A stretch of 60,193 bases of DNA from a virus. Its lineage: Duplodnaviria > Caudoviricetes. The position numbers and the translations under genes are program-made. The notes beneath the pieces are model-generated. The model searched no databases. It saw only the letters and a list, made by a program, of their open reading frames with translations, and was not told where the DNA came from. Shown piece after piece: positions 1-60,193 of the stretch. The stretch spans positions 1 to 60,193 of the IMG/VR virus record IMGVR_UViG_3300033148_003082. One strand, 5' to 3'. Numbering within the stretch: position 1 is the stretch's first letter; every line of letters begins with the position of its first letter.

Positions 1-2
1 GA

Positions 3-1292
3 CAATACGATGAACCAATAATTAGTGTTATTATTCCAGTAGGCCCTGGACATGGCGATATCTTGGTTGATGCTTTAGACAGCTTGGAAGCACAAACGTT
101 CAGGAAGTGGGAAGCGATTGTTGTTTTTGACAGTCCGGAGAAAGTTGAATTTTATAAAGAGGCTTACCCTTATCTCAAAACAATTATAAACGATTCAGGT
201 AAACCAAAGGGTGCTGGGTGGGCAAGAAATAAAGGCGTTGAACTTGCCAAGTCCGGACTTATTATTTTCCTTGACGCTGATGATTGGTTGCGTCCTGAAG
301 CACTTGACAGACTTTTGTTTGAATGGACAGAAACAGGTGGCATTATTTACTCTGATTATGTAGCTAAAGGGAAAATGACTGCACAAGATGCTAAGAATTT
401 CAAAAAGCGGCTTTTACATTTTGATAAAAAGAAAGAGGAAGGTACTGTCAAGTTTAAGGGGTTGGATTACAATTGTGAAAAGGCGCAGGAACAACCAAAA
501 GATATTGACAAGCCCTACATTTGGAATTTGATTACTTCCCTTCTACCTATTGAATATCATAAAGAAATAGGCGGATTTGACGAAAAGATGGAATCGTGGG
601 AAGATTGGGATTACTGGTTGCGAATGGCAAAGGCCGGAAAGTGCTTTTATCGCGTTGCGGAAGAGTTAGTGCTTTACCGTTTTTATACAGGAACCCGGAG
701 ATCAAGGGGCAGGGAAATTGGAAAAGATTTAACGAAATATCTAAAGAAGAAATACAAAGGAATTGAAAACATGGGCTGCGATTGTACGAAACTGGCAAAA
801 AAGATGGCTAATAGTCGATTGAAAATTTCAGAAGATGGGACAGCTACCTATAGGAGTAATGTTGATATGGAAGATGAAAACTATTTATTAATTCGTTACG
901 ATCACTCAAGTCGAGGGCAACACAGAGTATATGGTCCAAAAACTAACCAATTCTATGGATATCATGGATCGGGTGCGGAATTCTATGTTCACAAAGATGA
1001 TATTGTTCTTAACCCTAAAGTTTTTGTACCCATAACAAAAACCGATCCGACACCTAAAAGAAAAATACAGGAAATAGAACCACCAAAACCTATCAAAAAA
1101 CAGGAAGAGAAAACCAAAAGAGTTGGTGATATAACCAATATCCCTGGTGTAAGCAGCAGAATTGCCGCTGAAATGAACGCTATGGGAATCCACACCTGTG
1201 AGGACTTCTCCGGAGTTGACGTTGTGGATTTGATGACAATAAAAGGCGTAGGTGAGGCAACGGCAGCCAAAATCCTTGAATATGCAAAATAG
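3..1292 (+). CDS. Family 2 glycosyltransferase with C-terminal helix-hairpin-helix domain (5' end outside window)
   Basis: The frame is open from base 3 (QYDEPIISVIIPVGPGH, the GT2 N-terminal strand). It carries GWARNKG, FLDADD (DxD) and GGFDE..WEDWDYWLR motifs. The C-terminus has tandem HhH motifs (IPGVSSRIA, IKGVGEATA). Confidence 0.88.
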   Translation, partial: QYDEPIISVIIPVGPGHGDILVDALDSLEAQTFRKWEAIVVFDSPEKVEFYKEAYPYLKTIINDSGKPKGAGWARNKGVELAKSGLIIFLDADDWLRPEALDRLLFEWTETGGIIYSDYVAKGKMTAQDAKNFKKRLLHFDKKKEEGTVKFKGLDYNCEKAQEQPKDIDKPYIWNLITSLLPIEYHKEIGGFDEKMESWEDWDYWLRMAKAGKCFYRVAEELVLYRFYTGTRRSRGREIGKDLTKYLKKKYKGIENMGCDCTKLAKKMANSRLKISEDGTATYRSNVDMEDENYLLIRYDHSSRGQHRVYGPKTNQFYGYHGSGAEFYVHKDDIVLNPKVFVPITKTDPTPKRKIQEIEPPKPIKKQEEKTKRVGDITNIPGVSSRIAAEMNAMGIHTCEDFSGVDVVDLMTIKGVGEATAAKILEYAK

Positions 1293-1305
1293 GCAATCGT
1301 TGACA
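1291..1305. promoter_or_regulatory. Copy of a 15-bp imperfect palindrome TG(G/T)CAAT(C/G)ATTG(A/C)CA, candidate operator
   Basis: AGGCAATCGTTGACA; other copies at 15730, 28640, 35058 and 44459, mostly intergenic. Confidence 0.55.
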
Positions 1306-1320
1306 CTACGATTGTAATGG

Positions 1321-1349
1321 TTGCATTTATTCTCTAACTGTGCTAAAAT
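1321..1349 (+). promoter_or_regulatory. Sigma70-type promoter
   Basis: TTGCAT-17 nt-TAAAAT with an extended TG, upstream of the structural operon. Confidence 0.5.
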
Positions 1350-1425
1350 TGGCTTGATAAATAAATAGCAAGACTGTCCTACTGGCAGATTACGAGCAGA
1401 AGCTCGGAGTCTGTCTTTTGTATTT

Positions 1426-1743
1426 ATGGAAACTTTATTGCTGATGCCTTTCGCTGTGTGGAGATTAACCAACTTGCTGGTTAGTGAAGAGGGACCTTCT
1501 GGCATTTTGGATTTGTTTCGCCACAAAATTGGTATCAGATACAATGAACGGGCAGTTGCGTATGGTGAGAATGTTGTAGCAGAAGCGCTTTCCTGTTTTT
1601 GGTGTGCGTCAGTTTGGACAGGGTTTCTATTCGTAATAATGTATGCCTTGTTCCCCAAAGTGACTTTTTGGGTTGAGTTGCCCCTTGCTATGAGCGCAAT
1701 TGCTATATTGATTAATGGATTAATAAGTTATGGCAAGAGCTAG
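1426..1743 (+). CDS. DUF1360-like membrane protein
   Basis: WRLTNLLVSEEGP...LSCFWCASVW motif plus hydrophobic helices. Confidence 0.7.
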   Translation: METLLLMPFAVWRLTNLLVSEEGPSGILDLFRHKIGIRYNERAVAYGENVVAEALSCFWCASVWTGFLFVIMYALFPKVTFWVELPLAMSAIAILINGLISYGKS

Positions 1744-3034
1744 AACTCAAACACTTTTATCGCTTGATGGTTTTGCCAGAGAATTAGGCATTAATCCCCT
1801 GCATTTTAATGGTGGAGTTACACCAAGTCTTGATATTCCAGTTTTTGAAGGTGGTGGATGCAGCGATATCTGGCCGCAATACGCTTGGCAGGATGCAGAC
1901 AGGGTAAGCAGAGAGCATTTAGCCATGAAAATACATAACGCAGAAATAGAAATCGCTAACTTGGTGGGTTTTTTCCCGGCGCCAATCTGGATTGAACAGG
2001 AAGTGCACAATTACCCCAGGCCGTATCCGAGAGAAGGTTATGGAAACGGGACAAATGTTAGAGGCTCAGTCAAGGGAATAAAGACAGATTACGGAAAATA
2101 TATCTCCGGAGGTCGACGGAATTTTATTGAGGTTGGAGAAGCAACTGTTGCTGGACTAGAATTAGTATATACAGACGACGATGACGATGATTTTTACGAA
2201 ACTGCTACAATAACACTTGAAATTCCAGCTGGCGTTCCAGCCAGTCCAGAAGTTTGCAATTTCAAAGTATTTTTTGATGGACAAACAGATCCTGAATGGG
2301 AAATCAGATACCCAAATACTTTTGAAATAGTAGGCGATGACATAGTATTGACTTTTGATTCTTGGTTATTTATTGATCCTGATGAGCAAGAAGGATACCC
2401 AACAGGAGATGGGTTTAGTGGAATTGATGTGTCCACAATAAACAATTTTGTTGACACTGTTGATGTTTATTATGTTTATAACGATATGGCTCAAGCGAGT
2501 GCACAGTTTATATGGGAAAGCGGATCTTCCCTTTCTTGTGATATCTGTGGGGGGCTGGGATGCGAGGCTTGCGCAATGGTTACACAAGATGGATGTGTGC
2601 AGGCAAGCATGATGGAAGATGGAATTGTTCGTCCAACGCCAGGCATATACGATGAAGATGATGCGACATGGGATATTACCAGTTTTACAGAAAACGTTGA
2701 ACCCGATATGGTAAAGCTTTGGTATTATTCTGGAGAACAGTCACAAGAGTTTGTGAAAGGAAGAACCTGTGATCCTTTATCTCGTTTTTGGGCTGATCTA
2801 ATCGCTGCTTTAGTGTGTTCAAGATTGAAAAGGAATTTATGTGATTGTCCAAGCATAAAAAACACGGTGGAATATTGGCAGAAAGATTTAGCGAAACTTG
2901 AAACAAATGTTAGTTATTTCCAAAATGACGACATTCAAAATTCGCCATTTGGAACAACAAGAGGAGAGGTGTATGCTTGGAAAAAAATTCAACACTTTGT
3001 TCCTAAAAAGAAGTTCGGGTTTGCCGTAATATGA
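1730..3034 (+). CDS. Putative head-tail adaptor / virion structural protein
   Basis: Acidic 434-aa ORF upstream of the tail tube gene; call based on position. Confidence 0.45.
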   Translation: MARARTQTLLSLDGFARELGINPLHFNGGVTPSLDIPVFEGGGCSDIWPQYAWQDADRVSREHLAMKIHNAEIEIANLVGFFPAPIWIEQEVHNYPRPYPREGYGNGTNVRGSVKGIKTDYGKYISGGRRNFIEVGEATVAGLELVYTDDDDDDFYETATITLEIPAGVPASPEVCNFKVFFDGQTDPEWEIRYPNTFEIVGDDIVLTFDSWLFIDPDEQEGYPTGDGFSGIDVSTINNFVDTVDVYYVYNDMAQASAQFIWESGSSLSCDICGGLGCEACAMVTQDGCVQASMMEDGIVRPTPGIYDEDDATWDITSFTENVEPDMVKLWYYSGEQSQEFVKGRTCDPLSRFWADLIAALVCSRLKRNLCDCPSIKNTVEYWQKDLAKLETNVSYFQNDDIQNSPFGTTRGEVYAWKKIQHFVPKKKFGFAVI

Positions 3035-3327
3035 AAAAAATTATATTTGAAGACGAAGAAGGATTTAAGCACAGGAAAATCATTAAAGATAATGATCCAC
3101 CTAGCATGTCAAAATATGGAATTCCTGACGGGCCGCCCGATCTAAAGCAGTTAGATATGGCTCATATATTAAAAGAGATAAATAACAACTTGGTAGCTAA
3201 TGAATTGTTTGCGTGGGATGATGTTCAAAGATTCTCTGGTGGAATCAATGCAGCGGTAAACATTTTCAGGCGAGCGATTGTTGATCTTTACAGAATAGAA
3301 AATAGAGATAAAAAGGAAAGGAGTTAA
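3031..3327 (+). CDS. Hypothetical protein (head-tail region)
   Basis: ATGA overlap with the upstream gene; operon context. Confidence 0.6.
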   Translation: MKKIIFEDEEGFKHRKIIKDNDPPSMSKYGIPDGPPDLKQLDMAHILKEINNNLVANELFAWDDVQRFSGGINAAVNIFRRAIVDLYRIENRDKKERS

Positions 3328-3329
3328 CT

Positions 3330-4853
3330 ATGGGTAGTCAAACCCCCCTAAAAACTGGACAGTCAAGAGTCTTTCTACTTGAAGGACGGGCTGGACCAAC
3401 TACTGAACCCAGTTACGAATCTCAACTTCGTATGACTGGGGCAAGTCAAGGCTTTGGTGATGAGGAAAAAATCGAAGCCCCGGATCCGTTGAATTACGGA
3501 AAATTCATTGAAGTTGCCACAATCAAAGGTGCTGCCGAGCGTGTTTCAACTTCTCTCGAAGGAAGATACGCCAGGGATCTTTTATCAAAACTTCTGAGAT
3601 TAGCCCAGCAGGGATGTGCCTACGATTTGCAGCTTCATCTTGGCGCTTGCACAGATCCTCAGAATTTTAATGAATTCTCAAAAGCCCTCATATTGGAAAA
3701 GGCTTCAAACACATCTTGGAATACAGATGATTTGGGTGCCTTGAGTTCAGATGAGAACGCAGGAGTAAACGAAAACGCCGACGTGTCAGCAAAAAACATT
3801 TACGAAGTCTTGCCCTTGACTTTGCAAAAACAAGCAAGTGCTACGATCACAAACGAGATAGTTGATGTTACTTATTGTGACAGCATCGGTTGTGGAGATT
3901 GTGAAAACGAAAGCGATGGATGCTCTAAGGCATATGCCATTACCAAGTGTGCTGGCGGATCGCCTGGTACTCCCGCAGATGTAGTATACACCGAGGACGG
4001 ATTTGAAAATGTTTATGCTCACGATATTGACACTTTAGGAGTGGCAGAAGATCCTACTGGATTAGATTGTGTTGGCGATTACCTCGTTGTGGTTTCTAAC
4101 GATTCCGCAAGTTTGCACTATGAGGAACTCAGTGATTTCAAAGGTGGCTTAGATCCTGTGTTTGTAGAAAGTACAACTGGATTTGTAGCTGGCGGCGAGC
4201 CCAACGACATTTTCTCTACTGGAAGAAAAGCTTTCATTGTTGGCGATTCCGGGTATGTTTACAAAACCACCGATCCTACAGCCGGTGTATCTGTAATTGA
4301 TGCTGGCGAAGCAACTGTAGACGATCTTTACAGAGTTCATGCAATCTCTGAAGAGTTTGCAGTCGCGGTTGGTGAAAATGGGGCTGTTATTTATACAGAA
4401 AATGGATCAGCTTGGGGCGCGGTTACCACTCGCCCTGTTGGAGTTGGCGTAGACCTAAATACTGTTTTCGTGAAAGACGAAAGCGAATGGTGGGTTGGCT
4501 CAAGTGGTGGACAGCTTTTTTACACCCTTGACAAAGGTGAAACGTGGTCAGAAAAGACTTTCTCCGGATCTGGGTCTGGTGAAGTTCACGATATAGTCTT
4601 TGCTACTGACAGTATTGCGTATTTGTCTCATGCTACAGATACACCTTCTGGACGGATTCTCCGCAGTTACAATGGGGGATATTCCTGGAAGGTTCTTCCC
4701 GAATCCACAGGAGTAATTCCTGTAAACGACCGTGTTAATCGTTTAGCAGTGTGCTCCACCGCAGCGTTACAGAATTCTGCCAATCATATACTTGGTGGCG
4801 GGCTTGCAGATAATGGAACAGATGGCTACCTTGTTTATGGACAGCCGGCATAA
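3330..4853 (+). CDS. Putative major tail (tube) protein with C-terminal BNR/YCF48-like beta-propeller
   Basis: Lies immediately before the tail chaperone and tape measure genes. Asp-box repeats YTEDGFEN, YTENGSAW, YTLDKGETW, RSYNGGYSW. Confidence 0.65.
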   Translation: MGSQTPLKTGQSRVFLLEGRAGPTTEPSYESQLRMTGASQGFGDEEKIEAPDPLNYGKFIEVATIKGAAERVSTSLEGRYARDLLSKLLRLAQQGCAYDLQLHLGACTDPQNFNEFSKALILEKASNTSWNTDDLGALSSDENAGVNENADVSAKNIYEVLPLTLQKQASATITNEIVDVTYCDSIGCGDCENESDGCSKAYAITKCAGGSPGTPADVVYTEDGFENVYAHDIDTLGVAEDPTGLDCVGDYLVVVSNDSASLHYEELSDFKGGLDPVFVESTTGFVAGGEPNDIFSTGRKAFIVGDSGYVYKTTDPTAGVSVIDAGEATVDDLYRVHAISEEFAVAVGENGAVIYTENGSAWGAVTTRPVGVGVDLNTVFVKDESEWWVGSSGGQLFYTLDKGETWSEKTFSGSGSGEVHDIVFATDSIAYLSHATDTPSGRILRSYNGGYSWKVLPESTGVIPVNDRVNRLAVCSTAALQNSANHILGGGLADNGTDGYLVYGQPA

Positions 4854-4900
4854 AAAACCTATTTAAAGTTTAGTTAGCTCCGAACTGGAGGATAAAGAAA

Positions 4901-5470
4901 ATGAATACAGAAAAGAAAGAAGTAGCTCAAGTGGCACTTATTGAAGAAAACGTAGAGGCCGCGGAAGCAGTTCTTGCATCGGCTAGGCAGTCTCAATTAC
5001 CTGAAGACGGCATTATTAAAAAAAATGGTCTAAGTATCAGGATTGAGCCTGTTCCTATTAACTTGTTAGATGATGTTACGTCAAGAATCAAGGACCCAAA
5101 ACCCCCGATGGTTTTTATCAAGGACAAAGATAGAGATGAGCCGAATCCTGATGATCCAGATTATCTTGCGGCATTGGAAGATGCTGAAAACATTAGGAAC
5201 CGTGCCGCGATGGACGCTATGGTTTTGTTCGGTATTGATTTAATCGATGGTCTCCCGGAAAATGAAAACTGGATAAAAAAGCTCGAATATTTGGTGCGAT
5301 TGGATAGATTGGATCTTTCTAATTACGATCTCAAGGATGAGCTTGACAAAGAATTTTTGTATAAGCGATACATTATTGCTGACGCAGAAGTTATCCGGTT
5401 GATTACAGAGGCTAGTGGGGTTTCTCCAAAGGAGATTGAATCTCTGGAAAAATCCTTTCCAGATAACTAA
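4901..5470 (+). CDS. Tail assembly chaperone (G-like)
   Basis: Strong RBS GGAGG; sits between the tail tube and tape measure genes. Confidence 0.7.
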   Translation: MNTEKKEVAQVALIEENVEAAEAVLASARQSQLPEDGIIKKNGLSIRIEPVPINLLDDVTSRIKDPKPPMVFIKDKDRDEPNPDDPDYLAALEDAENIRNRAAMDAMVLFGIDLIDGLPENENWIKKLEYLVRLDRLDLSNYDLKDELDKEFLYKRYIIADAEVIRLITEASGVSPKEIESLEKSFPDN

Positions 5471-5717
5471 GCATGGTTTTCCAATAAGCCAAGCAAGTTT
5501 GAAAAACAAAATCAATCCTGGTATATCATCAGGAATGAGATTTAGGGAGCTAAGAGCGGCTAATTGGGCAGGAGCTACCCTAGATGAGCTATTTAAGTGG
5601 GAGAATAACGAATATCCTCTCAAATTTAAAGCTCTAGTTGTGGCCTTATACAACATGGCCCATTTAGTTGATGCTCATGTTGAAGATGAGAAAGCTAAGA
5701 AAATAGAAAGGTCTTAG
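5415..5717 (+). CDS. Tail assembly chaperone extension (T-like), probably reached by frameshift
   Basis: Overlapping +1-frame ORF that ends 1 nt before the tape measure start; no convincing RBS of its own. Confidence 0.6.
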   Translation: MGFLQRRLNLWKNPFQITKHGFPISQASLKNKINPGISSGMRFRELRAANWAGATLDELFKWENNEYPLKFKALVVALYNMAHLVDAHVEDEKAKKIERS

Positions 5718-5718
5718 A

Positions 5719-8700
5719 ATGGCGAATACCGAGAAAACTGGCGTAACTTTTGTAGCAGAAGATATAAAGAAATATATCAAAGCTTTTGCCGACGCCAATA
5801 AAGCAATAAACGAAAACATCAAAAAGATGCAGGAACTTGTTGATGCCAACAAGGACGCCGAAAAAAGCCAAAAAAGCCTTGTTCAACTAATTGGCAAAAT
5901 GGCTGCGGGAATGAAATCAGGCGTTAGTGCAATCTTGGGATTTGCTGGTGCCATTACAGGTTTTTTGGGAAAAGCTTTAAATGTTATATTAACTCCCATA
6001 AAACTTTTTGTAGGATCATTGCGTCGAGTATTAGAAATAGCAGGTGGATTCTTGCTCCGTGATGCTATTCAAGCACTCTCTGGTCTCCTAAACGATATGC
6101 AAAGAGAGTTAATGCAAGCTGCTGCTGATTTTGAGCAATTAGGAATCAGAATGCAGATAATGATTTCCAGGTCCGCAAGACTTTCCGGGCAAATAGAAGA
6201 TGTGGCTCAGGCGTTTGTTACGGCAGAAGGGCCAGCTAACAGAATGCTTAAATGGGTACAAGACATGGCATTAATGGCTCCGATTTCCCCAGATGCTATT
6301 ACAAATACCCTTACTTTTGCTCAAACAATGAATATGACACAAGAAGGGGCAATGAGCCTCACCGAATCTATTCTTCAATTCACAACCGCTATGGGGTTTA
6401 GTTCAGAGGTTACAGAGCGCATTATTGTCAACCTTTTGCAGATGGAGAAACAAGGTAAAATAACAGGTCGCGAAATGACTGACTTGGCTCGTGGCGCAAT
6501 GGTTCCAGTTAATGATATATTGAAAGATATCGCAAGTAGAATGGGGATATCAACAGAAAAATGGGGAAGTTTTATAAAAGAGGTACAGGCTGGACGAATA
6601 CCTGTTGAAGAATTTATAACCTCTTTCAAAATAGTTATTGGTCGTGACTTTCCAGAAGCGTTTGAAAGAATGGGGAAAACACTGAAAGGGTCTATTCAAT
6701 TATTAAAGAACTTTGCAAAGGTGGTTATTGGGTGGAGAGTTTTAGGTCCTGTCGCAAAAGAGATTGGAAAAATTATAGGGGGACTGGTAGAGAAATTATC
6801 CACGCCGGAAAACATAAAGAAAGCCGCTGCTATTGGTGAGGTAATAAGAAAATCATTTTTGGCCATAAAGGAATCGGTAGCAGGCCTATTAAAAGCATTT
6901 GCTGGATTAGCAAGAGCTTTTGGCATAGCAAAAGATCCAGCGTTGGCTTTAGCACAAGCAATTATTACTGTTGCCGCTTTTATTAAAGTTGGCGTTGAAC
7001 GAATAACAAAATTTATAAATACCCTTACAGGCAAGACTGAGGAAGAATTTGAAGATTCTTCTAAGTCAGCTTTGAGTTGGGGAAGAGATTTTATAATAAA
7101 CTTTGCTGATGGAATGGCGAAGGCTATATCTTTTGTTTTAAGCGTAATTGCGCAAATCGGAAATATACTAAAGGTTTGGTTTAAGCCTACCTCACCTCCT
7201 AAAATCGCTCCCAATCTTGACAAATGGGGCGCACAGGCCATGACTGAATATATGAAAGGTTGGCTAAAGGCAGACTTTTCGGTATTCAACGAGATTGCGG
7301 GACTTATAGAAAGTTTTATAAGATCGCTTCCCACTGATGTTCTTCCCGAAACAGGTATTATTTCGTCTATTTTGGGCACTCGTCAATCTATAAAAAATGC
7401 AATTGAACTTGTAAAAAAGACTGGCGAAGTTACAGAAGCCATGGTTAATAAGGTTGTAAAATCTATACCTAATGCTACTAACGCATTTAGAGAATACGTC
7501 CGCGTTACTTTGAAATTAGCCGATGCTCAATCTGATCTTGACAAAGCATTAATTAAACAAAAAAAGGTACAAGGTGAGATAAATCGGATCAATGACCATT
7601 ATAGCAACATTTTAGACGAGTTGAACAAGAAGCTTCAAAGAAACACACAAATATTTAACGATCAGAACGAGTTGAAGAAAATTAATGCCGCTCTTACGTC
7701 TGGACTTTTGACAGAGGAAGAGAAAGCACGACTAGAGGTCAAGAAAAAGGACATTCAGCTTAGAGAACAAATTAGAACAGTTGAGGATCAAAGAGATGCC
7801 GAACTAGAAGTGCAGAACGCAAAGATGGCAGTTATTAGTGCGGAAATGTTAGCTGCCCAAAAGCGTGTCGATATTCTAAAAGAACAAAAAGAATCGCAAG
7901 AGGCCCTAATTCGATCTCAGATTAAATACAACAATTTAATCAAAGAACAAGCTAGTTTGTTGCTGAAAGGTGCTGGTGGCGGAGACGACGACGGATTTAG
8001 TCTTCCTGTTCCCGCTATACAAGATTTGACCGATTTCATGGAAGATATAGAGCAGTTTGACTTTGAAGGGATGTTTACAGAGGCTGAAGAAAATATCAAT
8101 TTACTCTTTGACGAAATTGGAGAAAAGTTTGGAGGAATGGAAGAATCGTTGAATGAAGTCAAAGAGGCTTGGAATGGCTTTTTTGGAGAGGCCGGATCAG
8201 GCGCGCAAATGGCGGCGGACATTGTGCTTATAATCGGCACAATTGCTAATCTTATTAGAGTTTTTCAAGACACACAAGATTCTGCATCAAAGTTGATAGT
8301 GACATTTCAGTTATTGCCACTGTCTATAAAAATCGAGATTGACAACATAATACATGACATTATTTCATTTAAAGATTTCATAGTTGATACCTTTACCTTT
8401 ATTTATAATTTCCTTGTTGGGGAATCTATTATTCCAGACTTGATGAGCGAAATGAAATCCATTATTTCTGGTGGGTTAGACTTCATCAAGGGAAAATTTG
8501 TTGCCGTGAAAGACAATGTGGTTGGAACAGTACAAGACATGGCTGACAATATAAAATCAAGTATAACAAGCTCTTTCCAAACAGCCAAATCCAAGGCTGC
8601 TGCATTTGCCTCTGATATTAGGGGTATATGGGCTGGGCTAAAGAATAAGTTAGTTGACCATTCAATTGTTCCAGACATGATGAGAGATATAGAGGCCTCA

Positions 8701-8979
8701 ATATCCTCCGGATTGAATAGAAGCACAGATCATATGAGAGCATGGGCTGCCACCGCGGTCAAAAACACACAAATGGCTTCGCAAGGAATAGCTGGAGCAG
8801 TCTCTATTGTTCAATCACAAGCACGTCAAGCGGTTCCACAGGCAACGATTGCTCAGCCATCCGCGGTAACAAACAACAGAACCACAAATGTTACGGTAAA
8901 CGCAAATTATCAACGTCAACAGTCGCCAGCTGATATTAACATGGATGTTCAGGCGGCATTGGTAGCTTCGCAATTATGA
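5719..8979 (+). CDS. Tape measure protein
   Basis: 1086 aa, Ala/Gly/Ile-rich helical, tape-measure domain (QMEKQGKITGREM), coiled coil. Confidence 0.92.
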   Translation: MANTEKTGVTFVAEDIKKYIKAFADANKAINENIKKMQELVDANKDAEKSQKSLVQLIGKMAAGMKSGVSAILGFAGAITGFLGKALNVILTPIKLFVGSLRRVLEIAGGFLLRDAIQALSGLLNDMQRELMQAAADFEQLGIRMQIMISRSARLSGQIEDVAQAFVTAEGPANRMLKWVQDMALMAPISPDAITNTLTFAQTMNMTQEGAMSLTESILQFTTAMGFSSEVTERIIVNLLQMEKQGKITGREMTDLARGAMVPVNDILKDIASRMGISTEKWGSFIKEVQAGRIPVEEFITSFKIVIGRDFPEAFERMGKTLKGSIQLLKNFAKVVIGWRVLGPVAKEIGKIIGGLVEKLSTPENIKKAAAIGEVIRKSFLAIKESVAGLLKAFAGLARAFGIAKDPALALAQAIITVAAFIKVGVERITKFINTLTGKTEEEFEDSSKSALSWGRDFIINFADGMAKAISFVLSVIAQIGNILKVWFKPTSPPKIAPNLDKWGAQAMTEYMKGWLKADFSVFNEIAGLIESFIRSLPTDVLPETGIISSILGTRQSIKNAIELVKKTGEVTEAMVNKVVKSIPNATNAFREYVRVTLKLADAQSDLDKALIKQKKVQGEINRINDHYSNILDELNKKLQRNTQIFNDQNELKKINAALTSGLLTEEEKARLEVKKKDIQLREQIRTVEDQRDAELEVQNAKMAVISAEMLAAQKRVDILKEQKESQEALIRSQIKYNNLIKEQASLLLKGAGGGDDDGFSLPVPAIQDLTDFMEDIEQFDFEGMFTEAEENINLLFDEIGEKFGGMEESLNEVKEAWNGFFGEAGSGAQMAADIVLIIGTIANLIRVFQDTQDSASKLIVTFQLLPLSIKIEIDNIIHDIISFKDFIVDTFTFIYNFLVGESIIPDLMSEMKSIISGGLDFIKGKFVAVKDNVVGTVQDMADNIKSSITSSFQTAKSKAAAFASDIRGIWAGLKNKLVDHSIVPDMMRDIEASISSGLNRSTDHMRAWAATAVKNTQMASQGIAGAVSIVQSQARQAVPQATIAQPSAVTNNRTTNVTVNANYQRQQSPADINMDVQAALVASQL

Positions 8980-9959
8980 CTAATCGAAAACAGAGATTGA
9001 TTGAATTTGACAGATTTATAGCAAGTGATGGAACGGAATATCCTTTAACTGACGGTATTAACCGTTTCGTTATGTCATTCTCTGGATACGGGATGCCTCC
9101 TATTGATTATATTACCCAGCGAGGACCTTATCAACAAGGGGAAACTGTACTAGATTACAGAATTCAACCAAGAACCCTGCAATTAATTTATCGAGAAGAT
9201 GCTTGCTCGCGTGAAGAATATTGGAACAACCGGGCTGGATTATTAAACGCTATTAGACCTAATAGGCACATTATAAATCAGGTCTCTACAGGAGTGTTAA
9301 GAAAGATTTTGCCCGATGGATCTAAACGAGACATCAATGTTTTTATTTCAAAAGGGCCTTCTTTCGAGGCGGGAAATATAAGCCAGTGGGATGAATGGGC
9401 TTTTACAGAAACACTTAGATTTATCGCACACGATCCATTTTTTTATGATCCTGTAACAAATAATGAAGAAGTTGTCTTGTCTGGAATTAATGATCATCTA
9501 ACTTTTGAGGCAGACGGGGTAGGCTCAGAGGACTTAATATTTTACGATGGAATTGATGGTGTAGGGCTTTTATTTGAATCTGATTTGGTCAGTGATGATT
9601 TGATAATCACCTACGAAGGAACGTGGCCTTGTTTTCCAACTATTCAAATTACTGGACCTCTTAATGTTCCTGTTATTACAAATGAGGCAACGGGCGAAGT
9701 TATAAAATTGAATTATCATGTTCCAAGCGACGCGATAGTGACCATTTCTCTTGCTTGCGGAAATAAAACAGTAATTGATGATGATGACGTGAGCAGAATC
9801 GGATTAGTTGATGAGAACGTAAGCGATTTGGCAACTTTTCATATAGAACCCGCGCCTGGCGCAGTGGGTGGAATAAACACAATTAATGTTACTGGGTCTG
9901 GTGCAACAGATAACACACAAATTATTATCTCTTATAACACTCGTTATATAGGGATTTAG
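8976..9959 (+). CDS. Distal tail protein (Dit-like)
   Basis: Follows the tape measure gene; GYGMPP, PRTLQL, LRFIAHDPFFYD and YEGTWPCFPTIQITGP motifs. Confidence 0.8.
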   Translation: MTNRKQRLIEFDRFIASDGTEYPLTDGINRFVMSFSGYGMPPIDYITQRGPYQQGETVLDYRIQPRTLQLIYREDACSREEYWNNRAGLLNAIRPNRHIINQVSTGVLRKILPDGSKRDINVFISKGPSFEAGNISQWDEWAFTETLRFIAHDPFFYDPVTNNEEVVLSGINDHLTFEADGVGSEDLIFYDGIDGVGLLFESDLVSDDLIITYEGTWPCFPTIQITGPLNVPVITNEATGEVIKLNYHVPSDAIVTISLACGNKTVIDDDDVSRIGLVDENVSDLATFHIEPAPGAVGGINTINVTGSGATDNTQIIISYNTRYIGI

Positions 9960-9971
9960 GAGTAAAATATC

Positions 9972-10910
9972 ATGACTCAGATTTCACAATTTTGGGGCGG
10001 AAACAGTATTGGAGATGCTGCAACTTTAGCTCCCTACGATGCTGATGAATTTTCGGAAATTTTTGAGTTTCTTCTCATGTACGATAGAGAAGAAGAAGGT
10101 GTAATTCCGACATATAACACAAGCTATGACGATCATTTAGAAGTTACAAATCCTTCTGGATTAACTATTCGAGCAACTCCAGGAATAGCCCTAGTAGATG
10201 GCGTTTTGTATAAAAACACGGCTAACGAGGAAGAAGATATACCCTCTGATACAACCTGGACTCTTGTAAAACTAAAAAAGGATTGGGCAGCACAGACTGT
10301 CAGAATCGTATTTGTAGAAAACTTTGGGAGCGAGGCTAACGCGCTTGCTTCTCTTACCCAAACAGAAGATACCGTTTGGGAAATACCGCTTGCTACGGTG
10401 CAGGGGGACGGCGCAGGAGGCGTTAACGTTATTAATGACCAGCGACAATATGTAATGCGTCCTTTGAAAGAGAAAATCCTTGTGCGCCCAATGGGTGGCT
10501 CCGCTGGTGATGGTGGGGTTGAATTGCCCGATTCTGTAGACACAACTGCTCGCGGTGTTTGGTTTGTTCCTCAAAATTTTCATAGTGGATTAACCATTAC
10601 TGGAATTTTCCGAGGCGATGGATCTACAGATAATATTCGTTATGAAAACATGGCAAGCTTTGCTGCCTGTGACGAATATATGGATAATAATCCTCCCGGT
10701 CAAACAAGTGGGGAAACTGTATATGCACTAGATGCTGGACAAGCCGACGATTTAGGATATGTAAATTGTGTTGGAGAAATTAATCTTTCTCCAGAACAAA
10801 ATGATTTTATTTATCTTGAATTTACTAGGCATGGAACAGATGGAGCAGATATAGCCGCAGAACATATTTATTTCTGGGGTTGGCTAATTGAATACAAAGC
10901 AAGATTTTAG
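9972..10910 (+). CDS. Minor tail / baseplate protein
   Basis: PGIALVDG and WEIPLATV motifs typical of siphovirus upper-baseplate proteins; position. Confidence 0.65.
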   Translation: MTQISQFWGGNSIGDAATLAPYDADEFSEIFEFLLMYDREEEGVIPTYNTSYDDHLEVTNPSGLTIRATPGIALVDGVLYKNTANEEEDIPSDTTWTLVKLKKDWAAQTVRIVFVENFGSEANALASLTQTEDTVWEIPLATVQGDGAGGVNVINDQRQYVMRPLKEKILVRPMGGSAGDGGVELPDSVDTTARGVWFVPQNFHSGLTITGIFRGDGSTDNIRYENMASFAACDEYMDNNPPGQTSGETVYALDAGQADDLGYVNCVGEINLSPEQNDFIYLEFTRHGTDGADIAAEHIYFWGWLIEYKARF

Positions 10911-10920
10911 GCGGTGAGAT

Positions 10921-11925
10921 ATGAGTTTTAATCCTATGTTTGGAGCTGGATACGAGGCGGGTGGGCAGGAGTTAATATTAGATTCTGCCAAAGTTGGTGG
11001 TTTTCCGGAAAGAACAACTATCTCTGCTAGTAATCCTCACACTGGATCGTATAGTGTGAAGTTTGGAGACGATTCTGGATGGATAACATCAATATCTGGT
11101 ACACAGGGTGAGATATACGTTGGCTTTTGGGTCGATCCAGCAACAAGTTACGATTGGGATTTAAACAAAAGCATGAAAATAGGCTTTGTTCTAAACAGCG
11201 GAAGCCGTTTTGAAGTAACCTATAATATTGATACATCCACACTGGACTTAATAGATGGTAGCGCAGAAGCAGGCACAATTATTTGGGATGAAGGAAATTA
11301 CAATAACGTCCAGATACATTTTGTGGTTGGCGCAGCCGGATCTATTACTACCAAAATAAACGGAATGACAGACATTGAATATATTGGTGATACCAGATTA
11401 GGTGGGGGATCATATATAACTGGATTACGCTTTTATCACGAAGGGCCAAATAACAACCATTATGATTACGTGGACGATTTAGTCATAGGTGATGATGGGT
11501 GGCCTGGCGATATTCAATTTGAACGCCTGTTAGCTGTTGGCGACACCCCTACAGAGGATTGGGATTTGTCTGCCGGAGCTGATAGTTACGCATTGGTAGA
11601 CGAAGTGCCCCCGGATGATGCGGATTATATTTATTCCGTATCTAACGGCGAACAGACGATTGTTGAGTTGGATAGTTGGGACGCAACTGAAAAAACGCCT
11701 GAATTTGTTGTAATTTGGGTAAGAGCTAAAAAAGATGTTGCTGACGCACACAAAGTAAAGCTCATTAATGACGATGGTGTAAATACAGAGGTAGGTGATG
11801 CTCAAGCTTTGCTTCCCACTTACAGCTATGTGCACGAATTGTTAATATCTGCTCCCGATGGTTTTCAATGGAACGACGCGAAAGTTGACACGTTGAATCT
11901 AGGCGTTGAGAGCGTGGTGGTGTAA
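10921..11925 (+). CDS. Minor tail protein, lectin/jelly-roll-like
   Basis: Beta-rich and acidic; HTGSYS and YVDDLVI motifs; tail module. Confidence 0.55.
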   Translation: MSFNPMFGAGYEAGGQELILDSAKVGGFPERTTISASNPHTGSYSVKFGDDSGWITSISGTQGEIYVGFWVDPATSYDWDLNKSMKIGFVLNSGSRFEVTYNIDTSTLDLIDGSAEAGTIIWDEGNYNNVQIHFVVGAAGSITTKINGMTDIEYIGDTRLGGGSYITGLRFYHEGPNNNHYDYVDDLVIGDDGWPGDIQFERLLAVGDTPTEDWDLSAGADSYALVDEVPPDDADYIYSVSNGEQTIVELDSWDATEKTPEFVVIWVRAKKDVADAHKVKLINDDGVNTEVGDAQALLPTYSYVHELLISAPDGFQWNDAKVDTLNLGVESVVV

Positions 11926-11928
11926 TCT

Positions 11929-13218
11929 ATGGCAGAGGTTCGCAGTAGTCAAGTTGTTGGAGAAGTTGCCTTCGTACCTGATGGTGGCCCAGTAGTATCT
12001 CAAGTTATTGGAGAGGTTGCCTGGATAGCTGGTGAACCAGAAGACGAGGACATTTCTGTTGCAGCGATAGAAACAGGAATGTTAATAGGACAATATTCTG
12101 TTTGGGTAACAGATCAGGAAGGTAATAATGTTGCCATGTTTGACGCTTGGCGAAGCCTCAATATTAATAGAAACTTGAATTCTCCCGATTCTATAAAGTT
12201 AGTTCTTGACGGCGACGATCCCAGAACAAACCTTTTTGAGATTGACGGACAGGTAAGAATCTTTAGAAAAAATCCCTTTGTTGAACTTGACGATTATATT
12301 GAAACAGAAGGATTTGTTCGCGGTTGGATGCGACAGAGTTTTGAAAATAATAATAAACAATTTACTGTTTATATTAGAGGGTGGGAGGATTTTCTATCAC
12401 GAAGAATTATTGCTTATAATGCAGGAACGGTTGGATCGCAAAAAGACGATGCTACTGAAACCGTGATGAAGGAATATGTTGACGAAAACCTTGGTTCTAG
12501 CGCCACTATCGCAAATGGACGATTGAGAGATGGTGTTATTTCAGACTTATCTATAGAAGTTGATGGAGGCGGTGGTCCCAATTGGAGCGGATCAAGAGCA
12601 TACAGAAATATTTTAGAGGTGCTAATTGAAATATCTAATGCTACAGGAATTGATTTTAGAATAGAACGATTGACTAATACTTCTTGGGAGTTCCAAGTAG
12701 GAGAAATAGGATTGGATAGATCGGCTGTTGGCATTGATCCTACTACTGGGTTGAATGGATCTGGGAATTCCCCAGTAGTATTTAGCGAAAACATGGGAAC
12801 CATAAGTGAAATAAGTTATTCTTTGCGGAGATTAGACGAGGCGAATGTTGTTTTTGCGCTTGGGCAAGGAGAAGAATCTCTTAGAACTGTTGTTGTTCAA
12901 TCAAATGACGCGGCCGCAGATGATTCTCCATATAACGATAGAGAAATTTCAAGAAATGGGTCTGCGCAAGAATACGAATATGAACTGCGAAGATTTGCGG
13001 ATGAATGGCTTGAGAAGCTAGGACCTAACGAAGAGTTCAAATTTGATCCGCGCCAGACAAAATCCCTGTTTTATGGAAAACATTACCAAGTCGGCGATAC
13101 AGTTACTGCCAAATTTGGGGATATAGTTAGAGACAAAAGAATTATTGGGGCTGATATTACAGTTACGCACAGCGATGTAGAAGGAATCACTCTTACTTTC
13201 CAGGATATAACCCGATGA
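11929..13218 (+). CDS. Tail hub protein (ReqiPepy6 Gp37-like / Tal)
   Basis: LSRRII, NVVFALGQGEES and YGKHYQVGDTVT motifs. Confidence 0.8.
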   Translation: MAEVRSSQVVGEVAFVPDGGPVVSQVIGEVAWIAGEPEDEDISVAAIETGMLIGQYSVWVTDQEGNNVAMFDAWRSLNINRNLNSPDSIKLVLDGDDPRTNLFEIDGQVRIFRKNPFVELDDYIETEGFVRGWMRQSFENNNKQFTVYIRGWEDFLSRRIIAYNAGTVGSQKDDATETVMKEYVDENLGSSATIANGRLRDGVISDLSIEVDGGGGPNWSGSRAYRNILEVLIEISNATGIDFRIERLTNTSWEFQVGEIGLDRSAVGIDPTTGLNGSGNSPVVFSENMGTISEISYSLRRLDEANVVFALGQGEESLRTVVVQSNDAAADDSPYNDREISRNGSAQEYEYELRRFADEWLEKLGPNEEFKFDPRQTKSLFYGKHYQVGDTVTAKFGDIVRDKRIIGADITVTHSDVEGITLTFQDITR

Positions 13219-15233
13219 GCATTAGACAAGATAACATTGGCCAAGCTATAACAGACATAGCCAAATCAATAAGAAGACTGTCGGAACGCGTTCGCACTTT
13301 AGAGACGAATGAATATTCCTCTACTGGAGGCGGAGGGGGAATTGACCACGGTGTATTGCTAGGACTGGGCGATGACGATCATTTACAGTACGCTATGCTG
13401 AATGGCGTTAGGGCTTTTGAGAATAATGGCTTGCTTATTGAAGACATTGACGCAAGTCACAATTTGCGTATTTCTACAGGTTCTGATCTTACCGCTGACA
13501 GAGAATTATCTATAAATACCGGGGATGCCGACAGGACAATTACGTTAAGTGGGAACCCAACGCTGAATGACTGGTTTGACCAAAGCGTGAAACAAGCCAG
13601 CAGCCCTTCGTTTACCGGAATAACCGATCTTTCTACCAGCGTAACCAACGTAGCCGCTGGAACTGTTGGGCAGCGACCTGCTGGAACTGTTGGCGACATT
13701 AGATACAACAGCACAATTGGCACTTTTGAAATTTATATAGGATCTTGGGTAAACGTATTAGATAGTGGCGATTTGGGCGTTAGCGTTCAGGCTCATGATG
13801 CGGGGCTTGACGACATCGCTGCACTTGCTGTTACTAATAGCAACTTTATTGTTGGAGACGGTGCTAATTGGATAGCGGAAAGCGGGAACACTGCACGAAC
13901 TTCTCTTGGGCTTGGAACTGGGGACAGCCCTACTTTCACAGGATTAACTCTCAGTTACTCCCCAACAAATATATCGGACACGAATGTTTCTTCAATTACT
14001 CTAAGTTCCACTGTAACTATATCGGACGCTTATACCAATCGTGGCTCTCGTGTGTTAGCTCATCCAGTAATAGCGGTTGGTGTCGATAACACCGGTTATA
14101 TAATAGGTGGAGAATTGTCAGCTTATGGACGGGTTGATGATTTCGAAGGCGACTTAAGCAATATTATAGGAATGAGAAACCAGGCTGGATTAGCTGGTGG
14201 AACAGGCACGATAGATAATGCTTACGGCGCATGGATTCGCATGTTGCAAACAAGCGGAACTATTACAAATTCTTACGGACTTTATATTTCTGAACCCTCA
14301 ACGGGGGGAACGGTAACAAATGAATGGGGTGTATATGTAGCAGACGACGCTCCCAATCACTTTGCTGGTACAGTATTTATTGCGGAATCGTCAAATGCTA
14401 AAATGACCAAAGGTTTGACTATTAAGAATGATGACACCAGCGAGGCGATTGCTCTAAAATATGCTGGGCTAACTCACGGCGTAACAGACCATGCGGAAAC
14501 AGATACTTACTTTAATGTCTATCGTCTGAGTGCGGGTGACGGCGGGGCGTTTATTAGGGGATACTCTGAAGCAACTATGGGATTATTCTTAGCTGGAGTT
14601 GCCACCAATGACAACACAGTTAAAACTTCTGCTGCGGTTGCTCCGTTTGTATTCTCCGGACGCAAGAAATCGGGGACAGGGTATGGAGCTCTTGGAGCAA
14701 ATGGAAACCTTTGCGTATTTAGAAATTACACGACCACGGTTGCCATTATTGATGGTGAAGGCGATACATGGTTTTTGGGTAATACGCATACTCTTGGTAA
14801 CGGGACGGCCCAAGACATAAGCCTGGTTTTTGATGACGGAACAGACAGAAAAATATACTGGGATGATAGCGAGGGCAAAATAAGAACAGACCAAGGACTT
14901 GTTGTTGACAAAGCAATATCTTCCGCAACAAAAACAATAACAGCATCAGCAGATGATACAGATGTGTCAGGAGTGAATACATTATTTATCAATGCGAATG
15001 GCGGGAATATTGTTGTGGGTGGACTGACGGGCGGAGTAGAGGGACAGGTATTATACGTTTCTATAATAGACCATACTGGCGATGTAACACTAGAGCATCT
15101 TGAAGGAATTGGTGGAACACAGCAATTATATATGCACGATAGCTCAGATGAAACATTAGACAACTATGGTGGATGGACGCTAATTTGCGATGGGTCGGAT
15201 TGGCACGATTGTAGTCACGCAAAGCACGTTTAG
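13215..15233 (+). CDS. Tail fiber / receptor-binding protein
   Basis: 672 aa, Gly/Thr-rich mosaic; N-terminal coiled coil, DHGVLLGLGDDDHLQY and ARTSLGLGT fiber motifs. Confidence 0.78.
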   Translation: MSIRQDNIGQAITDIAKSIRRLSERVRTLETNEYSSTGGGGGIDHGVLLGLGDDDHLQYAMLNGVRAFENNGLLIEDIDASHNLRISTGSDLTADRELSINTGDADRTITLSGNPTLNDWFDQSVKQASSPSFTGITDLSTSVTNVAAGTVGQRPAGTVGDIRYNSTIGTFEIYIGSWVNVLDSGDLGVSVQAHDAGLDDIAALAVTNSNFIVGDGANWIAESGNTARTSLGLGTGDSPTFTGLTLSYSPTNISDTNVSSITLSSTVTISDAYTNRGSRVLAHPVIAVGVDNTGYIIGGELSAYGRVDDFEGDLSNIIGMRNQAGLAGGTGTIDNAYGAWIRMLQTSGTITNSYGLYISEPSTGGTVTNEWGVYVADDAPNHFAGTVFIAESSNAKMTKGLTIKNDDTSEAIALKYAGLTHGVTDHAETDTYFNVYRLSAGDGGAFIRGYSEATMGLFLAGVATNDNTVKTSAAVAPFVFSGRKKSGTGYGALGANGNLCVFRNYTTTVAIIDGEGDTWFLGNTHTLGNGTAQDISLVFDDGTDRKIYWDDSEGKIRTDQGLVVDKAISSATKTITASADDTDVSGVNTLFINANGGNIVVGGLTGGVEGQVLYVSIIDHTGDVTLEHLEGIGGTQQLYMHDSSDETLDNYGGWTLICDGSDWHDCSHAKHV

Positions 15234-15277
15234 CTATAGTGTGGTACAATATGTGTAATACAAGAAAAGGAGATATT

Positions 15278-15718
15278 ATGGCTACAAAATTGAATTTGAA
15301 GGCAAGAGAAGCTGATTCTACTGTTTCATTACCGGGAAAAGCTATTAAAGAAATCGTTGTATCTGGCGACAAAGAAGCTCTTTGGAACTCTGTAAAGAAT
15401 ATTGCTGAATTAGATTTTAGTGAACACGTTCACGACAAACAATGGATGGTGATGATTGCCAGATGGCAACCGCAAAAAGGCGTTTCGTTAAAAAATCAAT
15501 ACAGAGCAATGAAGCTTATAGATCGACTTGACGATATTGACGATTCAGAAAATGTAGAATTTGAAATAAGCGACAAGGATAAAGAATTCATTATAGATCA
15601 ATTGCGAAACGACGAGTTTAAACCAAGCAATATGCCTATTCAGTTCATTAGGTTTATTTTTGACTTAGAGGATCAATTAGATCATCATATCATTTCTCCT
15701 GAAAAAGATATTGAATAA
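15278..15718 (+). CDS. Hypothetical protein (possible fiber chaperone)
   Basis: AGGAG RBS before ATG 15278; follows the fiber gene. Confidence 0.55.
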   Translation: MATKLNLKAREADSTVSLPGKAIKEIVVSGDKEALWNSVKNIAELDFSEHVHDKQWMVMIARWQPQKGVSLKNQYRAMKLIDRLDDIDDSENVEFEISDKDKEFIIDQLRNDEFKPSNMPIQFIRFIFDLEDQLDHHIISPEKDIE

Positions 15719-15822
15719 TACAGTTGTGTTGTCAATGATTGCCACTACTTCTGAAACATGTTTGCAAATATGTTTTATTGGTGGTAAAATGCTTACAATA
15801 GCAAATTAATGCAAAGTAGCTT

Positions 15823-16278
15823 ATGGGTGACATGTGTGATTCTAGAGAAAAGATAATTGAGGATCATCAAATATTGCAAGAAGTACAAGATCGTATCGAT
15901 GTCAAAAAAGCAAAATCGAACGGTGATGACTTGCGAGATGATATCTTACTTTTGCGACTTGGCACAGACTCTTTTATTCATAGTGTTCAGTCAAAACAAA
16001 ATTCTCAAGAAACGGTTGATCTGTTTAAAAAATTCCCCTCTCTTGTATACATGGTCGCTAACATGCCGTTGGTTATTTTGCCATTGTTTCTTGTTATAAT
16101 TATTATTGTTATGCGGCTTTCAGATCCGGTTGAAATAGTTAACTTGTTGAGTTTACTAAAAATGGAGGCTACAGTTGAAACAGTAAAACAAAGTTCACTA
16201 ACTGTTATATTATTTTTATCAGGTTTATCAGGCTTAGCCCTGATTGACCACAACAAAAAAAAGGAGCAAGAAAAATGA
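15823..16278 (+). CDS. Membrane protein (holin/antiholin candidate)
   Basis: Two hydrophobic segments; adjacent to the holin-like gene. Confidence 0.5.
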   Translation: MGDMCDSREKIIEDHQILQEVQDRIDVKKAKSNGDDLRDDILLLRLGTDSFIHSVQSKQNSQETVDLFKKFPSLVYMVANMPLVILPLFLVIIIIVMRLSDPVEIVNLLSLLKMEATVETVKQSSLTVILFLSGLSGLALIDHNKKKEQEK

Positions 16279-16589
16279 GCGAGACACTATTTTTAGTTTT
16301 CCTCTTGGCTTTCGCTATTGAGGGATTTGTGGAATATGCTTTAGGATCGTGGGTAGATGATACCCGTTTTGCCAAATACAACATCATTCTTGGCTATCTA
16401 GCCATGGTGATTGGTGTTGGGCTTTCGTTCTATTACAGTTTAGACCTTTTAGTTGCTTTATCCGAACTTATCTTTGACGCCCCTGTGGTAGAGGCTTCGC
16501 CTGTCGGATTTGCAATCACGGGCATTGTAATGGGTCGAGGATCCGAATACTTACATAAGTTTGTTTCCAGGTTTTTAGATAAAACCTAA
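16275..16589 (+). CDS. Putative holin
   Basis: 104 aa, three TM segments, AIEGFVEY...ITGIVMGRGSEYLHKF pattern of phage holins. Confidence 0.65.
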   Translation: MSETLFLVFLLAFAIEGFVEYALGSWVDDTRFAKYNIILGYLAMVIGVGLSFYYSLDLLVALSELIFDAPVVEASPVGFAITGIVMGRGSEYLHKFVSRFLDKT

Positions 16590-16633
16590 TTCTGGGAAAA
16601 ATCTTTGAATTCCAAACAATGAATCTAATTCAT

Positions 16634-16661
16634 AACACCGTAGACTTTTGTTTACGGTGTT
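16634..16661. terminator. Stem-loop after the late operon
   Basis: AACACCGTAGAC-TTTT-GTTTACGGTGTT, a 12-bp stem with one G-U pair. Confidence 0.45.
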
Positions 16662-16680
16662 TCCACGGGGAGGCATTGAG

Positions 16681-18030
16681 ATGAGCAAAGAATTTCACAA
16701 AGTTGTCCTTGATGATTTTGACATTCACGTTGATGAACTATCTGGACTTGCGCAGAAATTATGCCTTGATCTTTATGGAGCAGCGGTTTCTAAAAGAACT
16801 GCCGAAGGCATTATGTCTGGTGCTAGAAAACATATTCAGAAGAAAAAAGAACTACTTCAAGCTGAGGGGGATTTAGAATTTGTAGAAGAAAAATACACTT
16901 TTGCTGAAAGTGGATCAAAAACAATTGAAAAGATTATTCAACTGTCAGGTTCAGAAATGCAGAATCCCGCTATTATCATGCGGAAAATGGGATTAGATCC
17001 TATTCAGTGGGCTTTGAAATCTTCAAAAATGTATCGCAAAGCTTATCAAACTCCTATGAAATTACACGTAGGATATGATGAGGACGGAAACAGGCTTCCT
17101 GAAAAACCACACAAAGAAACCAGCTATTCCTATAATTGCGAAATTACAGTTGAGCCTATTCAGTCTATGCTTAGAACTCAAGACATTCTAGAGGCTATTA
17201 AAGGACTAACTGCAAAAGCTCCTAAAAGAAACTACAAAAAGATTGAAACAGGAAAAATGCTGGAACTTCCAATTATGGACGATCATTGGGGTTTATACGC
17301 GTGGAAAGGCGAAACTGGTGATGCTGATTGGAACTTAGAAATCGCAGAAAGGGTACACAGAGAAGTTATTGAAAACATCATTCACAAAGCCGATAAAAAA
17401 TATGATTTGGTTTATTTTCCAGTGGGGCAAGACACTTTCCATATAGATACGGTTCACAACACAACAACGGCAGGAACGCCCATGGACACTGCTGGACGGT
17501 GGCCAGAAATTTACTCAACTGCGCTGCAAGCGAAAATATGGGCCATTGAACAATTAAGGCGCCTTGGACCCGTAACAGTTTTTCATGTTCCTGGAAATCA
17601 CGATGAGATGCTTTCTTATGCCGCGGTTCAATCAATTGCTCATTATTATCGCAATTGTGACGACGTTACTGTTCCCGGCACGCCTTTCCCTAATCCGCAG
17701 CCAAGAAAATATATCAGATACGGAGTAAACCATATAGGATTTAGTCACGCTAGAAAAGAAAACAAGAAAAATCTTGAAGGCATAATGCAAATAGAGGATA
17801 AAGAGAATTGGGGAAAAACAGTGTTTCACGAAATGCATCTTGGTGACCTGCACCATGAAAGAACGTGGGAAACTAACGGAATTATCTTTCGTCGCATATC
17901 GTCTATCTCTCCCTCTAGTTCGTGGGAAAGCGGCAAAGCCTATAAAGGTTCTGTTAGAAAAGCCTTAGCCTATGAATGGAATAAGGAAACGGGACTTGAT
18001 AGAATTATTGTTGGAAGTGTTGTTTTATGA
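16681..18030 (+). CDS. Calcineurin-like metallophosphoesterase with N-terminal extension
   Basis: DxH (MDDHWG), GQDTFH, PGNHD and GDLHHE motifs; GGAGG RBS before ATG 16681. Confidence 0.8.
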   Translation: MSKEFHKVVLDDFDIHVDELSGLAQKLCLDLYGAAVSKRTAEGIMSGARKHIQKKKELLQAEGDLEFVEEKYTFAESGSKTIEKIIQLSGSEMQNPAIIMRKMGLDPIQWALKSSKMYRKAYQTPMKLHVGYDEDGNRLPEKPHKETSYSYNCEITVEPIQSMLRTQDILEAIKGLTAKAPKRNYKKIETGKMLELPIMDDHWGLYAWKGETGDADWNLEIAERVHREVIENIIHKADKKYDLVYFPVGQDTFHIDTVHNTTTAGTPMDTAGRWPEIYSTALQAKIWAIEQLRRLGPVTVFHVPGNHDEMLSYAAVQSIAHYYRNCDDVTVPGTPFPNPQPRKYIRYGVNHIGFSHARKENKKNLEGIMQIEDKENWGKTVFHEMHLGDLHHERTWETNGIIFRRISSISPSSSWESGKAYKGSVRKALAYEWNKETGLDRIIVGSVVL

Positions 18031-18392
18031 AATTGATACAAAAGTTTGTAATTCTGGGGGAATTTATCACCTTGAATGAATACATCGACAGGGAGCGATC
18101 TAACAAATACGCCGCCGCTTCTATTAAAGAGGAAGAAACAGAAAGAGTGCAGTGGGAAATGAAACAATACAAACCGCTGCCTCTTGTTCCTTTATTTTTT
18201 GAATTTCACTGGTATAGAAAAAATAGAAGAACCGATCCCGGAAATATCGGATTTAGCATAAAGTTCATTATGGACGGAATGGTAAAAGAGGGAATATTAG
18301 AAAACGATGGATGGAAACAAATAAAGGGGTTTTCTCATCACTTTTACGTTGACAAAGAAAACCCCAGGGTTGAATTTGTAGCAAAGGAATAG
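18027..18392 (+). CDS. rusA: RusA-like Holliday junction resolvase
   Basis: TLNEYI...RRTDPGNI...KFIMDG...LENDGW...NPRVE pattern. Confidence 0.75.
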   Translation: MKLIQKFVILGEFITLNEYIDRERSNKYAAASIKEEETERVQWEMKQYKPLPLVPLFFEFHWYRKNRRTDPGNIGFSIKFIMDGMVKEGILENDGWKQIKGFSHHFYVDKENPRVEFVAKE

Positions 18393-19646
18393 CTATTTAA
18401 ACCATCCATTAATAATATCCCAAAGACTTTTGTTGGTTTCGCCTGTCCCCCCGTTGCTTGGAAGATTATCTATCTGTTTTTGTAAATCCTTAATCGCTTC
18501 ATCGGCAAGGACCTGTGCTTTTAATGACTCTTTTCTGTTTTTCTCAATAACTGCCATTCTGTTATTCATTACCTGATTGTCGTCACCAAGAACCCTCACT
18601 GCCATTTCTAACTTTGCAGTATTCTCATTAATCTTTTCAATCGTTGAGTTGATTAGCCCGATAGTCTTGTTATGCTCTCTTGTGTGCATTATTTCTCGCT
18701 CTGATAGGAGATTCAAGTCGTTCTTTAGATTCTTGATAGCAAGCCCGTCTGCTATGGACTGTTCAAGCAGTTTCTCAATCTTGCCGGCGTTGGCTTCTAT
18801 ACGTTGAATGTGTGCGTCTATCAACCCCTCGTTTATTGACACTCTGTTCCCTAACTCCTCACAACAGTCCGCGGGAGGCGGGGGAACAGGCTCTTCTGAT
18901 AAAAACTCAATATCCCTAACAGTTTTCCAAAAGCCACCAGCTCTCGTTGCAGCCCATTCCCAGAAGTTTATTCCAGGCAAGCCTTGTGCCTTTGCTTCGC
19001 CTGCGAACTCTTTTATCTCTTCATTTGTGGGCGACCATCCATGTTCTTTGAAAGCGGAACCCGTAGGTAGAATTGGTAGGTCAGTAATCTTTGCATACTG
19101 CCTCAGGCACTCTCTGAGCTGTTCAGCCGGATTGTGTGCCTGCATCCAGTACACCTGCGGCATCGCTAAGTCGTCAAGCGGGTCTAGCCAACCAAGGAAC
19201 GTTTTCCAAGGGAACTTTGGATGGACTTCTGGGTAGCGATAAGATGATAATGCCCACGGTAATCCAGGTTCCAGGTTGTGCATATAAGTGTTAATAACAG
19301 CATCATTATTAACAATATCCCTTATCTCTTGTTCAGCATTAATGACAAATCCGACAACACCTGTTTCTTCAATGCGCCTGTTAGCTGTTTTTGCTTCACC
19401 TACAGGATCTTGCCCATAAATATACTGATATCCCCATGGTTCAATTCCAACGGCTTTCAATTCGTCCGCTAACGCCTTAGCCATGTCGCCATCTTCTTGC
19501 GTGAAATTATATCCAACCGTACCATCTGCAATCTTTGTTACGACATGTGTAAATCCGGCGTTAACACACATTGTAACTATATCAGCAAAGTTTCCCCCCT
19601 CGCAATTTTTAATTTTCCAAACCCAGACGCCCTTGCCCGTCAACAT
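18393..19646 (-). CDS. Putative endolysin (TIM-barrel glycoside hydrolase) with coiled-coil C-terminus
   Basis: GKGVWVWKI, HVVTKIADG, WGYQYIYG, INAE, MPQVYW and GINFWEW motifs; Pro-rich linker; GGAGG RBS. Confidence 0.7.
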   Translation of the reverse strand: MLTGKGVWVWKIKNCEGGNFADIVTMCVNAGFTHVVTKIADGTVGYNFTQEDGDMAKALADELKAVGIEPWGYQYIYGQDPVGEAKTANRRIEETGVVGFVINAEQEIRDIVNNDAVINTYMHNLEPGLPWALSSYRYPEVHPKFPWKTFLGWLDPLDDLAMPQVYWMQAHNPAEQLRECLRQYAKITDLPILPTGSAFKEHGWSPTNEEIKEFAGEAKAQGLPGINFWEWAATRAGGFWKTVRDIEFLSEEPVPPPPADCCEELGNRVSINEGLIDAHIQRIEANAGKIEKLLEQSIADGLAIKNLKNDLNLLSEREIMHTREHNKTIGLINSTIEKINENTAKLEMAVRVLGDDNQVMNNRMAVIEKNRKESLKAQVLADEAIKDLQKQIDNLPSNGGTGETNKSLWDIINGWFK

Positions 19647-19654
19647 AACTCCTC

Positions 19655-20329
19655 CTAAATATGATTCCACGTTTTCCTGGTTACTATAACACCTATATTG
19701 GCTCGCACAACTAAAAACATTTTTCCCAGCAACTCTTGTGTAAACTTACCCGTTAAGTATAACCTTCTGATTTCTAACACGTCAGCCTCTTGCAGTTTAG
19801 CCCCATGATGTTTTTCTCCGGCAAGTCTGCCTTTATGCGCTCTTGCCATTTTTTGTTTGGTCGCCACTGAAACATGCCTACCCGAATTTGCTGCACCGAT
19901 TTTCCTTTTCGTTTCTTCTGAAAGGATTTTTCCTCTACTCGCATCTCCTATTTTCTTTTTATGTTCTTTTGATAAGGGGATTCCTCTACTCGACACTTCC
20001 GCACATAACGCCATATTGTATCCACCACTATTGTGCGTATGTGTTTTCGCGTTGTCAAGATACCACTGCTCAGCCCCTATTATTTCTTTAGGTGTTGCGT
20101 CAGGCATATTCTTAAGAATTAGAAATACGAAATTTTCCTTGCCATGCTTATTCCAGGAATTCTGTAAGTATCTGTTGGGATGCTTGTTGTGCCATAGCAT
20201 TGACTTATGATTATTCCAGCGAACCCGAAACGATTCATTTGTAGATCCAGTATAAATCTTCTGATTCACATTATTGCGGATTAAATAAACACCTTTAGAG
20301 TTCATGCCCTTATTGTAACATGGAAGCAT
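19655..20329 (-). CDS. GIY-YIG homing endonuclease with NUMOD3 and HTH
   Basis: GVYLIRN..KIYTGST; HPNRYLQNSWNKHG; SEETKRKIG repeats. Confidence 0.88.
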   Translation of the reverse strand: MLPCYNKGMNSKGVYLIRNNVNQKIYTGSTNESFRVRWNNHKSMLWHNKHPNRYLQNSWNKHGKENFVFLILKNMPDATPKEIIGAEQWYLDNAKTHTHNSGGYNMALCAEVSSRGIPLSKEHKKKIGDASRGKILSEETKRKIGAANSGRHVSVATKQKMARAHKGRLAGEKHHGAKLQEADVLEIRRLYLTGKFTQELLGKMFLVVRANIGVIVTRKTWNHI

Positions 20330-20533
20330 TCTTTAGCGAGTTCATCACTTGTCCCTTTTTATCGTAACGTTTTCTTGCTCGATAACATTTTTCTTGTTAG
20401 TGTTTGCTTTTCGTTTCTATCCTTGTCTCGCTTTTGTCCTCTTTGAGATATACCGACAGTTGTATAAGTACTGCTGTAGTCTCGTTGTTTAATCGCATTA
20501 ATTCTTTTATTAATTCTACCATTTTTTTCTTCT

Positions 20534-20743
20534 TCATTGTTTCTCTTCGTTACACTGACATTCTAGTAGATTCTTTCCGCACTCGCCACACTCAATATCT
20601 TTTAGCTTTTGCTCAAGTGTTGCGGTGTAGTTGTCAACAAGGGAATTGAGGATTTTCATAATGCCTTCAACTTGGCGGGGTTGAAGAAACAAACTGCTTC
20701 TTGTTAACTGGTATTCAAAATTGTCTGCTTCTTTCTGTTTCAT
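20534..20743 (-). CDS. Hypothetical protein
   Basis: RBS GGAGG, operon context, CxxC motif. Confidence 0.45.
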   Translation of the reverse strand: MKQKEADNFEYQLTRSSLFLQPRQVEGIMKILNSLVDNYTATLEQKLKDIECGECGKNLLECQCNEEKQ

Positions 20744-20897
20744 TCATCCCTCCGGATCTTCCACGTACCTGATATGATACACCAATATAACACTTTCGCC
20801 CCTCGCCCCTTCGCCCACATCAGCGCTTGCGTTTCCGACATTGTAGACAAAGGTGATGTGTATGAAAATTTAGGCAGTTTCTTCAATTTAATTATCT

Positions 20898-21107
20898 TCA
20901 CGACTCTCCTTGTGTATTCGGAACAGAAGAAACAACAGTAGCAATATCTTCCATTTCGTATTGCTTTTGCAAGTCAAGATATTCTTTTCGATCTATTTCA
21001 ATCCAGCCCGATTCCTCTACCCAGTGTGTTGACAAAGAACTTTTTTTCCTGACTTCCATTATTAATGGGGGATCGGAAACTTCTGCCTTAAAATATTTTT
21101 TACTCAT
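20898..21107 (-). CDS. Hypothetical protein
   Basis: Translationally coupled to sbcC. Confidence 0.5.
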   Translation of the reverse strand: MSKKYFKAEVSDPPLIMEVRKKSSLSTHWVEESGWIEIDRKEYLDLQKQYEMEDIATVVSSVPNTQGES

Positions 21108-23467
21108 TGAATCCTCACTTGGCTACCCGTTGCGGTTTTCTCAACAAGAATTTGCACAGGGAAAGCCTGCATTACTTCTTGAATATGCGAGATGACTAAC
21201 ACCGTGCTATATTCTTCTTGAACTATATTAATGGCCTCTATGAGTCGATCTCTGCCGTTGGCGTCTTGGGACCCAAACCCCTCATCTATGACTAAGGTTC
21301 TTAATTTAGCACCTGCTCTATTGGCCAGCACGTGTGATAACGCCATTCTAATCGCAAAATTAATTCGGAAGGACTCGCCCCCTGAAAACATTTCGTAGTC
21401 ACGAATTCCAAACTGATCCTGAATCTCGATATCAAGAGTTTCTTTGAGATCTTCCCTAGAACTATCTGCATATCCTTTTTGTGTGACAAAATGGACTTGC
21501 ATTGTTCCACCTGAAAGTTTAGTAAGTAACTGATTCGCTTTATCCTCGATCTGAGGCAATGCCATCTCAACCAACAAAGCCGGAACTCCCTTCTTTGAAA
21601 ATGCTTCTTGCAGTACGCAATACCTTTGATGCAATTCTGTGTTCGCTTTTTCTTTTTCCTTGATCTCTTTTAATCGCGTCTTTTGAATTTCAATATTCTG
21701 TAACTTTGCTTCTACCTGCCCTTCTCGCTTCACCTGTCGATCGTAATCTTCTCGTGCCACTTGCAGCACGCCTTCAAACGATTCAAGAGCAGACAAATCA
21801 TAATCTTCAGTATATTTGTCTTTACTCAATTCCAAGTCAGTTGATGCTTCAGATTGTGCCTCAATAGCAGTGTCCAAGTCTTTTTCCAAGCCTTTGATTT
21901 GGACAACAAGGGATTGACTGGTTTTTTCTGCCCCTTCCAGTAATCCGTGGGATCTGGACGCGTTATGCAGTGTAGCTAATTCTTGTCTTAATTCAAGCTC
22001 TTTTGCTGGATCATAATCAATATCATTCAATTCCTGCTGGACATTTTCAACTTCACCTCGATCAAATCCTTTGTTCTTTTCTTGATATTGATAAATCATC
22101 TGTTGAGAAGTAGTGATCCTTTCCGCATAACTTGCCACTACGCTTAGTTCCCGCTGAATAGAAGCACTAGCGTCTATACTGTTATCTTGCTCTTCTTTAA
22201 GTTGCTGAATTTTCGGTTCTAGTCGCTCTTGTTCAGTTCTCAATTTGTTTATTAGTTCTGCTGGATTCTTGAGTTTCTGTTCACACAATGGACAAACTTC
22301 ATGCCCTTCAAGTCCCTTGATCTGTGTGTGTAATTCAACATGCCTGGCTTTTAGATTATCTGATTCAACTTTCCATTTAATTTGATTCTCTTTGATTTCG
22401 TCGAGCGCAATTTCATACTTGTCAGCTTCCAGCGCCTTCTCTTTCCATTGTTTTATGCTTTCTTCAAGTCCGGGAATGCCTGCTAAGTCTTTGTCAATAG
22501 ATTCCTGTACCTGCACCAACAAGGCAATCTTGTTATTCAATTTGTTCCATTCCGTTGATGATGCTTGCAGCCCTAATTGCAGCTCTGTAACCTCTTGATG
22601 GCGTTCGTAGTCTACAATAATCTGGTCCCGTTTGGTTAACAATTCCTGATTTTCCGCCTGTTGATTATCCAGCAGTGTTTTCCGGCTTATCAGGTCAGTG
22701 ACTTGGCTTGCTACTTTTTCAAACTTCGCTTTCAGTTCCTGTAAGTTATTTTCCCATAACTGATATTTGTCAAACACCTTCTGTTCTTGATCTAAAGAAG
22801 TCTGAGCCGTTGTCTGATTAAATAAGGCAACTTTTACGTCCTGCTTTACCTGCTTTAATTCTTCCTGAAATTCCCCCTCACCCCGAATATCCTCTTCCAG
22901 TATTTGCATACTGCCTCTGGATTGCTCCATCTTCTGCTCAATCTCTTTAATCTTTGAAGCAGCCTTTAATCGGTAATCCTCCCAAGCACCTAATCCTAAA
23001 ATATCAAACAGTACCTTCTTTCTTTGACCAGAAGAAGCAGAAACAAATTGATCGGATTGTCCTTGCAGGAAGAATACGGCATTGGTAAAAGTGTCGTAAT
23101 CAACCTTAAGAATATTTTCTATTTTATTTTGGGTGTCCCTAGTTGTGCGCTCTGTTAAATCCAGCTCTGGCGTTTTGAGGGTTAATCGGGCAGCCTTGCC
23201 TCTCTGGTTAGACCGTTGGATTATATAATTCTCGCCAGCGTATTCAAAAGACAGCGTGACGATTGCCGTGTCTGATTGCAGATTAATCAAACTTTCATTT
23301 GATTGTCTTGCCTTTCCAAAAATTACCCACGTGACAGCTTCGAGAATAGACGATTTGCCACTGCCGTTTTCTCCGGAAATGCAGGCCAATTCAAAACTGG
23401 TGAAATCAATCTCCACTTTTTCCTGATATGACAAAAATCCCTCAAGCGATAGATTTTGTATTTTCAT
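21104..23467 (-). CDS. sbcC: SbcC/Rad50 SMC ATPase
   Basis: Walker A GENGSGKS, Q-loop, zinc hook CPLC, signature FSGGE, Walker B IDEGFG, ISH. Confidence 0.95.
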   Translation of the reverse strand: MKIQNLSLEGFLSYQEKVEIDFTSFELACISGENGSGKSSILEAVTWVIFGKARQSNESLINLQSDTAIVTLSFEYAGENYIIQRSNQRGKAARLTLKTPELDLTERTTRDTQNKIENILKVDYDTFTNAVFFLQGQSDQFVSASSGQRKKVLFDILGLGAWEDYRLKAASKIKEIEQKMEQSRGSMQILEEDIRGEGEFQEELKQVKQDVKVALFNQTTAQTSLDQEQKVFDKYQLWENNLQELKAKFEKVASQVTDLISRKTLLDNQQAENQELLTKRDQIIVDYERHQEVTELQLGLQASSTEWNKLNNKIALLVQVQESIDKDLAGIPGLEESIKQWKEKALEADKYEIALDEIKENQIKWKVESDNLKARHVELHTQIKGLEGHEVCPLCEQKLKNPAELINKLRTEQERLEPKIQQLKEEQDNSIDASASIQRELSVVASYAERITTSQQMIYQYQEKNKGFDRGEVENVQQELNDIDYDPAKELELRQELATLHNASRSHGLLEGAEKTSQSLVVQIKGLEKDLDTAIEAQSEASTDLELSKDKYTEDYDLSALESFEGVLQVAREDYDRQVKREGQVEAKLQNIEIQKTRLKEIKEKEKANTELHQRYCVLQEAFSKKGVPALLVEMALPQIEDKANQLLTKLSGGTMQVHFVTQKGYADSSREDLKETLDIEIQDQFGIRDYEMFSGGESFRINFAIRMALSHVLANRAGAKLRTLVIDEGFGSQDANGRDRLIEAINIVQEEYSTVLVISHIQEVMQAFPVQILVEKTATGSQVRIQ

Positions 23468-23469
23468 AG

Positions 23470-24621
23470 TTAAGCTCCTTCCAGAACCGTTTTGCTTAAT
23501 TCCAGTAGCTCGTCAATTTCTTCTTCTTTGGTCCCCTTTTCTTCAAAGTACATTTTCAATAGTTCTTTAGGTGAGTAAGAAGCTATGTCCTCTTCTAAAT
23601 CTAATCGTGTTCTCCCCTCCCTGATAGGACTTTGTACTATTTGAACCGAAAAAGCGTCCGGAAACATTGCTTCAATCTGTTGGTTATTAATTAGTCCGGC
23701 CCAGTTTTCGGGATATTGTAATTTAATCCGGATCATTACCCCAGGCGCATCTTTGCCATCGTCTACCTCATCAGTTGCCTGGTAAATCTCTGTATAAAAA
23801 TCTTCTTTGTCTTGTAGATTTACAGTTACGTCAATCATTGGCCGGGTGTCTAATTTATGGAACCCCCAATCACAGCTGTCTTTATTTACTTCTGCGATAA
23901 TGAAACCTTTGTCTTCCTCTGCCTCTCCCCAGTCAACATGTTCAACTGACCCTGGATAAATAACGGGGGGGCTTTCGCTTAAGTTCTGGTACTTATGAAT
24001 GTGGCCAAGGGCACAATAGTCGAATCCACTTTCAGTTAATAATTTCAAAGGGATCATTAAATCATCGCCCAAAGTCACCATTTGTCCAGTACTGTACTGC
24101 GCGTTAGTTGTAGAGCAATGTCCCAAAAACAAATTGGCCGTTTCCGGGTCCATCTTTTCAATCAATTCTTCCAGCTGTTGAATTACTTCCCCCATGATTA
24201 ATTTTGACTTATGAACCCAACAAAGGCTGACAATATCAAATGCCTCTGTTTTTATCAGCTCGATTTTATCAACAACGTGAATGTATTTCGTCTTGAATGT
24301 TTTAAATTCAGTCAGTGCATGGGCCTTCATGTTGGCACCGGCATCATGGTTCCCAACCAGAAGATAAGTTGGAATTTGCGCATCTTCAAGGCGCAATATC
24401 CTTTCCGCCCAGGCTGTTTGATATTGTATTTTAGGGTGTCTATCCTTGAAAGCATCCCCAGAAAAGAGAAACAGGTCAACCTTTTCGTTGATTGCTGTAT
24501 CAATAATGGTATCCATGGATTTCAGGAAGTCCATTACTCGGATTGGCAATCCCGTGTCCGGATCCCATTTTCCGCTCTGTACAGCATCTATGTGGAAATC
24601 GGCAGTATGTAAAATCTTCAT
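23470..24621 (-). CDS. sbcD: SbcD/Mre11 nuclease
   Basis: MKILHTADFH, SGDAF, VGNHD, LGHIH and YPGS motifs; adjacent to sbcC. Confidence 0.95.
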   Translation of the reverse strand: MKILHTADFHIDAVQSGKWDPDTGLPIRVMDFLKSMDTIIDTAINEKVDLFLFSGDAFKDRHPKIQYQTAWAERILRLEDAQIPTYLLVGNHDAGANMKAHALTEFKTFKTKYIHVVDKIELIKTEAFDIVSLCWVHKSKLIMGEVIQQLEELIEKMDPETANLFLGHCSTTNAQYSTGQMVTLGDDLMIPLKLLTESGFDYCALGHIHKYQNLSESPPVIYPGSVEHVDWGEAEEDKGFIIAEVNKDSCDWGFHKLDTRPMIDVTVNLQDKEDFYTEIYQATDEVDDGKDAPGVMIRIKLQYPENWAGLINNQQIEAMFPDAFSVQIVQSPIREGRTRLDLEEDIASYSPKELLKMYFEEKGTKEEEIDELLELSKTVLEGA

Positions 24622-25112
24622 GGTAATTCTCCCTTGTTTGATCTTATTCGATCCACAGCTGCGCATACGTCTAATCTTTTTTCTGTTTCTTCGTGCAAAA
24701 TAAAATTATTCTTGTTTTCGCGATAATATTTTTCCCATGTTCCGCCAAACTTTCTTGCCATTCCTTTCCAGTCGCATATCATTTGCTTTATATACTTCTC
24801 TGGCATTGGCAGAGGAATTATCTCGTTTTTTCGATTTATGCTTACCCAATAATTCCAATGATGTTTGTTTCTTTTTTGATGCAAATTCCAACCAGATAAG
24901 AAATCAATATCATTCTCGTCCGACGTTTTATAATTGTTGCTTCTGTTTTTTTTGTGAAAGAACCGCGAATAAGGGATAAATTCCGACAACAAAAACTTAC
25001 TCAAATCGTGAGTGATCGCATGTAAAAACAAGCCAGATTTACAACACTCAATACCTACATGCCATTTATGCAATACTATATACTTGAAATATTCCCAATA
25101 TTTACCCATCAT
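24618..25112 (-). CDS. DUF5662-like HD-type protein
   Basis: HKWHV...HDLSKF...HQKRNKHHWNYW...MICDW. Confidence 0.7.
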   Translation of the reverse strand: MMGKYWEYFKYIVLHKWHVGIECCKSGLFLHAITHDLSKFLLSEFIPYSRFFHKKNRSNNYKTSDENDIDFLSGWNLHQKRNKHHWNYWVSINRKNEIIPLPMPEKYIKQMICDWKGMARKFGGTWEKYYRENKNNFILHEETEKRLDVCAAVDRIRSNKGELP

Positions 25113-25117
25113 CCCTC

Positions 25118-25339
25118 CTATATCGTATTTAAATAGCCCAAAAAATCCGCAATATCTTGCAAGCAAGAAATATTAAAGACCATATTATCTATTGTGTAAA
25201 AGCAATATTGTTTCCACGGTTTATAGAAATAAACAAATCCCAAGATATCATCGCTTTTCTTGTTCTTGCAATACCAGCCAGTTTTAGTTTCTTCGCTTTG
25301 CTCAAACCGAATATATTTATACTTCTGCCCTGGTTTCAT
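25118..25339 (-). CDS. Hypothetical phage protein
   Basis: GGAGG RBS; KPWKQYCF...FNISCLQDIADFL. Confidence 0.55.
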   Translation of the reverse strand: MKPGQKYKYIRFEQSEETKTGWYCKNKKSDDILGFVYFYKPWKQYCFYTIDNMVFNISCLQDIADFLGYLNTI

Positions 25340-25472
25340 TTGTCCTCCAGCCTGTCAATGTCTTTCTCTCTCGGAGGGCATCGTGGCAAGGATGCGTTCA
25401 AGCACAACCAAAGCCCAATCCGTGTCTTTCGAGTAATTCATCTCTTTGCGGAAATTAGCAAGCATCTTCTCT

Positions 25473-26057
25473 TTACAATCCATTTTTACCATCCTTTGCA
25501 GACCATAAATCCCTAAATTCGCCCAAAAAGGTATTTTCCGCCTGTCCGGGCTGCCATGCCGGAAGTTCTACATTAAACGGTATTACTCCGTCTTTCTGCA
25601 CTTCCCATTCCAGTCCTTCAATCTCAATCTTTCCCATCAATTGTTGTCTTTCCGTTTCTAGCATACGAATATCTGCCTCACGCACAACATCACTCATTTT
25701 GCCAATGGGTAAACCATAAGCTGTACGAATTACGTCATCAAGTTGTCTTTCGTATTCCCTATACCCTGGTAAGAATTTTTTCATTGGTCCCGCAATATCG
25801 TTAAGATACGCTTCTGAAGCATCGTGCAGTAAAGCCTCCAATTTATATTCTTCAGGAACCATCCTGCTCATCATAACGCTGTGTTCTGCAACTGAGTAAA
25901 ACACCAACGTATGACCCGTGTACCTACATAACATGGACAAGGCATGAGCTATGTCTTTGATGCTAACGTCCCGCGCTTTTGGATCTGATGGCGTAAACGA
26001 GATTCCGCTATAAGTTTGTATCCAGTTTTCAACATTCAAGTTTTTGTATTTATTCAC
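25473..26057 (-). CDS. HD-domain phosphohydrolase (YfdR/YfbR-like 5'-deoxynucleotidase)
   Basis: DIAHALS..CRYTGH..FYSVAEHS...ALLHDASEAYL.D; GTG start with GGAG RBS. Confidence 0.85.
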   Translation of the reverse strand: MNKYKNLNVENWIQTYSGISFTPSDPKARDVSIKDIAHALSMLCRYTGHTLVFYSVAEHSVMMSRMVPEEYKLEALLHDASEAYLNDIAGPMKKFLPGYREYERQLDDVIRTAYGLPIGKMSDVVREADIRMLETERQQLMGKIEIEGLEWEVQKDGVIPFNVELPAWQPGQAENTFLGEFRDLWSAKDGKNGL

Positions 26058-26118
26058 TTCGTCTCCTAGATAATTGTGCGAGGCAGACTCGGAGGGATCC
26101 ACCTCGCACGGACCAACA

Positions 26119-27246
26119 CTAACTTTCTTTTTGGTCGAGATAATACTTTGCTGCCTCAATTCTAATTTCCGCAGTTGCTAAGTTTACATCTGTAATATCG
26201 TCTCGTTTAGCATAATCCGTAACGTTATTTACATATTCATTTAAAGCTTCTATGGAAAGATCAGAAAGAAGAATGCCATCTGCTCGTTTAATCCCTTTAT
26301 ACTTGTCTTCTTTTTCTACAGAATTCACCCCAGGGGCATCAATTATCGTTTCTGTGGGGTTTTCGGGGGGCGTAGGGGTTTCCCATTGTCCAGGAGGCGT
26401 AAGTTCTGGCAAAACCTCGATTTCCGATTCTGGCAAATCGTAACTTGGCTTCAGCATCTTTGCAGCGGTTGTCAATAACGGGAAGGCATTTTGTTTATCC
26501 GCTTCCATTCTTGCAGACACCCAATCAGAATTAGCGATAACGGAAACCAAAGATTTAGTAACTCTAACTTTCTTCCTATCAATCGGAGCCATTACTTTTT
26601 GATCCGATCTCATCAAGTTGAGCGGGACGCCTTTGATTACTTCATTGTTTAGTTCTTTGATTCCCCTTAGTTGCTGAGAAATATTTGTGCAATCATTCCA
26701 AGAGCCCGTAATCATCATCATGTATCCAGCTTCTTCTAGCTCAGGCACAATAACTTTCAATCTTCCAACTGGTGAATATTCAACCGGATTGTTTTTGTAA
26801 TCATATCCTGCTATATTGTCTTCTGGATGCGGTTCTGGTAAACCTGTTTCTAAATTGATCCCATTTCTTACAATTATTTCCCCTGTTTTCCCATCGCAAC
26901 GGAACAAAACCATTCCACTTTCTTCCGCTGGCCCATCAGACCTGGCAAGCAACCTGGATGCTGTATAGGCCTCAAGAAATGGATCCCACATTTCGGAAAT
27001 TTCATTAAAGGGAAGACGGATGTTTATTGATTTTGGTTCTGCTGGATACACGCTAAAGAACTTTGCTGCTAAGTGTTCAAATCCTTTTTCAAATTCTATC
27101 TTGAAATAATCCAGATCAACAGGCTTCATTACTTGTTTATCTTTCGGATAATCTTTTGTCTTTTTGGTTGGTTGCATTTCCCCTTTTCTGATTCTCCCTA
27201 TCCTGGGAAAGCCAAGACCTTTATCTGAAACTCCTTTAATTGCCAT
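26119..27246 (-). CDS. Phage recombination protein (recombination directionality factor-like / Gp3-like family)
   Basis: FPRIGRIRKG...DLDYF N-terminus and GRLKVIVPEL; sits among recombination genes. Confidence 0.6.
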   Translation of the reverse strand: MAIKGVSDKGLGFPRIGRIRKGEMQPTKKTKDYPKDKQVMKPVDLDYFKIEFEKGFEHLAAKFFSVYPAEPKSINIRLPFNEISEMWDPFLEAYTASRLLARSDGPAEESGMVLFRCDGKTGEIIVRNGINLETGLPEPHPEDNIAGYDYKNNPVEYSPVGRLKVIVPELEEAGYMMMITGSWNDCTNISQQLRGIKELNNEVIKGVPLNLMRSDQKVMAPIDRKKVRVTKSLVSVIANSDWVSARMEADKQNAFPLLTTAAKMLKPSYDLPESEIEVLPELTPPGQWETPTPPENPTETIIDAPGVNSVEKEDKYKGIKRADGILLSDLSIEALNEYVNNVTDYAKRDDITDVNLATAEIRIEAAKYYLDQKES

Positions 27247-27640
27247 ACGCTTTCTCCTTTGTAATTATTCCCATTTGGACTAAATCCCTTTTTACCTCAA
27301 ACGATTGGTCAAAATCTTTTATTCTTTCTTTTTCAATAAAACTTTTAGTAACAAATCCAAAATCTTTTTGCGATCTTCGGCAAATAACTTCGGCTAACAA
27401 TAAACCTTCTGTGCTTTTTTTAAATTTTCCATCTTCGCCCACTACCCAAGTCATTGTTAAGTCACCCCAACAGCGGGAACAAGCAAATCTTTTAACAGTA
27501 TCTTGAGCAAGAATTTCTAACATTATCGCCATTTTGGAATTTTCACTATAAAGAACATTTTCACCATTTGTTGAAAATGCAACTATTCTTATTAATCTCC
27601 TTTGTATTACAATACTAGCATAACGCTTTTCCTTTGTCAA
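27236..27640 (-). CDS. Hypothetical protein
   Basis: CSRC motif; operon context. Confidence 0.45.
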   Translation of the reverse strand: MTKEKRYASIVIQRRLIRIVAFSTNGENVLYSENSKMAIMLEILAQDTVKRFACSRCWGDLTMTWVVGEDGKFKKSTEGLLLAEVICRRSQKDFGFVTKSFIEKERIKDFDQSFEVKRDLVQMGIITKEKAYGN

Positions 27641-27646
27641 GTGGTT

Positions 27647-28624
27647 TTATGCAATACCTGAAAGATCGGCGTTTCTTTTTTTACTTTCTAGTAAAGAGAG
27701 CTGGTTATGTGTAGGATCAAAGTAAACCCAATAAGATTCGTTATCCGGTCCTAATTTTTGTTTCAGGATATTAACAAGCATTTGGCAATGACCTTCTACT
27801 TTAAGGCTGCCAAACTTCTCGCCATCTTTCCTGTATTTGCTAGGACGGACAAGAGAAATAACTTTATCAGAGGTCTGTTCTATATTGCTCGACCATTGAC
27901 CGTCTTGTAACATAGGGATAGGTTTTCTTCTTTCCTCAACTTCTCTTCTAGCTTGAGCGCCTACTACTACCGGACAAGCGATTTCCAAGGCCATGTTTTT
28001 TATTGCGTCTAAATTGTCACTTATCCCGATGGTTTTTGATTCTTTTCTGTCGTAGGGAATTCTTTGTAAATAATCAAGAAAAATAATATCTATTTTATTT
28101 TTTTCATTTCCCCAATCTTCAATTGAATGAAGGGCCTCTGTAATATCATTAATGCCAATTCGTCCATATCTTTTTCTTCTTTCAATAGAATGACCAATAA
28201 ACCATAAGGGAAGATTGATTCTTTCAATACTGGATCGAAGAACTTTTTTCCATTCTATATCAGATAATTCGCCACGGGACATTTGTGTAACGGATATTCC
28301 TTTTTCCGCAGCGACATGAAAAGCGTGAAGATCCTCGACATGTTGCTCCCATGTAGCAAAAACAACTATACGGTTAGTAATGTTATTATTTGCAAGCCAA
28401 TGCGCTCTAGCTCTTGCCCATCGCATCATAAAACTAGATTTTCCGCTTCCGGGGCGACCGATTATTGTCATTATTTCACCATCAAGCATTGGAATAAGGT
28501 CTTTGTCTATCAAGTCGAAATAAAGAGGAATTCCATCGTCTTTTTGATCTCGGCGTTTCCCAATATAAGTACTTCCAAGTGTTCCAATTTCATTTGGCGC
28601 AAATACAATGTCTTTAGGATCCAT
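27647..28624 (-). CDS. dnaB: DnaB-like helicase (ATPase domain only)
   Basis: GRPGSGKS, IFLDYLQ, GAQARR and SSNIEQTSD motifs; only 325 aa. Confidence 0.88.
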   Translation of the reverse strand: MDPKDIVFAPNEIGTLGSTYIGKRRDQKDDGIPLYFDLIDKDLIPMLDGEIMTIIGRPGSGKSSFMMRWARARAHWLANNNITNRIVVFATWEQHVEDLHAFHVAAEKGISVTQMSRGELSDIEWKKVLRSSIERINLPLWFIGHSIERRKRYGRIGINDITEALHSIEDWGNEKNKIDIIFLDYLQRIPYDRKESKTIGISDNLDAIKNMALEIACPVVVGAQARREVEERRKPIPMLQDGQWSSNIEQTSDKVISLVRPSKYRKDGEKFGSLKVEGHCQMLVNILKQKLGPDNESYWVYFDPTHNQLSLLESKKRNADLSGIA

Positions 28625-28655
28625 ATACTACCTTTGTAGTGTCAATGATTGCCAC

Positions 28656-28955
28656 TTAGCTTAAATTGATTTGAAGGCCGGTAAAGCCCATACTCTCCAT
28701 TCTGTTTATCGTTTTTGTTGCTGTTTCACTTAGTTGATTTAACTCAATGGGCACGTAAAGATTGCACTCATCAATAACGTCTTTTATTCTTTTACTAATC
28801 TGTATTTTGCTTTCTCCTAACTCAGACATTTTCATCTTACGTATTTTGTCACCCTTTTCGTATCTGCGAATATCGTCCAAATACATTTTTATCAAGGAAA
28901 GAAAAACATTAATAGTTAGATGCCTGGTCATGTTACACTTCTCTAATTTGCTCAA
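28656..28955 (-). CDS. Hypothetical protein
   Basis: ORF in operon context. Confidence 0.4.
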   Translation of the reverse strand: MSKLEKCNMTRHLTINVFLSLIKMYLDDIRRYEKGDKIRKMKMSELGESKIQISKRIKDVIDECNLYVPIELNQLSETATKTINRMESMGFTGLQINLS

Positions 28956-28959
28956 TTGA

Positions 28960-29289
28960 CTACATCCACCTATTTATAGAATACAGCGTAACTATGTGAA
29001 AGCATTGATCCATAATTAAACGCAACCAGTCAGGTGGAGGATCATCGTTATTCGGGTTCCCTTGCCTAACAAAGTCAGGCCAGCGTTTTCCAAGCCCAAG
29101 CCCATCTATAAAAAGATGCACCATCATTCCAGTAAAACCCTGTAACATATTCCAGTTTGCTAAAAGGATAACTGGCGTAGTAGCCAAGCAAGCATGTATC
29201 ATAACGCCCCAGGGCTTTCTCTTTGCTCTTGCTAACCATCTGTTTTGTAACAAGAAATCGCCTATTAAATGTCCCACAAAGTAATCCAT
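28960..29289 (-). CDS. DUF3307 membrane protein
   Basis: HLIGDFLLQ...H...HLFID...DQCFH. Confidence 0.8.
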   Translation of the reverse strand: MDYFVGHLIGDFLLQNRWLARAKRKPWGVMIHACLATTPVILLANWNMLQGFTGMMVHLFIDGLGLGKRWPDFVRQGNPNNDDPPPDWLRLIMDQCFHIVTLYSINRWM

Positions 29290-29341
29290 CGCTCCTCCTC
29301 AACCTTGATTTCATCATCCCTGAATATAACCTTTTTTACCT

Positions 29342-29551
29342 TTACTTCTTTTCTGTAAATGTTATTTTTCCTATTTTTTCACACAACTTCTCCCAGTCTT
29401 CATTCTCGCCATAATAAGTTCCTGTCTCTCCGTTTTTGTAAAGGATGTGTATTGTCGAGCCCGTAGATGACGCTATCCGTCTAATAGCATTTATGTCATC
29501 TGCGTTTATCAATACGTCAGTTCTGTGAAAAGACATCTCTATAAAATTCAT
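29342..29551 (-). CDS. Hypothetical protein
   Basis: GGAG RBS; VLINADDI motif. Confidence 0.5.
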   Translation of the reverse strand: MNFIEMSFHRTDVLINADDINAIRRIASSTGSTIHILYKNGETGTYYGENEDWEKLCEKIGKITFTEKK

Positions 29552-29563
29552 TTGACAATCTCC

Positions 29564-29783
29564 TTATAACAATTCCGTCTGCTTCACAGACTCTATTCTT
29601 CGTTTTGCAATCTCGTAGTAATGTTCGTCTAATTCTATCCCAATAAAATCTCTGCCCACTGCTTTGCATGCCATCAAGGTGGTTCCGCTACCAGCAAATG
29701 GATCTAAGACTACTCCCCCCTAACGAGGGGAGTATCCTTTGGATGGGTTTATGAATCAATTTTAGTCTGTAGTCTTTTTCCAC
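29564..29783 (-). pseudogene. Internally deleted, frameshifted N4/N6 DNA methyltransferase remnant
   Basis: GGVVLDPFAGSGTTLMACKAVGRDFIGIELDEHYYEIAKRRI is preceded in frame by TAG. The upstream GTG-started VEKDYRLKLIH fragment is out of frame across a G6 run. Confidence 0.8.
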
Positions 29784-29795
29784 TATGGTATCCTT

Positions 29796-30815
29796 TCATT
29801 TTTCATACCTCCGTCCCATTTTTAATAAATTCTCAAGTGTCTTTTTGTCTAGCGATTTTTCAACAATCAAGTCGTCTATTTTTCCTGGAAGTTGAATTAT
29901 TCTTACTCTTTCTAATCCTAGCATTGTTGAAACTTTTCCCGCGGGAGAGCCGTTGCCGTTTGCTCCAAAAGCGTCTGGATCTGGACAGAAGTAAATAGGA
30001 TCATATCCAGCAAGCATGTCTAATACCCCGGATTCTGGACACATGCTAGGAAGTCCTATCACCTGCATTTTTGGATCATCAAGGGTAACATAAGTTACCA
30101 TTGCTTTGATCTCTCCTTCTACCAAAAGCAAGGAATTCTTCTCGGTCATTTCTGGATCACAGATAAACGGTGCTTGTGGTGCGTTGTAATATTCTTGATG
30201 ATATTTTCTTTCGTTATCTGGAACTTTCAAGAGACGATGTTTTATGTTATTTGCTTTCCATCCAATACCAAATAAAGGAATAACAAGGGTGGGTGAAGTC
30301 CACCAATTGACCCATTTCTCTTCCTCTTTTTTCCAAAGCTTATATTCCGGGTCGTATCCTAATTTCCAAAAATCAATCCAAAACTCATCGTTTATTCCTC
30401 TGGAAAACCAAAGGCGCTTTGTGGTTTTATCAAGATTGGAATGATACTCAATCCATTTCCTTTGCTTTCTAACTTCGGCAAGAGCTACTTCCCTTTGCCT
30501 AATCTCTCCCTCAATTCTTTTTTCGTGTTCCCGAAGACTATAAGCAACTTCTTCTGGAGTAGGAGGATTGTAGTCTTCTTCTTTTTCCGGAAACCATTTA
30601 TAATCACATCTCCGGCACCAACCCAAGGGTCCCCCAGTTGCGTCTGATACCGGCCACATACAAAACCTATCCGGCAGCTCATTGTTTGAATGAATTGATC
30701 CACCGCAGCGGGGACAGGAACTTGAATATTCTTTTCCTCCGACTTTTTGCTGCACATAGTTTATTCTGTTTCTAAGGGGTGCAAATTCTTGTGGCAGGGT
30801 TGTTGTTTTATTCAT
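29796..30815 (-). CDS. DNA primase (zinc finger + TOPRIM)
   Basis: CPRC...DRF...WCRRC zinc finger; LLVEGEIKA and PDPD TOPRIM motifs. Confidence 0.8.
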   Translation of the reverse strand: MNKTTTLPQEFAPLRNRINYVQQKVGGKEYSSSCPRCGGSIHSNNELPDRFCMWPVSDATGGPLGWCRRCDYKWFPEKEEDYNPPTPEEVAYSLREHEKRIEGEIRQREVALAEVRKQRKWIEYHSNLDKTTKRLWFSRGINDEFWIDFWKLGYDPEYKLWKKEEEKWVNWWTSPTLVIPLFGIGWKANNIKHRLLKVPDNERKYHQEYYNAPQAPFICDPEMTEKNSLLLVEGEIKAMVTYVTLDDPKMQVIGLPSMCPESGVLDMLAGYDPIYFCPDPDAFGANGNGSPAGKVSTMLGLERVRIIQLPGKIDDLIVEKSLDKKTLENLLKMGRRYEK

Positions 30816-30989
30816 TGTATAAAGGATTCCACCTTCCAAATCCACAATTTAGCAATCATTATTAAAGCAGGAGCAATTCTCAAATATCTTTCAAAACTGA
30901 GACCGATATATTCTTCCCTAACTTTTAACACCCAAGTTGCCCTGATAATAAAAAACGCCCATAGAAGAAATGTAATTATATAAATCATT

Positions 30990-31520
30990 TTACTCCTCCG
31001 CATTAAGAAGTATTGTTTCCAAAGATACTGGATAATATTTCCAGCAATCAATGCCTACATCAATCCTGTTTTTTTCTTTTTTCTCCAAGTTGCCATGAGA
31101 ATGTCCGTGTAAATGGATAGAGCCGTAATACTTTTTTCTCCAAGATTCTATTGGGTAATGACAAAGAACAAAAGTTCTTTTGTTATGCTTTATCTCGCTA
31201 AGCGCTGGTAAGAGTTCTGCAAAGTGTCCGGTATTACTTGGCGCTACAAATTCTTTGCCACCTTTTATCCACCTATAATCATGTCCACCTGGAACAATTT
31301 TAATTCTACCGTTCAATCGCATAATATAAAGCACAAATTGCTCAAATCCACCAAGGGAAAAATCACCAAGATGATATACAGTATCCTTTCTGCCAATTAC
31401 TGAATTCCAATTGTCAATTATGGACTGATCCATTTCCTCCACGGTAGAAAATGGACGAATACAATAATCAATAACATTTTTGTGTCCTAAGTGAGTGTCC
31501 GCGGTAAAATAAATAGCCAT
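30990..31520 (-). CDS. Calcineurin-like metallophosphoesterase
   Basis: FTADTHLGH, HLGDF, PGGHD, CHYP and HGHSH motifs. Confidence 0.9.
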   Translation of the reverse strand: MAIYFTADTHLGHKNVIDYCIRPFSTVEEMDQSIIDNWNSVIGRKDTVYHLGDFSLGGFEQFVLYIMRLNGRIKIVPGGHDYRWIKGGKEFVAPSNTGHFAELLPALSEIKHNKRTFVLCHYPIESWRKKYYGSIHLHGHSHGNLEKKEKNRIDVGIDCWKYYPVSLETILLNAEE

Positions 31521-31529
31521 AAAATATTC

Positions 31530-32210
31530 CTAAACGTCTAACATGCGGGTAGGATCGTTGTCTTCATCTTGCGTATTCATCATGTTGTATGCGCTTGTAA
31601 TACTAGAAGGTTGTGCTATGCCCTGAAAGTTTTCTTTAGCGTACTTGCACATCTTTTCAATATCGTTTGGTGTCAACTCCATGTTAACCCATACCCTGGC
31701 TTGTTTTATCCACTTGCCTTTGTTGTCTATCTTGATTTTGGGAAAATGTTTTTGGAACATCAATAGGTATAGTTGAACATCAGCAGGATAGTTAGCAAAA
31801 GCTTTGGGCTTTTTCTTTAACGAAAGTGATAGAAAATCTTCCCCTCCAGTATGTTTCTTTAAAGTACTTTCTTTTGTGTGTTCAATTTCTGGTATAGTTT
31901 TGGCTGTTTCTGGTTCAATTTCCGGTATAGTGTCGATTACCAGGGCATATTCAAATCCGTTTCTAATTTCGTATCTTCGCAGATATTTGTGTGCTACCGC
32001 CTGCTTTATTCCTTCCTGAACGGATGCTCTTGATAGTCCTGTTAGTCTCTCGAATTGTGTGTAACTTATTCTGTCTCTGCCTTTCTGCCAGCCGAATGTT
32101 TGCCTGCACGTAGCAAGGATTATCTTCAGCTCTGCCTTGCTCATGTTCTGGATTTGCTCGTCTAGCAGAACGTTTGGCACTTGTGTGTAGCTGGGTTTCT
32201 TATACGTCAT
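31530..32210 (-). CDS. Replication initiator (lambda O-like N-terminus)
   Basis: YTQVPN..LD...RQTFGWQK..DRISYTQF...TGLSR. Confidence 0.82.
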   Translation of the reverse strand: MTYKKPSYTQVPNVLLDEQIQNMSKAELKIILATCRQTFGWQKGRDRISYTQFERLTGLSRASVQEGIKQAVAHKYLRRYEIRNGFEYALVIDTIPEIEPETAKTIPEIEHTKESTLKKHTGGEDFLSLSLKKKPKAFANYPADVQLYLLMFQKHFPKIKIDNKGKWIKQARVWVNMELTPNDIEKMCKYAKENFQGIAQPSSITSAYNMMNTQDEDNDPTRMLDV

Positions 32211-32231
32211 TATATTTCCTTAAATAAATAA

Positions 32232-32325
32232 ACCCCTCTTGCCTGCCGACCTGGGGCATGTCGGTCTACCAAATTGACCGCACCCCGGCCTAGGGGGTGA
32301 AACCAAATCGGCAGAAAAGAAGGGT
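32232..32325 (-). ncRNA. Structured leader / C4-antisense-like RNA upstream of the initiator gene
   Basis: An 18-bp closing stem with G-U pairs on the minus strand encloses two hairpins (CACCCC/GGGGTG, CGGTC/GACCG). Confidence 0.55.
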
Positions 32326-32434
32326 CTATAAAATTCCTTTGATGATAAGTTACACGCATTTTGTGAAAATCCCTTAGGGTAGGCTATCCCCAATTATGTT
32401 CTTTAGTACTATTATACAGAAATATTCAGTTTTG

Positions 32435-32668
32435 TCAACTGGTTCCAATTCTCAACCTCCATGGTTTTGAAAACGGCATACTTTTTTCCCCAGTAATCTT
32501 GCAATATCTTCGCCCAAACAGTTTCAATCCGGAGCATTTGGCTTTGATGCAATTTGGACAAAAGACTATTGCTTTGGCTATTTCTTTGTACCCTTTTACA
32601 TACGTTACAAAAAAGCTTCCTCCGCAGCAACGGCAGTAATTGTGAGATTGTCCTTCAGCTATTATCAT
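32435..32668 (-). CDS. Small Cys-rich protein
   Basis: CRCC, CPNC and further Cys; ATGA coupling. Confidence 0.45.
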   Translation of the reverse strand: MIIAEGQSHNYCRCCGGSFFVTYVKGYKEIAKAIVFCPNCIKAKCSGLKLFGRRYCKITGEKSMPFSKPWRLRIGTS

Positions 32669-33009
32669 TCAGTGTCATGTCCGAAATTAGGTTTTGTTTT
32701 TAAGGGGATTCGTTCTAGCCATTTAATCATACGGTCTTTACCGTATCGTTTGCAGTTTTTGCTAAAAGCCCAAAATCCATATGAAACAAACGCCTTGTAA
32801 TATTTTTTAGGTTTGTCACTATGGCAGGGACGGCATAGTAAAATCAAGTTTTCAGGATCGTCCAACCCTTTAAAATATTTTCGAGCCCAGGCTTTAGTTA
32901 TGCAAGCGTGATCGGCATCAAGGACAAGTGCAGGGCGATTACACAGTTCACACGCTCTTCCTCTTTCTTCTATTAATTTTGATTTTATGTTTTCTTTATA
33001 ATTAATAAT
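32665..33009 (-). CDS. HNH/NinG-like nuclease with non-canonical start
   Basis: The frame extends upstream of the listed TTG: RGRACELC...DADH...DDPENLILLCRPCH. Only ATT/ATA codons are available after the upstream stop. Confidence 0.6.
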   Translation of the reverse strand: MINYKENIKSKLIEERGRACELCNRPALVLDADHACITKAWARKYFKGLDDPENLILLCRPCHSDKPKKYYKAFVSYGFWAFSKNCKRYGKDRMIKWLERIPLKTKPNFGHDTE

Positions 33010-34117
33010 CGGTTCCCTTTATTGGTCCCGCGACGCCTTTCCAACTTTTTCCTAAGACTATTAAACTTATGGTACTTCTTTCGATATTGTATTGTTTTGC
33101 AAGATCCGACTGTGTAATATTTTGCAATTTGTACTTGTTTCTTATTTCAAGAACTTCGTGGTTTTTCAATCTTTCGTTTTTTGTAATTGGACCACCTACA
33201 TGTTTCCATGCTTTTCCGTTTACTATTCTATTAATAACACTGCTATCAATGCCAAATTCTTTACCTAGGACTGTTTGCTTTTTGCCTAAAGCAAATTTGT
33301 TTCTTATTGAAATTACTTTTTCCTTAGACAATTTTGACGAATGAACTTTTCCGCCTTTACAAATAAAGGAATTGTTTACTATAGGACCTCCAGCTTCTTT
33401 CCAATATTTTCCTTGTAAAAGAAGGGAAACATATTGTTTTTTAATATTATATTTTTTAGATATTTCTTCTATTGACAAACGTTTATTATGGAATAATTCT
33501 CGAATTGTTTTTACTTGTCTTCTGGTGAGTTTCAATCCTTTTTCCCCCCTGCGATAATTCGCTTTATTTTTTGTTATAGGCCCTTTTACATGTTTCCATG
33601 TATCGTGTTTCACAACACACTTAATAGTAGAAGGATGCACATTGAATTCTATGGCAAGTTCCCGTTGGGTTATTTTACTGTTGGCATATTTTCTTCTTAT
33701 TTTTAACACGTCTTTTTCTGTAAGTTTTGAACACCAGCTACTTTCCCCTTCTAAGGCACTGCCAATTCTCCTTTTTGATTCTTCGGAATGGTGGTGGTCA
33801 AAAAAAGGATTCTCCTTTCCCGGCAAATTGCCACCACTGGCTTGTTTCTTTATGTTATATTGATATTTTTTTGAATCAAGATATTCTTGCTCTTTCTCAA
33901 ATCTTTCGCCAAGAGTAGACTGAGGCATTTCTAATATAACATCAAGGACAAAAACTTTTTCCCCGTATTTATTCCAAGCATTTTGCAAATATCGGTTGTC
34001 GTGGCGATTTCCATTAAGGCTATTTCTGTGTTGTTGCCATCTTCTTGGCATGTCGCAACTAGATCCTAGATATAAATGCCCATTTATTTTGTTCTTTATT
34101 TGATAAATTCCTTCCAT
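33002..34117 (-). CDS. GIY-YIG homing endonuclease with NUMOD3 and four tandem HTH repeats
   Basis: GIYQIKN..YLGSS; HSEESKRRIG; four repeats ending in W...GPI. Confidence 0.88.
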   Translation of the reverse strand: MEGIYQIKNKINGHLYLGSSCDMPRRWQQHRNSLNGNRHDNRYLQNAWNKYGEKVFVLDVILEMPQSTLGERFEKEQEYLDSKKYQYNIKKQASGGNLPGKENPFFDHHHSEESKRRIGSALEGESSWCSKLTEKDVLKIRRKYANSKITQRELAIEFNVHPSTIKCVVKHDTWKHVKGPITKNKANYRRGEKGLKLTRRQVKTIRELFHNKRLSIEEISKKYNIKKQYVSLLLQGKYWKEAGGPIVNNSFICKGGKVHSSKLSKEKVISIRNKFALGKKQTVLGKEFGIDSSVINRIVNGKAWKHVGGPITKNERLKNHEVLEIRNKYKLQNITQSDLAKQYNIERSTISLIVLGKSWKGVAGPIKGTDY

Positions 34118-34360
34118 TTTGTTTTCTCGCTTTCTGCATTGACGGAACGATTATACCAATTTGTCTAGTAAGGAAAAGGCTTTTTCTTGTTTGGAATTTC
34201 TTTGAAAGTTATCTGGATGGTATCGGGATATTGCGGATTTTGACTTATTGCAATTTCCACAATTTCAAACACTCCGCCAAACGATCCGCATTTGTCTAGC
34301 ACCTTTAGGCTTATTTCTTTTTTTAAACTCAAAAGAACCAAAAGAATTTTTAGCAGCATT

Positions 34361-34642
34361 TTATTTCTCCTTTTGATAAGAAGCTAACCTTTTTCTAATT
34401 TTATCGCTGTAGACTTCTTGGTTGAGTTCAATCACTAAATCAGATATCCAAGATCCTTTTGGCGCGTTATGAGAAATGATCGCCAATGTAATCATGTCTG
34501 GATAATGCCTTTCAGCAGCCCATCCCTCAATTGTCTGCCGGGTTGGAGTTTCGCCCGGATAATATTTAAACATTTGGTCCAACATTTTGTCGTAAGTTAA
34601 TCCTAGTTCTTTTTTCCATCGCCTAATTATATTGCCGTACAT
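34361..34642 (-). CDS. XRE/Cro-like HTH regulator
   Basis: IRRWKKELGLT...TRQTIEGW...HYP; GGAGG RBS; behind a divergent promoter pair. Confidence 0.65.
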   Translation of the reverse strand: MYGNIIRRWKKELGLTYDKMLDQMFKYYPGETPTRQTIEGWAAERHYPDMITLAIISHNAPKGSWISDLVIELNQEVYSDKIRKRLASYQKEK

Positions 34643-34672
34643 AACTAAACCTCCTTGATTTTGTCTGGCTAC

Positions 34673-34701
34673 ATTTTACATTAGGATGAATGCGCTGTCA
34701 A
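34673..34701 (-). promoter_or_regulatory. Sigma70 promoter (leftward)
   Basis: TTGACA-17-TAAAAT on the minus strand. Confidence 0.7.
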
Positions 34702-34720
34702 GTAATCTCTTGTAAAGTGC

Positions 34721-34749
34721 TTGACATGCTGTAATTTATCGTGTAAAAT
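34721..34749 (+). promoter_or_regulatory. Sigma70 promoter (rightward, drives the RNA cluster)
   Basis: TTGACA-17-TAAAAT. Confidence 0.7.
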
Positions 34750-34819
34750 GATTGCAAGTATTTTCTCCTTCAAAAAGGGCTGGTCGGCAGGGGCTGGCCC
34801 TTGGGAGAGAGAAAACGAA

Positions 34820-35016
34820 TAGCGAGCGGTATAGCAACTGCTAGGAACAAACCTGGATGTTCCGAAATATACTTGCGCTGTTATCCCAGGATATACAATG
34901 AGTATCCGGCTCTGCTAAGAGTTGCGCATAAATTGTGGGAAATGAAGATGGAGGAAAGCTTTTGCTTTCTGAAGCAAGATCCATCGGTTGCATCGGTGAA
35001 AATCCGGTCTCGCTAG
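34820..35016 (+). ncRNA. Large tRNA-shaped structured RNA
   Basis: 7-bp acceptor-like stem TAGCGAG/CTCGCTA stacked on a T-arm-like ATCGG-TGAAAAT-CCGGT, with several internal hairpins. Confidence 0.5.
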
Positions 35017-35083
35017 ATATAAAAAGGGGAGCACGGCCAAACACATTACGATTGTAGTGTCAACGATTGCCAAGGAGACTTAA

Positions 35084-35338
35084 ATGATTGATAGCAAGGA
35101 TCGGAAAAAGTATTTTATTATCGGTGTCTTTGTTGTCTTTTTTCTGTGTTGTTTGTGTTTTTGGATTATCCAACTTGCGTGGAATTCTTTAATGCCTATG
35201 TTCGGTTTGCCAGAGTTAGACTTTTGGCAAATGATAGATTTGTATTTTTTAGTCCAAGTGTTTTTCGTTTGGCCATTTGTAGTATTGACGAACAGGAAGA
35301 AGCGAAATAAAAAAGAGGCATTCCCGCGGGAAGAATAA
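35084..35338 (+). CDS. Small membrane protein
   Basis: AGGAG RBS; two TM segments; WNSLMPMFGLPELDFWQ. Confidence 0.65.
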   Translation: MIDSKDRKKYFIIGVFVVFFLCCLCFWIIQLAWNSLMPMFGLPELDFWQMIDLYFLVQVFFVWPFVVLTNRKKRNKKEAFPREE

Positions 35339-35425
35339 TCTTACCCTTTGGTAGTCCTCTTATCGTGATGAATATATGTTATCAGATTACTTTGAATTGT
35401 CAATTGCAAGTGGACAGAATAACAA

Positions 35426-35521
35426 GGGCGTGATGGGTTTCGATTGGGTAAGGCATCTATGGGTGAAAGAATCCCGGACGAAACAGCCTCCAACGCCTGG
35501 GTTCGATTCCCAGAACGTCCA
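35426..35521 (+). ncRNA. Miniature tmRNA-like RNA (tRNA-like domain only)
   Basis: 5' GGGCGTG-ATGGGTTTCGA-TTGG; 3' CCAA-CGC-CTGGG-TTCGATT-CCCAG-AACGTCC-A; G3.U70 and A73. Confidence 0.6.
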
Positions 35522-35525
35522 TTAA

Positions 35526-35599
35526 GAGACGGTAGTTCAACGGAGCAGAGCATATCCCTTCTAAGGATAAGATTGCAGGTTCAAATCCTGCCCGTCTCT
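35526..35599 (+). tRNA. tRNA-Arg(TCT)
   Basis: Cloverleaf GAGACGG/CCGTCTC; anticodon arm TATCC-CTTCTAA-GGATA; T-arm GCAGG-TTCAAAT-CCTGC; CCA not encoded. Confidence 0.92.
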
Positions 35600-35627
35600 C
35601 ATTTTACAAACATTTAAAAAAGGAGAA

Positions 35628-36038
35628 ATGAAAATGTTTCAGTCTGTAACTATAGTGGGTTTCCTCGGTCGCCCGCCAGAAATGCGCTACCTTCCAAGTG
35701 GACAAGCGGTGACTAATATCTCTGTCGCAACTAGTCGTAAGTATACCGATTCTAATGAGCAGAAAGTTGATGAGACCACCTGGTTCAAAGTGTCTATATG
35801 GGGCGCCCAGGCGGAAGCTGTAAATCAGTACCTTAAGCAAGGCAGCAAAGTTTTGGTTATAGGCCGATTGCGTCCAGATCCAGAAACCGGAGGGCCCAAT
35901 ATTTGGACCCGTAATGATGGAACACCTGGAGCGAGTTTTGAAATCACAGCCAGCCAGGTAGTGTTTTTGTCTTCAAAGTCAGAAGATAGTGGAAGTGATC
36001 TGGTATTAGATAAGGATGAAGGCAGTATCCCGTTCTAA
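35628..36038 (+). CDS. ssb: Single-stranded DNA-binding protein
   Basis: GFLGRPPEMRY.PSG.AV, ETTWF, GSKVLV.GRL and acidic IPF tail. Confidence 0.95.
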   Translation: MKMFQSVTIVGFLGRPPEMRYLPSGQAVTNISVATSRKYTDSNEQKVDETTWFKVSIWGAQAEAVNQYLKQGSKVLVIGRLRPDPETGGPNIWTRNDGTPGASFEITASQVVFLSSKSEDSGSDLVLDKDEGSIPF

Positions 36039-36178
36039 CAATAAAGACGAATGTTGAAGAATTTTATCCCGCCGCTATAAACACCAGCGGGATTTTCTTA
36101 ACTTTTTCCACAGCAATAATGTTTTTTGGTATAATATCTTTTTGTGGAAATAAAAGACTATTTTAAAGAGAGGGAGAT

Positions 36179-36814
36179 ATGCTTGCAGTAGAACAAGAAC
36201 GTAAAACTTATGTAGTGCCAGAAGATGTTTTGACAATAGAAGATGAAGCATTATTAATGGGGGTTAGAGACAGTATACGAGACAACTATTTTTTAGTAGG
36301 CCGAATAGCAAACAAGTATATTGAGATGACCTCAAGAGGCGGGCTGCCAGTTACCTTCCGAGACATTTATCACCAAGTTGGGAGAATTGTTGGGAAGGCT
36401 GATAGGACCATTAGATATTACGCTGAAGTAGAAAATTTTTATACAAGAGAGGATCAACTAGAATACGATATATTGCCGTTCAACTTCTTTGATTACGCCA
36501 GGGCTTATGCTAACTGGCGCGAGATATTGGATTACGCAATGGAATATCCCAGTTATTCACTAGGAGCAATCAAAAGAAAATTTGGCATAGATGGAATTGA
36601 GAACGGGACAGAAAATGAGCAAGAAATTCATAAAGGTTCTCGACAATTAGCCATTTATTCTCTTGCGAATTTGATTTCTGAGTTTTGCGATCATTTGATG
36701 GATCTTGCAGAAGAAAGCGAAGATGCGTTTGTAGTTGAGGATATTGATAAAATCAATCAATCTCTTCGCGGCTTATTGGCAAAACTGGTTGACAACTTTA
36801 GCGAAAGAGGCTAG
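36179..36814 (+). CDS. Hypothetical protein (possible DNA-binding)
   Basis: GGGAG RBS; 211-aa ORF. Confidence 0.6.
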   Translation: MLAVEQERKTYVVPEDVLTIEDEALLMGVRDSIRDNYFLVGRIANKYIEMTSRGGLPVTFRDIYHQVGRIVGKADRTIRYYAEVENFYTREDQLEYDILPFNFFDYARAYANWREILDYAMEYPSYSLGAIKRKFGIDGIENGTENEQEIHKGSRQLAIYSLANLISEFCDHLMDLAEESEDAFVVEDIDKINQSLRGLLAKLVDNFSERG

Positions 36815-36817
36815 AAT
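36789..36817 (+). promoter_or_regulatory. Sigma70 promoter for a small RNA
   Basis: TTGACA-17-TAGAAT overlapping the end of the upstream ORF. Confidence 0.55.
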
Positions 36818-36858
36818 ATATTTAGTGGGAAGCCCATCCCCGCTATTGCTCCCCGTGG

Positions 36859-36902
36859 TGTGCGCTGGTCTAGTCTCCGGATTAGCGCACATTATTTTTT
36901 TT
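36859..36902 (+). terminator. Intrinsic terminator
   Basis: GTGCGCTGGTC...GATTAGCGCAC stem followed by a T-run, between convergent gene blocks. Confidence 0.65.
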
Positions 36903-37108
36903 AATCTTTTTTAAAGTTTACGGAATTGGTCTTGCAGATGCGTATGGAAAAACCAACAACCAGATTGTTAAAACAATAAGCAAAGCAATTGTTAGGCGAT
37001 TTTCAATATCCACGGGTCCCCTCCTTTGTAATTAGCGGGTCAGCTTCGTCCATAATCATAACAACTCCTTTTCTAAATATCGTTCAGATTATAGCATATT
37101 TTTGTTTT

Positions 37109-37402
37109 TCACGGCGATATGTTAATGTCTGTTTTTTCCTGTGGGTTTTTCAATGCTTCCAGCTCTTTGAGCAAAAGTTCATTGGCAAAGGTTTCCTGAA
37201 CGAGCTGCTCTTTCAGTCTTTCGTTTTCTGCTACTAGGCTTCCTATATCCTCTAGCATCCTGCCCGATGACTCAAGGCAGTACTGATTCTGCTCTTCAAT
37301 CACTTTGATGCGGACTTCGAGTTTGCCAACTAGCTCAATATAAGCATCTTCCATATCAGACATTTCTTGCTCATATTTGTTTTCTATATCTTGCAGGTTC
37401 AT
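37109..37402 (-). CDS. Coiled-coil hypothetical protein
   Basis: GGAG RBS; heptad pattern. Confidence 0.55.
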   Translation of the reverse strand: MNLQDIENKYEQEMSDMEDAYIELVGKLEVRIKVIEEQNQYCLESSGRMLEDIGSLVAENERLKEQLVQETFANELLLKELEALKNPQEKTDINISP

Positions 37403-37887
37403 TGTTCACTCCTTAGCCAGTCAGGAAAAAGCTTTGGCTTCAATCCTTCTCCTTGGCAATCCAAAACATATCTTTCGTATTCATCCCACTTACGCAGGGC
37501 AATCTCGTTAGCGTATTTTTCAAAGTCTGGACGCATAGTCATTCCGTTGTAATGTGCTTGTGATATTATTCGCTCAAACTCATCTTTCCCGTCAAGGGAG
37601 CTCGGTTTTACCGGCAGTCCACAAAAACACGCTTCTCCTGGGGCTAGTGGGGAGTTGGGGCAATAAAATTGTACCTCCGTATACTTAGCAATCTTGTCTA
37701 ACGCTATGGATACAGTGAGCATGTTGTCCTGCAAGCGTGTATTTTCAGCCTCAAGTGTATCTATTGTATCCCGTAACTTAATGTTCTCTGTAATTTTGTC
37801 GTGTGTTACGTGTTCAATAGTTGCAAGTTGCTCTTTAAGTTCTATGACAAGAAGCTCACTTATCGTCATTGATGGATGCGGTTTCAT
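37399..37887 (-). CDS. Hypothetical protein
   Basis: GGAGG RBS at the junction motif; coupled stop/start. Confidence 0.55.
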   Translation of the reverse strand: MKPHPSMTISELLVIELKEQLATIEHVTHDKITENIKLRDTIDTLEAENTRLQDNMLTVSIALDKIAKYTEVQFYCPNSPLAPGEACFCGLPVKPSSLDGKDEFERIISQAHYNGMTMRPDFEKYANEIALRKWDEYERYVLDCQGEGLKPKLFPDWLRSEQ

Positions 37888-38336
37888 CGTTCCTCCTTGT
37901 CTAGCCTGTCGATAAGCAAGCAAGCTGGCATCATATGAGCATTTTCTTCATTGTCTTTGCTTATAAACTCCTCAATCACTCGTTTGGTAATCTCTTCGTC
38001 TGTTTCCGGCTTCCACTCAGTTTTTACCAACGTATCTAAAAAGTCTGGAAATATTACAAATTGTTTTCTGTGGTTATCGTATTCTTTTGTTACCGCCCAA
38101 ACCATATTAGCTTCTTGTTCTGTAATGCCGTCCACCGCCAATCTTGGCCCTTCTTCACTAACAAGGGAAAGAGAATCAAGATAATTCTTGAACCATGAAT
38201 TTCTGTGCCAGCCGTCTATCGTTATAAATGACAAATACCTTTGAAAAGCTCTATATAGTACTGCTCTCGCTTTTTGACTAATGAAGGCTTTGTCATTCTC
38301 GCTTATTTCTTTTTCCCAATATTCTTCCCATTTCAT
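37884..38336 (-). CDS. Hypothetical protein with ETDEEITKRVIE module
   Basis: RBS; module shared with 58188..58607. Confidence 0.55.
   Translation of the reverse strand: MKWEEYWEKEISENDKAFISQKARAVLYRAFQRYLSFITIDGWHRNSWFKNYLDSLSLVSEEGPRLAVDGITEQEANMVWAVTKEYDNHRKQFVIFPDFLDTLVKTEWKPETDEEITKRVIEEFISKDNEENAHMMPACLLIDRLDKEER
37971..38006. repeat. 36-bp dispersed repeat (copy at 58269-58304; weaker copy near 41800-41835)
   Basis: CTCAATCACTCG(T/C)TTGGTAATCTCTTC(G/A)TC(T/G)GTTTC, 3 mismatches. Confidence 0.8.
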
Positions 38337-38533
38337 CGTTCACTCCTTTGGTCTAGCCACTCTAGCCTCTCATTACCCCTTGAGCATAAGTGAAAACATT
38401 CCTTCTTGCCTCTACTATTTATTATTTCCACAAATACCCAATATTTAGGAAGTCGCTCTTTTTGAAGCAGTTCATGGTTCGCTATCATTCCGCATCCGTC
38501 ACAAGTAAATATCTCTCTGTGCGCAATACTCAT
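38333..38533 (-). CDS. Small Zn-finger-like protein
   Basis: TCDGCG...HLCS; GGAGG RBS. Confidence 0.5.
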   Translation of the reverse strand: MSIAHREIFTCDGCGMIANHELLQKERLPKYWVFVEIINSRGKKECFHLCSRGNERLEWLDQRSER

Positions 38534-38702
38534 TTATCCTCCTGGTAAAGCGATCCCGCAACCCATCCACCAAAAGCAGGGAGAAAGAAGGCAAGAAACA
38601 CATTCAATATATCTATTGTCCATCCGTCAAAATACAAGATGGCTGTTCCCGTTATGACGCCAATGTAAAAGGTTAATAAAATTAAAGCAAGCATGTATCT
38701 TT

Positions 38703-38924
38703 TCATTTGTTCTCCTTGTTTATTTTTTCCATGAAATCAAGTATCCCCGCATGAATGCCACACATTACGTCCTTGCAAATTTCTCCATCTTTTTCAATGT
38801 ACCAACGCATCCCCTGTTCTTCAAGCTCTTGGCAATCATCGCTAAGTTCTTCTATCGTTTCACCCCATGCTTTTGGGGCATAAAATATACCGCAATTGTA
38901 ACTAGCCATTAGTTTGTAAGTCAC
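38703..38924 (-). CDS. Hypothetical protein
   Basis: GGAG RBS; coupled to neighbour. Confidence 0.45.
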   Translation of the reverse strand: MTYKLMASYNCGIFYAPKAWGETIEELSDDCQELEEQGMRWYIEKDGEICKDVMCGIHAGILDFMEKINKENK

Positions 38925-39238
38925 TGTATTCTCCTTACGTAGCGTATTTTGTTCTGTCTTGCTTTTTTTAATATCGCAAACCGAGAACGTCCTAACAAAC
39001 TGGGTGACTTAGTGCCGTAATAGGGATACTCTTCTTCAAGCGCTTTGTATTCCCACAATTCCCATTCAAGCCCGTTCCTTTCGGGAATGTGTTTCTTTCT
39101 AGGTACGTAATTAATGCTGTGTTTTCCCGCTTGAGCAATGATTGCTAAAGGACTGTGATGCGACAAGGGTGGGATCCTGCACCCGTAATCAGGATATTTA
39201 TTTTTTAGTATGTTTATCTCGTTCGTTGTCCAGTTCAT
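38921..39238 (-). CDS. Protein with two Myb/SANT-like repeats
   Basis: WTTNEINILKNKYPDYG and WELWEYKALEEEYPYYG repeats. Confidence 0.55.
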   Translation of the reverse strand: MNWTTNEINILKNKYPDYGCRIPPLSHHSPLAIIAQAGKHSINYVPRKKHIPERNGLEWELWEYKALEEEYPYYGTKSPSLLGRSRFAILKKARQNKIRYVRRIQ

Positions 39239-39641
39239 AAGTCTCCTGTTTCTCAAGTAACTTTGGCAGCCAAGCAGGCGCATATCTTCTCGGCTCAGCC
39301 AATTTCCCGATAATAATAATCTTTTGTTCTTTTGCCAACGATGCCAACATATTTACGATTGTTGATCCGTGGGGAATATTAAACTCTGTTGAGATTTCTC
39401 TTGTCGTTGGCGGTCTGTAATTTTCTAAGAAATAACTCGATATAAATTCTGCGACTTTATCATAATCGTGTTTCCGATAATCAGAACAGGTCCGAGATTT
39501 GTGACTTGGGAATTGGCTCAATATCAGACATACAGCAGAAGGAGAAAGACCGCGACTAGCAGCAATGTCAGCCATGGAAAGATTGGAGTTGTGATAGGTA
39601 TCGAATATTTCTTGATTTCTTTCTTCTTTAGATTTATTCAT
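39198..39641 (-). CDS. HTH plus LexA-type DNA-binding domain protein (no peptidase domain)
   Basis: SMADIAASRGLSPSAV HTH, then FISSYFLENYRPPTTREI...STIV..L..L. Confidence 0.65.
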   Translation of the reverse strand: MNKSKEERNQEIFDTYHNSNLSMADIAASRGLSPSAVCLILSQFPSHKSRTCSDYRKHDYDKVAEFISSYFLENYRPPTTREISTEFNIPHGSTIVNMLASLAKEQKIIIIGKLAEPRRYAPAWLPKLLEKQETYELDNERDKHTKK

Positions 39642-40026
39642 CAAAATCTCCAAAAAGTTGCTGGACAGGAATGGGATTATTTTCGCAGTCGCACGATTTC
39701 ATAACAAATGTCTTTCCATCCGTTAAAACGATAGGCTTTAATCCGCATCTGCCACAAGCGGGCAAATTGCTTTCTTGTTTGTAATCCTCGCTGGTGTTAT
39801 TTAGAAAAGTGTGCATGAGATTTAATAAGCTTTCATCCTCTACGTGTTTTAACAATTCGCCCACGACTTGCCGGCCCAAAGCAATCATTGAATTTGCGCG
39901 CAGTATATCTTCCTGGTTAGGAGACAAGGGTGATCCATGCCTTAGCCAGGTTTGATAATGTTTTTGGCACAATCCTCTAGCGTAATGTTTGTGATCGCAA
40001 AACCATAACTTGCATTTCTTTTTCAT
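39634..40026 (-). CDS. Zn-binding hypothetical protein
   Basis: C...C...YARGLCQKHY...RHG motif and a C-terminal CxxC. Confidence 0.5.
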   Translation of the reverse strand: MKKKCKLWFCDHKHYARGLCQKHYQTWLRHGSPLSPNQEDILRANSMIALGRQVVGELLKHVEDESLLNLMHTFLNNTSEDYKQESNLPACGRCGLKPIVLTDGKTFVMKSCDCENNPIPVQQLFGDFDE

Positions 40027-40240
40027 AATCGTTTTTCCTTTCTTGCTTGTTGTTTCTTTTCCAAATAAACCATAAAGTAATTGCAAGCACACTGCTTGGA
40101 ATCTTTGCCAAAAGTTGTTCCCAGTCTTATTTGTCTTTCGTGACAAGACAGAGTGTGTCCGTTAATAAATTCTTGTTTCCCGATTTTTTTATAAACGTTT
40201 TTGTCAGCCACTGGTTTCTCCTTTTCTAAGCATTTGCAAA

Positions 40241-41386
40241 CTAGCCCTTGATTACACCTAGTGGGGTTAATTTTACTTTTATCTTTACTAAATCCTTCTG
40301 GTTTTCCATTACTTCGTCAATGTCTTTATAAGCACCAGGAGCTTCGTCAAGATCGCCAGCATTTCTCAAGCCGTGAATAATTCCTTTCATTTTCCCTTGC
40401 TCTTGTTCAAGGTTTAATTCTCGTTTGGCTTGCTTTCTTCCCATTTTGCGACCTGCACCATGAGAACAAGACATAAAACTTTCTGGATTTCCTAATCCTT
40501 CAACAATATAACTACTTGTTCCCATTGAGCCGGGGATTATTCCCTCAAGTCCTACCGTTGCCTTCGTTGCCCCTTTGCGATGAATCAGTACATTGTTTTT
40601 GTAGTGATGCTCAAAGGCTGCATAGTTGTGATGAATATTTACGGTATGCGCATCTTCTGCCCCCGTTATCTTGTTAATAATCGCCAATGATTTACTCATC
40701 ATTAGTGACCGGCTTGCTTCTGCAAAACGGAGACAATAATTCATAGCTTCGTAATATTCTTTTCCTTCAGGTGTTTCCATTGGAAGAAAAGACAAGTCCT
40801 TGTTTGGAATATCTGACAGCCATCGCTCACATAACTTCTTTGCTTTATCGTGATATTCTTTTGCTGTTTTGAAACCAAAGTTTCTTGATCCAGAATGAAT
40901 CATTAACCAAATATGCCCATCATCACCCTTCTGAATCTCAATGAAGTGATTGCCTCCCCCCAATGTGCCAAGCTGTTTCTTTGCTGATTGTAGTTCCTGT
41001 TGGATTATCTGAATATCAGGAGCATAATCAAATCCATCCCAGTCTTGCGGTTCTTTATTGTGATTAAATCCTACTGGAATAGATGTCCTAATTTGCCCCA
41101 TAATTTCTTTTATAGTTTCTGTGTCAATTTCATTTAGAGACAATTTAGACGCTATCATTCCGCACCCAATGTCCACGCCAACAGCGTTAGGTACTATTAC
41201 TCCCTGCGTTGCCATTACTCCGCCAATAGGCATGCCATATCCCTGATGACTGTCTGGCATTATAGCAATCCACTTCCAAGCAAAAGAAAGGTTTGCCAAA
41301 TCCTTTGCCTGATTTAATGCCCCCTCTTCTATATCATCAAGCCATAACTTAATCGGTAGCCGTTCTGTTGAAATTACTTTATTCAT
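40241..41386 (-). CDS. rtcB: RtcB RNA ligase
   Basis: MPDSHQGYG.PIGG, VGVDIGCG, GTLGGGNHFIE, HSGSR, HNY, HRKGA, SHGAGR and DEAPGAYK motifs. Confidence 0.97.
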   Translation of the reverse strand: MNKVISTERLPIKLWLDDIEEGALNQAKDLANLSFAWKWIAIMPDSHQGYGMPIGGVMATQGVIVPNAVGVDIGCGMIASKLSLNEIDTETIKEIMGQIRTSIPVGFNHNKEPQDWDGFDYAPDIQIIQQELQSAKKQLGTLGGGNHFIEIQKGDDGHIWLMIHSGSRNFGFKTAKEYHDKAKKLCERWLSDIPNKDLSFLPMETPEGKEYYEAMNYCLRFAEASRSLMMSKSLAIINKITGAEDAHTVNIHHNYAAFEHHYKNNVLIHRKGATKATVGLEGIIPGSMGTSSYIVEGLGNPESFMSCSHGAGRKMGRKQAKRELNLEQEQGKMKGIIHGLRNAGDLDEAPGAYKDIDEVMENQKDLVKIKVKLTPLGVIKG

Positions 41387-41399
41387 TGGCTTTCTCCTT

Positions 41400-41687
41400 T
41401 TATTTTGGAACGTCTACGTTTTTCCAGTATAGTACTTTAACAGGTAGCGGGAACCCTGGTTCCGAACACCAGCTTGCGCCATTCCAAAGCACTCCATATA
41501 TTTTATCTTTCCCATCTTGATCTCCGCGGAATGAATAAAAATCGGCATATACCAAGTCAACTACAGTGTTGACTTCTGGAAGTTCGTCTTTTACATCTAT
41601 CCAGCTTTTCTCTTTCTTTGTTATATATCCAAAAAACCAACCAGTCATAAACATGACAAGCAATGCGATTATTGTACCTGCGGTCAT
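41400..41687 (-). CDS. Membrane-anchored DUF551-like protein
   Basis: N-terminal TM segment; WIDVKDELPE...VLYW. Confidence 0.5.
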   Translation of the reverse strand: MTAGTIIALLVMFMTGWFFGYITKKEKSWIDVKDELPEVNTVVDLVYADFYSFRGDQDGKDKIYGVLWNGASWCSEPGFPLPVKVLYWKNVDVPK

Positions 41688-41791
41688 TTGTCACTCCTTC
41701 GGTCTAGCCAGTCTTTTATCTTTTTGAGATGTGCCATACATGCACCCAATTCCCAAACATCATAATTCTTCGGGTCGCCTGTTTCTTTCCA

Positions 41792-42073
41792 TCACTGTTC
41801 TATCGTCCGGATGGTAATCTTTTCGTCGGTTTCTGGTTTGTCAAACTCGACATGATTACATTTATTACAAATCATTGCACTTTGTAGCCGTCCCCATCTA
41901 ACGGCATTAGTTCTTGACATTCTACCGTTGCACATTGGGCAACCGTTCTCACCAACAAAGGAATTGAGGATTTCTTCAAGAGCGTGGAAGTCAATAAAGT
42001 TTTGTCCGATCTCGTTGCCGTACAGGTGTTTCTTGCAATCCTTAAGTATCGCATCTGCTGTCTCTTGTTTCAT
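41792..42073 (-). CDS. Zn-ribbon hypothetical protein
   Basis: CPMC...CNKC; GGAGG RBS. Confidence 0.5.
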   Translation of the reverse strand: MKQETADAILKDCKKHLYGNEIGQNFIDFHALEEILNSFVGENGCPMCNGRMSRTNAVRWGRLQSAMICNKCNHVEFDKPETDEKITIRTIEQ

Positions 42074-42333
42074 TTGTCCTCCACTTTGTTAAAAATTCCA
42101 AATTCCATCAAAAACTCAATATGACTTTTCAAGCTCGTTGCTTCAAATTGAATATCTTTATCCCAATCAACAAGTTTATTATCAGCGAATCTCAGAAAGC
42201 AATTCAAACATATTTCATCATCGCGGTATTTTTCGGGAATTGCTTGCTCCCAAATATCCGTTGGCACACAAAAACCAATAGGCATTTCATTGTGACACAG
42301 GGAGCATCTTGAACGTGTTGGTATCTTATTCAT
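42070..42333 (-). CDS. Zn-binding hypothetical protein
   Basis: CSLC...CLNC; GGAGG RBS. Confidence 0.5.
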   Translation of the reverse strand: MNKIPTRSRCSLCHNEMPIGFCVPTDIWEQAIPEKYRDDEICLNCFLRFADNKLVDWDKDIQFEATSLKSHIEFLMEFGIFNKVEDK

Positions 42334-42614
42334 TTGTCCTCCTGGTTTACTGTTACCTTGATATTGCCCATAACTGGATGAACCTGTCCGGCGATTGTGA
42401 CCTTCCTGTCATTCATTCTCTCAAGCTGTTCAGCAATCTTGTTCACGCTTCTTGTTAGTATACGGATACTGGCATCCACTGATTTACCGGCAGTGTAGGT
42501 TTCTTCAGCAATAGCAATCAGGGCGTGGGCGATAACTTGGTCTTGTATATTGTCGGGAATCCCGAAGCCTACCATCCTGCCAGCCTTGTTTTTTGCTTTT
42601 TCCAAGTGGTTCAT
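42330..42614 (-). CDS. Hypothetical protein
   Basis: GGAG RBS; AHALIAIAE motif. Confidence 0.5.
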   Translation of the reverse strand: MNHLEKAKNKAGRMVGFGIPDNIQDQVIAHALIAIAEETYTAGKSVDASIRILTRSVNKIAEQLERMNDRKVTIAGQVHPVMGNIKVTVNQEDK

Positions 42615-43013
42615 TTGTCACTCCTTATGAAGTAAAATATATAGTAAACGCAACAAATCCAGTTGCTATCGCGAAGAAGAACGGTAGCAGCCTATATAGT
42701 ATGAAACTAAGCACATTCTTTGTGCTCATAAATGTAGCAAAGAACAATAAAAAGATACAGGACATACAATTTATCCACATAATCACGTTCAGGTTTACAT
42801 TCATTTGTCACTCCTTTTGATGAGCGTCTAAAATTTCAGATAACCTTTCTTCAAATAGGTTTTCGTAAAACCAATATGGGTCGGCATGTTCCATCATTTC
42901 GTTTACTAGCGCATTGATCCATTCTTTTAATTCGTCCATTTATCACTCCTTGATTTGTTAATTATTTTCAAAAATTTACCAGTAAATCGAATTATTGGCA
43001 AATCTACAGTCAG

Positions 43014-43886
43014 CTATGACTCGATTTGTTCCTTGTACCATTCGGGAAAGCCTCTAGTTAATCCCTTGATAATTTTCTTTGATTCTTTTTTGTATAGCAT
43101 TTCCTTAATGTCCTCCCCGTGTTCCCGTTTAATGTCAATGTTCAACTCTTTCATTAGTTTGCCAATATCTTTTGGCTCGTGTTCAAGTTCTCCAGCTTCT
43201 GCTAAATGTTGTACCGCTTTCTGCCAAATCGCTTCACGGTTAAAATGCCCGACAATATATTCAATGGTGCCGGGATTTCTTTGTTTCCAATCTTTGCCGT
43301 GTTTCTCTTGAAAATCAGGATTTACGTACTTTGCCATCATTACTTTATCTCTAATATACTTGTCATAATTTTTGATGACAACTCCCTCAATTAATATACC
43401 GCCAAGAATAGAAGGTATTTGCAAAAGATTTTCTAACAAGTCAATCGTTACGCTTTTGCCTTCCCCTTCCCATAAGACGGGAGCACAATCACAACCAATT
43501 GTTTGCGCCTCGAATTGCACGTTTGTGGGGGAAAGATAATTTGTGTTTCCTGTATCAATGTCAAAAAGCACTATATAACCCGCGGGGGTGCGGTGATAAT
43601 GAAGTGTATTGTGCTTTGGTTTTGATAAAAATTCTCCCCTATATGTCCAATCCTCTTTTAGATATTTCTGAACAGATTTTAAGTGATCGACCGCAAGCTG
43701 AAAAATACCTGGGCTGTCTAGATCCAATTGCTGATTACGGGACCGAATAGATAACTCTCCGCTATATACTCCGAAAGAAATTTGGGACCCGTCAATTTTT
43801 TCGTGAATGACAACATTACCATCCAGCACATCTTGTACCAATCTGTGCCCAAACACTTTAGGACTTGAATAAGAACGAATGTTCAT
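43014..43886 (-). CDS. ATP-dependent RNA ligase (Rnl2-like)
   Basis: Motif I EKIDGS, YRGEF, LFDI, EGVVIK, AKYV. Confidence 0.82.
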   Translation of the reverse strand: MNIRSYSSPKVFGHRLVQDVLDGNVVIHEKIDGSQISFGVYSGELSIRSRNQQLDLDSPGIFQLAVDHLKSVQKYLKEDWTYRGEFLSKPKHNTLHYHRTPAGYIVLFDIDTGNTNYLSPTNVQFEAQTIGCDCAPVLWEGEGKSVTIDLLENLLQIPSILGGILIEGVVIKNYDKYIRDKVMMAKYVNPDFQEKHGKDWKQRNPGTIEYIVGHFNREAIWQKAVQHLAEAGELEHEPKDIGKLMKELNIDIKREHGEDIKEMLYKKESKKIIKGLTRGFPEWYKEQIES

Positions 43887-43897
43887 TTAATTTCCTT

Positions 43898-44242
43898 TTA
43901 CGTAATCCTAAAAGTTATATAGCTTTTAGTTTGGTCAACTATTTGTCTATATCTGGCAGAGACCATCCATTCGCCTTCGTGTTCAAAAGCATCTGCTGCT
44001 TTGTGTAATGCCCCCCACTCTCCCTCATTGAGTGATTTTGTACTAAGCCCTTCGATTTCTGTTTCAACTTGCCGAAACCATGTATATAAGATTAGGCGTC
44101 TCATACTGTCCGATCCGGCTAGTTTGTTTAGGTGTCCAATCAGGGCACCCTTTGCTCCTCGCGAAAGAGGATCCCCGTCCCATTTTGCCGCATCTCTTCG
44201 CAACCTGGTTTTTATTCTTTCAATTGTTTCTATATTTGTCAT
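43898..44242 (-). CDS. Hypothetical protein
   Basis: ORF with RBS in operon. Confidence 0.5.
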   Translation of the reverse strand: MTNIETIERIKTRLRRDAAKWDGDPLSRGAKGALIGHLNKLAGSDSMRRLILYTWFRQVETEIEGLSTKSLNEGEWGALHKAADAFEHEGEWMVSARYRQIVDQTKSYITFRIT

Positions 44243-45737
44243 TTTACATAATCCTTATGAATTTAAAAATAGGATAGAAGAAAATCGCTAAAAAAAACAG
44301 AGCTAGGGGTAAGATACAGATTAGGCTAACAAGTATTTCTATCATATAAGTCTCCTTTACTTTTTCCAAGTATACCACAAATTAGATAATACACAAGACA
44401 TAACATCAAATATTTAGGGGTATCCTCCCAATGGTGGTTGCAAATATTACATTTGTATTGTCAACGATTGCCTCTAACGTTGCGGGTGATTTTTAGGGGT
44501 ATCGGAAAAATCGCGTTATTTCTAGGGGTATCGGTATTGAGGGGTTCCGTTAAAGGTTGCTGGACACTTTTCGGGAATGGCAAAACGTTGCGACCAAGAT
44601 CCCTGATTTTAAGTTTTGCGCATGAATACCATCTCATGTTTTTTGTCATAGTTCACCCTTTTTTCCCAGGCGCGTTAAATCGGTCCTTGCCTCTGACGAG
44701 GACCAAGTTAGATCGATTTGTAAAGAAGGTCAATCCAATCCATAGCGGCTTGGGTTGAAAGTTCCTTCGTCGCTGGTAGGCCTTCGGTTATTGCTTTATC
44801 GTAGGTGTCGAATAAGGTATCCCCGTTTTTGTTCTTGACCTTCGATCTCCAGCAGTCACCTTCAACAGGGGTTGTGACAACAAGGAATTTTTTGTAAGGT
44901 TTCTGGTTGTGCATAATTACCTCCAATATAATTTGAACAAATTTTTACAGGGTATCGGTTTTTTTAGTGAAGATTATTTTTTACTGCTGCACCTCCTAGA
45001 AGTGCTTAAAGGTTGCTGGACTTTTCTACATCTTCTTGTGTCCAACTGCCTACGTATTGAGTAAGTGTAAACAGTGGTGGTGTATCTGGTACCTCTTGCG
45101 TGTCATACTCATTGCCGTTTTTGTCGGTTGCTCGGAACCACCAACCGGCCCGGTCCTTGTATTTAAACCCATGCCATACATCACCATTCTTAAATCTACC
45201 ATCTGGTGTCATTTGTTTTGTCTCCATTTGATAACCTCCTGGTATGTAAAGTTAATGGTTACTTTTTTACAAGGGCACGCCTGAATTGACGGCCCAGCAG
45301 GTCGTAAGCTTTCCTCACTTGTTCTATCTGCCCTATGGTTAGCAGCTCTTCGTTAACGTAACCAATGCTTCCATCCTGATACAGGGCCGGGTATTGACTG
45401 CACCCTTTGCTATCGGTAACTTTGACGTATAGGTGAGTTCCTGAATATAATATATCTACATTTTCACTGATGCGTATTTCCTGACTTTCCATCTGACAAC
45501 CTCCTGGTGATATGATTAATGCGGTACGCATAGGGTAAACGGACCGCAGTTATGATAACTATAATATGGATCTGAAAGACATAAACTAACTATCCCAGGT
45601 TTACACCAACTGAATGGATAGATGGATAACAATAAGCCTTTCCATAATTTGACTGTAAAATAATAATCACTCATTTGATAACCTTTACCCGTGTATAATC
45701 CCCACGGGCAGGGAATGGACTAATTGACAGGATGATC

Positions 45738-46223
45738 TTATTCTTTTTCGGTATCCGTGTGGGTTGGCAAGTGCATCGGCATAATAATGGCCATAGCATC
45801 CGATCCGGGACAGGTTACCTTAACTGGTCTATTTGCAGCAGTAAACGATAATACAACCGCTTTATTGCCGGGCATGGTTTTTAAATCAGCTAATAACTTT
45901 TTATCAATCGCGATTTTAAACACTGGCTCATCTGTGGGGATAATTATCTTGTAATCAGGGAATGTACCAGGGACCTCTTCAATTTCCTGGATCTGCGGCT
46001 TGACCGTAATAGTACTAACCGGTTTAATAACCTTATCGTCATAATCATATAAGGCGGCCGGAGTCTCAATACTGTGTATTCTAAATCCATCGCATCCAAT
46101 AGTTTTTTTGCTATCAATAAATAACCCATTGAGTATAGGCCGTGCCTGATCCTTGCTAGCTGCTATCTGACACCATTTGACCTCTTTACACTCTTCTTTA
46201 GATTCTAATTTGAAAGTATTCAT
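45738..46223 (-). CDS. Truncated DNA polymerase III beta-clamp-like protein
   Basis: ASKDQARPILNG, CDGFRIH, GTFPDYKIIIP and IIMPM motifs of clamp domains II-III; 161 aa. Confidence 0.7.
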   Translation of the reverse strand: MNTFKLESKEECKEVKWCQIAASKDQARPILNGLFIDSKKTIGCDGFRIHSIETPAALYDYDDKVIKPVSTITVKPQIQEIEEVPGTFPDYKIIIPTDEPVFKIAIDKKLLADLKTMPGNKAVVLSFTAANRPVKVTCPGSDAMAIIMPMHLPTHTDTEKE

Positions 46224-46255
46224 CGTATAATCTCCTTTAGAATATTTTTATTTAT

Positions 46256-46648
46256 TTATATTACGATAGAATCATATACTAACTTAGGCACGCCTATGCC
46301 TCGTTCGTCAAACCAGAGGGTATAATAAGTGACAGGGTTCTTAAGTTCCCTATACTCCAATTGGATCCGCTTACTGGTATGGGTTTTTACATAAGCGGAT
46401 TTATTAGTCAATCCAGCACTCTCTATATGATCCTGGAGGGTTGATACTGATCCGTTGCTCCAGCGGTATTGTTTATTCAGCTGCTTTCTTAATCTACCCT
46501 TGTTTAAATCAGAAAATTCAGCGGTGTCATATATAACCATAATAGTCTCCTCCGCGTGTAACATGCGCGGCCCGTATATAAGACTCAATTCACCATCCGT
46601 ATATTTTAGGCTTATCTGCCGTGATAGTGAAAATAAAGCCTTGACCAT
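46256..46648 (-). CDS. Hypothetical early protein
   Basis: ORF within the early cluster. Confidence 0.4.
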   Translation of the reverse strand: MVKALFSLSRQISLKYTDGELSLIYGPRMLHAEETIMVIYDTAEFSDLNKGRLRKQLNKQYRWSNGSVSTLQDHIESAGLTNKSAYVKTHTSKRIQLEYRELKNPVTYYTLWFDERGIGVPKLVYDSIVI

Positions 46649-46832
46649 CCTCTTTAACCGTAAAGGGATAACTGCCGCTATATCCCCAGTAGTCTCTTAA
46701 CTTTTCACACTCAGCCCTATCACATAACTTCCCTTTGCGACACTCTTCAAATTCAGCTTTGAGAGTATTTATTTTAGGTCCAGACTCTATCATGTAAACC
46801 TCCGATTATTTATAATGATTATTGGATCTGCC

Positions 46833-47162
46833 TTAGTCCTCTTCCTCCTCCCTCAGCTCTTCCAGGATATCATCTAATTCACCGTGAAGGTGATTGCTAA
46901 CAGCCTCATATATGTTGGCTGCAATGATATTAACGGCTGTAGGTTCACCGTCAAAGGCCGGGCCAAGTTCCGGAACCTCAGTCGCTAAGTCAAGATTGTT
47001 AGCGCCATATTGGGCAAGGTCATAATAGTAAACCGGAACGCTTCCATCTGCTACTTCTGCAATGTAGTCGTATGGGTCCTGAGTATCAAGCAAATCATAC
47101 TCAGTTTTGAGGGTATCTCTAGCTTCTTCTAACAAATCACACATTCTATAGTTGGTGTTCAT
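46833..47162 (-). CDS. ocr: Ocr-like anti-restriction DNA mimic
   Basis: YDYIAEVADGSVPVYYYDL and IIAANIYEAV align with T7 Ocr HDAIHMAADNAVPHYYADI and ILQARIYEQL (recalled); 109 aa with acidic tail EELREEEED. Confidence 0.8.
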   Translation of the reverse strand: MNTNYRMCDLLEEARDTLKTEYDLLDTQDPYDYIAEVADGSVPVYYYDLAQYGANNLDLATEVPELGPAFDGEPTAVNIIAANIYEAVSNHLHGELDDILEELREEEED

Positions 47163-48363
47163 TTTATTACCTCCGATATTCTAATAATCAATCTTTAGAT
47201 TTAATACCAGCTATCGATCTCACGCATTGCAGCCGATACGGCATAATTCGGGTGATGATAATTACCAATCAATGACAACTTCAAGGTTGGTGATTTCAGC
47301 GCCATTGAGTGCTCCTTCAACAACTTTTTCAAGGAGCGCATCAAGCCAAAGATTCTCGATCTTTTCTGAGAGTATGCCGAGTTCAACATCTGTTAAGGGG
47401 TCGATTGTACTTAGCCGTATTTTGTACTCCGCCATCAACATGTTATGCCTCCTGTATTATGATTTATTGTTTTCCTGAATCTTTAGCTTCAAAAACTCAG
47501 CATGTCTAGTAACCTTCTCAGCGTCTTTATCTTTTCCACTCTCAATATATAACTCAGCTATCCGTTCCACTACCTTATGGGTAGCTTTCAGCCTCCGATC
47601 CTCTACTACATGTGACATTGCCAATTTACTCATTTATTCAGTCTCCAATACTACACTAACAGAATATTTAATCTTCGGCATTCCTGCATAGCCTTTTTTT
47701 CACTGTCATACGTATTGATTGTTTCACCCGTAAAGTTAGTTCGAATGCCAGTGTGAGGGTTGATATCTCCGCGTCCATCACTGTGTAATGTAGTAAGGGA
47801 TAAGACATATTGCTCGTTTTCTTTATATACTCCGTAAAATTGCTTATTCATCATTTGCCTCCTATCTAATCTTGATTATGCCTTCATTATACAAAATTCA
47901 GATAGTAATAACACATAACAAATGTCACATTTTTATATGACTTTCCTCACCCATTATATTAACCCTATTAATACCCTGTAATACTCGATCTGATAACCCG
48001 CGTCCTGGATTGTTTCAGGGAACCCAGCTGTATACCCTCCCATTAGTAACATTGCCAGGCGTCTGAGTTTACAGGCTATCTGTAATTGCTGCAATTCTAT
48101 TATTTGCTTGATCTTGGATATTTGACGGGCTAGATATTCCCTCATATTGATATATTCCCTTATCTTGATTATTTGTTCAGGTGTCATTTGCTTAGTCTCC
48201 TTGTAACGGGCTTGTTTATATGTGTTTGCTTGAATTATTTTTCAAGCCGTGCTATATAGTCAAGTAAGATTAAATTTATATGGCTATTGACCCCTCGTCC
48301 TCGCGCTCTTTTTTTTGTTCTACTTTTTCAATCCCGGCCGGGGGGGGCGCCGGGCTTGGTACT

Positions 48364-48406
48364 AGAACGTTTGTTCTAATAAACCGGGCAGTAGAACGCT
48401 TGTTCT
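48364..48406. promoter_or_regulatory. Two tandem LexA (SOS) boxes
   Basis: AGAACGTTTGTTCT (48364) and AGAACGCTTGTTCT (48393) both match AGAAC-N4-GTTCT. Confidence 0.65.
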
Positions 48407-49114
48407 GCCTATGGTTGCGATAAATGTAATTATCACAAGCATTAATTTTCACAATGTCCTTTAGAATCGCCTATTGTTGCGATAATGTTATACTTCGTTG
48501 GACGGATTGTAACCATTTGACACTGATTCAAGGGTATTTGCGATAATATTTGTAATAGTGCTGCAATAATCCCGGATCTGCCTGGATAGTGTCGTTTATC
48601 AAGTATTACCCGTGCCTGCCCTGGTCGACCGCGACCGATCATAATAATAGACTTGCCTTGATCTTGATTTGTAGCACTCATGTTATCCCCTGCCCTACGC
48701 TAGACTGGCCCTGGTCAATCCTACCAACCAGATGACTAATAACCCAACTAATAGATAGGCTCCCAGCTGTGCGCTCTCTAGGCTTGGGACCTGTAATCTA
48801 GGGGCTAGCTCAGGTAGTGATAGTGCTGCGATAAACTCGTATATCTGACCCATTGTAACCTCCGATCTAGTCTGTTCTACCTGTAATGTATCATACAATT
48901 GTATTATGTCAAGCGGTTAGTAAGGGCAAATTCTAACAGATTTGTTAGGTGATACGCGGCTGATCCCAGCCTCCAGGGAGCTGATACCGGCCGGCTGCCC
49001 CCGTTTCGTGTAGGAAAATTTTTAGTATGTAACATCGCCTCCCATAAATTTTCCAAAATTCGTCAAAATTCACTCTTGCATTATGGTTATTTTGTAGTAC
49101 AATGAAGTCAGAAC

Positions 49115-49363
49115 ATGGAAAGGAGACCAATGAAAGAAAGCGTTTTATCAGAACTTCTCAGGATTGAGCATGAGTTTGACGTTAAGGTACTTTATGCTTG
49201 CGAGGCAGGAAGTAGAGCCTGGGGATTTCCTTCCATTGATAGTGATTTAGATGTTAGATTTCTTTACATAAATAGACCTGAGTGGTATTTGTCGATTGTT
49301 CAAGAACGAGACGTGATAGAAATGCCAATTTGTCATAACCTGGATATAAATTGGTGGGATTGA
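49115..49363 (+). pseudogene. Truncated RlaP/YcgL-like pol-beta nucleotidyltransferase
   Basis: LYACEAGSRAWGFPS.DSD.DVRF...RDVIE; stops at LDINWWD, about a third of the usual length. Confidence 0.75.
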
Positions 49364-51042
49364 TGAAAGTTATGACTGATTTAGTGAACGCTAACGCTTT
49401 ACACATTCCGCTCAAAGACAAGTCGGTTCAAATGTGTGTAACCAGCCCTCCTTATTGGGGGCTTCGTGATTATGGAATTGACAATCAAATTGGACTTGAG
49501 CAAACGCCGGAAGAATATGTCGAGAACATGGTTGCCGTCTTTCGTGAAGTGTGGCGGGTTCTTAGGGATGATGGCACTCTGTGGTTGAACTTAGGGGATA
49601 GTTATGGCGGTGGACACGGTGGTAACAAAACCAATTCCGTAAAACAAAGAAGCAATCAGGGAACGCAAACAGCCCCTCGTCACGGGAATATGCCAAAGCA
49701 ACTAATGGGCATACCCTGGAGAGTAGCGTTTGCATTACAGGCTGACGGCTGGTGTTTAAGAAATGAAATAATATGGCAAAAAGCGAACCCTATGCCGGAA
49801 AGCGTGAAGGATAGATGCACGAAAGCACATGAGCAAATTTTTATACTTTGCAAGTCATCTTGGGTTGGAGATATGCCTCCCAGGAGATACAAGAAAAGCA
49901 ATGCGGAATGGCTTGCCCTTTTGATTGAAACCGAGGGCAACGTAGCAATCAGAAGGTATATGCACAACAGAACAACTCCCCAACATGCTCCACAAGTTGC
50001 AGTAGCCAATTCTGACATCACTATTTTGGAATATGCAAGAAACATTACAGGAATGGGGCATATTCTGGAACGAGAAGGGACAAACAAGCCAGTATATTAT
50101 CTTCAATGGACAACAAAAGAGGCGGCCTTGGTTCTTTGGGAGTGCTTGCCGTATATGTTTGGAAAGAGGAAGCAGGCGGAATGTGCTATATGGCTTTCTC
50201 TAAGAAGAAGTAACAAAAACAAAGGCAAGAGAAGCGACATTTTTTACAAGAAAGGCAGACATTATTACTTAACAGACAAAGAAATAAAACTACGAGATGG
50301 AATTTGGCAAGCGGTAAAAGACTTAAACCAGAGCCGCCCAGCTGATCTTAGTTGGCTTACACCAATAAAAGAAGGGCGATGGAAGCCAAATAAATATTAT
50401 TATGACATGGATGCAATAAGAGAACCACATGCTCTAGCTTCATTGCCGAGGGCTTTGCGTGGATTGAGCGAAGATAACAAATGGAATAAAGTGGCACCCG
50501 GGTCCACAGCGCATACAATGAGCAAACCCAGAAAGAACAGAAGAAAAGAATGGGAACAAGAACACGGCGGGGGAGGTTCAGGATTTGATGGACATAGTGG
50601 TTATCGTGATGAAAATGGAAGATTGTTAATTAATCCAGCGGGCAGAAACAAACGCACCGTCTGGACAATCACAACAAAATCGTACAAGGGGGCACACTTC
50701 GCCACGTTTCCGCCCGAACTTCCTGAAATTTGCATCAAGGCCGGAAGCGCAGAAGGGGATATTATATTAGATCCATTCGTAGGATCAGGAACAACTTGCG
50801 TGGTAGCTAGAGATTTAGGCCGTCATTCAGTTGGATTAGATTTAAGTTTTGATTATCTTATGAACAATGCCAAGAAACGGCTAGGGTTGACACAAATGGA
50901 AGAATGGATAAACGGGGGCAAAGAAGTAGAAACAAAGATGGACGGCTTACCAATGTTTGGTGACTTGCCGTCCACAAAACATCATAAGAATATGCAAAGA
51001 AAAGATCCACATAGTTTTCACAAGGCGAGGCTAACGAAATGA
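49351..51042 (+). CDS. N4/N6 DNA methyltransferase (beta class) with in-frame LAGLIDADG insertion
   Basis: VTSPPYW, HFATFP and ILDPFVGSGTT motifs; insert WLALLIETEG...LPYMFGKRKQA. Confidence 0.9.
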   Translation: MVGLMKVMTDLVNANALHIPLKDKSVQMCVTSPPYWGLRDYGIDNQIGLEQTPEEYVENMVAVFREVWRVLRDDGTLWLNLGDSYGGGHGGNKTNSVKQRSNQGTQTAPRHGNMPKQLMGIPWRVAFALQADGWCLRNEIIWQKANPMPESVKDRCTKAHEQIFILCKSSWVGDMPPRRYKKSNAEWLALLIETEGNVAIRRYMHNRTTPQHAPQVAVANSDITILEYARNITGMGHILEREGTNKPVYYLQWTTKEAALVLWECLPYMFGKRKQAECAIWLSLRRSNKNKGKRSDIFYKKGRHYYLTDKEIKLRDGIWQAVKDLNQSRPADLSWLTPIKEGRWKPNKYYYDMDAIREPHALASLPRALRGLSEDNKWNKVAPGSTAHTMSKPRKNRRKEWEQEHGGGGSGFDGHSGYRDENGRLLINPAGRNKRTVWTITTKSYKGAHFATFPPELPEICIKAGSAEGDIILDPFVGSGTTCVVARDLGRHSVGLDLSFDYLMNNAKKRLGLTQMEEWINGGKEVETKMDGLPMFGDLPSTKHHKNMQRKDPHSFHKARLTK

Positions 51043-51106
51043 AAATTATGGAGATTGAATGAGTTTTGAAAAAGCGAATAGCGTCAGTAACTTATAAGGA
51101 GAAGCC

Positions 51107-51379
51107 ATGGAGATTAAATATATTCATTTTAGAGTACCTAGTTTTGTTGGAGTAAATTTACCCAAGAATGGAAAGGTGAAACATGCAGACACTTTTCGCT
51201 ACAGCCGGAGCAGCCCACATTATTTTAAACCTTACGAAAGAGGGGGCGCAACGGTTTGTGGCATATACAGGGACGATGGAGTTCTTTTAGGAAAAGGATT
51301 AGCGATCTGTTCAATGTCTGATAACTTTTGCTACAAAACCGGAAGGGATCTTGCATTTAGTCGGGCTGTAGGATGCTGA
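51107..51379 (+). CDS. Hypothetical phage protein
   Basis: GGATVC...GLAICSMSDNFCYKTGRDLAFSRA motif; GGAG RBS. Confidence 0.6.
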   Translation: MEIKYIHFRVPSFVGVNLPKNGKVKHADTFRYSRSSPHYFKPYERGGATVCGIYRDDGVLLGKGLAICSMSDNFCYKTGRDLAFSRAVGC

Positions 51380-52563
51380 GAATGAAGCAAATTAGATTTA
51401 TAGAATTATTTGCTGGCGTGGGAGGATTTAGATATGGGTTGGAAAATGTTACAGCTTCCAAGGGGAAACAATCACTAGCAATCAGCATGGGAACACAACA
51501 ATTTACTTGTGTTTACGCAAATGAGTGGGATAAGTACGCAGCGCAAATCTACAGGAGACACTATGGAGAAATCGACACCAGAGATATTAGAGATGTTTCC
51601 GAGTTCCCGGATTTCGATTTACTCACGGCTGGATTCCCTTGTCAAGCGTTTAGCGTTGCGGGAAAGCGACTTGGATTCGAGGACACACGAGGGACACTCT
51701 TTTTTGAAATCGCTAGGATTCTCAAGTCGAAAAGACCCAGACATCTTTTGCTTGAAAACGTTAAAGGTTTGCTTAGTCACGAACAGGGAAAAACTTTCAA
51801 TACAATACTTGGGATTCTCACCGACCTGGGGTATAGAGTTGAATGGATGGTACTTAACAGCAAGCACTTCGGAGTTCCCCAGAACAGGGAACGGGTGTTC
51901 ATTATCGGACATTCTCGAAACGAATGTACCGGACAAGTATTTCCTGTCATCGGAAATGGCGGAGAAAATTCTATCGGAGTGCTCAGAGCTACTTATTACA
52001 AAGGATGGCAAACAAGGGGGCCAATGTTAAAGGAAATCACGCCACCAGGAACAATGCAGGGGTACAGAGTGTATGGCACGGAAGGAATAAGCCAAACATT
52101 AGCAAGTGAAGCAGGGGGCATGGGTGCAAAGACAGGGCTGTATGCTATTAAAAAGAACGACGGCAAAATTATACAAACAAAAGATGAAGCATTGAACTTA
52201 GATAAAAATTACCACAAAGGACTTGATAATCATGGGCAAAGGACTGGTGTATTGTGTGCTATGAGGGGACGAGAGCATGGGCAACAATTAGAACCCAGGG
52301 GTGACGAAACAAACAGTCTAACGTCAGTTGCCAAAGATAACCTTTGGATTGAAAATGCACGAATCCGCAGACTAACTCCTACAGAGTGTGCTAGATTGCA
52401 AGGATTTCTGGACAAATGGGCAGAGTTTGGAATGTTGGAAGACGGAACGATTGTAAAGATATCAGACTCGCAGCAATATAAATGTTATGGTAATGCAATT
52501 ACGACGAACGTTGTTCAAGCCATTGGCGAAGGATTACTAAAACACATAGAGGAACAAAGATGA
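51373..52563 (+). CDS. dcm: C5 cytosine DNA methyltransferase
   Basis: ELFAGVGG, AGFPCQ, ENVKG, QNRERVFI, RRLTPTECARLQGF and YGNA motifs. Confidence 0.95.
   Translation: MLRMKQIRFIELFAGVGGFRYGLENVTASKGKQSLAISMGTQQFTCVYANEWDKYAAQIYRRHYGEIDTRDIRDVSEFPDFDLLTAGFPCQAFSVAGKRLGFEDTRGTLFFEIARILKSKRPRHLLLENVKGLLSHEQGKTFNTILGILTDLGYRVEWMVLNSKHFGVPQNRERVFIIGHSRNECTGQVFPVIGNGGENSIGVLRATYYKGWQTRGPMLKEITPPGTMQGYRVYGTEGISQTLASEAGGMGAKTGLYAIKKNDGKIIQTKDEALNLDKNYHKGLDNHGQRTGVLCAMRGREHGQQLEPRGDETNSLTSVAKDNLWIENARIRRLTPTECARLQGFLDKWAEFGMLEDGTIVKISDSQQYKCYGNAITTNVVQAIGEGLLKHIEEQR
51509..52030 (+). CDS. Overlapping alternative-frame ORF inside the C5 MTase (EcoHK31I beta-like)
   Basis: 173-aa +1 frame ending ...CSLSDILETNVPDKYFLS. 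Confidence 0.55.
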   Translation: MFTQMSGISTQRKSTGDTMEKSTPEILEMFPSSRISIYSRLDSLVKRLALRESDLDSRTHEGHSFLKSLGFSSRKDPDIFCLKTLKVCLVTNREKLSIQYLGFSPTWGIELNGWYLTASTSEFPRTGNGCSLSDILETNVPDKYFLSSEMAEKILSECSELLITKDGKQGGQC

Positions 52564-52898
52564 CTAACGTTGAGACTCAATGGATAGGTGAACTGAATAT
52601 CTCGTATTCAGATTTCATAAAGATGGATATAGAAGAATTCACCAAGTTGTTTCCGCTATCGTATTCAGGCGTGGCAATCGCGTCGCCGCTTGTTATAAGA
52701 AGATCACGCTGTTTCAACTTAGCTAGTGGCCAAGATATAGACAATCTAATTATAGAAGGATTGCATGAAGTAACATCTGTAGTAATGCGATATTTGAAAT
52801 CTAACAACTTGCCGTTGCATGTATTGTTGAGTTTTGAAAAGAAATCACAACTTTGGAATTGGTATATAGAATGTACGGCGTACAAGGAGCACAAATGA
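52560..52898 (+). CDS. Hypothetical protein
   Basis: ATGA coupling with RBS. Confidence 0.5.
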   Translation: MTNVETQWIGELNISYSDFIKMDIEEFTKLFPLSYSGVAIASPLVIRRSRCFNLASGQDIDNLIIEGLHEVTSVVMRYLKSNNLPLHVLLSFEKKSQLWNWYIECTAYKEHK

Positions 52899-53217
52899 AA
52901 ATTAGAGATACTGACTTTTACATTGCTTTTGACCATTTTGCACTAGGTTTTTATTGGAACATTGAATATTATAAAGATCATGGTGAACTGCATTTTGCTT
53001 TGTTATGCTTTCATTATTATATTTGGTGGAGGAAAGATGAAACAACGCAAAGGGTTTAGTGATTTTCTTTTTCTGGTGATGGTATCTGGAGTTGTTATAT
53101 GGCTGTTGCATCAAATGATGGAAGCGCAAGGATGCACATGGTTTGATGCAAGGACGGCTAGGATCACCTGGGCTTGTATAATGGGAATCTTGTTTATTTT
53201 GAGATAAAGGAGAATGG

Positions 53218-53418
53218 ATGAATAATTTTTTACCAGATAACGCGACTTGTGTATATTGTGGGGAAAGGTTCAGGCAAGCGCCGCACATATTAAATAGGTA
53301 TAAAAGAGAAGGTAAACCGATTCATTGCAGCAGAAGTTGTGGACTAAAAGCGCATTACAAAAAGAAGAGATTGAAAGAGCGGACTGCAATCTTATTAAAG
53401 GAGCGTGAGACATGCTAA
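53218..53418 (+). CDS. Small Zn-finger protein
   Basis: CVYCG...HCSRSC; GGAG RBS. Confidence 0.5.
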   Translation: MNNFLPDNATCVYCGERFRQAPHILNRYKREGKPIHCSRSCGLKAHYKKKRLKERTAILLKERETC

Positions 53419-53811
53419 CAATACAAGAGGCTACACTTATCATCTGTATTAGTTCATTTTTGTTCTTCTGGTTTGGTTTCTTTGTAGCTGCTTTGCTTGC
53501 GGCGGCTGGAAGGGGAGATAGCCAATAAGCAACACATTGCTTATTGGGACCAAAAAAGGTAACTAACAAGCAATATATTTCTTTTTAAAAGCTGTTGCTA
53601 AGTGTTGTCATCATTATCAAGGGAGAGTGAGAGATGAAATTGTATCTAATAAGAATAAAGAAAATCTATACAGATTATAGTTTCTACGTTGTAGCGGAAA
53701 CGTACGCGGATGCGGAAATTATTGCAAAGAATAGACCATCAGATTGGGCGTCTGGGAAAGTAACGTCTATTGAATTGATTGATCGGTCAGTATTGATAAA
53801 AAGGAAGGACA

Positions 53812-54186
53812 ATGAGCGCAAAAACTGATGAAGAGATATTAGAAATTATTAGAAAACAAGAAGAGCAAGGGCGCATTACGTTTAAGACTTTTAAAGGTTG
53901 TGTGTCGGCGCCGTTGGTTGATTTTGTGAAACAACCAAGCGATGGCATGTTATACGATTTGAATAGGGACAAACTTACCACGTTGACTATCATGTCTGAA
54001 CTCCGCTGGATAAATGATTATGCCGTTGCTGTAGTAATTAATTACCTTAAATCACTCGAATACGAAGAGGGAATCACTAGGCGAATACTGCAATCTTTAT
54101 ACAGCAGTTGGGAATCTGAATTTGAAATCGACTTGAATTTTGGCGAATGGCTTATTTATGGTTGGGAATTAGAGAAAAAGGAATAA
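53812..54186 (+). CDS. Hypothetical protein
   Basis: RBS; operon context. Confidence 0.5.
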   Translation: MSAKTDEEILEIIRKQEEQGRITFKTFKGCVSAPLVDFVKQPSDGMLYDLNRDKLTTLTIMSELRWINDYAVAVVINYLKSLEYEEGITRRILQSLYSSWESEFEIDLNFGEWLIYGWELEKKE

Positions 54187-54188
54187 TT

Positions 54189-54731
54189 ATGACTTGCATT
54201 GTGGGAATAGCAAAAGACGGGAAGGTTTATATGGGGGGTGATTCGTTTGTGTCTTACGATTCGAGACACCAGGTGTCTTCAAAGAAAAAAGTATTTAAAA
54301 CAGGACAGTTTTTGATTGGCTATACAGGCAGCACAAGAATGGGGGATTTGTTAAGATTTGAATTAGACGTGGATCGCTTTGATATCAGTGTAGAGAGCAG
54401 GCTGGAATACATGGTAAAAGTATTTATTCCAGCAATAAGAAAGTTATTTCAGGATGGAGGATATAGCAAGATTGTAAATAACGAAGAAGTGGGTGGACAG
54501 TTCTTGGTAGGATTTAAAGGGGAATTGTTTGAGATTGATACAGATTTTCAAGTTGAAAGATATCTTAAAGATTATTCAGCAGTGGGAAGTGGATCACCTT
54601 ATGCCTTTGGAGTGTTGTTTACTTTAGCTAGAAATGAATATGATCCCGTAGAAGTGATATATCAGGCTCTAGAAGCGGCAGGAGAATTTGACAATTTTGT
54701 CGGGGCGCCTTATTATGTATTGCAAGAATGA
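54189..54731 (+). CDS. Ntn-hydrolase / proteasome beta-like protease
   Basis: M-T-CIVG N-terminal Thr nucleophile, GGDS, KVF, IGYTGS and AVGSGS.YA.G motifs. Confidence 0.8.
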   Translation: MTCIVGIAKDGKVYMGGDSFVSYDSRHQVSSKKKVFKTGQFLIGYTGSTRMGDLLRFELDVDRFDISVESRLEYMVKVFIPAIRKLFQDGGYSKIVNNEEVGGQFLVGFKGELFEIDTDFQVERYLKDYSAVGSGSPYAFGVLFTLARNEYDPVEVIYQALEAAGEFDNFVGAPYYVLQE

Positions 54732-54749
54732 ATTTACTCAATTACGAAT

Positions 54750-54823
54750 GTGGCCGTAGCATAATCGGTAGTGCGCCGCGCTGTGATCGCGGACAAGTGA
54801 AGGTTCGATCCCTTCCGGTCACT
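54750..54823 (+). tRNA. tRNA-His(GTG)
   Basis: GTGGCCG/CGGTCAC acceptor; CCGCG-CTGTGAT-CGCGG anticodon arm; GAAGG-TTCGATC-CCTTC T-arm. Confidence 0.88.
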
Positions 54824-55122
54824 TTACCGCCAGTGTAGTTACGGGGGAATTAACCCCCCATACCGTCGCAGAACGTAAAATCGTCACCAAAGCGCTAAAA
54901 GTGTCGAGTTGCAACACTTTACAAGCACAGAATGTAACGATATATGTTACAAACGGTGATTGGGATAAGATTATATACGATAGCGTTAGACGCAATAGAA
55001 CGCAATACGAAACGCAATAATTTTGATTGTACTAAACAGGATGGGGAAATCAGGTTTACTAGGGAGGATAGGCAAGATATTACCATGAAATCTCGGAGCG
55101 AGACTCCCATTTTTCATGGTAT

Positions 55123-55284
55123 TTACTTCATTATAAAATCAATTTTTTTGTAGATCCTAGGACATTTAGCGTCTTTCCCCGTCTTTTCACAAAAACTTTT
55201 AAGAACTTTGGGCTGCTTTCCCAAAGGAAACTCTCTTTCCAGCGTTTTCTCGCAATGGGGACATTTGTAAACATAAATAGCCAT
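55123..55284 (-). CDS. FmdB-like zinc-ribbon protein (53 aa, below the ORF-track cutoff)
   Basis: MAIYVYKCPHCEK...C...CPRIY. Confidence 0.55.
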   Translation of the reverse strand: MAIYVYKCPHCEKTLEREFPLGKQPKVLKSFCEKTGKDAKCPRIYKKIDFIMK

Positions 55285-55359
55285 TATTATCAACTTTCCC
55301 TTGAGTTATTATTAACTTAAACAGGTATTATTATCAACTTTCTAAAAAGGCAACTATTT

Positions 55360-56637
55360 CTATTTTGGAAACTCTCTTACCATCAAATCTTCTGGAATTG
55401 CTTCTCGCTTTGACTTTGTGTTTCCTGACATTTGTTTCATAAAGAACGGCACTCCACATGTCCGACATTGATCTCTGATTGATCTTGCCCAATCCGGATG
55501 CATGTGTCTGTTGCCTGCTCCACTTTCGCCACCCGATATACACCACGAAATTCCTACCATCGATCCCCCCGTGCTATCTTGGATACTGCTTGAAACGTGA
55601 TTCCGTAATCCGGTGCTATTGTTCTTAATAACTCCTTTTTCTTGTTGCGCCTTCGGCGTATTTCCATTACCTCTTGCTCGGTCAATTTTGCCATAGAGTT
55701 CTTTACCCCCCTCTGGTTCGCACAATGACCTACTTTGAGAATTCTCGCCGCATGTTGTGCGTTCTGTGCTGGAGTTACTATCTCTAAATTTATTAATCGA
55801 TTGTCTGCCTTTTTTCCGTTTTTGTGATTCATCACCAATCCGTCCGGGATCTTTCCCTGAAAATGCAACCATACTAGACGGTGAGCTAAAGCATTGTGGC
55901 GTTTCCCCTCTATCATTGCTCTGACTTGTAGGTAACCACTTGGAAGACAATGTTCTGCCCGAACCTTCTTGCATTTGTTTGTTCGGACGCATTGATTCCA
56001 ACGATCCCATCCTCTTTTCCCTGTTCTCCATACGCGACCCTGGTCGTCTACTTCCATCTCGCCTCGAAGAACCGCTATGTAAACTTTCTCTTCTGCCTTT
56101 TTTATATTTGTCATTGATTGGATTATAGCACAAATACTGACGAATATCAATCCGCTCCAACAATGGCTCGCAGCTTGCAAAATAGATAGTTGCTGGAATT
56201 TCCAACAATAGCGGAATTCTCAAGTCAGCCATTTCCTGATTCTCTGCTGTCACGCCTAACCAAACATTAGAATATTCTTCTCCCCAATCTTCCGGCAAGC
56301 ATTGTTTTATTCTCTCAGGGCGTTTGGTCAAAATCTGGAATATCAGATGTGGGCATTTTTTAATTATTTCCCAAGCTTCGCCCCTCCATTCATCAGCTTC
56401 CTCAATAAAGAAATCGCTCCAAGAACAAACAAAAACTTTTGCCGGTTCTTTCCAATGCAATGGCTTATTGAATGTGGGAGGTTTTGATCGAACAACAACA
56501 GACGGATCTTGCCCGTATCTCTTTTTATCCCGGTACATATAACAATTTTGGCACCCGGCAGAAACCTTTTTGCACCCTTGCCATGGATTCCAAGTTGATG
56601 TGGTCCAGCTTATATTCGTGTGTTTTCCCATTTGCAT
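55360..56637 (-). CDS. DUF5131 (phage Gp37/Gp68) family protein with large internal insertion
   Basis: TWNPWQGCKKVSAGCQNCY, SWSDFF, LTKRPE, WLGVTAENQ, SCEPLL...GGESG, PFFMKQ. Confidence 0.88.
   Translation of the reverse strand: MQMGKHTNISWTTSTWNPWQGCKKVSAGCQNCYMYRDKKRYGQDPSVVVRSKPPTFNKPLHWKEPAKVFVCSWSDFFIEEADEWRGEAWEIIKKCPHLIFQILTKRPERIKQCLPEDWGEEYSNVWLGVTAENQEMADLRIPLLLEIPATIYFASCEPLLERIDIRQYLCYNPINDKYKKGRRESLHSGSSRRDGSRRPGSRMENREKRMGSLESMRPNKQMQEGSGRTLSSKWLPTSQSNDRGETPQCFSSPSSMVAFSGKDPGRIGDESQKRKKGRQSINKFRDSNSSTERTTCGENSQSRSLCEPEGGKELYGKIDRARGNGNTPKAQQEKGVIKNNSTGLRNHVSSSIQDSTGGSMVGISWCISGGESGAGNRHMHPDWARSIRDQCRTCGVPFFMKQMSGNTKSKREAIPEDLMVREFPK
55554..56114 (-). CDS. HNH homing endonuclease nested out of frame in DUF5131
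   Basis: GYLQV, AHRLVW, MNHKNGKKADNRLINLE.VT..QN..HA, plus a C-terminal HTH. Confidence 0.85.
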   Translation of the reverse strand: MTNIKKAEEKVYIAVLRGEMEVDDQGRVWRTGKRGWDRWNQCVRTNKCKKVRAEHCLPSGYLQVRAMIEGKRHNALAHRLVWLHFQGKIPDGLVMNHKNGKKADNRLINLEIVTPAQNAQHAARILKVGHCANQRGVKNSMAKLTEQEVMEIRRRRNKKKELLRTIAPDYGITFQAVSKIARGDRW

Positions 56638-56731
56638 ATCTTCCTAAATCATAAATTTAAAAAACGTCCCAGGCTCGGAGGGACCCAGGGCGTATCGGAT
56701 AAATTATACACCATCTCCTCCGTTTATGGGA

Positions 56732-57364
56732 TCAAGAACTTTTTCTGTCATCAAGTTTATGTTTTCTTTCTTGTACTATTTCTCTTTTGAAAATCTCATA
56801 TTGATTCGCAAGGTCTATATCTCTTGAATGATCGCGATTTGGGACCAAATGGCTTTTGTCAAACTTCTCCATCAATCTTCTAACTTTGCCATGAGATTGC
56901 GCCTTTGCTACACTTAGAATATCAATGAGATGTTTTTCAATTATTTGATGATAATAATTGTCAAATCGGAAAGCATGAACTTCGAAAGGAGAAGCAAAAA
57001 ATTTTATATCGGGTTGATTGTTTTCTCCATAGCGGAATATTATGTCCATGTAGTTTTTGGTGTAATAGACATCACCTAGAAGAACAATAGTTTTATCGTT
57101 CCATAATTCTTTTGTAGAAAGAATTGTTTCGCATGTAAAACTTCTATTCTCTGGAACAAAAGTTTTTACACCAATATTTTGAACAGCTATAATAATTTCT
57201 TCATTATGGGTAGCGACGTATATATCAAAACAATTCCTTTCCTGGCATTGCCTAATCATGCGAGTGAGAAAATTCTCACCATCACAAATGGGAAGTAATT
57301 GCTTTATAGTGCCCTCAAATCTGCGACACTCCCCGGCGGCAAGAATAATAACTGTTTTATTCAT
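56732..57364 (-). CDS. Sugar/choline-phosphate-type nucleotidyltransferase
   Basis: IILAAGECRRF...KQLL, LLGDVY and DID motifs. Confidence 0.78.
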   Translation of the reverse strand: MNKTVIILAAGECRRFEGTIKQLLPICDGENFLTRMIRQCQERNCFDIYVATHNEEIIIAVQNIGVKTFVPENRSFTCETILSTKELWNDKTIVLLGDVYYTKNYMDIIFRYGENNQPDIKFFASPFEVHAFRFDNYYHQIIEKHLIDILSVAKAQSHGKVRRLMEKFDKSHLVPNRDHSRDIDLANQYEIFKREIVQERKHKLDDRKSS

Positions 57365-57448
57365 GATAATATAATCGCGATTATTATAATTATGATTATA
57401 CTAATCCATGGAATACATCCGCAGCAACAAAGACAACATCCTTCGTCG

Positions 57449-57631
57449 TTATTCATTTCCCTTTTCCAGTTCGTCGACTTTTTCATTTACTAGATCGTCA
57501 ACTACTTCAATCATAGATGGATTATCAATTTCCGGATACTCGCCCTTAATCATTGGAAGCAGCACATATTTTAATTTGTCGCGAGTTGATTCGTACATTC
57601 TAAAGGTTGCATATTTTTTATTCTCTGTCAT
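57449..57631 (-). CDS. Small RHH-like protein
   Basis: YATFRMYESTRDKL pattern; RBS. Confidence 0.45.
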   Translation of the reverse strand: MTENKKYATFRMYESTRDKLKYVLLPMIKGEYPEIDNPSMIEVVDDLVNEKVDELEKGNE

Positions 57632-57633
57632 AG

Positions 57634-57819
57634 TTACTCCTGTTGGGTTAGCCGGTCATCAATTTCTTTTATCATAGCTTGACAGTACTCTTCTCCACTG
57701 TCTACACTGAAACTAACACACACTCCCCCCAAGGGTTTCCACCCCATCTCAATGAACTCTTTAACCACCTGCTCTAACATTCTGGGGTTTTCCTCTGTTA
57801 TTATTTCGTATTTCATCAT
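57634..57819 (-). CDS. DUF1737-like protein
   Basis: LEQVVKEFIEMGWKPLGGV...YCQAMIK. Confidence 0.7.
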   Translation of the reverse strand: MMKYEIITEENPRMLEQVVKEFIEMGWKPLGGVCVSFSVDSGEEYCQAMIKEIDDRLTQQE

Positions 57820-57926
57820 TCCTCCTTGTCTAGCCAAACCGATCTGCTAAAAACATAATCAGTGCGGCTATCACAAACAATATGATTAGCCCCGCAATAT
57901 ATTCATCACTCATCATTCACTATCCT

Positions 57927-58187
57927 TTAGTATACCCCTTCTATTCCCTCGTCAATCTCAAATCTTTTTTCTAAACCACACCTTGAGCAACGTCCGTGAT
58001 AATTGATTTGAAACCTACCCTTCCGTATCCCTATTTCATAGTCTTCTCTGAAAGTAGGCACTAACGGAGTCAATTTAATCAATGCTAAATATTCTTGTTC
58101 TGACATGTTGCCATAGGCTTTATTTCTTTCCTCGTCTCTCGTCTTTTTGCATCGGGGGCAACTAGTCCAGTTATCTGCGCTCATCAT
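57927..58187 (-). CDS. Zn-binding phage protein
   Basis: MSADNW..CPRC...TFREDYEI...CSRC. Confidence 0.6.
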   Translation of the reverse strand: MMSADNWTSCPRCKKTRDEERNKAYGNMSEQEYLALIKLTPLVPTFREDYEIGIRKGRFQINYHGRCSRCGLEKRFEIDEGIEGVY

Positions 58188-58607
58188 TCACTCCTGTTGG
58201 TTTAGCCAATCAAGAACATATTTGAAATGCCAATACTTTTTACTTCGTCTATTTTCTTCCGCTCCTTTCTCAATCACTCGCTTGGTAATCTCTTCATCGG
58301 TTTCTTTTTTGAACCGCATTGCTTTCTTTGAACCAAGTTGTTCTCTCACAAACGGGAGTACCGTATCGTCATAGAACTTATGAGGTTCTTCGTTATCAAA
58401 CATGGCCAGTATTCTTCTTTCAATCTCGTCAGCCAGGTTGCCATACTCTCCCACACTAGCAAGGCAATTATCTATTTCCGCAAACCTATCTGATATTTCA
58501 TCCATAATTCCATAAACAAGCCTGTGATTTAAGTATCTTTCTATAATATCTTTTATTGCTTCTTTTTTCTCTGCCTGTTCTCTACTTAGTTTTGTTTCAT
58601 CCACCAC
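58188..58607 (-). CDS. Hypothetical protein with ETDEEITKRVIE module
   Basis: GGAGG RBS; shared repeat. Confidence 0.55.
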   Translation of the reverse strand: MVDETKLSREQAEKKEAIKDIIERYLNHRLVYGIMDEISDRFAEIDNCLASVGEYGNLADEIERRILAMFDNEEPHKFYDDTVLPFVREQLGSKKAMRFKKETDEEITKRVIEKGAEENRRSKKYWHFKYVLDWLNQQE

Positions 58608-58719
58608 TCACCCTCCTTTATCTCACTTTGTAATGATTGTATCACATTAAACGTTCTTGTCAACGAACCATTTGTAGTATGAGAACATTTGTGCTAAAAT
58701 TAGGGCTAGGAGGTTTTTT

Positions 58720-59307
58720 ATGGCAAAGAATAAACGAACCGATATGGAGATACTTCAGGATAAAGCCTTGATTTCGGAATTGTTATTAATTGGAAAAGGC
58801 TCTACTGAAATCTCTTTGACTATTAATAGGCAAAGAGCATACAATCTTTCAGAAAGTCAGATAAGATACGATATCAATAAAATCAATGAAGAATGGATTA
58901 CTACTTATTTGGATAATTACGACCAGAGTAAGTCAAAAGAACTTGCCAAAATTGATAAACTGGAACAAGAATATTGGGAAGCTTGGGCAAGGTCCCGTCG
59001 TGGGAAGAAGAAGGTACTTAAGACAACATCTTCAATGAAAGGAACCGAAAATTACGAAGGCACCCAGGATTCGGATAGTAGAAAAGAGGAAACGGAAAGA
59101 ACACCTGGTGACAAAAAGTTCCTAGAAGGTATTCAGTGGTGTATTGACCAGCGTTGTAAAATTCTTGGACTTGACGCTCCGACCAAGATGGATCTTACCT
59201 GGCGTGAAAAAGCAAGGAAATACAAGATGGATCCAGACACAGTTGTTGAAAAACTTACGGAACAATTTGTAGAAGCGGCTGAAAGAGGAATTAAAGACGA
59301 AGTATGA
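58720..59307 (+). CDS. terS: Terminase small subunit
   Basis: N-terminal HTH; CIDQRCKILGLDAP; directly before terL; GGAGG RBS. Confidence 0.8.
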   Translation: MAKNKRTDMEILQDKALISELLLIGKGSTEISLTINRQRAYNLSESQIRYDINKINEEWITTYLDNYDQSKSKELAKIDKLEQEYWEAWARSRRGKKKVLKTTSSMKGTENYEGTQDSDSRKEETERTPGDKKFLEGIQWCIDQRCKILGLDAPTKMDLTWREKARKYKMDPDTVVEKLTEQFVEAAERGIKDEV

Positions 59308-60193
59308 CTCAACAATGGATAGAGTTTGCGGCAGAAGAGGCTTGGGAAGAAGCGCAGAAAAGAATAAAACAAAAAAAGACCGATCAGGAATTTGAGAAAT
59401 ACCAAGACGACCCAGTTGCCTTTGCCGAAGATATTTATAAAGATTTTTTTACAGAAGACATGAAAGAAGTTATGGAATCTGTGAAAAACAATCCTGTCAC
59501 CATTGCCAAGTCGGCGAATTCGGTTGGGAAAACTTTTTCTGCGGCAAAAATCGCACTCTGGTTTTATAGTGTTTATAAAGATAGTAAAGTTTTTCTTACC
59601 GCTGCGCCACCGTTGGACAACTTGAAAAGATTGTTATGGGGAGAAATAGTAAGCGCGATTAATAAAAAACCAGAAATATTTGAAGGCCACAAAAAAAGGT
59701 CTTTATATATTGAGCGCGATCCTCAATCTTTTATTCAGTGTTTGACCATTCCCCAGACGGGAACACAAGAAGAAAGGGAATCAAAATTCAGCGGTAAACA
59801 CAGTAGCCATATGCTTTTTATCGTAGATGAAGGTGACGCTGTTCCAGACGAGGTATATACAGGAATAGAAAGCTGCATGAGTGGGGGACATGCTGGATTG
59901 CTTATAATGTTTAATCCTAGACGCAAAGCAGGAGCTGTTTATCAAAAACAAAAAAATAAAGCAGCAAACATTGTTCAAATTTCGGCCCTAGATCACCCAA
60001 ACGTGATTACAGGGAAGAACTTGATCCCTGGTGCAGTAAACAGGCAAACTGTTGTAAAAAGAATCAATGAGTGGACTAGGCCGTTGAAGGCGAATGAGGA
60101 TAAAGACAAGGTTGAAACATTTGACGTTCCGGAATTTCTCGTAGGTGCCACTGCCATTGCTGACGACGGAGACATTTACGATCCGCTTCCTGG
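59304..60193 (+). CDS. terL: Terminase large subunit (3' end outside window; absent from the ORF track)
   Basis: ATG 59304; YQDDPVAF, Walker A KSANSVGKT, TAAP, Walker B LFIVDEG, FNP. Confidence 0.9.
   Translation, partial: MTQQWIEFAAEEAWEEAQKRIKQKKTDQEFEKYQDDPVAFAEDIYKDFFTEDMKEVMESVKNNPVTIAKSANSVGKTFSAAKIALWFYSVYKDSKVFLTAAPPLDNLKRLLWGEIVSAINKKPEIFEGHKKRSLYIERDPQSFIQCLTIPQTGTQEERESKFSGKHSSHMLFIVDEGDAVPDEVYTGIESCMSGGHAGLLIMFNPRRKAGAVYQKQKNKAANIVQISALDHPNVITGKNLIPGAVNRQTVVKRINEWTRPLKANEDKDKVETFDVPEFLVGATAIADDGDIYDPLP

Follow-up and report, generated by a model that had tools for sequence, protein, structure and literature searches.

Short repeats at gene junctions have been described in several groups of phages. 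The SAS of cluster K mycobacteriophages (Pope et al., 2011, PMC3203893; survey across 188 genomes, PMC12699233) is described there as a short asymmetric repeat with AGGAG, located a few bases before start codons that are mostly ATG. It is found in one orientation, in non-structural genes and ahead of different gene families; it has conserved bases that are unable to pair with 16S rRNA, and the upstream stop codon is sometimes located inside it. The boundary ("linker") sequences of lambdoid phages, proposed for homologous module exchange, are mentioned in PMC3029335 as short shared sequences exactly between unrelated genes, where an exchange leaves both genes intact and expressed. The PeSL cassettes (promoter-early stem-loops) of T4-type phages (Arbiol et al., 2010, PMC2839356; also PMC4122927) are presented as repeats between small non-essential genes of variable regions. 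They combine an intergenic promoter with a terminator hairpin, and serve both expression and recombination, as seams for gene gain and loss.

We analyzed the IMG/VR record IMGVR_UViG_3300033148_003082, a phage (Duplodnaviria; Caudoviricetes) with ribosome sites of the Firmicute type; the window is this record in full (60,193 nt). At seven or eight genes a linker of about 20–30 nt forms the end of one small accessory gene and the start of the next. The linker resembles the start-associated and linker sequences of other phages, and any role past that of a ribosome site is putative, as it is read from a single-genome pattern.

As far as the cited accounts describe the SAS, the traits listed above were also found in the linker. 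The two sequences are unrelated and the host types differ. Allowing up to two mismatches, the SAS consensus GGGATAGGAGCCC matched once (55210–55222, minus strand, compared to 0.67 matches expected) and at none of the linkers. Unlike the SAS, the linker has an extra conserved part upstream of the Shine-Dalgarno (SD) sequence, located in the last codons of the upstream gene and at a variable distance. It also has no ESAS-like inverted repeat, and its 7–8 copies are known from a single genome. Like the lambdoid boundary sequences, the linker is a short sequence shared between otherwise unrelated flanking genes. The lambdoid evidence was obtained by comparison between phages, whereas the linker copies are all in one genome and no exchange was observed. 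The original papers on the lambdoid sequences are reportedly those of Susskind and Botstein from 1978 and of Clark et al. from 2001. The linker shares with PeSL the repetition between small genes of variable regions, but overlaps coding sequence. No promoter or terminator was found at linkers A, B, C, and D (34000–49500 scanned), and the eight linkers have no hairpin or inverted repeat in common. Integron attC cassettes have imperfect inverted repeats at their ends together with an integron integrase; this type was rejected, since the linkers lack an inverted repeat and no integrase family was recognized among the phage proteins scanned. Apart from SAS, PeSL, and boundary sequences, the literature search gave nothing relevant on junctions of the linker type.

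The linker at minus-strand gene starts

The gene list consisted of our own heuristic calls with three manual corrections and contained 110 genes, with 73 starts on the minus strand and 37 on the plus strand. The sequence-only reading had listed eight minus-strand strings, and all were present, each ending at the G of an ATG (the lower coordinate of each linker in Table 1). The linker has the form GAY-NGG-CTA-[G/A]AC, 0–6 nt, AGGAG[T/G]RA, 3–5 nt, and ATG. Its 3' half combines a strong SD sequence of the Firmicute type with an ATG at normal spacing. Site H is a weaker relative and a marginal member of the set.

Table 1. Linker copies and copies of the C-terminal protein module in the phage genome
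Feature	Positions	Strand	Sequence	Upstream frame or remark
Linker A	37400–37422	-	GACTGGCTA-AGGAGTGA-ACA-ATG	Protein 37399–37887 ends PDWLRSEQ; its TGA overlaps the ATG of 37109–37402
Linker B	37885–37910	-	GACAGGCTAGAC-AAGGAGGAA-CG-ATG	Protein 37884–38336 ends IDRLDKEER; ATGA overlap
Linker C	38334–38371	-	9-nt core in tandem (AGGCTAGAG TGGCTAGAC), then CAAAGGAGTGAACG-ATG	Protein 38333–38533 ends RLEWLDQRSER
Linker D	41685–41713	-	GACTGGCTAGACCGAAGGAGTGACAA-ATG	In front of 41400–41687; in-frame reading is an unannotated continuation past a TGA
Linker E	57629–57657	-	GACCGGCTAACCCAACAGGAGTAACT-ATG	DUF1737 protein 57634–57816 ends IDDRLTQQE; tail beyond the Pfam domain
Linker F	57814–57838	-	TTTGGCTAGAC-AAGGAGGAA-TG-ATG	Motif in another frame; a 28-aa hydrophobic ORF (57830–57916) stops at the TAG of GGCTAG
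Linker G	58182–58211	-	GATTGGCTAAACCAACAGGAGTGAATG-ATG	Protein 58188–58604 ends LDWLNQQE
Marginal member H	25337–25356	-	GACAGGCTGGAGGACAA-ATG; CTA absent	ORF 25355–25483 ends at a TGA directly before the motif
Module copy in protein B	37887–38012	-	KPETDEEITKRVIE...IDRLDKEER
Module copy in protein G	58191–58316	-	KKETDEEITKRVIE...LDWLNQQE
Third module copy	41687–41839	-	...KPETDEKITIRTIEQ*WKETG...KKIKDWLDRRSDK	In-frame TGA at 41792–41794 (marked by the asterisk)

The pattern GGCTAR-N(0–12)-GGAG was found 9 times compared to 1.48 expected, and GGCTAR-N(0–9)-GGAG-N(4–10)-ATG 8 times compared to 0.19 expected; none of 100 shuffles reached 9 or 8, respectively. Seven of the eight longer matches are the gene starts A to G, and the eighth (5558–5586, plus strand) is located away from any gene start. 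GA..GGCT[AG] occurred at most 36 nt upstream of 7 of the 73 minus-strand starts in the 110-gene list and of none of the 37 plus-strand starts. Between positions -30 and -16 of the starts, GGCTR was found 12 times (2.57 expected, Poisson P = 1.7e-5). The shuffles exclude chance, and the observation of the sequence-only reading was confirmed.

The linker sites were restricted to non-structural minus-strand genes in one orientation. They form two minus-strand arrays, at 38.4–37.1 kb and 58.2–57.6 kb, plus two isolated linkers, and the motif junctions cluster (4 adjacent pairs, permutation P = 0.0017). Within both arrays direct copies of the linker flank single genes. The first G of the core is located 13–23 nt before the ATG at every linker, and the shared 5' boundary (GA, two bases, GGCT) is identical in seven of eight copies. 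The 8-mer GGCTAGAC occurs five times, always on the minus strand and four times at linkers. CTGGCTAAGG at 39949 is internal to an HNH-like protein, with no start there, and the starts at 42614, 42804, and 42939 have the GGAGTGA flavor without the core.

When start regions were compared (5886 pairs), B/F ranked first by score, C/D joint second, and E/G joint seventh. These pairs are alike even in the spacer: B/F in 24 of 25 nt, C/D in 19 of 20 (spanning TGGCTAGACCRAAGGAGTGA), and E/G in 17 of 18 (spanning GGCTAAMCCAACAGGAGT). The near-identical patches of 17–25 nt connect otherwise unrelated genes; all-against-all blastp of the flanking proteins found only B–G (42 aa, E = 3e-4) and B–x (15 aa). 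CTAG is not depleted in the genome, which speaks against the core being a rare word under protection. Apart from the 28-aa ORF at F, no overlapping ORFs end at a TAG or TAA of the core. The -35-like TTGACA before the core had no -10 partner, as judged by eye and from a promoter listing.

Constraint on nucleotides and on peptide

The sequence-only reading had proposed that unrelated proteins end in DWL, DRL, or EWL. For the five annotated proteins upstream of A, B, C, E, and G this holds (D/E-W/R-L); the remainder does not, as D is behind a TGA, F is in another frame, and at H the upstream ORF stops before the motif, which is therefore untranslated. In all six in-frame copies the leucine codon is CTA, whereas CTA accounts for 134 of 1288 leucine codons (10.4%) in 91 genes. 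By our own arithmetic six CTA codons would occur by chance at 0.104^6, or about 1e-6. The second residue is W, R, W, W, R, and W, encoded by TGG, AGG, or CGG. As the residue alternates between W and R with NGG retained, and as CTA is fixed, the constraint acts on nucleotides rather than peptide. The suggested check of synonymous sites separated the two: the amino acids vary, but the synonymous positions do not. In addition, one copy is in another frame (F) and one behind a stop (H). The conservation of the linker lies in the nucleic acid, not in the peptide.

Three linker copies (B, G, and a third interrupted by a TGA) form the 3' end of a paralogous 42-aa C-terminal module, ETDEEITKRVIE...LDWL, whose last codons (D-W/R-L-D/N) are identical to the linker's 5' half. 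The first part of the third module copy is the end of the ORF 41792–42073. The remaining linkers adjoin unrelated genes. In the ETDEEITKRVIE patch B and G differ by three synonymous substitutions and by no amino acid, which argues that this patch, unlike the linker, is under peptide constraint. The foreign protein P0006, from another source, also carries the module and keeps ...YWHFKFVLDWLD, with LDWLD kept at the protein level; its DWL is not terminal but followed by 9 further residues. The core in the three module copies may accordingly be kept partly for the protein.

Homologues and related loci

Protein E and its closest homologue, P0005, are 76% identical. They match up to ...YCQAMIKE, after which P0005 ends with EADK and lacks IDDRLTQQE, so that the similarity stops two codons before the motif. 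In P0003, the only other homologue of protein G, the whole module is missing, which suggests that the module itself is a movable piece. The homology break between G and P0003 is not at the linker but some 40 codons upstream of it, where the module begins. Both comparisons were made between protein sequences.

No usable DNA match was found in the phage collection in near or distant mode, and protein B had no homologue but itself and no locus in IMG/VR. With RtcB as anchor we found four loci, each sharing at most one further gene (SSB in L003, phosphoesterase in L004) and none with a gene-strand motif. With the terminase as anchor there were 26 loci in IMG/VR and 31 in metagenomes, with identities of no more than 62%, other GC contents, and no shared accessory genes or motif arrays; the metagenome loci were judged from the listing alone. 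Alignments of E with P0005, of G with P0003, and of the module found nothing in IMG/VR, and alignment searches of GTDB genomes gave nothing or one spurious 14-residue match. P0006 and E had no tblastn match in cultured phages. The 21-mer of the C/D/G subtype was found at no locus in IMG/VR and the 17-mer of B/F at four, in unrelated phages (39–59% GC), which is about chance; only one was junction-like.

Origin and role of the linker

We find it quite plausible, though far from assured, that the linker is a private stop/RBS/start sequence that was spread by recombination and serves as a coupled translation start. The linker contains or adjoins the end of the upstream frame, so that the downstream gene would be translated by coupling and would need no promoter of its own. 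A segment consisting of module end, RBS, and start would be copied or exchanged via recombination between short patches and thereby placed ahead of unrelated genes. The unrelated proteins upstream would in this way acquire their DWL or DRL tails; where the frame differs the segment would supply a stop only, or nothing. Recombination as the spreader, the direction from module to linker, and a 5' half devoid of function of its own are what we infer from the sequence pattern. The tandem 9-nt core of linker C is what unequal exchange would leave. Recombination-type proteins recognized by Pfam and PHROGs were only SbcCD-like, exonuclease, RusA-like, and SSB, and no single-strand annealing recombinase was recognized in these searches. 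The earlier proposal of a boundary for moving genes gained indirect support: the near-identical patches joining unrelated genes, the two arrays, and the P0005 break speak for it, while the break between G and P0003 lies off the linker. The searches gave no related phage in which genes could be seen to be gained, lost, or swapped at a linker, and it is from one genome that we infer recombination.

The common 5' boundary is explained as well by a functional element as by a linker, and the 5' half may be a translational control site. GAnnGGCTA[G/A]AC would then be an RNA or DNA element directly ahead of the SD sequence, and a phage or host factor (protein or small RNA) would read it and jointly control the translation of the 7–8 accessory genes. 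The single orientation in non-structural minus-strand genes, the constant placement before the ATG, and the sharp 5' boundary, kept whatever the reading frame, are traits reported for the SAS (PMC3203893) and make this a tentative possibility. It has to accommodate a core-to-SD distance that varies from 0 to 7 nt, eight junction folds without common secondary structure, and the lack of a recognized RNA-binding regulator among the phage proteins scanned. Also, the spacers shared by the subtype pairs are better explained by copying than by selection on the core. The best non-self complementary site, at the terminator 36855–36895 (plus strand), was a 9-bp match at chance level; ten such 9-bp sites were found compared to 5.8 expected, four of them being the antisense of motif-like sites. 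This terminator, located behind a promoter-like site, was rejected as an antisense partner, since non-motif start regions pair with it equally well or better.

A D-W/R-L tail acting as a targeting, degradation, or interaction signal, with the DNA likeness as a by-product, would fit the common frame of six of the eight copies and the conservation in P0006. It leaves unexplained the fixed CTA and the NGG shared by the chemically unlike W and R, the copies at F and H, the tailless P0005, and the non-terminal DWL of P0006, and a C-terminal targeting peptide, as the sequence-only reading had suggested, is unlikely to be the function. That there is nothing beyond a ribosome site, the pattern being either extended pairing to the 16S rRNA 3' end or a coincidence selected by eye, appears highly improbable. 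The 3' half AAGGAG[G/T]GA is indeed a near full complement of the anti-SD sequence, the three core-less starts share GGAGTGA, and the B/F sequence TAGA(C)AAGGAGG would presumably pair, with a single bulged base, to a 16S tail of the Bacillus type. However, the most conserved bases, GAnnGGC, are located 8–16 nt upstream of GGAG, a position expected to be beyond the 16S rRNA end, and the shuffles and the distribution of GGCTAGAC both argue against it.

Returning to the linker as a recombined start sequence, a speculative extension is that its 5' half is a recognition tag for a phage-encoded translation switch of an accessory regulon as well as a seam for gene swaps, making it a low-GC counterpart of the SAS. 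A newly acquired gene would then be wired into the regulon on arrival.

Small accessory genes often act in anti-defense or host takeover. If the linker is both start signal and seam, the phage could add or exchange such genes and yet keep them translated. The phage would then provide an actual example of the long-standing linker model of phage mosaicism, and its lineage is distant from the mycobacteriophages in which SAS were described. For annotation, a conserved "C-terminal motif" of unrelated small phage proteins can reflect the sharing of junctions at the DNA level.

Structure and placement of the linker

The sequence-only reading had described eight related strings at stop/start junctions of the minus strand (linkers A-G and a marginal site, H), and all were found at these positions, every one ending in ATG. 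Aligned on GGCT they give the consensus GAY-NGG-CTA-[G/A]AC, 0-6 nt, AGGAG[T/G]RA, 3-5 nt and ATG, with the first core G 13-23 nt upstream of the ATG. Site H is marginal because CTA is absent although GACAGGCT is present. Linker C carries a tandem duplication of the 9-nt core, AGGCTAGAG-TGGCTAGAC.

The linkers fall into three subtypes with two members each, which also share the spacer: B/F (24/25 nt), C/D (19/20) and E/G (17/18). Of the 5886 start-region pairs compared, B/F ranked first, C/D joint second and E/G joint seventh, with scores of 22, 18 and 15 (99.9th percentile, 15.1). Three genes have just the 3' half (GGAGTGA..ATG) ahead of them and lack the core. The halves can thus occur apart, and the 3' half is simply the ribosome site that this phage favours. 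Ribosome sites in the window are of the strong AAGGAGG kind.

The pattern GGCTAR-N(0-12)-GGAG was found 9 times in the window versus 1.48 expected. With an ATG 4-10 nt onward it was found 8 times versus 0.19 expected, and none of 100 shuffles gave at least 8. Seven of these eight are the reported sites, while the remaining one is not at a gene start. GA..GGCT[AG] lies at most 36 nt upstream of the start in 7/73 minus-strand and 0/37 plus-strand genes; the motif is thus no feature of core-gene ribosome sites, with which the sequence-only reading had proposed to compare it. The 8-mer GGCTAGAC occurs five times, always on the minus strand and four times at linkers. In the window, GGCTA as a word was not enriched overall and CTAG was not depleted; the enrichment is purely positional (GGCTR, 12 versus 2.57 expected at -30..-16 of starts, Poisson P = 1.7e-5). 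The junctions form two clusters, C-B-A (38.4-37.4 kb) and G-F-E (58.2-57.6 kb), and make up four adjacent pairs (permutation P = 0.0017).

Where the plus-strand packaging operon begins, its first gene has GGGCTAGGAGG-6 nt-ATG, in which a core-like GGCTAG is fused straight to the Shine-Dalgarno sequence as in linker A. This site is intergenic and on the opposite strand, and the core-like GGCTAG may be due to chance.

Coordinates of the linkers and of other features in the window
Feature	Position	Strand	Remark
Linker A	37400	minus	ends protein A, 37399-37887
Linker B	37885	minus	ends protein B, 37884-38336
Linker C	38334	minus	ends protein C, 38333-38533
Linker D	41685	minus	
Linker E	57629	minus	ends protein E, 57634-57816
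Linker F	57814	minus	
Linker G	58182	minus	ends protein G, 58188-58604
Site H	25337	minus	marginal
Hydrophobic 28-aa ORF at linker F	57830-57916		
ORF of third module copy	41792-42073		
In-frame TGA	41792-41794	minus	
Starts with 3' half alone	42614, 42804, 42939		
Pattern match away from gene starts	5558-5586	plus	
Core-like site	58704-58722	plus	
First packaging gene	58720-59307	plus	
TTGACA-17-TAGAAT	36789-36817	plus	promoter-like
Terminator	36855-36895	plus	
Candidate small RNA	36789-36903	plus	
Tape measure	5719-8979	plus	
tRNA-Arg(TCT)	35526-35600	plus	
tRNA-His(GTG)	54750-54823	plus	
Glycosyltransferase ORF	3-1292	plus	open 5' end
RlaP-like ORF	49130-49363	plus	77 aa; considered together with 40241-41386 and 43014-43886 (minus)
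Methylase-like fragment	29517-29783	minus	
Intergenic repeats	15719-15761, 28629-28671, 35047-35089, 44448-44490		two adjoin gene starts at 28624 (minus) and 35084 (plus)

Conservation of the core and the C-terminal module

Unrelated proteins had been claimed to end in D/E-W/R-L at the linkers. This holds for annotated proteins A, B, C, E and G and for the unannotated frame at D; it fails for F, where the motif is in another frame and the TAG of GGCTAG is the stop of a hydrophobic ORF, and for H, where the TGA of the upstream ORF directly precedes the motif. The Leu of the core is CTA in 6/6 in-frame copies, versus 134/1288 Leu codons (10.4%) in 91 genes counted with the last 12 codons left out; by simple arithmetic the chance of six CTA is 0.104^6 ~ 1e-6. 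At the second position W or R is encoded by TGG, AGG or CGG, so that NGG is fixed and the amino acid varies. Asp is encoded by GAC in 4/5 cases versus 35% usage. The synonymous-site check and the placement of F and H thus put the constraint, or the common origin, at the DNA/RNA level.

A C-terminal module of ~42 aa was found to be common to B, G and the frame running to linker D, with the pattern K[PK]ETDE[EK]IT[KI]R[VT]IE ... [IL]D[WR]L[DN]. The third copy crosses an in-frame TGA, which divides a protein; the part downstream of it is homologous to the B/G module. A nonsense mutation, a sequencing error or read-through could account for this TGA; elsewhere in the genome TGA is a stop throughout. 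In the ETDEEITKRVIE patch, B and G differ by three synonymous changes and zero amino-acid changes, so that selection there acts on the peptide, opposite to the pattern of the linker.

A module profile searched against 1.84 billion representatives matched five proteins at E <= 0.001, two of them B and G themselves. The database protein P0006 (E 1.8e-10) carries ...NEEITKRVIEEGRIESKRSKAYWHFKFVLDWLDKESDEVP behind an unlike N-terminal part; P0007 is repetitive and its match probably spurious, and that to P0008 is weak. Within the module, LDWL thus belongs to a genuine protein domain, whose last codons are the core of the linker. P0003, the sole other homologue of G (54% identity over 57% of G), is similar up to ...GSKKA[MV]R and is without the module.

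The remaining flanking proteins had no mutual similarity in an all-against-all blastp. Protein E is a DUF1737 protein whose Pfam domain stops at ...AMIKE, with the tail IDDRLTQQE outside. Its closest homologue, P0005 (76% identity), can be aligned as far as ...YCQAMIKE and closes with EADK; similarity is therefore lost two codons ahead of GAC-CGG-CTA. As evidence of a mosaic breakpoint this stands alone, and it comes from the protein level only. No related phage was found in the collections searched (IMG/VR, metagenome loci, GTDB genomes and cultured phages).

Genome setting and a candidate small RNA

The window, 60,193 bp long with 40% G+C, is an entire IMG/VR virus record. The gene list, made heuristically with three manual corrections, holds 110 genes, of which 37 are on the plus and 73 on the minus strand. 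The plus strand carries siphovirus-type tail genes, including Dit and the tape measure, and two tRNA genes. The minus strand carries replication and repair genes and many small orphan genes, among them SbcCD-like proteins, a DnaB-like helicase, an O-like initiator, RtcB, an RNA ligase, an ocr-like protein, two DNA methylases and two GIY-YIG endonucleases.

The product of the ORF at the contig start is a family-2 glycosyltransferase that has a helix-hairpin-helix tail; it weakly matches a TET-associated glycosyltransferase and may act in DNA modification. Of the 249 positions in the RlaP (RNA repair pathway) profile, the RlaP-like ORF covers 1-77 alone; a methylase with an HNH insert directly follows it. 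Together with RtcB and the RNA ligase this suggests an RNA-repair set, one gene of which is possibly truncated or interrupted. The methylase-like fragment resembles a DNA methylase C-terminus (...AGSGTT...EIAKRRIE), contains a stop codon and is probably what is left of a gene; there is also a weak resemblance between its EIAKRRIE and the ETDEEITKRVIE patch. The four copies of TACnnTTGTAnTGTCAAyGATTGCCA contain the near-palindrome TGTCAATGATTGCCA, probably the operator of a dimeric DNA-binding regulator.

In a genome-wide duplex scan the linkers' own antisense ranked first, as it necessarily does, and next came a strong plus-strand terminator that can pair 9 bp with GGCUAGACC. Such 9-bp sites number 10 in the window versus 5.8 expected from shuffles, 4/10 being antisense of motif-like sites, and non-motif start regions pair with the terminator equally well or better; it was rejected as antisense partner. 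The promoter-like site before it leads into ~80 nt that contain two hairpins, of which the second is the terminator (17 bp and a T-run). We regard the stretch as a candidate small RNA; it is oriented convergently to the end of the minus-strand array and had no Rfam match.

Proposed origin and role of the linker

The best-supported reading, at about even odds, is that the linker is a private stop/RBS/start element of this phage. It would have originated as the last part of a mobile C-terminal module together with the ribosome site after it, recombination would have copied it to further accessory-gene junctions, and there it would serve as a coupled translation start. A shared C-terminal targeting peptide, as the sequence-only reading had entertained, is improbable: endings in D/E-W/R-L do recur, but the synonymous bases are fixed, W and R vary, F is out of frame and H is untranslated. 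Chance or extended Shine-Dalgarno pairing is more improbable still. The motif does adjoin a ribosome site, but the conserved GAnnGGC starts to appear only 8-16 nt upstream of GGAG, out of reach of the 16S rRNA 3' end; the tail compared was that of Bacillus, which may differ from that of the host.

That the linker is a recognition tag for a trans-acting factor, like the start-associated sequences (SAS) of cluster K mycobacteriophages, is a less probable alternative. In behaviour, SAS (PMC3203893, PMC12699233) are nearest to the linker; by sequence the linker is not a member. No common fold was found among the eight junctions, and no RNA-binding regulator family was recognised among the phage proteins scanned.

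The idea of a seam between genes has its closest counterparts in the boundary-sequence model of lambdoid mosaicism (PMC3029335) and in the promoter-early stem-loop (PeSL) cassettes of T4-type phages (PMC2839356). The linker, seen in one genome, would add a low-GC, module-derived variant to a kind of element already known.
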